DNA of 63,860 bases, filler included, from Lenisia limosa (GCA_001655205.1; 14 parts of 14 records of this genome joined end to end with filler, not necessarily neighbours in it), one strand, 5' to 3'; counted from the first letter of the whole stretch, positions 1-63,860 are shown. The notes: generated from the sequence alone by a model not told the origin. Program-made: numbers and translations.

Positions 1-46
1 TGTTTTTTTATTCGAAAACATAAGAGAGAAACAAAATCCTGAGGAG

Positions 47-142
47 TAGGGCTTCTATATGGTCCCAAAAAGACGAATTACCCGAAAATCCTCAATAATT
101 AAGATGTTTTACCGGTCTTTTTCGGACCAAAGGGAAGTCCTA
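47..142. mobile_element. Diverged copy of the TAGGGCTTC hAT-type MITE family
   Basis: Ends tagggcttc...gaagtccta; internal similarity to better copies; no intact TSD. Confidence 0.6.
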
Positions 143-146
143 ATTA

Positions 147-260
147 TGCTGATAATGATGATGATGATAATCTTGATGATAATGATGATGATAATAATGA
201 TGATGGTGGATGATGGTAGTGATGATGATGATGACGATGTGTGGTAATGATGATGATGCT
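147..260. repeat. Imperfect (GAT/GAT-AAT)n microsatellite
   Basis: Direct reading of the trinucleotide run; it explains the Met/Ile/Asp-rich ORF 59..247. Confidence 0.9.
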
Positions 261-843
261 CAAATTGCAGAGACATGGAGTTCTCACGAACACTCTGTCC
301 TAGAAAAAAAAGTGGAAGTGAGAAATAGCTTAAAAGTAGGACTCAGTGTAATTCCGTGTTTTGAAGAAATTAATTGAAAATAAAGTGTCTGAAATGGAGT
401 TCTCGTAAAATAATGTCCCACTTCAAATTTTTAAATTATTCTCAACTGACTGCAGGGATTCAGGAGGATCAATTTACCCCAGATTGTAAGGGGTTTTGAT
501 TGGTGTTAAGTATCAATTGGCCCATTCATTTTGCTACACATTGTGCAAGATCATGATGTGATTATTTAGATGTGGAACAAAAGAGTACTTAAAAAGGCAA
601 TAAACCAAAACTAAATGCAAACAATACTGTAAATTGGATACCAGCAAGGTTTAGAATGAATTATAATGTTACCTTAGTCTATACAATAATCGTATTCCAA
701 TATCTGCAATAAGCGTGATGGTGTGGAAAGCTTTGACCAGATAAAATCTTGTTATATTTATCATTTCATCCATAAGCAATAACAGGAATTTGGGGGTCGT
801 AAAAGCTGAACCTAAACTTCAGCTCAAAAAAGCAACAAAAAGC

Positions 844-1715
844 TCACGGAGGTGGGGGGTTTTCAGAGCTTTGGAAGGCCGCGGAATCATCTTCGTGGAA
901 TGCGAGAACTGCTGGGGGTTGCTCAGCATGATCGGGAAAGGAAAGACCAGTTGCTTGCGGATGTGGAGAGGGGAGGAGTTGGGGTGTACTTTCAAACTCA
1001 ACGACAACTTCGTCATCTTCTGCCACTGTTAAGGGGGCAGGGAGGGTCCCTTCCATATCCAACAGGGCACTAGCTAGGTCTCCGATTTCCTTCCTGTTTC
1101 TTCTCTTTGCAACAAATCTTCTTCTTCTTTCCTTCTTTCTCTTGTTAAATTGTGTGGTTGTTTAAATAATTAAATAATTGGTGCTTGGAACAAAGGAGAA
1201 AACATGTAACTGTTGCAATTAATGCAAATGAAGCTGCCAATCCAGCCTTACGTTTTTTGAGGATTTGTTGAGATCGGAATGTAGAAGGTTCTGATTCCTC
1301 ACCACAGCACATTGACGGGATTGTTCTGAAATAGCTGGGATTCTTAATATTTACATGGCAATTTTGAACGGCGGATGAATAGGAATATCATATGTAATAT
1401 AGTATTATAGTAGAGGGAATTCAAATATTAGAGTGAATGTATTATATCATACAATGTATCATTTAAGATATGATGATCATACTATATTTTACATGGTACC
1501 CTTCCCCCGATTTTAATATGGTATGATGTATTACTTGCTCTCCAGAATCATGCATATGATAGTACATTAATTGACTTCGAATTAAGTGAATCGGCAATAA
1601 CCATGGACTGGAAATATAAAATTGAACGGTTTTATGGTTATCCCAAATCACAACATTTAACTGTGGGTTCGGTTCTCTGAGGTTAATCCGAGCCAGTTTC
1701 TGGGTTGGCGGCACC
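844..1715 (-). CDS. Hypothetical multi-exon gene, 3' part (terminal exon about 844-1140)
   Basis: Acceptor ttaacaag then open frame KEERRRRFVAKRRNRKEIGDLASALLDMEGTLPAP...PPPP*; upstream candidate exons near 1200-1330 and 1600-1715. No recognisable domain. Confidence 0.35.
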
Positions 1716-2123
1716 CTGTTTCAATGATTCACCGATGATGTGAGGGAGTAAAATTATACAATTTATGACAACGCACGAGGGTTGATAACAAAACAAAGCC
1801 CAGNNNNNNNNNNNNNNNNNNNNNNNNNNNNNNNNNNNNNNNNNNNNNNNNNNNNNNNNNNNNNNNNNNNNNNNNNNNNNNNNNNNNNNNNTATATCATC
1901 GTATGATAAATGAAAAAAATATGGTCGAAGAACCCAGTTGATGGACGACAAAAGGATCCATTACACGAAATCACCTAAAACACAAGCCAAGAAAGCCCTT
2001 CCGACATAGACTAAGGAATACACTAAAAATACACATCACACTACGTTATTCATGACCTTGCCTCTTTTGGTCTGGCCGGACACGGTTGCCACTGAGGGGT
2101 GAGCGGATTGTAATGCAGACTTG

Positions 2124-2223
2124 TAGGGCTTCACTTCGGTTCGAAAAATACCGGTAAATTATCGACAGTTTTTGAGGATTTATCGACAAATTCAGTCTTT
2201 TTTTGAACCGAAGTGAAGCCCTA
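2124..2223. mobile_element. hAT-type MITE (100 bp)
   Basis: TIRs tagggcttcacttcggttc / gaaccgaagtgaagcccta; TSD not preserved here. Confidence 0.85.
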
Positions 2224-2738
2224 ATCGTACAGAATTGAACACAGTTTCAGATTTCACGAAAGAGAATTAGAAAATGAGAATAACAATAATGATGTATGTT
2301 ATGGACAAAAAACAAAGATCTACTAGATGTTATATAAAGGATGAGACTCTTTTGTGTAGCAGAGCCAAGTGGCGGGGGGGGGGGNNNNNNNNNNNNNNNN
2401 NNNNNNNNNNNNNNNNNNNNNNNNNNNNNNNNNNNNNNNNNNNNNNNNNNNNNNNNNNNNNNNNNNNNNNNNNNNNNNNNNNNNNNNNNNNNNNNNNNNN
2501 NNNNNNNNNNNNNNNNNNNNNNNNNNNNNNNNNNNNNNAAATAAATATAATAGTAATACCTCCATACATAGCACATTATTCTCCCCAGACACTGCTCCTT
2601 TCAAACTTATCATATGATATAATCGTATCCCCCATACACTGCTCCTTGAGCCCTCGGCCGAAGTTGTTCCAGGCCTTGAAGAAGAAGTACATAACGAAGA
2701 AGTGGAGGATAATGCCGAAAACACCTGGGGGGGGGGGG

Positions 2739-2838
2739 NNNNNNNNNNNNNNNNNNNNNNNNNNNNNNNNNNNNNNNNNNNNTTAATTAATTAANNNNNN
2801 NNNNNNNNNNNNNNNNNNNNNNNNNNNNNNNNNNNNNN
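2739..2838. other. Artificial scaffold-joining spacer N44-TTAATTAATTAA-N44 (representative of 13: also 4231, 9050, 12639, 18820, 22855, 26822, 31110, 34872, 36217, 54151, 57384, 60464)
   Basis: Identical 100-nt layout each time; TTAATTAATTAA gives stops in all six frames. Sequences either side are not biologically adjacent. Confidence 0.97.
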
Positions 2839-3300
2839 CGAGTGGCCAACTATGAACGAGGTCCTAAGGACAACCGCTCTGTACACTTCCCCCGAGGTTT
2901 GCTGTGATGTCAAATTGAAAACATATCAATAATACTCTGTTCTTCACCATCTCAGGACACCTCTCGATACCAGTACAAGCACAACCAGTTCCACCACTAC
3001 CACCGCTACATTGGCGGCCCGGAATTTGAAACCCTCAGCACCCTACCCGAGTACGAACCGGACGCATTCGTCGAATATGGCAGTGATGGTGATGGTGGTT
3101 ATGAGGTTCGATCAGATGGAGGCGTCCCTGACAATTTTGAGCCTCTTCGGAGGCGGTTTTCGCTGTAAGAAAGGTTTCGATATTTATTTATTTATTTATT
3201 TCTGTTTTGGAGGGTTTTCTCCGATGTTTTTGTCAATATATGCCTGCTGGTGATAACGCTCGGTCTTCTTATGTTGACGAGAGAGCCCCGATTTCCAGGG
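2839..3300 (+). CDS. Hypothetical protein, internal exons
   Basis: GT-AG bounded exons EWPTMNEVLRTTALYTSPE and DTSRYQYKHNQFHHYHRYIGGPEFETLSTLPEYEPDAFVEYGSDG...FSL. Confidence 0.5.
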
Positions 3301-3739
3301 GTTGGGGTTGGAAAGCCATCCCAAGATTTCAGAAACGAATATATATTTATCACAACATAGGAACACCACGAAATAGAGAAATCAGCAAAGAGACAAAATT
3401 GAGAATAGAACGAGGAGGGCTTAGAACTCTCTTCTTACCCTGCCATAAGGCCTTCCGAATATGNNNNNNNNNNNNNNNNNNNNNNNNNNNNNNNNNNNNN
3501 NNNNNNNNNNNNNNNNNNNNNNNNNNNNNNNNNNNNNNNNNNNNNNNNNNNNNNNNNNNNNNNNNNNNNNNNNNNNNNNNNNNNNNNNNNNNNNNNNNNN
3601 NNNNNNNNNNNNNNNNNNNNGGGTATTGGAGAAAACACTATCAAGGATAACGAACAAAGTAGTATATCATATAATATAGCATTCAAACATTATTCTCTAT
3701 TGAAACAAGACTCCAGACGTTGCTATAAACCGTTCTCTA

Positions 3740-4060
3740 CCACAACTAACAACTGATACCCCTCCAACAAATGAAAACAGCAGCGAGAAGGCCGCTTGCA
3801 ACGCTGATGCACCATCTGCGTGTTAGAAGGATAGCCACACTGGAATCCCCTCCATATTACTGTAAAACTGACAAACATCACAAAAGACTCCCCTCCCCCT
3901 CCATCATACTTTTCTGCCATGCTGATGGTGAAGTCTAGGGAGAAAAACAACGCAAAGACAGTCGCTGCAATGGAGACACCAAGCAGCAGGGCGGTTAACA
4001 GGACCGAAACGAAGGATGGTGTGGTCTGACGGGTTACCAGGGCATTTACAAAGCAGTTAA
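3740..4060 (-). CDS. Hypothetical membrane protein, internal exons
   Basis: Hydrophobic exons ...SFVSVLLTALLLGVSIAATVFALFFSLDFTISMAEK and WCISVASGLLAAVFICWR, joined in phase across a GT intron ending ctaacacgcag. Confidence 0.5.
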
Positions 4061-4330
4061 AAAGCTGATAGTAATGAAGATTTCGATTTGCAGCCCCGTT
4101 TCTCCTAGATGGTATCATACTATATTGACCAGCATAAATTCCATGCATGCTAAAAATATATCATATGTCATACTATTGCATGGCACCTAACATAATCTGT
4201 ACTAGAGTGCATAAGTATCCCCCCCCCCCCNNNNNNNNNNNNNNNNNNNNNNNNNNNNNNNNNNNNNNNNNNNNTTAATTAATTAANNNNNNNNNNNNNN
4301 NNNNNNNNNNNNNNNNNNNNNNNNNNNNNN

Positions 4331-4449
4331 TGTTGTTATCCTTGTGTGTTGTCACAACGGAGTTGATTTGGGCTTTTTTTGTTTCATAAATTTTAGTACC
4401 TTTACGCCAATATTCTTCATTGAAATTTCCTTCGTTTTACTCCCCCCAG
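4331..4449 (+). repeat. Intron 3'-end module (chimeric family A/B) supplying the acceptor AG
   Basis: tgtgttgtcacaacggagttgatttgggcttttttgtttcataa...agtacctttacgccaatattcttcattgaaatttccttcgttttactccccccag abuts the S45 exon. Confidence 0.85.
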
Positions 4450-5133
4450 ATACACGGCCGACCATGTCGAAGTCGACCGCAGTGTTGAGGGTCTGATCTT
4501 TGGAGGCATGGGCGCTACCACCACGGATGAACTTATGGACAACGTGGGGGGGGGGGTTAATTTTGACGTCTTAAAACCAAATTTCTCTCCATTGTGGTTA
4601 GGGCTTCACTTGGGTTCGGAAAAGACCAGTAAAATAGCGATTTATCGAGAAATTAGTCTCTTTTTGAGGATTTGTCGAGAAATCAGTCTGTTTTTGAAAC
4701 GAAGTGAAGCCCTAATTGTGGTGTTTTTTTGGGTACCAAAAGCAAACCAAGAGGCTCTGTGTCTAAAATGGAATGTATTGTCTTGCACAATAGACCAACT
4801 AACCCCTGCAGCTGAACACTGTGGAATCGCCCACTATGAACATTATTATGGCAGACGCAGAGGGAAACATCGGATTCAAGAGTAGGGACCCTGCTCTATT
4901 TGAGTTTTGTTTTTGTTTAAACTTTTTGTTGGATGTGGATCAAGTTTGTTAAATGATGATTCTGGGGAATTAATCGTTAAGTACTTTTTTTATTATTTCT
5001 AATTCTGACTTCTTTTTTGGGTTCTTGTTGATCCGAGACTAACCATATACAGCAACTGGAGCTCATCCCATCCGTCCAAAGAAGACCAGTGGTGCTATCC
5101 CCCTCCCGGGCACTGGTGAATATGACTGGCAAG
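4450..5133 (+). CDS. Penicillin acylase / acyl-homoserine-lactone acylase family (peptidase S45, Ntn hydrolase), three internal exons of the beta subunit
   Basis: Exons 4450-4543, 4812-4881, 5053-5133 splice in phase to ...GMGATTTDELMDNLNTVESPTMNIIMADAEGNIGFKTTGAHPIRPKKTSGAIPLPGTGEYDWQG, matching the S45 motifs N-x-x-x-AD-x-x-GNIG and P-x-PG-x-x-x-Y-D/E-W-x-G. Confidence 0.8.
4599..4714. mobile_element. hAT-type MITE with perfect 8-bp TSD
   Basis: ATTGTGGT at 4591-4598 and 4715-4722; TIRs TAGGGCTTCAC / GTGAAGCCCTA. Confidence 0.92.
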
Positions 5134-5466
5134 GTGAGGAACTCAAATCAGTATACTCTCGATAATATCTCAATTTGACCCCCCTCCCCCCAAGATACTT
5201 ATATAGTAATATACAAATATATATAATATATACTAGTTGGTAATTTGCTTGGTTGTCTTTGTACAGGCTATTCTGGCGGTATTATAAGCAATAAAATATT
5301 GCTCATAAGTCGGTCCATTTTTGTTGATTTTTGGGCGAATCTGATGTAAAATGGGTCCCTCTACATGATGAGGGGGCGTACCAGGTGGATAGTCGCAATT
5401 TCCGCGAAAGTTTTCGAGATTTCGGAAAAAACTTGCATCGAGAATGAAATAGGGGGTTTGGCTTTC

Positions 5467-5516
5467 GGCTACGGTCATACTCTGGGGGTCATCGCGCATC
5501 CCGTCCGCTCTGCGAA
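5467..5516 (+). rRNA. 5S rRNA, 5' part, truncated by an assembly gap
   Basis: Identical to the first 50 nt of the full copy at 6047. Confidence 0.88.
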
Positions 5517-6046
5517 NNNNNNNNNNGAGCCACAAGGGGGGGGGGGGACTAATAAGCACCATTGGGTAAAAGGAAACACATAAATCAGAATCCGAAAGAA
5601 CATGGCAAGTGCAAACAAAGACGAAATCTCACAATGTGGTGGGTGCATGTGCAAGTAGCCAACTCGCTGCTTGCCCTTTGACAGGCTCTCTTCAGAGGAG
5701 AGGTGGTTTAGTTCCCGAGTATGAAGAGTAGTTCTCCGGGAGCACCGAGGAGGGGGGGAGGTGCTAATAAGCACCATTGCGCAAAAGGAAGCACATAAAT
5801 GTGAATCCGAAAAGGAACATGGAGTGCTGACAAAGACGAAAACGTACACGCTTGGCCAGTGCCTTGGAGTCGAGGAGGGATCTCATGTCCTCTTTGAGGC
5901 AAGGGCAGATTCCTGCTGCCAGGCCTCCTGTGTGACTGAAAAGGGGGGCTTTATTCCTGGACGAGGGTCTGGTGGTGGCAGGAATTTTGAAAAATGCTAT
6001 TTCGAAAAAAACTTGCATCGGAAACGAAATAGGGGTTGTAGCTTTC

Positions 6047-6165
6047 GGCTACGGTCATACTCTGGGGGTCATCGCGCATCCCGTCCGCTCTGCGAACGCA
6101 AGCCCCAGCAGGCCTTGGTAGTACTGACGTCGGAGACGAGTCGGGAAGGCAGGGTACTGTAGTTT
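6047..6165 (+). rRNA. 5S rRNA gene
   Basis: GGCTACGGTCATAC...GGTAGTACTG...GGGAAGGCAGGGTACTGTAGTTT, about 119 nt; the terminal helix pairs; canonical 5S layout followed by an oligo-T Pol III terminator. Confidence 0.93.
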
Positions 6166-6246
6166 TTTTTTCTTTTTCTTTTTCTTTTTTTCTTTTTTTC
6201 TTTTGTTCTTTTGTTCTTTTGTTCTTTTGTTCTTTTGTTCTTTTTG
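6163..6246 (+). terminator. Pol III oligo-T terminator followed by a (TTTTGTTC)n tract
   Basis: T8 immediately after the 5S gene, then T-rich simple repeats. Confidence 0.75.
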
Positions 6247-7501
6247 TCGCCGCTATGCAGAAGGAAGGTTATTTGCTCCACTAAATTATTTCTAAGAGTT
6301 AAAAATGCGCAATGAAGTTCTTGACTTTTGAAGAAATTGTTTTTGCAGCAAAACTCTTCGATTTAAACACCACCGATCTATTGGTAAATACGCTTACCAT
6401 AGATACACGAAAAAAAACCCGCCCTCTTTTTGGTCATGCAATCCAGTGTTCAAGAGGATTCAAGTCTGATATCATGTATATATACGTAGTTTTATATCAT
6501 ATATAATTATATGTAGCTATATAGTATATATATATATCGATATATTATTTGACAGGAGTTGTATAAACTTGAACTCCTGAATTTCCTGAGATCGTTCGGA
6601 CTTGCTGGAAAATACTGCGGAATTTGGTGATGGCAGATGACGAAAATGTATGGGCCTTTGGCAGACAGCTTGTGACCCTTCCAAAAACTGAAATATTAAG
6701 ATTTTAAAACCAAAATGAACTTCTTACGTGTTGGTGGTCCTCAGCAACGTTAATGATGTGACAAAAGCTATCCTTTCTTCAACTACAGATTAGTTTAAAT
6801 TGGTTTTTGTATCTTACCTAAGATTGACTTCAGTTATTATCTTTATGTTGTGAATTCTTTGGTAAGGCTCATTTGGTTGAATCGGTACCTCGGTTCCAAA
6901 GGCCAAATTGTCAGGAAAACACTCACACTGTGGTGACAGTTCCATCTTTCGCCAATGCCAATAGCCTATGGCCAGACTGAGCAAAAGATCTAAATTTGTC
7001 AACTGCATGTTGCTGTGTAATAACGGCTGAAATGTTTTTCTCCTAAAATTTGGTAAGAAATAATGCAATCAGGACCATCTTTTGAAGCTCTGTGAGCCTG
7101 CAATGTAAAAAAAACTGAATAGTTTCACTGGTTTAAGTAAATATTTTGGCTGGTGGATAGATACATATCATAAACAGCAGTTTAATTTAGATAAATCAAT
7201 ACGTGCGGAACCAAACAGTCATTCAAAAAGGTGTATGATGCTGCCATTAAATTGACAACTCGTTTTCCTTGAAATCCATCTATCACTTCTTCACTACAGC
7301 GGCCTTTATCTTACCTACTAATTAATCAAGCAGGACGTTATTTGCAACTTATGCTTTTTGTTATCGATTATCATTTCATTTATAGTAATAAACTCATATC
7401 ACACCGTTTTTTTGTTTCATAACTTTTCCGATTTTACTCCCCCAGCAGAGTTGAATCTGGGCTTTTTTATCAATGTTCCAGTTTTACCCCCAACTCCCCA
7501 G

Positions 7502-7611
7502 GAAGCATGATCCGTCAACATGAGAAAAAGGTCCTTGCAGACGTGCCCGAAATTGCCCAGTGGATCAACTGTCGCCCCTTGAAATATGACCTCACCTGCC
7601 CTTGCGGCTAG
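7502..7611 (+). CDS. Terminal exon of an unidentified gene
   Basis: After two stacked intron 3' modules (AG at 7445 and 7501): SMIRQHEKKVLADVPEIAQWINCRPLKYDLTCPCG*. Upstream exons (perhaps from about 6312) were not resolved. Confidence 0.45.
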
Positions 7612-9446
7612 GAACCCCCGGGTGCCTCACATTAATTAATTTATTTATTTAATTCGCATTTAATCTGATCTTCAGAAGCAATGAGTTTAAAATTGTACAG
7701 ATATTCAATGTCCAAAATCATGTATTTATGTCGTTAATATGAATTAATGCATATTTATTATGTATTATACAATATAATATCATATATCGATGAGAAATAA
7801 AAAAAAAAATAAGGTTGTATCTGGCCTCAGTCGTCCAGTATTTTGGGAACTGGCTGGTGTAGGGAATATTGCTGAAACGACATGATATTGAACGAAAAAA
7901 TCTAAGTTCCTTTTTATATTTTGAAGCATGCGGTTAACAGTGTCTAATTTCTGAAATCTTTGCTCTTTGTACTCTCGGTGTTTAATCCAAAATGTAAACT
8001 GTATCGAGAATGTGTCACAATCTACCATGTGGGACAATTGGTATGAATACTACTCAAACAATTTAGAAACAATTCTCCAAACAAATCTGTTATCTGGTAA
8101 ATAGTTTAAAAAGAGATCTTTGACAAATGGAGAGTGTTGTGAAATCCATCTCAACCTTGTTATGCGGAGAAAGTAGAATATGCATTAAAAATTCTTGATG
8201 TGAGTGATCCCAATTGTCATGAAGTTTCCAGATTGGTACAATTATTGCAAACACCAACAGTGATGTTCTGAATTGTACTGACAAAGGAAGAAAAAACAAC
8301 GTTCACGTCAAATTGAAGAGTTCTGCTTCTCTGGTGACGTTGGTGACTCTGAATGAGAAAGATTTGATGATGACGTAAAAAGTTATGAGTCAAATATAGT
8401 TTCACTGAAAAGCACTTGTTACTATCCAATTAACATAACAACTCAATTTGAAGTGCAATTCTAAAATCGTTGTCGTGTGTAAAGTATGGTAAAAAAAAAT
8501 GGCAAATAATCATCATTCAAAGGAACAAAATATAACTTCTAAATGATAAGCTCAAAATCTTGTGGCGTTGAATTTTTATCAGCAATATTCCAAATCGTGG
8601 AAATAGTGGTTATTTTCTGGTTTTTTTTTCTCGGAAAATCTAACATCACAAATAGTTGATTTCCTTTCGTTTTACTTAGATTATGGCTAAATTAAACAGC
8701 TTTATGTCGCAAAAAACAAAACTGGATCATTGAAATTTGAACAAACCTGTAAATTTTTTTCGAATAACCTGGTGTTGTCCATCACGAAAACATAACAATG
8801 CACTTGGCAACCTGTCATCGGCTGTATTCTAATGTTTTAAATGACAGAACTATGCAAAGACAATACCACAGAAATAGAAATATCTCACAGTATGACTGTT
8901 TAAGGCACTATGCGTTGGTTTTAGCTGGAAAGTGGACATAATGCACAGGTGGACTCCCCGGATCACAACTCGGATGTGGTCAACTCACAAGCGGCTAAGT
9001 GGGCTTTAGGTCATATCAATAGAGAGTTTACCGCTAAACCCAAGAAAACNNNNNNNNNNNNNNNNNNNNNNNNNNNNNNNNNNNNNNNNNNNNTTAATTA
9101 ATTAANNNNNNNNNNNNNNNNNNNNNNNNNNNNNNNNNNNNNNNNNNNNCACACACATACACACAATATTAGGCTCATCTAAAAAGGGGTGGCGGCGTCT
9201 GCAGTTACAAAAGAATAAGTGATACAACAAGTGGTACTGTTAAGAACAAAATTTAAAAAATAAAAGGTACCTTTTTACAACTATGGACGTTTTTTAAAAG
9301 AACCGCCCCATTTATAGACAATCCCGGTATTCCCCTTATATTTTTGGAAACGGTAAACACTACGTAGTTGGGATTTTTTCACTTTCCTAGTAGTTGTCCT
9401 GGGAAAAGTAATTTCCTGTGAGAAGTTTTGTTCCTCATGTTTTTAG

Positions 9447-12400
9447 GCGGCAGCTTATCTGTAACAGTCGAAGACCGTTTTTTTGGGACCAAGGTGGGGG
9501 GATTGGGGAGGGGGAGGATTGTGAAAGAAAAGGATAATGAGTATTGAGGGTATGGGAGGATTTGACAAGGAATAAGCAAGGGGATTCTCTCACTCTGGAT
9601 TCCTCGTCTTTTCCCTCTTGATTCCTCTTGTCATTTCCCTCTGTATTTCTCTGTTCATTTCCCTCTTAGTTCCTCTTTTCATTTCCCTCTTGGTTGTATC
9701 TCTATTTCATACCTTGGGCGTCACTTCAGTTGGAAAAAGGGAAATATCGACAGTTTTCGAGGATTTATCGAGAAATTCTGTCTTTTTTTGAAACGAAGTG
9801 AAGCCCTACGTGCATCTCTATTTCACTCAAGACTAACACATCACTCTTTCAGAAGCTCTCCGCTTTTCGCTCGGATGACAGTTCTCTCCATTCCATGTGA
9901 GTGTTTCTTCCTTCATCTTGGGAGCATGAAAATAAACATAATTAAATAATTACTTTTGGGTCATTTTCAGACGTGGGATCATAATCCACGTAGTGATAAG
10001 ATTAATCATATTCACTCGTGTGATAATTGACCGACAATTCTCAATAATACGCTGGTGTTATATTTGTTTATCATTTCGACTCAAAAATCGGTCATATTAT
10101 CATACCAATTGGAAATGGGTATTCTTAACCCTTTGTTTATTCTACGATCGCTGTTAAATATTCATTCATTAACCATTGTTTACCCCAAGCATGCAAGTCA
10201 CCTCCCCAAAGCTTTCTTCTAAGATGGCTGACAACATTTCCCTCTATCACCTATCCAGTTGTTGATTTTGGGGTTTCATAAATTTTCCAGTTTCAATCGT
10301 CAGTTCTTCATTCTATGACCCTTCTGATTTTGTTTGTTTTGGATTCATAAATTTTCCAGTTTTACTATTCAGGGCATCATTCTATGACCTCTGTTCGAGC
10401 CTCTCAGTCCCGCTGATTCTCTCTGTCGTTTCTTCTCTTCTCAAAGAAACGGTAAGCTAAGGCCACCCTGGCTAGGGGGAGGGGGGACATAAGTCAACTT
10501 GATGAGAGGGGACTGCAAGGGAGAGGTAAGTCTTAAGTCTTGTCATCACAAGCTTTGGGTGTTCGCAGGCAAGCGCCAATTCAATCATACAGCTATACGA
10601 TACAGTTTTTTAAAAGATGATTCAAGACGAACTCTCCCCACTTACAGAAGCGATATCCGCGGTTAGATTGGAAGCCAGTTCATATTTCAAATCAGTTTTA
10701 ATCTGTTCGGAAATAAAACTGGACTTTGACTTTTTCAAAAGCAAAGTGTACAATAAATTCGAAACCAAGCTTTTGAAACAATCGAACCTGTCTAACTAAG
10801 CATCTAACTAAGCAAACAGTAATTCACTTACATAATCGCATTTAGACAGTTTGTCCACCTGTTCATTGTCTAATAATATGACAACACATCTTCACCTGTC
10901 ATACCAATGTTTCGGATGGTGGTGGCTTTCAGGTTTTGTGAGATCCTTTTCGTCCAATTGGAATTGAAGAGCGTTGAATGATTCCATAATGACGGCGCTT
11001 TTATCGAAAAGAACATTAGCAGGGCAGAAGTTCGAAGTATCAGGCCCAAAGTGAACGTTCTGATAATCAGCAATAAAGTCTACCCCACTTGTCGAGGGGT
11101 ACTTCAGAACCAGTAGTAGCTTTCCTGGTTCCTGCAGCGCAATAGTCCGTTCAGCACACCGTGTCGGGATGCACATCAGAACGTCCTTCATCAAACTTTT
11201 CGAAGGGAATCTTCTTTTCATTGCAGAACTGTGCGAAAAGAACACGTGCAACCGAGCTTGGTTTCCCACCGCCACACTCAAACAAATGAATCTAGTCATT
11301 AAAAAATCCCTGCCCAAAGCTATTATCCTCTCTCGTTACTAAGGGGAGGTGGGGATGAGAACCTACATGAGAATCCTGCTCGATTGTTATCATGACGGTT
11401 GCGCAAGAGTCTAACGGGAATGCAAAGATGGTTGGTTCCTTGATAAAGCCAATTTCATTTCTCCAATAATGTACGTTTTTCAAGGAATTCACAATAAAAT
11501 TAACAAGGATTAATTCCATTCCTGGTAAATCTAGAGGCAGTTAACCTCTTATTTATATACATCTAGCAAAAAACGATTTCATTTCAGACGCATAGTGGTT
11601 GAATATGGGCTTTTGGAGAAGATGTAACCGGCGTTTTGAGTTGAGGTCTTCGTCAACCACAATCATTTCACAATAATATACAGCAACCCACACAAGCTGG
11701 AGGATCTAATAGGCATCCAGACTTGAATTATCAGGCCGCGTATTACACTGCTGAAATTCTGATGTAAATTAATGCTTAAATCTGAGACCCGATCCTTTTC
11801 GCACTCACTTTCTCTTTTTTATACATCCCAGAGTTTCTTAATTTCAAGCCAGTTAATGTTGGTTTCGTACATTTGATGCACTAAATATCAGTATTACTTC
11901 CTTTGTTTCCTTGGTATTAATTTTATTGATAATTTTAAACCCCTTTTTACCACCCAATTTTAACACCTTTTCACCACCCCTCTCCAGCACGTAGTCGTCA
12001 TGTCCGAGTCTCTATCCAAAGTAGTGAACACAGTCCATGCCTTGGCCGCGTGTCTACAACCCTTTTCATGGCAACACATTTTCATCCCAATACTCCCCCC
12101 GAACCTCCACGAATATCTCTCGGCTCCAATGCCATATTTGGTAGGCGGTTATTACTAGGGCTTCACTTCTGTTCGAAAAAATACTTTTCTCGATAAATCT
12201 TCGAAAACTTTGCTGGACTTTTTCGAACCGAAGTAAAGCCCTAGTTATTACTTATGGTTAGGGCTTCACTTCGATTCGAAAAAGACCGGTAAATTATCGA
12301 TAGTTTTCGAGGATTTATCGAGAAATTCAGTTTTTTTCGAACTGAAGGGAAGTCCTACTTATGGTCCCACAAAAAAGACCGAATTTCTCACAATTCCTCG

Positions 12401-12638
12401 AACAATGTCGATATGTTTGAGGTCTTTTCCGGAGGTGTTAAATGACACCCCGTTTCAGTATTGTTCTTCTAAGTTTGCCACTGATACACCCCCCACCCCC
12501 CGAACTACCATCGTCAGTCTCTGTTTCAATTGGAGGTGGAACTACATAGGTCATGATTAATGAATTTAAGTATTTTTGAATCACTATGAAACAAATCATA
12601 TTATACCTTTAGTGTCATGGATTTATCCACAAATACCC
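9447..12638 (+). CDS. DENN-domain protein (Rab GEF family), internal exons
   Basis: Exons 9447-9493, about 9852-9895, 10373-10451, 11988-12140 splice in phase to ...SFYDLCSSLSVPLILSVVSSLLKETHVVVMSESLSKVVNTVHALAACLQPFSWQHIFIPILPPNLHEYLSAPMPYL, the cDENN core (PFxWQHxxIPxLP...APxPY); possible VMDLSTN exon near 12612. Confidence 0.88.
9592..9705. repeat. Imperfect minisatellite of about 24 bp (ttccctcttggttcctcttttcat-like) in a DENN intron
   Basis: Four to five degenerate tandem units visible. Confidence 0.7.
12156..12243. mobile_element. hAT-type MITE with perfect 8-bp TSD
   Basis: GTTATTAC at 12148-12155 and 12244-12251. Confidence 0.92.
12259..12357. mobile_element. hAT-type MITE with perfect 8-bp TSD, adjacent to the previous copy
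   Basis: CTTATGGT at 12251-12258 and 12358-12365. Confidence 0.92.
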
Positions 12639-13243
12639 NNNNNNNNNNNNNNNNNNNNNNNNNNNNNNNNNNNNNNNNNNNNTTAATTAATTAANNNNNN
12701 NNNNNNNNNNNNNNNNNNNNNNNNNNNNNNNNNNNNNNACTGACTGAGCCTTTCTCGATATAGAACCAACCTCCTGAAAGCAGTTGATTGGAAAATCAAA
12801 GCTGGTAAAACCAAAACCGCAGGTTTGACAAAAGTCTGTGAATTAATCCGGCAACACAGAACACTTTTTCACGTCCCCCTTACAAACAATATTCCGTTTT
12901 GTTGTTTTCAACCTTCGTGTGTTGCTATTTAACAGAAATGTTTTTGGGATTTTTTGTTTTATAAATAATATTCCAATTTTACNNNNNNNNNNNNNNNNNN
13001 NNNNNNNNNNNNNNNNNNNNNNNNNNNNNNNNNNNNNNNNNNNNNNNNNNNNNNNNNNNNNNNNNNNNNNNNNNNNNNNNNNNNNNNNNNNNNNNNNNNN
13101 NNNNNNNNNNNNNNNNNNNNNNNNNNNNNNNCAGCCCAGGCTTTGAGGGTATGGGCAATTTATTAATATTTTGATTGATATGGCTTTGAGGGTATTGATA
13201 TGGCTTTGAGGTGAAGGTGGGCTATTCATGTATACAATATATA

Positions 13244-13321
13244 CAGTGACCTGGATAAGTTTTGATCTATTTTCCTTGGGAAATCACATAGTTAATCGGA
13301 CAAGACTATTTTAAGTCCCTG
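13244..13321. mobile_element. Tc1/mariner-type MITE (about 78 bp), diverged
   Basis: ta|cagtgacc...gtccctg|ta; homologous to the cleaner copy at 56243. Confidence 0.7.
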
Positions 13322-13389
13322 TATGGACATGTGGCTTTAAGTCAATCTATATTGCTTTGGGGCTCTAATTCACGAAGGCTCAAATCAGC

Positions 13390-14070
13390 CCTGGTCTGCT
13401 GCCCGATGAAAGCGAGGCTCTTTTGCTGAACTACGGACCTTTCCCGTCAAGCAGAAATCAGAACAAGAAAGCCTGGGACTGTGAGAGGGGGGAGGACAAT
13501 TTTTTTTTTATTTTTTTTTTTTTNNNNNNNNNNNNNNNNNNNNNNNNNNNNNNNNNNNNNNNNNNNNNNNNNNNNNNNNNNNNNNNNNNNNNNNNNNNNN
13601 NNNNNNNNNNNNNNNNNACCCTGACATCGCAGCCAAAATTCAGATTGCTATATACTACATACATATTGTTTTTTTACAATAATATTATGGCGAAGACCTG
13701 ACGTCTCAGCCAAATTTCTCATTGCTATCTCTGTTATTCTATGGCGAAGACCTGACATCACAGCCAAGTTTCTCTTCTGGCGATCCACGATCGAGGCTGT
13801 TCTTGCGGACCAAGGCATATTTCTTATTTCGGCTCCCCTTCTCATGGGAATGCTAGCAGCCCGAACCGGGATAAAGCCCCGAGGGGTGCACGTGATTATG
13901 GTGGGGGAGATACTCTGCTTTGACATTATTGGACTGTGTTGGGGGTAGAGGGTGTACAGTCTGCATTGACATTTATAGGATCACTTCATGAGAGACGCCA
14001 AACTTTGCCTTCAGTCTGAAAAGGCTCAACTTTACCGAAAATTTGGGTTTGAGGGATGAATGCAAGAGTT
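13390..14070 (+). CDS. Unidentified gene fragment; last exon weakly GNAT-like
   Basis: Candidate exons GLLPDESEALLLNYGPFPVKQKSEQESLGL, KFLFWRSTIEAVLADQGIFLISAPLLMG..., DHFMRDAKLCLQSEKAQLYRKFGFEG*; LYRKFGF resembles GNAT motif B. Phases not fully verified. Confidence 0.35.
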
Positions 14071-14097
14071 CGAGCAATTTAGTAGGGGGGGTGGACT

Positions 14098-14185
14098 TAG
14101 GGCTTCACTTTGGTTGAAAAAACACTGTATTTTTCGAAAATTATTGATATATTAGGGGTATTTTTCGAACCGAAGTGAAGCCCTA
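14098..14185. mobile_element. hAT-type MITE, TSD matches 7/8
   Basis: ggtggact / ggtggaat flanks. Confidence 0.85.
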
Positions 14186-15509
14186 GGTGGAATATATTGA
14201 TTATGACTACGTGAATTAATTGAGGAATTCATTTCAAATTTGATTGCAAACGGAACGCAATTTCGGACACTATAATTTAAACTTAAGATGATTGATATAC
14301 TGGGAGGAATGCTGGGCTAACAACTTCAACTGACGCTAACAACTTCAGGGTTACTGATGCTTTGGCGCTTCCTTTTGTATCACCTTATTCTCCCCTCCGG
14401 TATGATGGTGGTGGTGGTGATGATGAGATGATGATGATGGAGATGGTAATAATGATATTGGTGGTATTATTTCCTCATTGAAGATTCTTCCCCCTTCTTT
14501 GATTCCTATTTGTTTATTTCTGCTCCTTATTCTTTTCATTACAGTGACCGTGATAAGTCATGACTATGACTTCAAGAACAAAACAAAAACAAACTAAAAC
14601 ACCCCAGTTCAAACATAGTACACTACAGCCTGTAAGGAAAAGTCTTACTTTTAAATTATCAAACAAACTTCGACTGCCTCAACCAAAAGCCCGGTTTTGA
14701 TGGTGAGGTCTTTCCATGCCTTAAATCGGTAGTTGTGCAGAGGCCTTATTTTGGAAGACAAACCCATGCATATATTATTATGTAATCATATTGGGAGGAT
14801 ATACATATGTACATAAACTAAATCTTAACCAGGCAAATCAGGCTTTAACTTGGAACTCCAAGGTACCATGGTTGGTCTTGGTGCAATGTTGTGGGGGTAA
14901 AGCATGATGCTGGAAGGAGCAGGGTTGCTCAAGCAGAAGCCGTTAGCTGATACATGGTTTAGTTCTAAAACATAACATACAACCTCAAGTACCATACGTT
15001 GGTGGACATCTGGCAAGGAGGACACAAATGTGTGAGAATATTCCTTTTCAGGCTGCAGGGTAATCCCATCCAGAAACAACACGTCGAGCTTTCCTTCAAA
15101 ATTAAACCATTGTAATACACATACTGCTATACAAGGTCGTGACATGAAGCTATCCGTCTGGGTTTACAAGAAAATGTTGAGAGCTAAATGGTAAAGGCGC
15201 ACACTTCTTACCCATCCTTTCCCTTAAACAACGTATGGACGACAAGCACAAGGTCCTCCCTCGCCCCTCCAGTGACGTAGTAGTTTCTCAGCTGGAAAAC
15301 CGGGGCGGTTGCTCTCTTCACGAATGGGAAGATAAGTTTTGTCGCTGGAAAACAAAAAAGGTCGCCTCTACGCATGAAACTTAGCTTCCTATCGTAATAC
15401 CGAAAATTATCGATAGTTTATCGAGGCTTTGCTTGAGTCAAAGTAGAACTTTTTCAAGTGAAATCAGTTGCAATAATAATAATAATAATTTTATCAAAAT
15501 GAGGTGACA

Positions 15510-15896
15510 TTAATTACACAATTTTAGCATCAGGAACCTGCATGCCGACAAGGGCCTCGGTAACGCGCATGTGGAAGCTCTTGCGGTCAATAGATGGGCG
15601 TCCAGCAGATGAGAGGAAGTCAGCGTACGTGGGCATTGATCATGAGAGAACATGGTTGATCTCAAAGAATCGAGTCCGCGAGGAGATGGGAATGGGCAAT
15701 AGGTGGCCCAGTTGTCATGGGACCAGATATCCTTGATGTTGGACCTTGGGCAAACACCATTACCACTGACTAAGCCGAAGTACCGCTTGATGTCGGAAGT
15801 CGAGACAAACGCAATGTCAGCCAGAGGCTCCTTGGTGAAGCGTAGATAGGTGGGAAGAGTGGTAGATGGATCTCGGAGACTGATGGAGGTTAACAA
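15510..15896 (-). pseudogene. piggyBac-like transposase relic (frameshifted, internally deleted)
   Basis: STSDIKRYFGL...NIKDIWSHD, then after a frameshift SRTRFFEINHVLS* and DRKSFHMRVTEALVG; these resemble the N-terminal and C-terminal piggyBac transposase motifs with the DDD core missing. Confidence 0.62.
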
Positions 15897-16549
15897 TACA
15901 AGAGATTTTGCGGATAATTATGAAAAAAACAAAAAAAAAATGAAAAATGAAAAAGCAATGATGAACAAATAACAATGCTTGGTTTCAGAAAGGATGACAT
16001 AGATGGGGCGAGCGCAAGAAGCAAACGATGAAGCTCTTCAAGCTCCTATACAATGAGAAATGACCCCCTTAGATTACCTGCGATCCAAGTTAGTGGTCAC
16101 CAACAGGCACAAATATTCGATTGTAAGTTGAAACAACTCTAGACAATACCTGGGGCGGCAGCGTCAGCCATTATGTTGTACAGCAGAGTAAGGACAACTC
16201 GTCAACCTACTCAATGGTAGTGGGCTTGATATCTCGGTAGACAACTCCAATTCTCTAATTGTCACCACCCAGTTGGATTTTGGAGCTGAGCACAACATAT
16301 ATTTATATCTCAATGCTAGATCGCCAATTACACACGGACTTGGAACATCGCTATTTTTTGTCCCGGTTTCTGGAGAAAGAAATCTGCCAATATTCAAATA
16401 ATTTGGTGACCCTAGGGAAGCTAATATCTTTATTCAGCCAGTATGGCACTTATCGCGGTAACTGTACAGTACAACTTTTGCTTCCTCTCTTGTCTAGAAA
16501 AATTGCTATTTTTATTTAGTTCTAATAATATCTTATTTCCACTTACTCT

Positions 16550-18750
16550 CTAGATGGGTATGGCAATCGGTTACAGCCCCAAAAGAGGTCCCAACCGATG
16601 CAGAGGTAAAGAGGGGGGTGGGGTCAATATCGCACCGTAATCATTTTTTAATTCTATCTCTCATAGGTTGATAGTGTCTTTATCTAGAATGTTTATTATC
16701 ATATCATAATTAGAGAATGTTTATTATCATATCATAATTAGGGCTCAGTGCATTTAATTTTTTGAAGAAATTAATTGGAAAATTTTGAAATTCAAGTGTC
16801 TGAAATGGAGTTCCCACGACAATATGGCCCACGTCAAATTTGGCAGCTAATTTTTCAATTAATTGCAAGAAGCCCTAATCATTATACTTCTTGCTCAAAT
16901 AACAAACTTTCATATGTATTTGAACCCTCACCTCAAACTCATCTTTTTTGTTCATTTCTTTCATAAACTAATCACTTTTCCTATTCACTTGTCAGAGTAA
17001 AAAGCGGATAGGTTCGGAAATGTGGATCTATGTTCCAACATTAAAGGTTTGGACTGCTTCCATTAGAGCTTTTCATTTCAAATTTACTATATTAAGAAGT
17101 TTTAAACTTGCCACTTGCAATATCCGGCAGTTTCTCACTTACTTTATTAGGAAGTTTCCGAACAAGTCCTCCAAAACTGTCTTGAGCATATTGGAATGGC
17201 CACTGATGAGGTCATGAGTATAGTTGACTTGAAAGCTCTCATACCAGAACATTGGAANNNNNNNNNNNNNNNNNNNNNNNNNNNNNNNNNNNNNNNNNNN
17301 NNNNNNNNNNNNNNNNNNNNNNNNNNNNNNNNNNNNNNNNNNNNNNNNNNNNNNNNNNNNNNNNNNNNNNNNNNNNNNNNNNNNNNNNNNNNNNNNNNNN
17401 NNNNNNNNNNNNNNNNNNNNNNNNNNNNNNNNNNNNNNNNNNNNNNNNNNNNNNNNNTTATCGCCAGACCCAGATCTCTTAACTCAGCCTTCTTTCTTAC
17501 ACGTCCTTCACATATCTCTTATCTAAGATCCTGTTGATTTCACATCCCTGGGGTTTGTTTTGTTCAACCCTCGTGTGTTGTCCAGGCAAGAGTTTATTTG
17601 GGCTTTTTTGTTTCATAAATTTCCTTCGTTTTACTCTCACCAACATATCAAATTATTCGGCTCATGATTAGTACCTTCACGCCAATAATTTTCATCAAAA
17701 TTTCCTTCGTTTTACTCCCTCAGACGTATCCAGCGTGTTTTTTGGATCAGCAGATCGACGTACTTGTTGATGATTGGGTGGAACATAAAAAGGCAACACG
17801 TGTGCAGTGCCAGGATTGTGCGGTACGTGGGGGAGGGGAGATTATTGTCTATATATAATGAGAAATAAAAAACAAGGTTGTATCTGGCCGAAGCCGGTAT
17901 GTTACAGTGTTCTTCATAAGGAATGTTTCTTCTTACCATATTAGGGAATCCACTTTATGACAGAAACGGGCCTTCCGCCAACAGTTGCCCAAAGTGTTCT
18001 CGGAATGAAGGAATCTCTCAGGAAGGTCCAAATTTTAGTACACGACTTTGGGCAAAAGTCTCAAGAGTGTGTTAGGCTGGGCTTCTCTACTGTCCGAACA
18101 AGTCCGTCAAAATATCGTTATTCAGTGACCGTGATAAGTTTTAACCAATTTCCATTGGGAAATCACACAGCAAATCTGTCAAGACTTATCCCGTTCAGTA
18201 TATTGATGTGTATGTATATATATAACGAGGATTTATCGAGAAATTGAGTCTTTTTATAAACCAAAACAAACCCTAATGATTTTGGNNNNNNNNNNNNNNN
18301 NNNNNNNNNNNNNNNNNNNNNNNNNNNNNNNNNNNNNNNNNNNNNNNNNNNNNNNNNNNNNNNNNNNNNNNNNNNNNNNNNNNNNNNNNNNNNNNNNNNN
18401 NNNNNNNNNNNNNNNNNNNNNNNNNNNNNNNNCACAGCGAGAAGCGGTGAAATATAATAAGCAAGGTAGGTAGCTTACACCCCTACTATTTTATTGCTTA
18501 TTGGATTATTAATATATATATTACTATCAATACTTGGTATTTGATATTCTATGATATCATATGTTGACAAGTATACATATCATGTCATATAATACATGTA
18601 TAATATATGATATATAGTATGTATACTATGATCTTCTAAAGTTATGTAGCTATAAGTAGTGTTACATGTATCTTATCCCCCCCCCCAGGTTCCAAATCTT
18701 TAGCACTCAATATGCTTCGGCGGTCCAAACAGCTCTCCGGTTTGGGGGTT
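16550..18750 (+). CDS. Unidentified multi-exon gene fragment
   Basis: GT-AG bounded exons WVWQSVTAPKEVPTDAE, TYPACFLDQQIDVLVDDWVEHKKATRVQCQDCA, ETGLPPTVAQSVLGMKESLRK, GSKSLALNMLRRSKQLS. Confidence 0.45.
16739..16877. mobile_element. Second hAT-type MITE family (TAGGGCT ends, different interior); partial homolog at about 337-440
   Basis: tagggct...agcccta with atcataat / atcattat flanks (7/8); interior gaagaaattaattg...gtgtctgaaatggagttc shared with 337-440. Confidence 0.78.
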
Positions 18751-19069
18751 ATATATTTGCATTTAGATTTAGTGGGGTGGGGGGGATATAAACTTTAGAT
18801 GCCGGGATACGGTTCGAAANNNNNNNNNNNNNNNNNNNNNNNNNNNNNNNNNNNNNNNNNNNNTTAATTAATTAANNNNNNNNNNNNNNNNNNNNNNNNN
18901 NNNNNNNNNNNNNNNNNNNGTTTTTTCTTTTTTTTTCTTTTTTTTTTTCTTCTTTTTCTTTTTCTTTATTTCCGGTTGTGACCCTTTCTTTTCCCACATT
19001 TCCTTAGATTAGCCCCTCCCCTTTTTTTGTTTCAACGTCTTCTTTCACCCTATCTCCCATTTTCACGCC

Positions 19070-22000
19070 TTCAGTGTCTGCACGTGGCGCAATTTAGACA
19101 ACGTGCCGTTCAGACTCGAGTTCTCGTTCAATAGTGTGCTGTATATGGTAAGTGGGATGTCTGTATATGGTAAGTTGGGATTATCTGTAGTTGCCCCTCC
19201 CAGTATCTCAGCGTTTTGTTTCTAAGTCAAAACAGTATTTCTTTGTTTGTTTTGTTGTTATCAACCATTGTGTGTTGTCAGTCAACAGAATTGATTTGGG
19301 TTATTTTGTTTCATATATTTTCCAATTNNNNNNNNNNNNNNNNNNNNNNNNNNNNNNNNNNNNNNNNNNNNNNNNNNNNNNNNNNNNNNNNNNNNNNNNN
19401 NNNNNNNNNNNNNNNNNNNNNNNNNNNNNNNNNNNNNNNNNNNNNNNNNNNNNTAAGAACCTTTCTTTCGAATTTGTTTGGAGGGGTATTGCAGGATAGT
19501 TTGTGGATATTTAGACTTTGTGTGCTTTTTTTAAAAAAAGAAAGAAACATATAGCTATATATATACTATATATGTGTATGTGGGGTGTAGTGGGTTGAGT
19601 ATAGGGCTTCACTTCAAAAAAAGACTGCATTTCTCGATAAATCTTCGAAAACTATCGATATTTTACTAGTCTTTTTTGAAGGGCTTCACTTCGGTCCGAA
19701 ACAGCCCGGTACAATATCGTTAGTTTTTGAGAATTATCGAGACAGTCTTTTTTCGAACCGAAGTGAGTACAACACGGCATACTTGCTGACCACTCCAGGA
19801 CGAATCCGATGAAATGACGGTTCATTCCGCGTTCTATTGTATTCAGGCCGTGTCATGGAGTTCTGTCCATAGGTGGGTTGAAGTTCAAAGCCAGGACGAG
19901 TTTTCATGATTCGCTGTGTATGATACTATCACTTGTGGATATGGGTCATCGTCGTTTGGCTAACTTCTCCAGCTATGGAACCGACAAGATTCCCTCAAAC
20001 TACCTCACTGGAACCGCTGCCATTAACGTCTACGCGTGGGGGGGGGGGTATTGTCTTCGGTCCCAAAAAAAGACAGACAAATCCTCGATAAATGTCGATA
20101 TTTTATCGGTCTTTTTAGGAACGTAGGAAGCCCTAATTGTATGCATATATTATAGTAAATCTATGCTTGGGTATTAAAGTATTTATATTTGATGATCGTG
20201 ATTCAGATGGACAAACCTCCTCGTTCTTATTCCTTTACTCATTTTCAAAAAAAAAAAACGTGTTCCCTACATTATCATTTTTTGAAAATGTTAACAAAAC
20301 ACCTCATTTTTTTTAGTCAATCCGGAGCAGCAATGCAAACATTTGCCGTGATGGAGGAAAATGGTGGGGGGTGGTGGTGATGGATGTATGTAGGATCTCT
20401 ATGATCCTAGTTTCAATAAAATTTTACAACAAAATGGCAAAATGATGGTGGCGGGGCCCATCCAGCCAACAGAGTTGATTTGTGCCTTTTTTTTTCATTC
20501 CAATTTTACTCCTCCAGACGACTTCGGCTGTTTCAGCGGCAAAGCCTATGCCGGGGCCATCCCTTCCACCGACTGTACTCCCTATCACAGCGACCTGGGC
20601 ATTGTGGGGGGTTTCTATGATGACTAGGACATTGTCTGTGTGTGTGTGGGTTTATATGTATGTACCTAATTACTTTGTATTTCAAATATATGAAGTGATA
20701 CTTTGTTTGCCAAATAAAAAAGTGGACACGATTTTTTTTTCCCTCACACTGTAGGATGCCCCTGTCGCTAAGACCTTCTTCCTCCATTGTAACACCAAAT
20801 GTATGGGGGGGGGGGGGGNNNNNNNNNNNNNNNNNNNNNNNNNNNNNNNNNNNNNNNNNNNNNNNNNNNNNNNNNNNNNNNNNNNNNNNNNNNNNNNNNN
20901 NNNNNNNNNNNNNNNNNNNNNNNNNNNNNNNNNNNNNNNNNNNNNNNNNNNNNNNNNNNNNNNNNNNNNNNNNNNNNNNNNNNNNNNNNNNNNNNNNNNN
21001 NNNNNNNNNNNNNNNNNNNNNNNNGGGGGGGGGGGAGATTGAGTTTTGAATATTTTGAATATGAATGGTTTTTTGAGATGTTTTTGGGCTTCTCCGATTT
21101 TCGCCTACCATATTTGGGAGGTGGCTACTTGATTAACTTACCATATTAGGTAAGTGGTGACGGTTGCACTCAATTTTGCGAGAAGGAAGTCGGATGGTGG
21201 TGCGCCAATGAGCAAGGCGGAGAATGTGCTGATTTAAAGTGGGTGTAACAAGTGAAGCAACAAGTTTAAAGGGTTACAAAGTGTAACAATTAAAAAATGT
21301 TAACGGTGTCAAGGGTGTAACAAGTGTTGGGTGTAAGTCTGATTTGGTTTTTTTTTTACAAGAGCTGGATTCAGCCAAATACAACCTTGTTTTATTTATC
21401 ATCAATACAATTAGTGTGATGGTGTGGACGGCTTTAGTCAGATACTACCATGTTTTATTGTTATGTTGTAATCTTGATTTAACTATTTAGTGAATGCTGG
21501 GTATGCAATGATCCAGTTGAGCTTCGCGGATCCCCAAAATCAGCCTGTACCAACCCCAACGTCCCCGGTCTTTCCCAAATGGAATGGCTTCGTGGATGTG
21601 GCGACTCAAGCAGCTGTGTTAACAAGGACGAGGGTCGCGGCTACCAGTGCAAAGTTAGAGGTTATGGGTAGGACTTCACTTTGGTTCGAAAAATCCGGCA
21701 ACATATCGATAGTTTTCAAGTCTTTTTTCGAACTGAAGTGAAGCCCTAGTTATGGTGTAAAGTTATGGGGTATTATCAAATGTAATATGTATATATATTT
21801 GTGTTTTTGTCATATGGTGTTTAGCGTTGGTTTTGCTTGTTTTGGTTCGTGAATACCTTTACGCCAATACTCTTCATAGAAATTTCCTTCATTTTACATA
21901 CGCTGGAGTGATGGATGCGTTGTTGCGCCTGGGCTTTGTTTGTNNNNNNNNNNNNNNNNNNNNNNNNNNNNNNNNNNNNNNNNNNNNNNNNNNNNNNNNN

Positions 22001-22196
22001 NNNNNNNNNNNNNNNNACAGAGTTGATTTGGGTTTTTTTTTGTTTCATAATTTTCCTTCATTCACCCCTCCCCCCCAGTGCGAAGAAGGCACGGTCTATG
22101 AGTACTTAGAAGGAGCCGAGTCCTTCACTACACAAACCGTCGATTTGGTGGTTCCTTTGGCTACTTTGGGCGAAAAATTCGGAACCGCCGATCAGG
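19070..22196 (+). CDS. Cysteine-rich extracellular/surface protein fragment (Myxococcus Cys-rich/DUF4215-like repeat plus EGF-like segment)
   Basis: Exons include GDGCTQFCEKEVGWWCANEQGGEC, GCGDSSSCVNKDEGRGYQCK, CEEGTVYEYLEG..., DDFGCFSGKAYAGAIPSTDCTPYHSDLGI; the gene is broken by gaps. Confidence 0.6.
21669..21748. mobile_element. hAT-type MITE, TSD matches 7/8
   Basis: gttatggg / gttatggt flanks. Confidence 0.85.
21908..22078 (+). repeat. Intron 3'-end module family A, from GT to AG (centre in a gap)
   Basis: gtgatggatgcg...ctgggctttgtttgt[N]acagagttgatttggg...ttcacccctccccccag, then exon CEEGTVYEY. Confidence 0.8.
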
Positions 22197-23100
22197 TATG
22201 AAGTGGCACGATTTCCGCGGTTCCCTGATATTATACCTAGGGCTTCACTTCTGTTCGAAAGCGCTAATTGCACCTCAACACCACTTGTCTATCCTAGTAT
22301 TACCCCATCCACATGCATCAATATTTCACTTGGGCGAGGAATACGGGACCTATGAAGCAGCATGAATGACTTCAATACACTTCGGTTCGAAAAAATATTT
22401 TATTTCTCGATAAATCTTAACGGGGTTTTTTTTAGGAACGGTTTTAAGCCCTAAAGCGGGAATTGACGTTATTGATATATTATATTATTATTATAATCCA
22501 GAATCTTTTGTAAGTTCGGCATTTTTTAAATATCATACAGAGTGTATTAAGTACATATATGAATAATGGGTGAACTGAACTGAACTGAAATAACCATAAT
22601 CAATCAAAACTAATCACTTCCAGTCTGCGGCCTATCCGATCCAACCCGCGCTCAACGCCAATGTAAGCTTTTGCGTGAATTGCCTAAATTACGTGATATT
22701 TTTGCGTATTATTTTGGGGTTGACATATGGATATTTTAACGGTCTTTTTCAGACCGTGGGTAGTCTAGTTAGTGGGTTGTCTAGTTAGTGGGTTTTATAA
22801 TTGGAAGGGAGTATTTTCTCATTTGTATGAGCTTAGGCTCCCCTCCCCTCCTTCNNNNNNNNNNNNNNNNNNNNNNNNNNNNNNNNNNNNNNNNNNNNTT
22901 AATTAATTAANNNNNNNNNNNNNNNNNNNNNNNNNNNNNNNNNNNNNNNNNNNNAAAATGGGGAAATTTATGAAACAAAAAAGAGTCCATTATCAAGAGT
23001 AAAATTGAAAAATTGATGAAATAGATGAAGGAAACAATCAAAACATACTTTGTAGTGAACATATCCACACACACCATAATATCATATAATCCCTTCCTAC

Positions 23101-24102
23101 CGGTTTTGAGCGTGTTGCTCTTGCCCTTCACAAGGCGAACTTTGTTGAGCAGAACTCCATTTGCGCTGTTATCCGATACCGAGTAGCGAGTACGGGTCTG
23201 TGGGGTGAAAAAAGGGGAAGACAATAGACATATGAAATCAAATATTCAAAAAAAAAAGGTGGAAAATGACCAAATCAAGTGCATTAGAATGCACCCCCCA
23301 CCTTTGTAATAAGCGCGTGTTTTCTTGACGCTCCGCCGGTTTCTTTGGGCGTAAAATACGCCATAAGGGGTCTAGGGGGAGGGCGTAAAATTGGAAAAAA
23401 ATTATGAAACAAAAAAGCCCACATTTTATTGTCCAAAACTGTTGTATTTGGGAATACCATTGATTTCTTCAGATTCTATTGCTATTACAAGGGATTGCCA
23501 TCTAGCAACATTTACACACCGCACACACAGATCACATACACACAATTTGCACGCAATTGATACCATAATATAATATTTTGATTGGTAAAACAGCTGAGTT
23601 TGGGCTTCACAATAATTATGATCAGCATTATACAATACAAAAAGAAAACCTCATTAGACCCTTCATCATCATAAAACTTTTTAGTCATCTTTTAAACACC
23701 ATAATATATGCATACAGTGACCTAGATATCTTGATCGATTTGCTCAAATTTCCCAAGGAGAATATTTCAAGACTTATCCCGGTCAGTGTTACGCATGGAG
23801 AGATGAAGTAGATTTATGAAACAAAAAAGCCCAAAATCAACTCTGTTGGATTAGCAACAAACGAGGGTTGAAAACAAAAAAACAAACAAAAAAAAAACAA
23901 AGACGCTGGTAACAGAAGGAAGAGCCCAAGATAAGGGGGTAAACAGCAAGTTGAAAGTTGAGGCAAAAGATCACACTCAAAAACACTTTTCTTCTCGGCT
24001 CCCCACCCACAATGAACATTCGTTGGCTCGTCCGATTGAGAATTCACCGGAATGGTCAGCAAGGGGGATCTCTACGTTCTTTCTGCGCCTACTACTCCTC
24101 AT
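23101..24102 (-). CDS. FHA-domain protein, N-terminal exons
   Basis: Exons 24102-24011, 23371-23302, 23197-23101 splice in phase to ...FSIGRANECSLPLMAYFTPKETGGASRKHALITKTRTRYSVSDNSANGVLLNKVRLVKGKSNTLKT (FHA motifs GR, SRxH, NG). The true start is uncertain. Confidence 0.82.
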
Positions 24103-25260
24103 GATGGGTGTGTTGCCTGTCTGTCTCTATCTCATCACTACAACATTACACAATAGCAACAACATAAACTCATAAACTATTAATAACAACATATAAGCCA
24201 CAAAAAATTGGAATCTTTTTCCCGCCGCCGTAAATTTCCGTCATCTTTCTACTGTATTTAGCCATACTGCTTGTCACTTGGCTGGCATACGTTCTTCTAG
24301 GTGCATTCACAAAAACCCATGTGAACCAGAATAGAGATTGTAAGATCCACTAACAAAATATCAGATATCACAGACCAATAGAATTGCATTTGAAATTTTC
24401 GACAAAGACAAAGACAGCTGAATAGCCGCATGTTTTATTCACAACAATGCTGCCTGAGAGTTGACATCAAAATGTTACTTCTTTTATCAGAAAGAATAAC
24501 CGATTTCGTCTGTCAATAGAATTCTCCTTATCTTGCCTTCTTGCAGCGGGTGTCAAAAGCACAAATTTTGCGCAACATTTTGAGAGTGATCAAATGGCCT
24601 CGGTACTCTAAATTCTAAATGTTTCGTGTATTCGTTATGCACATTTCTTGTGTATGTGTGTATTATTCAGTTTATGTTCCAATTGTGGCGCTTGGCTTAG
24701 GTAATATATATAAACAAGTCTTCTAAGATTTTGATAAAAAAAAAAGAAACTCCTGATATTGAGAAAAATCCATAAAAGCCCCTTTTGCTTTTAGCCCGCT
24801 AAATTGTTCCTTACACTCCCTGTTGTTCAGCTATTTATTTATCTCTCCTATTTCTCCTCAAAACAACAACAATGAACATGTTTAGGGCACGACTGATCTT
24901 AATTTTTTGATTAAAAGAGTAAAAATTTAAAGTGCGCGATTAATATATTAGTATACATTATTTAATTTTATTATTTTTATCTTCCCCCTTTAACAAGGTT
25001 GTTAAAGGGCTACATTTCAGCGATTATTACAAAATTATAGCTAGGGTCACATTCACAATAAACCAACATGGTATGATGATACACACAAGAGCCCACATTA
25101 AGTGTGATAATACATGCACATTAAAATCAGAAAACATGAAACATCAAGAGGAAACAGTACTACTATACAACGAACAACAAAACTTCACAAGGAAGGAAAA
25201 GAAGAATGTAAAGCCCTGAGCAAATCCACCAACAATCACCAAAACACCACGTATACACGA

Positions 25261-26598
25261 TCACAACTCGCGGGAGGCGACGATGACGTGTTCCTTATCA
25301 ACAAGAGCGGACCAGATTGGTCCGTTATGGAGCATAGGACGTACTACCGTCGGCTCTTTATGCCCTCTCCGCGGCCGCACAAGGCCGGGTAAGCTGTCAT
25401 AGTCATCATCTTCCGAGCAGCCTGTTATGTTCGCAGTGTGGACGCCGGACATCATGCTTGTAATGGCGACTCCTGGGGGAGTAACTTAAAATAAAAAGCC
25501 CAGGCCAGGGGGGGGGGGGNNNNNNNNNNNNNNNNNNNNNNNNNNNNNNNNNNNNNNNNNNNNNNNNNNNNNNNNNNNNNNNNNNNNNNNNNNNNNNNNN
25601 NNNNNNNNNNNNCCGTAGTTATCTTCGTTCATCATTTCGACTTTGAAGTAGGAAATATGATCATAACACTAGGGAATATGGGAAAACATGTTGTATTTAT
25701 GTAATTACCCCCCCCTACCACAGCTGCCTTGAACAGCCGCATAGTCACTTAGACGTCCAATTATACTGACTTCGGTCCTATGTAGTGAAATGTAGCGTAC
25801 TGCAAAATTGCTATTTAAGAAGTAGGAGAGTATAGATTATATCTAGGGCTTAACTTCGGTAAAATCTCATGAAAATATCGGTAGTTCGAGAATTTATCAA
25901 GAATTTCAGTCTTTTTTCGAACAAAAGTGAAGCCCTAAGAAAAGAATGACACCCCCCCTTTTACTTCAGATTTCCCTTGTCGGCAAGTTTGGAGATGTAG
26001 TTCACGGACTCGTCTCTGATGATGGCAAAACAGAGCGCAGAGGACCCTCCAAGTGCCCTGTAGTTCATTAGGGATTTGCGGAGGATTTTTTTTTGTTTTT
26101 GAAACTGTGTCCCATTCCTTTAGATACCCATATACCCTTCCACCTCACATATAGAAATGTGAAAAAAAAACAAACAAAAAAACAAAACAAAAAAACAAAA
26201 CAAAAAAACAAAACAAAAAAACAAAACAAAAAACAAAACAAAAAAACAAAACAAGGTATCTGGCCGAAGCCGTCCANNNNNNNNNNNNNNNNNNNNNNNN
26301 NNNNNNNNNNNNNNNNNNNNNNNNNNNNNNNNNNNNNNNNNNNNNNNNNNNNNNNNNNNNTAATTTATCACCCCGTCCCCCTAACTGGTCAATCGGAGAG
26401 TCTCGAACGCAGACAGCGAACAATGAGGGCGGTCCGGGATCCCTTGTCATTGCCGACATCTCCACAGCTGTGTGGAACTGAAGTCGCGCAGACCCCGTCC
26501 CATTCCAGTCCATGTGCTCCGGTATGGTGATAATAGTAGGCCGGAGAGGAGTGTCGTTGTTTGATGCCGTGGCAGTAAGTGAGGGGATTTGGATTGGC
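25261..26598 (-). CDS. Hypothetical protein, 3' exons
   Basis: Exons PIQIPSLTATASNNDTPLRP...VRDSPIDQ, ALGGSSALCFAIIRDESVNYISKLADKGNL and terminal GVAITSMMSG...VASREL*; two acceptors are supplied by the intron module. Confidence 0.5.
25844..25937. mobile_element. hAT-type MITE, TSD lost
   Basis: tagggcttaacttcgg / aagtgaagcccta. Confidence 0.75.
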
Positions 26599-27919
26599 CT
26601 GCGGGGAGGGGGGGTAAATTGGAGAATTTATGAAACAAAAAAAGCCGAAAATCAACTCTGTTGGCTGAGAACACACAAGTCTGACATGAAATAACAACTT
26701 GAGTCTTTTAATACTTCATGACATTGGACAGAATCATCTTCTGTATATTTGTATATGTATACCCCCCCCCCCCACCAGGCCACTACACAACCCGGAGACG
26801 TCAGCATCATAGTCAGGCGTTNNNNNNNNNNNNNNNNNNNNNNNNNNNNNNNNNNNNNNNNNNNNTTAATTAATTAANNNNNNNNNNNNNNNNNNNNNNN
26901 NNNNNNNNNNNNNNNNNNNNNTTCCTTATTTACTCCCCCCAGACGTATGTTCTCGGTTCTGGGTACTGGCGATGACTTCCACCACCTTGCCTACAACTGC
27001 CCTGACTATCACCACGCCGCTTAGCCCTTGGGTAATATATATTTTTATTACTCATTTTATTTGTATCTGATGTCTGGTAAGAGTGTTTTGTTTGGATAGT
27101 ATGGGGAAATAAATATTGCAATACATCTGAGAAAGCTATCGGTTTATAACGATCGAGTTTGATTTAATGTAATTCAAATGAAAACAACTTGAACGGACTT
27201 TGAGTATTAATATAGATTGGCGGAAATTGGTGAACATTCAACTGTGACTTGTGCAAAAATAATACAAATGAAAGATTGTATTCAGTTTACCCTTGAATTC
27301 CCCCCCCCCCACNNNNNNNNNNNNNNNNNNNNNNNNNNNNNNNNNNNNNNNNNNNNNNNNNNNNNNNNNNNNNNNNNNNNNNNNNNNNCTGCACAACAAA
27401 TGCCCAAATGCCTGAGCCAAGCCTACTTTGATAGATGACCATCCAGTTCCAGTGTGTTCCAAGATCCCAAATGTCCAAAAAGGGAAAGCACAGGGGGAAG
27501 GCTTTCTGATACATAATAGCCATTATCCCACCAATAATGGTGTAGAATAATATTTATCACTAGAAAAGCAGCAGATACCACCCTAAAAAATACCTTTATA
27601 TCCTTAATAAGCTCAAAGATGTCTTCCTTGACCATTTTTTCCGGAATTTTAACAAACTTAAAAATAGGTGTTCATTTTCGCGTTATTACAAGACAAAAGC
27701 AGAAAGGAAAAATTAGTAGACAAAATATTCATTAGAATTAGGGGTACGCTTTACCAGGAAATCCAACCCTCTCCTCCTGCTCGTGCAGTGTTCGTTCAAA
27801 TTGGCATATTTATTTGTGAGAGTAAGAAAGAGAGTAATAGAGTCATAGTAAAATAGTATAAAGTGCCATAGTCCACACACAAGTCATTTTACCCTTCACT
27901 AAATTCTTTTCGATTGGCC

Positions 27920-30900
27920 ATGACGAAGGCCAGTGGCGCAGAAAGCTACGAGGAATGGGGCAATGATGTTATTATAGACCTACAGGCCTTCGATCCCGAG
28001 TTGGTGTTTTAGTGAATTGTTTTTATCCTTTAGATGGTTCAAATTCACACTGGAAATTGTTTCCCTTCTTGGTTTAGGCGCATTATACCTTGGATTGGGC
28101 GGCTTCTATTTCTTCTGTAAATCCAGGCCTGTCTCGATCCCCTTCTTCTACCTCTCCCTGATCACCTCATCTATCATTCTATTGAGTAAATTTGGTAGGT
28201 GCGGTCCGATATGCTGTTTTCATGTTCCCTTCCGCACATGACATTCCAAATGTTGAAGGATCAATCCTCCGCGTTTTCTTTTTTTTTTGCAGCAAAGAAG
28301 TCTCATTGAAATCAAGTAGCTATTGAAATAGGACATAAAGATCAAGTCTCTTTTATAGAACATAAAGATCCCGCACGCAAAACTGTACAAGAAAACACCC
28401 ATGCAAATGATTGACAGCTTTGGTCAAAACTAATAACAACCCCGTCATTCATGCTCTTATTATATTAACCCCACAATTGTTCATTTTATCTTGTTCACAC
28501 TAATAACCCCGCAATTTCTGCTTGTATAATACTCACAAATCCATCCATCTTGTACATATATCTAATATACTTTCCCGCAGGCCTTGCTCTGAACATTAAC
28601 CCAACAATTTAACATTACAACCCAACAATTTAACATTAACACCCAACAGGTTTTGCGGGGCCCAGACCCTACTGGATCGACAGTGATGTTGAGGCTTTTG
28701 AGTGTCGTGGGACGACCTTCGGTTTTCCGAGTGGACATACCCTCTATCCGGCTTCCGTAATGTTTTGGTGAGGGGGGTATTTAGTGCTTCAGAAGTGACT
28801 GACCTGGTTTTGTTTGTTTTGTTGTTTTTAACATTGTGAATATCCCCGCAATACCAAAAGAGTTGATTGGGGGTTTTTATTGTGTTTCATTTTCCATGTT
28901 TTCGCACCCATCTCTATATACTGTCCATTCATACTCTCCCCCCCCCCCTTTTTGTTTACAAATTTCCATTTTAACCATCTCCCAGGTTTGCATCGCATAT
29001 GTCAACACACGTTGTGTCACAGGTTGGTGCACATTCATGTGGATTTAATACCGAATCATTGAATATTTGAAGAACATTTTTAAGAGAATAGTTTATTTTA
29101 TGAGAATTCTTTTTTTTTTTTAACAGAATTTTTCATTTTTTCATTCTTCATTATTTTAATAGAATAATACAATTGTAATAGAATAATTCATTTTTTGTAG
29201 AATTATTTTTAATTAGATTAAATCATGGACTAAATATTGAAAAATTCATAGGTAAAATATGAAAACAGTTTTTGTTTTAATTACGTAAATATGGAATATT
29301 TCTTGTTTTTTTTGGACAATATTTTAAATCTTGTTGATAAATATATGAGTTTGAGATGAGGTGCTACAGAAGCGACTAGCGTTGATTTTCTTTTTGGTCA
29401 ACAGAGTTGATTTTTTATTTTGGGCTTGTTTGTTTCATAAATTTTCCCATTTTACTCCCTTGCAGACATGGATCAAAGCTGTTCTCTGGGTCGGTACCTC
29501 GATTTGGCTCGTGGCTGTTGCCTTTGCCCGAGTTTATCTGGGGACTCACTTCCCCACCGATGTGAGTCATCGTGATATATTATACACATTATGTAATAAT
29601 ATATAAATATAATATATCATATGCATATTAAATGTATTATAAATATGTATATATATTTAGTATAAGTAGTTTATTCCCCATAAGTTTACTTGGGTTATAT
29701 TACTACAGGAGAACAATAGAGTTGACTGATACATTTTGAAAATGTTATTTTATTCCCCAAACCACGATTTTTTTTATCTCCCAGATGATTGGAGGCTTGT
29801 TTCTCGGACTAATTCTGCTTGCGTGCCAGCTGACTTTCATACCGAAGCTTCTTGGTTTTGTACATGAAACTCTTTCATCCAAACCTATAAGGTAACCTGG
29901 GGGTGGGGTGATGTCTCTATGTATCATTTTACACCCCCTAGCATCTAGCATCCCTTAGTCCCAATAAACCGCCTCAGTAATGGAATGCGGCGCTGCAGAA
30001 GCGNNNNNNNNNNNNNNNNNNNNNNNNNNNNNNNNNNNNNNNNNNNNNNNNNNNNNNNNNNNNNNNNNNNNNNNNNNNNNNNNNNNNNNNNNNNNNNNNN
30101 NNNNNNNNNNNNNNNNNNNNNNNNNNNNNNNNNNNNNNNNNNNNNNNNNNNNNNNNNNNNNNNNNGTCAGAGTAGATGGCGACGTCATGACTTCTTCACC
30201 TAAAATATTGTATATTCTCCCAGAATTATCTTTCTTGGCATTTTTCACTCTCAGTATCGCCCACCAATGAAACCTGCCTTAGTCCCAATAACCCCCCAGA
30301 ATTCTCTTCAGTGTAGTATTCTGTGCTGGATTACTTTGTGTCATCATCGGCGTTCGCAACCTTGCCAAGGACACCGCGTGGGGGGGGGGTGCTATAATGT
30401 ATGTATTTTTAAATAATGCAGTATTATTAACTCTTTTCCCCAATATCAAATGGTTTTGGTGACAATTATCTTTTTTTTACTGTTTTAGTGACAATGATGA
30501 ATGGAGAGCCTTGTCCAACTTGCAAGTCTGACATTGGATGGTTTTTTACATTGATACCTTTTGATTCCATCAATATTTTTTCGAGATCATTATCATTCAT
30601 CGAGGTTTTTTCTCGAGAGTATTAAATCTTTTATCGAGGTTTTCTCGAGAATCTATTGATAATTTGTGTATTTATCAAGAACCTACCAAGAATGTGTTAT
30701 TTTGGAAGTTGTTTTTTTTTTCACAAGGGAAATTATTATTACATTAGAAATCTAGGACAATAATTATATATGTACATAGGGATACCAAACAAATTACCTT
30801 GCCTCCGCGCCTACGCTCCAATTTGAAGTGAAGTTCATTGTGTAAATCCTCATAAAACTACAGTGCTGTCAACTTGCGAGCTGACTTGCTTATATTAGCG

Positions 30901-30920
30901 GGAACCCTGGCGATCTCTGT
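27920..30920 (+). CDS. PAP2-superfamily integral membrane phosphatase (glucose-6-phosphatase-like)
   Basis: The three PAP2 motifs are in order: FAGPRPYW, GFPSGH, ARVYLGTHFPTD|MIGG; hydrophobic exons; the 3' end is uncertain. Confidence 0.85.
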
Positions 30921-32366
30921 AAAAAAAGAAGTCCATTTCATACTCTCTCATATTTGGGCATTATCAGCTATTTATTCTTTCGCCATTCTGTCTTAGGTTC
31001 TAGATAGTCTTATTTCTACCCTTTTTCTCTGGTTTTTTTTTTCTCCCAGTTTTTTTTTTGTTTACTATTGTTACCCCCTCTCCCTCCTTTCCAATTATCT
31101 TTTAGTGCGNNNNNNNNNNNNNNNNNNNNNNNNNNNNNNNNNNNNNNNNNNNNTTAATTAATTAANNNNNNNNNNNNNNNNNNNNNNNNNNNNNNNNNNN
31201 NNNNNNNNNGGGGGGTGTAAAATATGAAACGAAACAAAAACCAGAAATCCTTCGTTTTACAAGTGGGATGTGGTGTTACAAAAGCGACTGGTCTGGGCTT
31301 TGTTTGTTTTGGACGAGTGAGAGAGACCTTCTCTCCTTATTCCTTATCTCTCTGGAAAAGAGTTTTCTCACTATGCAGTATCGCGACCCTAGCATCCGCC
31401 CCAATTTGGACTCCCACCATCACCAATTCTAATTTCTGTTTCTTATTTGCTTTGATGTATTACCCAGTGTTTTGGCTTTTAAAATGCGAATGTTGGATAG
31501 CAGGTAGGGTGCATTTTCACATTTTCATTCTCCGTTGTCTGTTGGTTCTCCAAAAATAAATATGAAATAATCCAGAAATACTCTGAATTCTAGTAATCTA
31601 ATAATGAATAAGCTGTATATAATGATAAGTTTGAAGTACAGAAATATAATAAATACTGGAGTAGTTAAAATTAGTTAAAATAACTAGACTAGTAACAGAA
31701 AGCTTCAAAAAGCCCCTCTTTTTCTTCTCGTACTGTTAGTTAATTAGCATAACGCAGATATAACGTAATCCCTAAGAAGAGAAAGCTAATCGTCACTCAA
31801 TACTCTCAGCACCTGATCTTCATTATCAAGACAAAGTAAGCTCTTTTAGCGGATGCCCACTCAGTTTATTGGTTCAACAAGGGTTTTAGTGGTGTTTTGG
31901 TCCTAATAGCGATGCTGGAGTTGTTTACATATCATTTATGAGTGTGTGTCTGATCTTGTAGCTTTTTGGTTTATTTTCACTCGTCTACACCTTATGTATA
32001 ACTGATCGACCAAATCTAATTGAAGCTCTGATATACTCGGGATGAACCCTCATTTTATCTTCTTTCATCATTTCGACTCGAAAATTGAGTATTTAATCCA
32101 ATCACTCGTGGACATTGGGTAGCGTAGTACGTAGAAATGTGAAAGCAGTTGTATCTGGCCGAAGCTGTCCACACAATCTCGCTTAAAAGAGATATTGGAT
32201 CTAGTTTTAGCATCACTTCACGCTTATAAGAATATTAGATTATAGTATAGAATCAATTCACCCAATCACACTTATATGAGATATAGGATTAATTCACCCA
32301 ATCTCTTGGCTGATCATATATCCGAAAGTGAAGCTCTACAAATGCCCCTGATTTGTTTCAGACGCA

Positions 32367-34760
32367 ATGGGACCCCGAGGAGCCAAGGCCGGCGGCAAGG
32401 GAAAGAAGGATGACGTTCATGATTCTCTTAAGTCTCGGAAGCAACGCATGAGTATAACCTTCGACCCTGAAGAGAGAAAGTGGGGGCGAAGGTTACTGAA
32501 TGAGTTGCATGTCTTGGGTTTTTTTTGCCATAATTTCCATTCTCTCTCCCCCTTTAAATTGGGGGGGGGGGGGNNNNNNNNNNNNNNNNNNNNNNNNNNN
32601 NNNNNNNNNNNNNNNNNNNNNNNNNNNNNNNNNNNNNNNNNNNNNNNTTGTTGAACATTTATTAAATTAAAAGAAAACTACGTTGCATGTATGAAAACCC
32701 ATAAAATAAATCTAGAGAAAATAGAATAAATAAAATATATATTATATACTCTACATAAAAAATTGATAGAGGACAATAAATACAATCTATAGTGGAAAAT
32801 ATAAGACATAAAACTAGGGAGACGTTCAACCACGAAGGGGCACAAAAGAAAACCAGCTGCGGCTGGGGTCTCCGGGCACCTAGTGTGTCTCGGCCGAGGA
32901 GCGTGGGCGCGGAGGCATGGTAATTTGTTTATGGTATCCCTATGTATTTATTTATTTCCCTAGATTTCTATTGTATATCATTTCTCTCACGCTTCAGGAA
33001 GTACCTCATGGGGCAACACAACAAAAAGAAGAAGTACAAGGCTGAAGTGGCCAAGAAAGAGCGAACTGAGCGGCAGGAGGAGAGAATCGACCTGCTTAAG
33101 AAGGTGGNNNNNNNNNNNNNNNNNNNNNNNNNNNNNNNNNNNNNNNNNNNNNNNNNNNNNNNNNNNNNNNNNNNNNNNNNNNNNNNNNNNNNNNNNNNNN
33201 NNNNNNNNNNNNNNNNNNNNNNNNNNNNNNNNNNNNNNNNNNNNNNNNNNNNNNNNNNNNNNGTTCCCTCTTATTTCGCTACTAAATTTCCCTACCAAGT
33301 ATTCTTAATTGTTCAGAGAGCAATAATACTGATATACGCAATTTTCTTAATTTTCCTAGCAAGTGCACTATCATATAGCTAGTATAGTATACTTATTTGC
33401 CTACCAAATATGCTTAATTTACCAGAATAGCACCACAATATATTCTCCTTTTTGCCAATCAAGTGTTCTTAATTTGCCAATTCTTTTTTAAAACTGAGTT
33501 TTTAAAGCCGAGTATTCTTACAATTTGCCTAGCAAGTAGCCAATCTGAAGAAGGCCGTTGTTGAGCAAGCCGAGGAGGAGAACCGTCAGGCTGAAGCTCT
33601 CGCCAATGATAATNNNNNNNNNNNNNNNNNNNNNNNNNNNNNNNNNNNNNNNNNNNNNNNNNNNNNNNNNNNNNNNNNNNNNNNNNNNNNNNNATATTGG
33701 TGTAAAGGGGGGAGGGAGTATTACTGTTTTTCAAGGATGAGGGTGCCCCCTGCTTCAATAATAGTCTATTGTACTTAGGGTTTTATTTCGGTTCGGAATA
33801 AGACTGAATTTCTCTATCTTTCCTCGAAAACTATCGATATTTTAGAACCGAAGTGAAGCTCTAATTGTAGTTATCTTTCGGATTGTCCTTCAATAATAGT
33901 CTATTTTCTTTTCTTTCGAGATTTCCTTCTTATCGAACAGGAGACAAAACAGCCTACAAAAGCGGCCTTGGCACAACCACTGTAGTAACTATGACAAGTT
34001 NNNNNNNNNNNNNNNNNNNNNNNNNNNNNNNNNNNNNNNNNNNNNNNNNNNNNNNNNNNNNNNNNNNNNNNNNNNNNNNNNNNNNNNNNNNNNNNNNNNN
34101 NNNNNNNNNNNNNNNNNNNNNNNNNNNNNNNNNNNNNNNNNNNNNNNNNNTATACCATAATCCAATATCTCTTAGAAGCGTGATGGTGTGGGCTTCGGCC
34201 AGATATACCCCCTCGATAAACCCCAATAAATCCTTTTGAGCTGAAATGCAGTTTCTAATACCCCACAGGCTTACAGTCAGAGGAATCACTACTGGACAAG
34301 GAGGCACGAGTGTATGCGAGGCTTTTTTTAATTTTCTATGAAATTGAGTTTCCCTACAGTCCCGAAATAGACTTGAATATTCGATAAGTAAGGATTTTAC
34401 CGTGTTGTATGTGGGATTCACTTCGGTTACGCGTGTTGTCAGCCAACAGAGNNNNNNNNNNNNNNNNNNNNNNNNNNNNNNNNNNNNNNNNNNNNNNNNN
34501 NNNNNNNNNNNNNNNNNNNNNNNNNNNNNNNNNNNNNNNNNNNNNNNNNNNNNNNNNNNNNNNNNNNNNNNNNNNNNNNNNNNNNNNNNNNNNNNNNNNN
34601 NNNNNNNNNNNNNNNNNNNNNNNNNNNNNNNNNNNNNNNNNNNNNNNNNNNNNNNNNNNNNNNNNNNNNNNNNNNNNNNNNNNNNNNNNNNNNNNNACAA
34701 AGCCAAGTCCGGTCCCTCCCCGAAGGCCGTCATGAGTATGTCAAAACGCAAACAGGCCAA
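32367..34760 (+). CDS. NOL12: Nucleolar protein 12 / Rrp17 (Nop25 family)
   Basis: Spliced ITFDPEERKKYLMGQHNKKKKYKAEVAKKERTERQEERIDLLKK resembles the Nop25 motif FDxxxRxxYLTGFHKRK; later TTTVVTMT segment and basic C-terminus; several gaps. Confidence 0.68.
33776..33863. mobile_element. hAT-type MITE, TSD matches 7/8
   Basis: attgtact / attgtagt flanks. Confidence 0.8.
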
Positions 34761-34989
34761 GTATGGGTGGTGCAAAATGGGATTGTATAATTGTGTATAA
34801 AGTATGCACGGGTGCAAGAGTGGATTGTAGACTCCTTGTTAAAGTATGCAGAAAGCTGTGTGCACTGAGTTNNNNNNNNNNNNNNNNNNNNNNNNNNNNN
34901 NNNNNNNNNNNNNNNTTAATTAATTAANNNNNNNNNNNNNNNNNNNNNNNNNNNNNNNNNNNNNNNNNNNNAATTCCATAATACTTATC

Positions 34990-36070
34990 CCTCCCAATTC
35001 CATAATACACGCAGAACTACCGGTCTACTGTTCACATCTGTTGCTGCCATCATGAAAATGCCGGTGTCGGTGAAGGATCGGTTTGTGGGCTATGTTACAT
35101 ACTATAATCCATTTTTGCAGTACAACCATCTGAGCTATTGTTAGGTCCTCTGCGCGTTTCATATTGTTTATTGGCCTTTAGATTCGCCTTGTTCGTAGAT
35201 TCCCTATCACCCACACCGAGACCCGAGAAATGTCTGCGTCAATCAAAGCCACTTCAATCTCCCTTACAGAAAAGGTTGGATAATTCGCATCGTGAAATTC
35301 TCCCCAATACTCCCTTTGTTTTTGAGACAATAGTCCTTTTTTACCAACACAGGGTCATTCAAAGGATGTGTTATAAGGCACATTGCTCATAGCTTCAAGT
35401 TACTCATTTACATTGATTGCTCTGACTTTCTTAACAATGTTATCGATATGCAATCTGTTTTCTCATTTCCAAAAAGGATCATGAAATTACATTCCATAAG
35501 ATTGAAGTTATTTCTTTACCATATGCTTGAGCTGGTGAAGGGATTTAACTTTTCGGACGGCTGGTGTGCTGGAGGTTTGGACGGATTTCCCTGTTGGCTT
35601 CTTGAATTCTACAATTTTGTTGAGGTAAGGGGTCTTGAATTTGACAAATTCTTTGCGAGGAGCACTTTGGGTGGTTTTTATTGGCTTCTTTTGGAGGGCG
35701 GGACTTGTAAATGCGGCTATTTTCTTCAACACGGGGGATTTCTTGGAAGCATTCTCCTGTAACTATTATTTAATACTTTCAGAAGTTCCATTTAAACTTT
35801 AACCCCTACCTTGGAATTCAAAGGTGTTGTTGGTGTTTCTGAGTCCTTTTTCTGGATAGTTTCACCCATCTGAATGGTTTGAGTGACAAAAAGGAGTATT
35901 ATGAGTCCAATAATGGTTATCTCATTTCCCACCTTCGTATTTGATTTTGAAATAGTATTTCCAGGCTTGACAGGCTTCGGAGTGGGCTTCTGTGTAGGGG
36001 TAGGGTTTTTAGACGTCTTGGCATGGGGGACTGGCTTATTCAATGATTTTGGCATTCTAGAAGTATAAAT
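34990..36070 (-). CDS. Hypothetical K/P/T-rich low-complexity protein, multi-exon
   Basis: GT-AG exons MPKSLNKPVPHAK...NTK, MGETIQKKDSETPTTPLNSK, ENASKKSPVLKK...LKHM are in phase. Confidence 0.5.
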
Positions 36071-36829
36071 GAGTCCAAATGCCACTTCAATATATATGTT
36101 GCTTCTCACTTCTTGACTTCTTTCTCTTCTTTCTGCTCTACCTTCTTCACAAGTCGGGTCCTTTTTTCTGTTGAATTAATAAAGGACGAAATGCTAGAGT
36201 AGTCAAGAGGTGTTCANNNNNNNNNNNNNNNNNNNNNNNNNNNNNNNNNNNNNNNNNNNNTTAATTAATTAANNNNNNNNNNNNNNNNNNNNNNNNNNNN
36301 NNNNNNNNNNNNNNNNTTTAACCTGTAAAAACCTTGAAGCACCGATATTCCAAATAAAAGCACCGATTTATCCAAAAGCACTGGTTTTTGTGGACGGGTA
36401 TATATATATCTAAGTTATGATGTAATATATATATTATATGTAGCTATATGTTTTTCTGATATATTTGGCTCACCCCCCAAACCCCATTATGCATACTACA
36501 TCATATGTACGTACATATACTATGTCAGTGGTCACAATTTTTCCAATACTTCCAATCAAAGAAGACGTTTTAAAAAAACAAAAAAAAATCAAAACAATCA
36601 TATTAATGTGGCTTCCTCATACGAATCAACCAGAAGAGGATATTTGTTCAAATCTTGAATTTCAGCTAAATCAAAAAATAATTTTTTCTGCTAATTTCCC
36701 TGTCAAACATCTATTTACCAACAAAAGGAATCATTGTTTCAAAACTAGCTGTATATTTCCCCTGACCCCATACCCCAGTATGTACTAGTATCATATATAT
36801 GATGATGTACATCTATATTTGACGACTAC

Positions 36830-38026
36830 ACGAATGGACTGTGTCCTGTGGCTATTTATTTGTGCATGTTATTATAACGCAGTGTTATTATCCCGAACAA
36901 CTTTCCATGGCTATAAAAGTTGCAACAAGCACGAAACAAGAAAGTTGAAATGGTGATCATGAATTTTTTATCTTGGAAAATACCAAGTAAATATTGTTCT
37001 CTCATCATTTTCCTAAAAGCATAGAATCATTTTTGACAGCGTCGAGAGTAAGGGACTTATCCGAAATTGTCCAGAAAATTCACAGCTTGGCAGGTACAGA
37101 GTCATATCATATCCCCCCCCTCCCCCACATGGTAGAACCCGGAATGAACCTTGCAGTCCTGGCAGTGCNNNNNNNNNNNNNNNNNNNNNNNNNNNNNNNN
37201 NNNNNNNNNNNNNNNNNNNNNNNNNNNNNNNNNNNNNNNNNNNNNNNNNNNGATTGGCCGCCCAGTTCTTCAGCCTATTGTCAATTACATTTCGGGAATA
37301 TCCAAATAAATAAAAAACCTAAGAACTTCAAAGATCGTTTATTTTGATACTGGATCAAACTGAGCACATTCTGATGCTCTAATTTCATCCGCATTATCCG
37401 CGGAATAGGCCGGTTTAAAAAATTAATCAAAACGGCCCCATTTCAAAAGGTACAATACACACAAAAATAAGACGTTCCTGTTATTGTCACCTTATTCTTA
37501 TACGTTTCTATCATCGTCTTCTTCTTGACAATATCATCAGTTCCCCATGGAAATTTATTTAGAATGATATGAAAATACGGAGGGATGGCACTCACAACAA
37601 CAGAACTACCCGTTTTTTTTGTCCGAACTCACTTTGAAGCCACTGTTCCGCGGAATGAGATAACGATAGCATTGAAGTAGGGGCTGAAGCCAACAAATCC
37701 AAACGTTGAGGTCTGGAATGTGTTAGAGAATGAGCAAATTCGCAGTATATCACCGATATTCACGCTAGCACACCTTTTTGTCGAATGATATTTTAGTTAC
37801 AATGAAGTCTGAAGAGGAATTCGTGTTACAGGTTGGACAGTTCCACTGAGTGGGGCTGACATCGCAATATGAAGCTTGAGCAAGATCAAATAGCTCTCTA
37901 GCAAGCACAGGATCAGCCATCGACGAAGCTACCAGTGGAACAAAGAACACCAAACCTGAAAAATGAAACAAGCTGTTAATTCCTACATAATAGGGCGATA
38001 GTAGCAAGTATATTATTTATCCTCAT
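36830..38026 (-). CDS. Secreted class-3 lipase
   Basis: Signal peptide MRINNILATIALLCLVFFVPLVASS; ASYCD...WNCPTC; AIVISFRGT; KLKNWAAN; HCQDCKVHSGFYH; possible TGHS near 36840. The 3' exons are unresolved. Confidence 0.82.
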
Positions 38027-38299
38027 TTTGCAATTAGAGTCAAAAACCCATTAAAAAAATTGGCTTTTTGTACTATTAAGTTATGACTTTGAATCCCCAG
38101 GAAATTTACTAGTATATAAATGCTTGTATGTTTTTTTCATTGGGTAAAAATATATTGAGATATAGAGGCAGTTAATAACACGGGGGAAATAAAACCATTT
38201 TGAATACATCTTTATAATTTTGCCTCCTATCCTTCTGTATCATTGTAAATTGGATAGACACTGGCTGAATCAACATAGTTTTATTTTTAACACTGCAAT

Positions 38300-41200
38300 A
38301 TGGGTGCGTTTATGAGCAAACGCCTCAAATGGCATGACGACGTCCTCGAAATTTGCTCCGAAAATGAGGACATCCTTACTAGCCTGCTTAAGATCACAAC
38401 TGAATTTCCAACTACCAATCCCACGGAGGCTTTGCTCCCCTTTAGCTCTCCCCTTCAGTTTTCTTCTTCGCTAAGGCCTCTCAACTTCACTGCGGTTGAA
38501 AAATTCACAACTACAGATAAAAAGGTTAGTTTCTGCTTGTATTCTGAGTTCTGGTTACCCCCTAGGTCACTTCAGAAGAGACAACCGAGGACGGTTCACC
38601 AGTGTATGTTCTCGAGCAGATCAGCCATGACCTTTGGACAACAACAGTTGCTAACTTCAGTATGTTCTGGCATTTGGTTGAGAAATGGGAAGAATGATTC
38701 CAACTGCTCTCCAAGGATGTATACAGAAAGAGAGAGACACTGTCCATGGCGACATTCTTGACACCTGAATGTGCTTACACCCAGCTTTCACCTCTAGTGA
38801 ACGAAAAAAAAAAAAAATTGTACTCCCTCATATCACAGCAGTTTTTTAATAACTTACGATCAAGGTGCCTTAAAACAACATGTTACCTTCTCCGGGGAAT
38901 CCGCCTTAAAGGAAGCTCACAATGCTGTTCAGGGTTTGGGGCTACGGCGCTGAGCTGAAGAAGTACAGGATTGTTGAACTACCATTGTTAAACCTTTAAT
39001 TGTGATCATTTCATATCGTTTTCAATATCCCAGTCCGCATTTTTAGGATTAGTGGTTCTCGAGCAGTTTAATTCACTCCTCTGACCCCACAGAAAACAAA
39101 GACATGATGAAAACGCTAGTTGGGGTGAGTGTCGAGACTGCACCAGCCCCGGAAGCCGCACTTTCAATGAGCCTTGCTGGTATGTTAGAATACTGCGATT
39201 GCAAGGATTTGATTGCTCCTAGTTTTCTCTGATATTTGCAGATCCAGAGATTCGATCATCACCAATCCTCCCGTTGATCCTGTGTATAAATAACTTGGAC
39301 TTGTCATTGGCCTTCTCAGCTCTGACAACTGCCGAACAGTGGGCGCATTGCTTATGATAGGGGAATGTGAACCGTCTTGGGGCCACTCGACAACATCACA
39401 TTAACCAATGATAGAGCCGGGCCGAAGCTGACTATGCCGCAAGTAAGCGCCGACTTGGAGCTTGCACAAAGTTTTGTCACGGGCGAAGAAGGCGCTGCTC
39501 TCACCGATATTGACTGGGACTCAGCAACGCAGGGTGGGAGTGGGGGGTACCTNNNNNNNNNNNNNNNNNNNNNNNNNNNNNNNNNNNNNNNNNNNNNNNN
39601 NNNNNNNNNNNNNNNNNNATAGACTGTATTGTTAATAATCCACCCCAGGAGTGGACAGTGCTGCTGGCGCGCGTGCGCCATCGTGGCGGCGTGTTCATGG
39701 CGAACTTTGCTTCCTGGTCGCTAACACTGTGGATGCCGGTACCGTATATATCACCGCATCCGAAAAGGGCTATTTCAAAAACAAGGTATTGTTTTTGCTT
39801 GAACTCACTTTTTGGTTTCATTTGTATTCTATACATACATAAAGGTTTTTACCGAAGCTTTGATTCCGAAGTAACTTTGACACTCGCCAGGGTCTTCTGG
39901 AGGCTGGACAGGGCAACAGTCGGCTAGACTACAGTCGGGATGGTGATATTTACCCTTCGCTGAGCGACTTGCTCACCAAAATCTCCCCGGTGAGCAAATT
40001 TATTTCAATTGTATTAGTATTCATGCTCTCTCACTTCCACAAGTGTTCACTTCAGGGTACTCAATTCCTGACTTTTTAGCACTATGCCTCGTCTGTGGAC
40101 AGCATGTCGTACAAATAGTAGGCTCTGCTTTTAATATTAAATATATCATATTGTGGGAGTGATATTTTTCAAAGAAGATTGGTTAATTTGGTTCAAAATC
40201 AGATTTTTACAACTTGAACCATCCAGTATCTACTAGCATATGCGGTTTGTTTATCTTGCACTTGAAGCCAACTTCACCCCACAGTGAACCGCAGTCCTCA
40301 GCGTCAGAAGCAAGTCCGCCCCCTGTCGAGGAGGAAAACCCCCAACAACGCACTCCTAGTCCCCCATCTGAGCCCCCTAAGGTGGGGAACATAGAGCTGG
40401 AGCGTGCCACCATTTTCGTAGAACTTGGTACTTAGTTTGCCTTCTCATTTTCCAGCCCAAGCCCCAGCATTTGAACAGCAGAAAAGTTTTGAACTCGCCT
40501 CGCCAACCTTCAAGAAAATGGTTTGTTCTTTTCGGTTTTCTTTTCTCACAGGCAGGTCGACTCTCTCTGCCAATCAGCCCACCAAACACCAGTCTTCCAC
40601 CCCTAGAAGAGGTGGGGGGACTGTTGTTCTACTGCTCAATGGGAGGAGTATTTACGATTTTTAGACACGTCAGTCTCCCCATCGCGGCCTTCATCGCACA
40701 CCCCAGGTATCTCAGTCCATCGCAGGGTTTATATGGGTGACTCAAGCTCATCAGGTGGGGAGGGTCCGATTTGTTTTTGCAAATAGTACCGCTGAAAAGC
40801 AGAATCATTGATCTGTTGAATATTTTGAGTATTTACGGAATTAGACGAGGAGGAAGAAGATGATGATGAGGATGAGCCCGCCATGGAGCCCGGGGATCTC
40901 CCTCAAGAATACTGGCAGGTTTTCTGGGGTTGCAAGGCGCTGTACAACAGACGGATCTGCCTCGGGTTATTTGCTTCATGTTCGCAACTTCATCTGACTT
41001 CAAAGGTTCAAAAGCTTGTCAAGTTCATTCGCACCGGCAACCAGAACGCCTCCGTCATTGCCCTGTCTTCCCTCCTTGCGTTTGACCTCTCCAGCGGTAC
41101 GGGGCTACTGTCGATCCCATTCGATGACCTCTTCCTGTGTATTCGTTAATGGCCCAGATTTGAACGTGAGAGCACTGCGTGAAGTATCTGGAATGGAACC

Positions 41201-44200
41201 TCTCGTCGAAATGCTCGGAGTGAGGAGGGAGGGGTGAAGCTAACAAGTTCTATGGAAACTGCCTTATACATAAGTTCTGTCACAACTACACCTATTGTAA
41301 CCAGTGCAGAGTAGCGATCCAAAGGTGCGGTACGGCTCCCTCAAGATCCTCAAGGAGGTGGTCAATAGCCCCAAAGTGGGTTTCTTTCTTCATCCTTTTC
41401 GACACATCATATTGCTTTGATCGAAAATATGGAAGTATGATAGGGATTAAGTCTACCCCTTCCACTGAACCAACAGGCCCGTGTTGACCTTGCACGTCTC
41501 GGCGGAATGCAGCAGCTGGTCCGCCTCTTGGACGACCGCACTGAAGAAGTTCGTCTTGCCGTTGCCGAGACCATTGCGAAGGCGGTCAAACTCCGTAGGC
41601 TTACATTTGGCTGGCCATACCCCACTTTTCCACTCACCCCACAGCGTATAACCGACGTGTTGTGAGGCGCACTGGGGGTATTGTGAAGCTGGTTGACATG
41701 CTGCGAGTCCGCGGCCGTGGCGACCGTGTAGATAAGATTTTGTCTCAAGGAAACAAGGTGTGTGTGGCCACCTGTTGCTGGGCACGATGCAAGAGCGGTA
41801 GGGGTTTTGAGGGGGTTTTTTTTGGTTTTTTTTTTTGTAGAACGTCTAGTCTACTAACACCAAGAATCAAGATAACTAATACAATTCATAGCGTGAATTG
41901 CTTGTAATGCTTCAGACGGTGCAAGCAGGCTGCGTTGCGCTCTGGGCTCTTTCAACAAGCCGACGGAACCGTGCTGCCATCAACAAGGCCGGATGCACAC
42001 AGCTGGTAGCCAAGCTGCTTGACTCTTCAAATCAAAAGCTTCTCATGCCCACTCTTGGTCTTATCCTGGCTCTCGCTGAAGATGGTATGGGGAGGCTATT
42101 GCCAAGAGTTGAAAGGCTCAAAGGGGAAACTATCTCTAAAAAAACAAAAAAACATGATGATATGGGTTACTTCAGTCGCTATTTTTCACTTCAGTGAAGT
42201 GGTTGCTTTTTTTACACTCAATAAACTCACGTAATCCTACTTGTGTTCTTTTTTGGCAATAAGACACGCAAACCCCAAAATCATTGCTATAGACGCCCAA
42301 CGGCCTGCTGTTATTGAGGCGGGTATCCCCCGGCTGGTCGTTGCCAAGCTTGCTGGTGCTAAGGTCTGTGAAGCGAACTTGCGTATTAAAAACTGAACAA
42401 ACACCTCGATGAACCCTAGATATGATATGATACTGTATATTGGATATCTTCTCTCTCCCCCCCCCCCTTTTTGTTTTTTGAACCGCCTTCTAGTTTTGAG
42501 TAAGTTAGATACAGTTGTTTACCATTTCAGGAGAAACTGCAAACTGTTTGTGCTGGAGTTCTCTGGAGACTTGTCCATGATTGTAAGTCCCAGACATATC
42601 TAGGTCCAGACATATTTCAGCAAACAGCTATGACCCTATAAATTCTTCAACATTCTTGTGACTCTTTAGCTGTGACTCAGGAAATGGTCCTGAAGTTAGG
42701 TGGAATCGACTCACTTGTCAAAATGCTCAGCATGTTTGAGGGATATCTTATTTTGACGTTGTATTGTGATATTTCATGATTCGGGACACATTCTTTACCA
42801 CTCCAGTGACCTACCTGAAGCCCAAGGCAACGCGGCCGGCGCCCTTGCGAAATGCGCCGAGCACCCCGCGTGTGTGGCCGAACTCAGCTCTCGGGACGTA
42901 GTCAAGACTTTCGTCAAGTGAAGGGGCGTGCTGATCTAGTGATCTATGGGGGAGACCATTTATTATGGTACATCTGAAATGTATTATACTGNNNNNNNNN
43001 NNNNNNNNNNNNNNNNNNNNNNNNNNNNNNNNNNNNNNNNNNNNNNNNNNNNNNNNNNNNNNNNNNNNNNNNNNNNNNNNNNNNNNNNNNNNCATAAACT
43101 CATTGGCTGCTATCACGTCATGTTGCAAGAACTCGGGTTTGAGGGGTGCAGTTGGAACTCGCCAAAGTACTAAATGGGAATCCAAGTTGACGACTGAAGC
43201 CCGTTGTTTTACAACTGGTATTTCTGATCAGATGTCCATTAACCCAACCAGCCCAATCACGCCAGTCCCTCCGTCAGTGCAGCGGAATTCAGCACCTCAT
43301 CACCTTCCTAACCTCGACCAACCAGGAGGTTCTGCGTGAGGCTTGTCATGCCATTGGTGCCGCAGCACTAGACAGTGGGGGGGGGGGGGCTTTAATGTCA
43401 AGCGTACCCACTATGTTAACAGTTATCGCACTATTTTCGTGGTGTTTTACTCTTCAGTTGATAACCTAAATATCATTCTGAAGTTTGACGGAGTCCGTTT
43501 ACTGTGGTCTTTGCTCAAGGCTCAAGACCCTCAGGTTTGAGTTACATCTTTCACCCCCTTCCCCCAACTCATTGCCCCAGGTTGTCGCTGCTGCTGCCTG
43601 GGCCATTTGCCCTTGTATTGCGAACGGTGGGCACTTTTTTCCTCTTTCGGAATGGCATAGGCTATTATTTCATAAACTCTCATGCTTGATAGCATTTTGT
43701 GAAGAGTTTACTGAGGTTAAATCTCTACTCATTGCTGACCTTGCAGCTCCTGATGCCGGAAGTCTTGTTCGCTCTTTCATTGGAGGACTTGAATTGGTGG
43801 TGTCCTTGCTCAAAACGGATCATGTGGAGGTAGGATACCCCCCCCCCCCTGATATCCTTTGTGTTCTTTGCAAATAGTTAGTTATGACAATTTCGCATTT
43901 GGTGTTGACACCCAAGGTCCAAGCGTCGGTTTGCGCTGCATTGGCGCATGTTGCGCGTGACGAAGAGAATTTGGCCGTCATCACTGACCATGGTGCTGTG
44001 TATCTCCTATCTTCCCTTACTCCCACCAATGACGATACCCTCCGCCAGGTACTACACACTAATGACAATATTTGGAATTCCTTGTCTTGCAGGTCTTACT
44101 ATTTAGCCACTTGCGGAAGCCATCTCGTGGTCTTGCGGGTGGGGCAACAACACAACAAGCTTTGGCGAGGCCGGCGCTGTGGCTCCCCTCATTGCCTACC

Positions 44201-44544
44201 TCAACAGCTCCAATCCGGAGGTCCATAGATCTACTGCACGGTTCGCGCTCCTCTCGTATTGTTTTCTCACCCCAGATTCTTGTTAGCAGGAATTGATCTT
44301 GTAGATCACTGTACGCCCTTTCAGCTGACCCCCAAAATTGCGAAGTGATGCACCAAAACAAGGCCGTCCCGGTAGGGGGGTCTATCACGCTTGGGGGCAA
44401 GCAATCGGGAGAATTGAATGCCTTTTCTCCAACATTTGATATTCGCAGCTTCTCCTTCGAATGGTTGGATCATCCGATGCCGAGCTCCAAGAAGCCGCTG
44501 CAGGCTGCCTCGCTAATATCAGAAAGTTCCACCGTTCTTCATAG
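38300..44544 (+). CDS. ODAD2: Outer dynein arm docking complex subunit 2 (armadillo-repeat protein ARMC4/gudu ortholog), about 30 exons
   Basis: Colinear with ARMC4 throughout: [11 protein letters not shown]...LEI; [15 protein letters not shown]; [27 protein letters not shown]; [11 protein letters not shown]; [17 protein letters not shown]; [14 protein letters not shown]; [14 protein letters not shown]. Confidence 0.92.
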
Positions 44545-44689
44545 TTTGTTTTTGTATACTAATTTAATTTTCATTGTCCTGTTTCATTTCGGCTGCAAGC
44601 CTGTCCCCACTTTGGTCATCACAAATGGCTACTACTATTTTACATTAACTTATCTTACCATAATATACACGTGGAAGGGTTCAGCAGGA

Positions 44690-45516
44690 TCATACGAACT
44701 GCACGCCACATCTGGGGGGCCCGTACCAAGGATACACATGGAAGTATCACTAATCAGTCAAATCAAAAGAAAAAACAAGTTTGTTTCTGGATCTTCGTGG
44801 TACAATTCTGCCCTGTCGCAAATGGAAAAAAACTCATAGTATGTGAAAATGTACAGTGAAAATGTACAGTCCTGCCAACCTGAAAGTTGCGATTGTATCT
44901 CCCTGATTCTCATTGAGACTGCACCAGGTGTTTGTCCCTTCAGACTACAAGGATAAGGGGACTGAAAAAAAGAGGGAACAAAAACCATTCAAAGAATAAA
45001 CAACTTTCTACCCCAATCATTTCACTCATATCTAAAACAGCATTGGATGTAAACCACTTACTTTGTCATCCCAAAAGATGGTCATTCCTGTCTCTCTTGA
45101 TTCCAAAAATGCGTCTGAACAATAATAAAAGCAATGGTCATGATCTGATCAAAGTGAAGTGTTAATATTACACGACTCACCTCCTTTGAGGGATGTTTTC
45201 AGGGACTGATAGAAGCCAAGAGGGCAATGACTGTATCTGTGATGAGGATCTGTGACCTGAACCGCCTGGAGGAAAATTAGAATTCTGAAATGTGGAAAGG
45301 ATACTAGGAATGACGATATATCGTGAAATCAATTTGAATATCGATGTGATGAAAAAACCCCACCAACAAGCTCTTGAAATTCGACTCCGAGGGTTTCAGG
45401 CGCAATGGCAGCAATATCGGTCAATGTGGGGATAGTACCGGGGTGGAGAGTGAAATCATCCATCTACGGTTGTGACAATGAGATTCTTGTCTGTCTTTGC
45501 AGTATTAATAAATCGA

Positions 45517-45558
<42 letters not shown>

Positions 45559-46475
45559 CCTGGTAACCTGGAGTTGCATTTATTATTCCAAGCTAATACG
45601 GCAACCCACCCAGTTCGCTGATAAGTGAAGCATTGACGCCAGAGTAACGTGGCCGATCATTGTCCATCCGCCTTGTTCAACTTCATTGTGGCTACGAATA
45701 AGCAAAGTAGGCCCATGGTGATGGATATGAGTTGAAAAGAGCAAAAAAAAAGGGATTATTTTAACAACAACAATAACACAATACAACACAATTTATACAC
45801 TCTTACCAAAAAACAGTTTGGTTATTTGTCAAATTGTATACCCTAAAATATAAGCCTCAAAGACAAGAAAGAGATGGACTGCAAATGGGTACTTCTTAGA
45901 ATAATATTCCGGTTTGAAAGCAATACAACAGCAATGCGGCTTACCCAGAGAGCTGATTGAGTCCCTGAAGCTGTTTGCAAGAATCAAGCTCTGCAGGGGG
46001 GAGACGTGATCGCGCAATTCGATGCGACTGTGATGTTAGTACTATTGTTAAATATACAATATCAACAAATGACAATAGCCCAGTCTACCAATTTGGCAAC
46101 ATAGTCCACCAAAGGCTGCTGGTTGGATTGGACTTCCTCTACAACCTGGGCCACTTTGTTCACTATCTCTTCTTGGAATCCAAGGTTGGCCTTATTTAGA
46201 TTTTCTACCACCTTCTCGAAGCCAGCCTTGATCCGGCTGTCAACCTCGATAGCGAAGTCATTGAGGGTGGCCTGTAAATCCTCCCGAAGCCGGACAAACT
46301 CCCGATTTTCAATATCTAGTCTCTCCTCCAGCCTAAGAAGAGAGTTAAAATACAGTGGGAAGGTTTGCCTACGCTTGCTCAACGCTTTCGAAGGAAAAAC
46401 TGCTCCTGAAACATATCAGCAATACAAATATAAACGAAACTATCCTCATGCTGAAAGGGTTGGCGGTGTGCATTC
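44690..46475 (-). CDS. Hypothetical protein with N-terminal coiled coil, multi-exon
   Basis: Heptad-rich exon LEERLDIENREFVRLREDLQATLNDFAIEV...; downstream GT-AG exons including HNEVEQGGWTMIGHV. Boundaries are approximate. Confidence 0.5.
45525..45553. repeat. (GA)n microsatellite
   Basis: Perfect dinucleotide run. Confidence 0.95.
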
Positions 46476-46668
46476 ATTTTGGTGAAAAGGAGGTATAAAG
46501 TACCACACGTTTACATTTCAACAAATTATACCATCATAATTTCGTCAGTTAAACCAGTTTACTTGTTTGGTGATCTATAGTTAGTTTATTTTATAAAAAA
46601 CCTAAATAATAGATACTAAACAGTTTTTTTTGTGAACTCAATTAGAAGGTCTTTTCGCGTTTCTCACC

Positions 46669-53610
<6,942 letters not shown>

Positions 53611-53984
53611 GCGCTTTAATGTAAATGTTTCTCTTCCAACAGACAATCCCTGGACAGGACCGGCATCATTTGCACTAATGCCATGCTCCTCACTCTGTGT
53701 CAATGTGATGATGTGTTTACCGTTTCCGTTCTCACTATTAAATGAAAAACAAAATATATAATAATGGAAGCAGAATAACATTATTTATTGTAGCCCTCAA
53801 ATTGCCGCTGGGACCAGCCCCCATGGGGTGTATATAATATATTCCTTATACAATGCCAGGTCTCTTCCTTGGGCTTGCGGGGAAGTGTGATTGTGTTTGA
53901 GCTGATTGTGTTTATTGCAATTTCAGAAATCTGCAATCAAGTAGTAAGTGGTGTCACCACGGTCACATATACACATATAGGTAG

Positions 53985-54120
53985 ACGAGAGGAGGTGACA
54001 CCTTAGTAGAGTACACAACATACCTCCTAGAGCACGAGTGTCCCCCCCACATTGTTCAAGAACAAGCTAGGAAGATGGAGATCTCGTTGGACGACTTCCT
54101 CTCCAAAGTAGATGCCATAT
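53985..54120 (+). CDS. Single exon of an unidentified gene at the scaffold end
   Basis: Open frame RGGDTLVEYTTYLLEHECPPHIVQEQARKMEISLDDFLSKVDAI followed by a gtggggggg donor. Confidence 0.4.
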
Positions 54121-54374
54121 GTGGGGGGGACACTCGTGCTCTAGGAGGTANNNNNNNNNNNNNNNNNNNNNNNNNNNNNNNNNNNNNNNNNNNNTTAATT
54201 AATTAANNNNNNNNNNNNNNNNNNNNNNNNNNNNNNNNNNNNNNNNNNNNGGGGGGGGGGGGGTGAAAATGGACAATATATTCAACAAAAACCCCAAAAT
54301 AGAGGCGGGGTGGGGACGAAGGATGGCGTGATTAAATATAATATGATATAAAATGAATATTAGTATACTAACTC

Positions 54375-57296
54375 CTTCAAACCTTCGAGGTTGAAAATGG
54401 CCTCCTTCGGGAGTTGTGGAATCTGAGAAGAGTCAGAAAGAGAGCCTTGGGCATGCGTGTTAGGTATTATAACCTAATAGTATACAAAGTGTCAAAAAAT
54501 ACACACATAAGTGCAGAACATAATGCATAGGGAAATACATTGGTAAAAACAATACAAACAAACTCATTGGGAAATAATATTATAGATACTATTTGTAAAT
54601 TAGCACACAGCGGCACATAATATATCAATGAGAAATAAATAATAAGGTTGTATCTGGTCGAAGCCGTCCACACCTTCAATCAATACATTGGGAATCTAAC
54701 CATACTGCCTTCCAGTCACAAATAGAATATCATAGACAGATGGGAAGTAAAGTATATATATCAATAATCCTTTCTTCTGGTGTCCTTAAAACCCACGTTG
54801 TCATTGGTGCAAATGACAGGATGAAGAGCCTCAACGCCAAGATTGAACGCGGGCGCAGCGTGTTGGCGCGCGGCTGTCAGGAACCCCTGAGCAAAGAAAA
54901 GGGCTCCGATGTTGATAGAGGGTTGCTTGTCTGGGGGGGGGGGGGGNNNNNNNNNNNNNNNNNNNNNNNNNNNNNNNNNNNNNNNNNNNNNNNNNNNNNN
55001 NNNNNNNNNNNNNNNNNNNNNNNNNNNNNNNNNNNNNNNNNNNNNNNACAAGCAAAGCCCAGGTCAGTCACTTCTAAAACACTGTTTCACCTGCATATAA
55101 TATAATACAATACCCCACAACTAAAACACCCAATATTATAGTATAACTATACCCCTCCCACTTTCGACTGCGGCCGCGAAGGCGGTTTCAATTCGGTCGT
55201 GTCGCTTGGCCAGGTCGTGGAACCATTGCGTCATCGTAACGCCTGAAGAGATGACCACAAATGGGAGAGGGGTAAGATTCAGACTAGGATGACACTCTCA
55301 ACCCCACAAATGAGTTTCATTCAGAAAGAACAGCTAAGATAATATGGCCTATTCTATCCCCCCCCCCCAACCGTCCGGGACGGGGTAGGCTTTCCTCCAC
55401 GCTGCAGGGATGGAAGCGGCNNNNNNNNNNNNNNNNNNNNNNNNNNNNNNNNNNNNNNNNNNNNNNNNNNNNNNNNNNNNNNNNNNNNNNNNNNNNNNNN
55501 NNNNNNNNNNNNNNNNNNNNNNNNNNNNNNNNNNNNNNNNCGCACCGTGGCGACAAATGTCCACCACAGCCTTGAGGTCGGCTTGGACTCGTGATACCAG
55601 GGCTATATGCGTCAGAAATCTTACCCATGTCGCGAGAAAGTTCGAAAACTCATTTCAAAAAGTTCGAATAATAATATCATGATGATATGATTTTTAAATA
55701 CAAACATAAGATCGTTGAAATAGCAGGATTCCATTTGTGTATAGCAGACCATTGATCATGGAAACTTCTCTGCGGTAGAAACGGACCAGAGGGGCATGTA
55801 CGCCTGAAGCACTTGCCTACTATNNNNNNNNNNNNNNNNNNNNNNNNNNNNNNNNNNNNNNNNNNNNNNNNNNNNNNNNNNNNNNNNNNNNNNNNNNNNN
55901 NNNNNNNNNNNNNNNNNNNNNNNNNNNNNNNNNNNNNNNNNNNNNNNNNNNNNNNNNNNNNNNNNNNNNNNNNNNNNNNNNNNNNNNNNNNNNNNNNGCA
56001 TCTTCAGAAATCGAACGCATCCACTGGGGGACTGGAGGGAGGGTGAGACTTTGGAATGCGGTAAATTTGAAAATTTATTACACAAAAAAACCCAAATCAA
56101 CTCTATTGGTTGACAATACACAAGGGTTGAAAACAACAAAACAAACAAAGCCCTGGCCATGATATGTGGGGGAGAAATAATTTACGGCCTGGAAGGAAGT
56201 GGGGATGGTGTGAACTACATGTATTGGTGTGAACTACATGTACAGTTACGGGAAGAGTCTTGACCGATTTTGCAAGGAATATTCCATTGCAAATCGGTCA
56301 AGGCTTATCCCGATCACTGTATATCAAGTTGAGATTGCAGAAATAAAAACTCCATTATCTTTTCGCAATTACTCATACCGTCAGTTGACGAGGATTTTTC
56401 TTCGGTTTCGTCCAAGACGTCCGCCTCGCCAGTTGCTTCCTGGGAAGTGAGCAAGGAGGACAACGTATCATGTTATCATCATTTATCAAGGGAGTGGAGA
56501 GCAGACGGGAAACAATACAATCATCACAACTCAGTTTTGTAAAACAGACTTTGTTCTACGAGATTATTTGTAAGAATATTCATAAGCCCCCCACCTCCAA
56601 AGACAAAACGGGAACACTGAGTTTAGCTCGGGCCGCGGCAACATGCGACGCGAGCACGTGTCCGATTGATGCGCTTGTTGCTCGCTCTGCGCTATCGGCC
56701 AAACCCAGCCAGGAAGGCGTCTGAGCTTCGGGTAGATTCTGCGACCACTGCAAGGTGGGTAAGATAGGAAAGTTTATGAAAGAAAAAAGCCCAAATCAAC
56801 TCTATTGGCTGACAACACAGATAACAACAAAACAAACAAAGNNNNNNNNNNNNNNNNNNNNNNNNNNNNNNNNNNNNNNNNNNNNNNNNNNNNNNNNNNN
56901 NNNNNNNNNNNNNNNNNNNNNNNNNNNNNNNNNNNNNNNNNNNNNNNNNNNNNNNNNNNNNNNNNNNNNNNNNNNNNNNNNNNNNNNNNNNNNNNNNNNN
57001 NNNNNNNNNNNNNNNNNNNNNNNNNNNNNNNNNNNNNNNNNNNNNNNNNNNNNNNNNAGGACTCAACGTTGTCGGTTGCCTAATGCGTGAGTTTCCAAAA
57101 AAGGCAGGAGGGCTAACATATGTAGATAAGGCAAGTGGGTTAATAAATCAGGAAAGTACTGAGAAGAAAAATCATGATAATTCCCTCCCAAAAAAAAAGT
57201 CATTGATTTACCCACAGCTGGAGCCAGAGTGAATTGCGGCTCAAAAGCAGCGGTGGTGAAGAGACGGTCCAGGAAGGCATCTAGCACGTTCTGGTC
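54375..57296 (-). CDS. DYNC1H1: Cytoplasmic dynein 1 heavy chain, C-terminal exons
   Basis: Colinear exons DQNVLDAFLDRLFTTAAFEPQF, WSQNLPEAQTPSWLGLADSAER, VPQWMRS, PLVRFYRREV, RVQADLKAVVDIC, IPAAWRKAYPVPDGVTMTQWFHDL, INIGALFFAQGFLTAARQ. Confidence 0.92.
56243..56319. mobile_element. Tc1/mariner-type MITE (77 bp); family also at 13244, 18123, 23715, 58117, 63332
   Basis: TA|CAGT...ACTG|TA with long imperfect TIRs (gtcttgaccgattt / aaatcggtcaaggc). Confidence 0.85.
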
Positions 57297-57542
57297 CTGG
57301 GGGTGTTATATGAGTAAAATAGGAAAATTTATGAAATAACAACAACAACAATAAAAAAGAAGCCCCGACATGACTTGCAAAACNNNNNNNNNNNNNNNNN
57401 NNNNNNNNNNNNNNNNNNNNNNNNNNNTTAATTAATTAANNNNNNNNNNNNNNNNNNNNNNNNNNNNNNNNNNNNNNNNNNNNCACACACAAACCGTCCC
57501 CACTCCCTCCTATAAAAACAAAAAAAAACAGCCCTCCTTTAC

Positions 57543-58894
57543 CAGCTCCGGTTTTGAACCTGAAAGGTGAGTAATATGTTGAAATAAGAAGGAAAACAAA
57601 AAAAAAAGGAGAAGATCCATGTATGAATATATGATGAACCTACTTGAGGAGGGACGGCAAGGTGTATGACGTGCCTTCGGGGAAGATAGCGAAGTGCTTC
57701 TTGTTGTTGAGAAGTTCCAGGGATTCAGCGTAAAGACTGTCGTTGTTGACCTTCTGTTCATCATCTCCTTCTGGCTTGTTAGTGCGTTATTGATTATATT
57801 ATTGTTTTATAACACCAAATAAAAAATTATTTGTGATTGATAACCGTTGTTTTTTTATATTAATATTCTCTTAAAAAAAACCAAAGCTTCACCTTCTCTT
57901 CATTCGTACCCCCACGTTGAAAAAAGGGCCCCCCGACCTTGAAGATCCATTCTTCTCTTCACCGGAACGCTTGACATGCCCTTCAATACCCACCCAGCAA
58001 CTGGAACTTGGAAGAGGCCTGCTTTGGCCCTATTAGGCGGTTAAACATGTTTGATCTTTTCTTTAACTTCCAATAATGCTTTCGCCCAATGTAAGTCATT
58101 GGCATATACATACATACAGTGAACGGGATCAGTATTGACCTATTTTCCATTAAATAATTAGGCAAATCGGTCAAGACTTATTCCGGCCACTGTATTTCCA
58201 TATTTTATTGAGTAGACGCTTTTTTGGCTTGGTAGGATAGCTCAAGGCCATATTTGAAAATTTCCATGTCATAGAAGGAATGCCTGATAAGTATCTAATA
58301 TATGCATAATATATCTTAAATATCAAATGGAGGTGAAGGGGGGAGGAGGTAAAATTGGAATATTTATGAAACAAAAAAGCCCAAATCAGTTGGCTGATAA
58401 CACACGAGGGTTGATAACAACANNNNNNNNNNNNNNNNNNNNNNNNNNNNNNNNNNNNNNNNNNNNNNNNNNNNNNNNNNNNNNNNNNNNNNNNNNNNNN
58501 NNNNNNNNNNNNNNNNNNNNNNNNNNTTATGAAACAAAATAAACCCAAATCAACTCTGTGAGTTGAGCGCTAAAAAAATGTGTATGCATATGTAAATATG
58601 ACGATAAACCCAATTTACGCCCTTTTTCAAAAAATAAAAATAAAAATAGCCTTACCATGATCTCAAGAGGGGACGCATGCTGTGTGTGATGATGTAGCCG
58701 TCAGCGATCATATTACAGTGGTTAGTGATCAAGATTGTCGGTCCTTCAAGAGTATCGGGTCCGCTGCTGGTCATATTGCGGAAGATTGAGCGTGCTCCTA
58801 AGCCCCAAAGATAGACAACGAAGAAGTAAAAGGGGTTGCTTTCCCACTCAGGGAAAAAGAGGTTCACGAAGAACCCCAACGTTTTCTCAATCAT
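57543..58894 (-). CDS. PlsC-family glycerolipid acyltransferase (GPAT-like), N-terminal exons
   Basis: In-phase splice gives GPTILITNHCNMIAD...RSWAKAGLFQVPVAGWVLKGMSSVPVKRRMD...FAIFPEGTSY...LLKFKTGA (motifs NHxxxxD and FPEGT). Confidence 0.88.
58117..58192. mobile_element. Tc1/mariner-type MITE
   Basis: ta|cagtgaacgggat...ttccggccactg|ta. Confidence 0.8.
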
Positions 58895-59199
58895 TTTAGC
58901 GGGAGAAGCACAAAAAGGACTTCAAATTCAAGAAAAGCCAGTTATAACTGATTACTTTTGCAAACTAATCATTTATATTGTTAAAATAATCAGTTATGAA
59001 AGCCTTTTCATCTCTCTGTGCTAAATAGTGTAATACGAAGTTAAAGTAAAACAAATTTCACCTCAAACAACCGATACTCCCTCTTTCCGATTCCGACCCT
59101 CTTGAGTCAGATCCCTCATCGTTTAGCCCCTCCTGCAAGCAGCTGTCTGATCCTCTCAGCAGTCTCCTAAGCAACCTCTTATTATTTTAAGAAAAATGG

Positions 59200-60105
59200 A
59201 GTAATGATATAAGTTGCGCACGCCTGTTGTACGCCATTTTCCGTTCACATTAGCAGGAGCACCGTTAGTTTTCTCCTTCTTCACTGTGGTATGTATGGGG
59301 AGATTGGATTGAAGTTTTTATTAAGATATACTGGGAAGGCACGCAGGAAGATATGCGCACAAAGTTGTGGCAAATGACTGGGTTAATTAATATTATACTA
59401 TCATCCAATATCTTGTGATGGTGTGACGGCTTCGGGATGACCAGCTTTTTTTTATTGGATCCTGTACCTTTTTTACTGCTAGTTTCTTTTTGGCATTGTT
59501 TTCCAACAATTTTTATTTCTGTTTAGCATCCTCTTTGCCTTCATTGTCTCTTTTTGTTACAGATTCTACTCACCATAACCAACAGAGTTGATTTTGGGCT
59601 TTTTTTTGTTTAAATTTTCCAATATTACCCCTCATCCAGAATATCACTTTCTGTGGATGCTTGCTTTTTTTTATTTATTATTAATTTTCCATTTTCACTC
59701 TCAAGTAGCCAACAGCCATGTCCCGGCTAAAGAGCATCATTGAAGCCCTAGTGGGGGGGGGGGATTGTATTTGAATTTTCAGTCTTTAAAGTTTGTATTA
59801 GGGGTAGGGCTTCACGAAAAAAGACTGAATTTCTCGATAATCCTCGAAAACTATCGATATTTTCCCGAACCAAAGTTAAGCCTTATCAGGGGGAGTGGGG
59901 TTAGGGAAGGTTGAATCCCGATTTCGCCAGTATCATGACATGATGGTGGAGAGTGGTTTCTTAAATCCCCTATATTTCGATATATATTTGTGTTTTTGAA
60001 CCAAAGTGAAGCTTAAGTCAGGACCCTGACTTCTCAGAACATGCGAAGGGTGCTGGCGGCAGTGGAGTTTACATGCATCATTATCCTTGTATTAATGGTA
60101 TGCTG
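59200..60105 (+). CDS. Possible small membrane-protein gene fragment
   Basis: Candidate exons MSRLKSIIEAL|gtgggg and NMRRVLAAVEFTCIIILVLM|gtatg; plus-strand intron modules upstream. Confidence 0.3.
59805..59885. mobile_element. hAT-type MITE, diverged
   Basis: tagggcttcac / gttaagcctta. Confidence 0.72.
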
Positions 60106-60679
60106 GGGTCGTGGAGCTTCGCAAGGCCATTGCGTAATCATATTACTTTTTAGATCATTTTCACATGTGTGAACTGGGGGGTTCTAAAGCTTAAGATAGT
60201 GTCAATATTTCTGGGTATTGGGTGTCTCCTTTTTTATTTGAGTTGCATTTATTCATCCATGTAATTGTACAAAATTAGCATTTTTGTTATTATACTGGAA
60301 TAAGCTGGCGAGGCTACTCTTTGAAAAAACGTCCATAGTTGTAAAAATTAACCTTTTATTTTATTCATAAAGATACCACTTTTATTCTTTTTTTTTAAAA
60401 TACAGACGCTGCCACCCCTATTAGATGAGTCCGAAATCTCACCCCCCACCCAGGCAGTCAACANNNNNNNNNNNNNNNNNNNNNNNNNNNNNNNNNNNNN
60501 NNNNNNNTTAATTAATTAANNNNNNNNNNNNNNNNNNNNNNNNNNNNNNNNNNNNNNNNNNNNTTACTAATCACGAACCGAATAATCTGAAACTCAAAAC
60601 AAACAAATAAATTTGGTATGAAATAACACCCAAAATGGCCACAGTGGTGAAACACAATACTGAATAGAAACCCCCCTGC

Positions 60680-60790
60680 CCCGCTTCATTTACATTACTT
60701 ACATTACTGTATATAAGACCCTAGGACCAGACCCGATTCCGCTTCATTTACATTACTGTATATAAGACCCTAGGACCAGACCCGAATCCG
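60680..60790. repeat. Tandem duplication of about 50 bp
   Basis: ccgcttcatttacattac...tgtatataagaccctaggaccagacccga occurs twice. Confidence 0.9.
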
Positions 60791-62439
60791 ACTTAAGAAC
60801 CGAATTTCATTTCAAATCTCCGAACTCCGATTTAGGGATTTTGGAAGGGGTCACTTTCTTAATACCAAAACATCAATTATTTCAACACAAAAATATTGTT
60901 TTACTCATCTGACTTATTTTTGTCTATTTTGGGAGCAAAAACGACCGACCCTTCCACCGAAAAATCCGAATTAGCATTCTGGTCTGGTCCTAATAAGACC
61001 CTTCGCTATAGACCCCCTCACACGCACAACACCCCTCACTTCGCTATAGAAGAACCAGAGCTCTTGGCCGACAACCGAGGTTAAAGCCGACACGTCTGGC
61101 TCTGTGGGGGTAAGATGTAGGGAAGGAATCTGGGTAGTTCGGCGAACTTGGCGTTTACAGCATTAATGTTGGGGAGGAAGACATAGATTCACATAGAGTT
61201 TTAAGGGGGGTGGGGGGTAAAAGAAGGTTATTTCGATGAAGAATATTGGCGTCAATGATCACAAACGGAATAATCTGAAACTCCAAAAAAACAACAACAA
61301 AAAAAAAAATACAAGCAATAAGGTGGGAGGTTAATGACAACTTGGCTTCAGAAAACGGTGATAAGGAAGGATAATTGAGCCGAAATTGGTGTTATAGGAG
61401 GCTAATTGAGGTGATGTTGGCTTATGATTTATGAAGAAAATTCATCAAACTTAATTGCTGAGAACAAGAACCCCTCTCGCCACCAACGAGGGTTGATAAG
61501 CTGTTCTGGTGTAACGGGCGCGGGTTTTACGGGTTTAGGTCGTAGGCAAATGTCCATGGCGAGTGAAGGAAGAACCACTTGTACGTCGCGTGAAGCATAG
61601 GGACTGCGGGGAATCAAATAAATAAAGCAAATTTATAAAATTAATAAATAAAGCGTTTGGGCTTTTTTGTTTCATAATTTCCAATTTTACCCCCCCTCCC
61701 CTGATTTATACCCCCCGGACCGTTTATCAGTGGCAAACACGGGGCTGACCCAGCAGTTGTCCTGTACCACAAACACACGACCATGATTGAGCGAAATGTT
61801 TAGTCCGGCGCCGCAGTCCTGGGGGGTTTTATTATGGGGGTTATCTTATGAGGGTGAAGAGAAGGGAATTTAAGTTACAGGGGAGAAGCAAGGACGGTAT
61901 TAGTTCTGGGGAGGAACGGGAGTGAAAATGGAGGACGAGGAATGAGGTAACGTAGGGGATGACAGCAATAAAGTGGTCTCGTGAAATTGGTGTTTTGAGG
62001 AAGCAAAATTTGAAATGAAAGTTCCTGAAAAAGTTCTCGTTACAGTGTGCTCAATTAATATTCCAATTGCACGAGGTAACGTGAACACCCCCACATTTTG
62101 GATATACTGTAGGTAAGGGTCCAGCGCCGGGATAGCCAGCCAATTTGGAACGGAGGAGTATGCAGGTAGCTCTGAAGAACAGTTAGACTCTTCCTAATAA
62201 GGAAAATAAGGAAGAATATTATAACTGGATATCTGCTGAATTAAAAGAACCTTCCTAAAAAGGAAATGTTTTAAAACAAGAAAACTTACAAATGAATAGA
62301 ATTGTGGGATCATGGAAAACCAAAGTTATCGATGAGCATTTATGTTCATCATTTTGACTCGAAAGACGATCATGTGATCATAAAAAAAAGCATGTAGACC
62401 AACCAACCATACATCTCCATAACCCCCCACCATTGCCAA

Positions 62440-63260
62440 TAACGTTACTGACGGAAACAACTGGCACGTCCACTACCACAGCATGGGCAACATTCCCGTT
62501 GCCGCCGCCACCGTTGCTGTGAATGTGCATGAGAGGCACTATCACGCGGCCGGCGGAGGTCGTAATTCGAGCTCTGGGGGGGGGGTGAACTTGGAAAACT
62601 AATGAAGTGAAAAAAAGAAAGAAAAAAAAGCCCAAAATCAATTCTGGGTGCAAGAATAGAATACCCAGACACCCCCACCTCATATTCCTTTGGTCATGAC
62701 TCGCAACCTGGCTGTACCCCCAGGATTCAATCCAGGTTTTAACAGCCATCCGCACTCGCGGCCCGGGGTCCAGATTATCCCTTTCGGGGACTGAGGGCGA
62801 AAGGACCCGGGGCGACTCAAACTCGAGAAGTTTTGAAAGTTCTTTCGGAAGAGACGAATTTGGTGTAATGGAGCGTTGTGGCGTGGACGCAAGACTGTGT
62901 GATGACGTCATGGTTTCATTGGTCCGGCTCGGGATTGTGGGGTGCTGTGGGGGAGAGAAGCCCCATGACGGTTGGAAGGCCGTGACGGTACGGGGAAGAG
63001 CAACCTGCGGGGGAAATAAAAAAGGACAATTTAAGTTATTATGATAGTGGGGCCCCCGGGGGGTGGGTGTAAAAATGGAATATTTATGCAAATAAAAAAC
63101 AATACAAAAAACAAAAACTCTGTAGAAAAACGAGGGCTGAAAACAACAAACAAAATAACTCGAAAAAAACCCGCCTGTTGTAACCTAGCATCACCCTGCC
63201 CACTTGCATCCTGGCATCGCACCAAGAGGACACCACATGAGGGTCAATCACCATTGTGAA
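62440..63260 (-). CDS. Hypothetical gene, internal exons
   Basis: Exon 63004-62700 VALPRTVTAFQPSWG...PRVRMAVKTWIESWGYSQ is bounded by AG/GT; the neighbouring exon frame is ambiguous. Confidence 0.4.
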
Positions 63261-63697
63261 CGACGACAAATGCCCTAAAGAGGTGAGATGTGAGGTCTCA
63301 AATTACAGCCTAATAAAAAGTATATGATATACAGTTACAGGAATAAGCCTTGGTATTTTCCTTGGGAAATCGGTCACTATTTGAATCTAGTGCGTCAAAT
63401 CACTCTGAAATGGAGAGAGGAAAGACATTACGCCGGTCTGAAAAAGACCGGTAAAATTAAACTGGCGACTCAAATAACAACTCTTTTAATCCTCAAAACT
63501 AGTGAAGTTTTTGGAAAACTTGTGAAGTTTTTAGGAAGAAGAGAAAATAGGAATCCTACCAAGAATGTATGGGTGAGGGTTTTCATCCAGCGTAGGGAGG
63601 GGGACGGCACTCTTCGTATCGGGTCTACGGGGTAAGGAAATGCGGGGCTTCAATGTAATGCGAAAATAGTCATAAGCACCCCAGACTTATTCCTATA

Positions 63698-63796
63698 CAG
63701 AGCTTCACTTCAGTTTGAAAAAAGACTGAATATCTCGATAAATCCTCGAAAACTATCAAAATTTACTGGTCTTTTTCGAACCGAAATGAAGTCCTA
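63698..63796. mobile_element. hAT-type MITE, diverged
   Basis: cagagcttcacttcag / gaaatgaagtccta. Confidence 0.72.
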
Positions 63797-63860
63797 TCAG
63801 ACTTATCCGTATTCTGAGATTGCGTATTTCATTAAATGTATATTACCCCCCCCCCCCCCC

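Follow-up and report, generated by a model that had tools for sequence, protein, structure and literature searches.

A dispersed repeat lying mostly in sense orientation near intron acceptors in Lenisia limosa

In the host organism, an intron-rich, single-celled eukaryote, copies of one repeat lie at intron 3' ends; the question is whether this repeat created the introns, as introners do, or landed at acceptors that were already there. To our knowledge, known intronic repeats avoid splice signals, lean antisense, or constitute whole introns. The window, i.e. the whole stretch of Lenisia limosa DNA analysed here (63,860 nt), consists of 14 scaffolds joined through 100-N linkers.

A repeat family with two subfamilies

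A profile made from the copies in the window (thresholds: at least 9.5 bits for module A, at least 11 bits for module B) gave 35 matches in two subfamilies, 28 of module A and 7 of module B; 20 shuffles peaked at 7.6 bits and the reversed window at 5.7 bits. Since about ten weaker fragments were recognised by eye in addition, the estimate of 35-40 dispersed copies made in an earlier note on this DNA is fair. Read depth suggests thousands of copies in the organism. The full unit (≈130 nt) is a 5' piece (U) followed by module A and reaches about 35 nt further 5' than the consensus previously taken for the whole unit, while module B has a separate middle and the same 3' end as A. At 17620 and 22055 the A and B 3' ends are swapped. 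The copies are as follows.

1748..1804, minus: module A with an internal deletion; modelled acceptor 1716 lies 32 nt beyond its end (profile)
4331..4449, plus: module A, then B 3' part; acceptor 4449, putative S45-like gene assigned by a motif (profile and open chain)
7406..7501, plus: two A 3' fragments in tandem; acceptor 7501 in frame, AG 7445 resembling an acceptor but out of frame
10222..10372, plus: inverted 12-nt fragment and two A 3' fragments; 13-nt duplication into exon; acceptor 10372, DENN
12894..12982, plus: module A; gap at 3' flank; host unknown
17545..17723, plus: A then B; 3' end repeated directly, 20 nt; acceptor 17723
19234..19327, plus: module A; gap at 3' flank
20463..20517, plus: A, 5'-truncated; AG 20517
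21791..22078, plus: B, then U (full-length 5' piece) with A, head to tail; acceptor 22078
22955..22983, minus: A 3' fragment at scaffold end, FHA gene
23372..23424, minus: A, 5'-truncated; acceptor 23372 in FHA frame
23803..23890, minus: module A, mid-intron, acceptor 435 nt away
25473..25510, minus: U/A copy, deleted; acceptor 25473
26599..26691, minus: module A; AG 26599
26922..26942, plus: B-type 3' end at scaffold start; AG 26942
28773..28904, plus: diverged U with A; donor 16 nt before, acceptor 28985 82 nt after; PAP2
29345..29465, plus: U with A; acceptor 29465, PAP2
29955..30299, plus: U, then gap; acceptor region duplicated (15 nt) at flanks
31210..31311, plus: inverted A-like end, B end, start of U with A; no assigned host
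34430..34451, plus: A fragment ahead of gap, 8.3 bits
48474..48527, plus: B 3' fragment and C-run; SERCA intron starting 48445
49049..49229, plus: 5'-truncated B flanked by two 15-nt copies of the branch-point segment; acceptor 49229, RNA-supported
50349..50462, plus: full-length U with A and C-run; SERCA intron starting 50316; missing from RNA contig
50846..50878, plus: B-end remnant; TAG skipped, 50927 used in RNA
54251..54299, minus: A 3' fragment and C-run, scaffold end, dynein
54931..55092, minus: start of U with A, gap, C-run; acceptor 54931 supported by RNA, in which an inner CAG near 55091 is passed over
56059..56158, minus: best-conserved copy, module A (90/98 nt match); modelled acceptor 56032 29 nt on
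56748..56841, minus: module A; acceptor 56748
57297..57360, minus: degenerate A end; acceptor 57297, separate branch-point-like site
58348..58569, minus: two A copies, mid-intron, acyltransferase; ≈320 nt from acceptor; C-run without AG
59577..59708, plus: two tandem A ends; uncertain host gene
60564..60662, minus: module B, scaffold end
61209..61328, minus: module B, mid-intron; C-run without AG
61656..61700, plus: A 3' fragment lying antisense to its host intron, 61604-61711 on the minus strand; the C-run reads there as a G-run 11 nt behind the donor; without AG
62574..62646, minus: A, 5'-truncated; acceptor 62574
63068..63199, minus: diverged U with A; 64 nt ahead of acceptor 63005

The 5' ends of copies were scattered over reference positions 0-104 of 127 and most 3' ends lay at 113-127: 5' truncation is frequent and the 3' end is kept intact. 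Identity was independent of truncation (rho 0.10, P 0.64, n = 26). Partial copies stand head to tail at 7406, 17545, 21791, 31245 and L104 and at joints in DNA contigs, with TTTTAC-to-U junctions at 31260, 21898, L104 and in DNA contigs; many DNA contigs have loose ends, where agreement is lost just 5' of U and a C-run directly follows the 3' end. Flanking duplications of at least 11 nt (11-20 nt) occurred at 5/29 loci (null 14/807, with 5 overlapping pairs left out), not consistently, and the repeat has neither terminal inverted repeats nor a fixed target site duplication (TSD). A 5-bp inverted repeat, CTGGG/CCCAG, was rejected: the CTGGG of the first consensus lies inside the full unit. No terminal direct repeat was evident in 12 full-length 5' ends. 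Searching the 5' flanks for inverted copies, we found 4/30 with scores of at least 20 (null 2.6%), and a 12/12 match at 10222.

Five folds of the repeat gave no structure signal (z -1.3 to +0.8). An Rfam scan at gathering scores, which was the scan that covered U, found no family over the repeat (sole match: a separate 5S gene), and two A copies scanned at E up to 10 gave no credible match; a structured RNA or snoRNA was rejected on these grounds. These scans thus gave no sign of the tRNA-, 5S- or 7SL-derived head, with Pol III boxes, that a SINE would have, the 5' piece U being covered at gathering scores and module A more loosely. An exact 23-nt motif had no match among the metagenome and viral contigs searched, and occurred at three loci in the genome contigs searched.

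Orientation, position and use of the acceptors

Host genes were recognised from single-exon Pfam matches to PAP2, SERCA, FHA, Dynein_C, DENN and acyltransferase (7/35 pieces), among which only DENN exceeds the curated cut-off; one further DUF matched at E 0.13. Single SERCA exons used as protein queries gave no match. Sense orientation was found for 31/32 matches having a host strand and, in homology-anchored genes, for 15/15 introns (P 6e-5; two of these are assigned through the S45 motif). Among intron-terminal sense copies, 16/23 end at most 17 nt from the acceptor, compared with ≈10% expected under a uniform distribution, and the remaining 7 lie 29-320 nt away. Not all copies are at an acceptor, as these 7/23 show, nor are all sense: copy 61656-61700 (+) is antisense, its host strand being read from codon usage and an open chain of six exons. 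MITEs showed no such positional bias, as had been stated: 0/8 gap-free copies lie within 20 nt of an acceptor (row 2124 being measured against acceptor 2092).

Thirteen AGs had been listed as in-frame acceptors. All 13 are AG dinucleotides behind a module, and stop-free exon chains run through 11 of them (4449, 10372, 17723, 22078, 29465, 49229, 23372, 25473, 56748, 57297 and 62574); AG 20517 has no fixed frame, and the scaffold of AG 26599 contains no exon upstream of it. An RNA contig piece begins at 49228, supporting acceptor 49229, and an RNA contig joint supports acceptor 54931, outside that list. Removal of the element from mRNA was seen at three SERCA/dynein introns (49229, 54931 and 50316-50578). 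Of the 13 listed sites, 49229, 56748 and 57297 were compared with RNA contigs; the latter two, like 56032, had no cover.

Copies terminate in TTTTAC followed by a C-run. Off-acceptor copies, the antisense one included, keep TTTTAC and the C-run and mostly lack AG, which is found after a copy mainly where an exon comes next; it is therefore doubtful that the AG is part of the element, as had been assumed. On the other hand, acceptor tails are near-identical, of the TCCCCCCAG type, in about 7/17 cases, which could mean that the AG moves along with the element. The spacing of TTTAC from AG, described earlier as that of ordinary branch points, proved similar yet longer: 8-16 nt between branch point and AG in element introns vs 7-10 nt in 29/31 ordinary ones (P 6e-5). 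TTTAC is a minority branch-point type among the introns here.

TNAC-plus-pyrimidine sites were occupied at 11/25 acceptors, 8/54 other sense positions and 1/21 antisense positions, a comparison that is partly circular. Plain C-run targeting is insufficient, because in the hosts C-runs of at least 6 number 33 in antisense and 29 in sense, the antisense ones being almost unused, and ordinary acceptors have a C-run of 5 in just 1/31; the C-run may be brought along by the element. Pairing of a G-run with the C-run end was also rejected, G-runs showing, by inspection, no evident enrichment in element introns.

Landing at acceptors versus creation of introns

In 22/22 element-bearing introns (a count that leaves out one row, L107), 16-2272 nt of unrelated intron sequence precede the copy, and the best anchored match of intron starts to the element's 5' end is 7/14 nt. 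Because 0/22 begin with the element, the introner option of the earlier note is not supported; of the introner traits, coding-strand orientation and removal at GT/AG were found here, splice boundaries at both edges were not. Its other option, insertion at acceptors already present with the element always spliced out, fits because of the sense bias, the 3' ends at acceptors and the two RNA-used AGs.

With moderate confidence we favour a non-autonomous retroposon whose probable insertion sites are branch-point/C-run stretches in introns already present; the host AG would stay in use there. Its TTTTAC end would act as a branch point or adjoin one. A reverse transcriptase borrowed from another element would copy it via RNA, starting at the 3' end, with priming where the TTTTAC-plus-C end matches a TNAC-C site; such a site occurs ≈8 nt ahead of most acceptors here and would also be offered by the end of every older copy. 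Added Cs would widen the gap between branch point and AG, ordinarily 7-10 nt, to 8-16 nt. Insertions would be tolerated since they are spliced out, and antisense ones (46-53% A on that strand) may mostly be lost by selection, unless a transcribed-strand bias operates. Points against this retroposon reading are that no autonomous partner and no empty site were seen and that duplications occur at 5/29 loci only.

More tentatively, and with rather low confidence, the splicing machinery or a branch-point mark may serve as the targeting device, the element having used its end to rebuild 3' splice sites in thousands of introns; this safe haven would be distinct from introners, and the element may be a former intron now mobile as RNA. 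Any family concentrated in sense orientation on branch point and acceptor would represent a new safe-haven strategy and a wholesale turnover of 3' splice sites that leaves the mRNA unchanged. It would also provide thousands of natural sites for testing guidance of insertion by reverse splicing or branch-point recognition, a matter still debated in intron evolution.

Reverse splicing has been proposed for coding-strand introners (PMC4540971; PMC11146597). For the present repeat, we consider it unlikely that a former intron became attached by partial reverse splicing to the first nucleotides of exons, in mRNA or in the DNA of R-loops, and was then copied beginning at the 3' end, replacing or extending existing acceptors. 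Such spliceosome-guided replacement would account for sense orientation and precise 3' position without selection. The full length to AG (≈140 nt) lies within the ordinary intron range of 32-413 nt, and skipped, old acceptor-like AGs directly precede some copies (55091; 29979). On this reading the full-length unit opens with a GT-bearing, donor-like motif and closes with branch point and AG. However, the antisense copy at 61656 cannot arise in this way, AG is predicted on all copies and is mostly missing from those off acceptors, and whole-intron copies number 0/22. Nor do copies each stand behind an old acceptor AG: at 5' junctions AG is not enriched (12/34 vs 13.6 expected; YAG 9 vs 7.0).

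Quite improbably, the repeat helps expanded introns to be spliced, having been spread and made uniform through unequal exchange or gene conversion and maintained by selection rather than by transposition. The element does occur in long introns and is rare in short ones (5 loci around 32 SERCA introns; 29/31 element-free reference introns are <180 nt), and its 3' segment is locally duplicated. Yet TTTAC is of a minority branch-point type, the remnant 50846-50878 is skipped in RNA, the folds carry no signal, long introns without the element are also spliced (413 and 374 nt), and staggered truncation with tandems resembles insertion. Still somewhat less credit goes to a DNA copy-and-paste element of the HUH class, akin to Replitrons or Helitrons, whose target motif depends on orientation. 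The exchanged A/B 3' ends would suit it, and Replitron-1 is described as lacking TIRs, with TSDs variable or absent and with 3' ends that may include flanking sequence of the parent copy (PMC10288648); against it, truncation is one-sided (5'), there is neither a terminal direct repeat nor a significant hairpin, and no Rep partner was seen.

Least probable of all is an ageing introner family whose members created introns and then had their 5' parts decayed or interrupted: first 16 nt slightly nearer the element (4.5 vs 3.7 of 14 in ordinary introns, P 0.025), possible remnants directly behind the donors 28757 and L104:5081, and SERCA introns shared with other eukaryotes in 0/3 element-bearing vs 8/29 element-free cases (P 0.55; compared with 12-13 other loci) speak for it, but copies 90-100% identical to the consensus stand behind wholly unrelated 5' sequence, 21/29 element-free SERCA introns are also unshared, and a vertebrate ATP2A1 intron presumably shares codon and phase with 48445.

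Copies outside the window and known elements

A bacterial MAG with mis-binned eukaryotic contigs (G001) showed the same pattern as the window. Its loci are independent of those in the window, and 8 of them score at least 14 bits and show their 3' end: 5 terminate at most 22 nt from a YAG and open frame, another 2 stop 58-95 nt short of one, and L105 is at no acceptor. No autonomous partner was found in G001, both reverse transcriptases there being bacterial, and no empty site was seen for the L105 copy among related transposase copies, nor elsewhere.

In the open-access main texts searched, no element with this acceptor and sense bias was found. The repeat resembles non-autonomous Penelope-like elements (Chlamys/MRC1 type) in its frequent 5' truncation, head-to-tail partial tandems, hardly visible TSDs, assembly breaks at copies and perhaps (C)n bias; for Penelope-like elements, too, truncation, partial tandems and (C)n bias without clear TSD are described (PMC8557442). 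The (C)n trait is seen here as a C-run behind most copies, with antisense C-runs almost unused and ordinary acceptors without runs, and inverted 5' copies of the Penelope-like type only weakly. Unlike those elements, the repeat was found without an RT/GIY-YIG partner, and it has branch-point, acceptor and sense biases that the available part of the Penelope-like description does not mention (PMC8557442).

Like introners (Micromonas IEs, fungal ILEs and Symbiodinium types), the repeat is high-copy, short and non-coding, has coding-strand orientation, contains splice signals or lies next to them, and is removed by splicing; introners, however, are whole introns with the donor at the element edge or TSD, whereas the repeat is a 3' part only (PMC9860276, PMC4540971, PMC11282704). 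Many introner families, though not all, have TIRs and a fixed TSD.

Insertion at a gene landmark, limiting damage in a gene-dense genome, is shared with Dictyostelium TRE5-A near tRNA genes; here the landmark would be the branch point or acceptor of thousands of introns (PMC3159450). Antisense Alu likewise contributes 3' splice-site signals, while the acceptors at which the present repeat lies are constitutive and the mRNA is unaltered (PMC5115870).

Two further cases serve as background. R2 and spliced-leader elements insert repeatedly at a defined gene landmark, and antisense Alu supplies a polypyrimidine tract and AG and makes new exons from mid-intron positions.

Extent and anatomy of the repeat

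Profile searches of the window yielded 28 matches to module A and 7 to module B of the repeat, against a maximum of 7.6 bits in shuffled sequence. The repeat is real and longer than the earlier note described: in full-length copies a 35-nt 5' piece (U) lies in front of A, the loose ends of DNA contigs lose agreement just 5' of U, and in these contigs a C-run immediately follows the 3' TTTTAC. Because U precedes A and agreement is lost only 5' of U, the CTGGG at the start of the original consensus is an internal motif and not an inverted terminus. Summed contig depth was 136,876 at 56122 and 66,856 at 49185 (background 21-45); these sums are not themselves copy numbers, and suggest a few thousand copies for either one (3,500-6,500 and 1,700-3,200, respectively). 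Element-matching RNA contigs of other loci were shallow (depth 2-25). A folding test revealed no fold signal for the element, and an Rfam scan no family.

The 5' ends of copies were staggered and the 3' ends constant, and truncated copies were as well conserved as long ones. Tandem joints directly after TTTTAC occurred in DNA contigs and at two loci, 31260 and L104 (the latter in the bacterial MAG G001), which are independent and differ in their upstream partner; it is as though a new copy had taken the end of an older one as its target. These features speak for insertion from the 3' end. Direct repeats of 11-20 nt were found at 5 of 29 loci and none at the other 24; in four of the five, the repeat covers the segment ending at a branch-point-like AC or at the acceptor.

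Copies in relation to splice acceptors

The window comprises 14 scaffolds (1.2-17.8 kb each) joined by 13 spacers of 100 N with a six-frame-stop linker (2739-60563); the scaffolds are unrelated, and neighbourhood across linkers is meaningless. Extra gaps lie inside scaffolds, and many of them coincide with the repeat or with G/C runs. The organism is intron-rich, with at least 32 introns in its SERCA gene, and the spliced aligner recovered 14/14 gap-free RNA-defined introns. In 29 of 31 ordinary introns (46669-53610) a branch-point-like NTNAY stands 7-10 nt before the final G, a nearly fixed spacing that resembles the fused branch point and acceptor of metamonads in the available text of PMC6679479. 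One modelled intron measures just 32 nt (46989-47020).

Among matches with an assignable host, 31/32 were in sense orientation (26612 placed by hand, 3 host-less matches omitted), as were all 15 element-bearing introns in homology-anchored genes (P = 6e-5). Anchoring was by Pfam matches, plus one putative S45 gene assigned by a motif. A single copy, at 61656-61700, is antisense. Its host intron, 108 nt long, belongs to an open chain of six exons on the minus strand; the exons on either side have their best score on that strand, and the C-run of the copy is the G-run 11 nt behind the donor. The earlier note has the copies form intron 3' ends: among the 23 sense copies that are intron-terminal, 16 stop 7-17 nt short of the acceptor and 7 stop 29-320 nt short of it. 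Uniform placement would put approximately 10% within 20 nt. In agreement with the reported lack of positional bias in MITEs, no gap-free MITE copy lay within 20 nt of any acceptor.

RNA contigs, compared for two window scaffolds, supported use of the AG at 49229, where a contig piece begins at 49228. Acceptor 54931 was supported by a joint in an RNA contig, and the A-bearing stretch after 50316 was missing from mRNA. RNA skips the TAG at 50878 (a B remnant) and the CAG near 55091.

The distance from TTTAC to AG, described as that of ordinary introns, is similar but longer (8-16 nt). C-runs of at least 5 marked 10/16 element acceptors versus 1/31 ordinary ones. That the terminal AG belongs to the element is doubtful. 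Copies off acceptors mostly carry the C-run without AG, several tails are host-like, and some (57297, 56032, 28985) have a separate branch-point-like site; against host-derived tails count the near-identical tails at approximately 7 of 17 acceptors and the complete, out-of-frame acceptor-like end at 7445. Local duplications including the acceptor, sometimes with the first exon bases (10253-10400, 29955-30310, 7406-7501), leave acceptor-like AGs upstream of the in-frame AG.

The exact 23-nt motif was also found in G001, which provides an independent replicate. Its motif-bearing contigs share the window's MITEs and introns but are not window loci; they are mis-binned DNA from the same eukaryote or one very close to it. 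Eight matches there score at least 14 bits and have a visible 3' end. Five of these stop no more than 22 nt from a YAG that leads into an open frame, 2 precede such a YAG by 58-95 nt, and one (L105) does not sit at an acceptor and runs opposite to a DDE_1 ORF 350 nt off. Host strand was mostly read from open frames, making this weaker evidence on strand. Eukaryotic intron-bearing contigs in G001 (C39, C43, C60, C67, C69, C71, C72; loci L083, L104-L107, L109, L111), on which the repeat families of the window recur, are reference-genome contamination. They include a multi-copy, apparently intron-containing DDE_1 (pogo-like) transposase family (L105:234-1109, L083:1184-1936, L106:2208-3098).

Intron age and possible mechanisms

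Introners, in the available text of PMC9860276, carry both splice sites or recruit them at the element's edges. Here, in contrast, all 22 element-bearing introns open with 16-2272 nt unrelated to the element, and the repeat is not an introner as defined, contrary to one option of the earlier note. Anchored match to the element start was 4.5/14 in element introns, where it never exceeded 7/14, and 3.7/14 in ordinary introns (n = 38; P = 0.025); G-rich donors could account for this small excess. Element-like pieces close behind donors 28757 and L104:5081 could be decayed whole copies. In a comparison of SERCA with 16 other eukaryotic loci, 8/32 introns had an exact counterpart in position, against 0.46 expected: 0/3 element-bearing and 8/29 element-free (P = 0.55, with three element-bearing introns only). 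The ancient intron 51004-51416 holds another repeat, so old introns here accept insertions.

We favour, as an even call, a non-autonomous retroposon-like element. Its insertion would be primed at TNAC-C sites, which would concentrate at branch points, and most antisense copies would be lost or selected against or arise less often; A makes up 46-53% of the antisense strand. Targeting of C-runs by itself does not suffice, since such runs are as common in antisense as in sense (33 vs 29). In its set of traits the element, a candidate member, matches Penelope-like elements as the available text of PMC8557442 describes them; no autonomous partner was found among the G001 reverse transcriptases. A bolder reading, a mobile element targeted through the splicing machinery or its branch-point mark, is possible but doubtful. 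Spliceosome-guided acceptor replacement accounts directly for strand and position, and reverse splicing has been proposed for coding-strand introners (available texts of PMC4540971 and PMC11146597); however, it leaves the antisense copy and the missing AGs unexplained, and the old AG it predicts at 5' junctions was not enriched. We consider it unlikely. A selected splicing module is improbable, a HUH-type element (as in the available text of PMC10288648) slightly more so, and an ageing introner the least probable. Searches of the literature turned up no element confined to intron 3' ends in sense orientation.

Other repeats and genes

Further features of the window
54620-54690, 696, 7795, 17856, 21401, 26240, 32127, 34157, 59403 (both orientations): family C, very high-copy repeat, bin depth 64,523
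2124, 4599, 12259 and others: ~100-bp MITE
56242, 13241 and others: palindromic element
51080, 32010 and others: repeat family E
6047-6165: 5S rRNA gene (Rfam, 73.5 bits)
15470-16230 and 10892-11335, minus strand: intronic antisense ORF remnants, no Pfam match
38300-44560: many-exon armadillo-repeat gene, partly covered by RNA contigs

Family C lies in its hosts once in sense and three times in antisense, and matches RNA contigs of depth up to 52. Several of the MITEs follow a donor at a distance of 15-60 nt. A partial second 5S copy (approximately 5467-5516) lies in a duplicated unit within an intron. The ORF remnant at 15470-16230 runs up to an AAT repeat and might represent a retroelement in decay. 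The armadillo-repeat gene presumably resembles an outer dynein arm docking protein, which suggests a flagellate.
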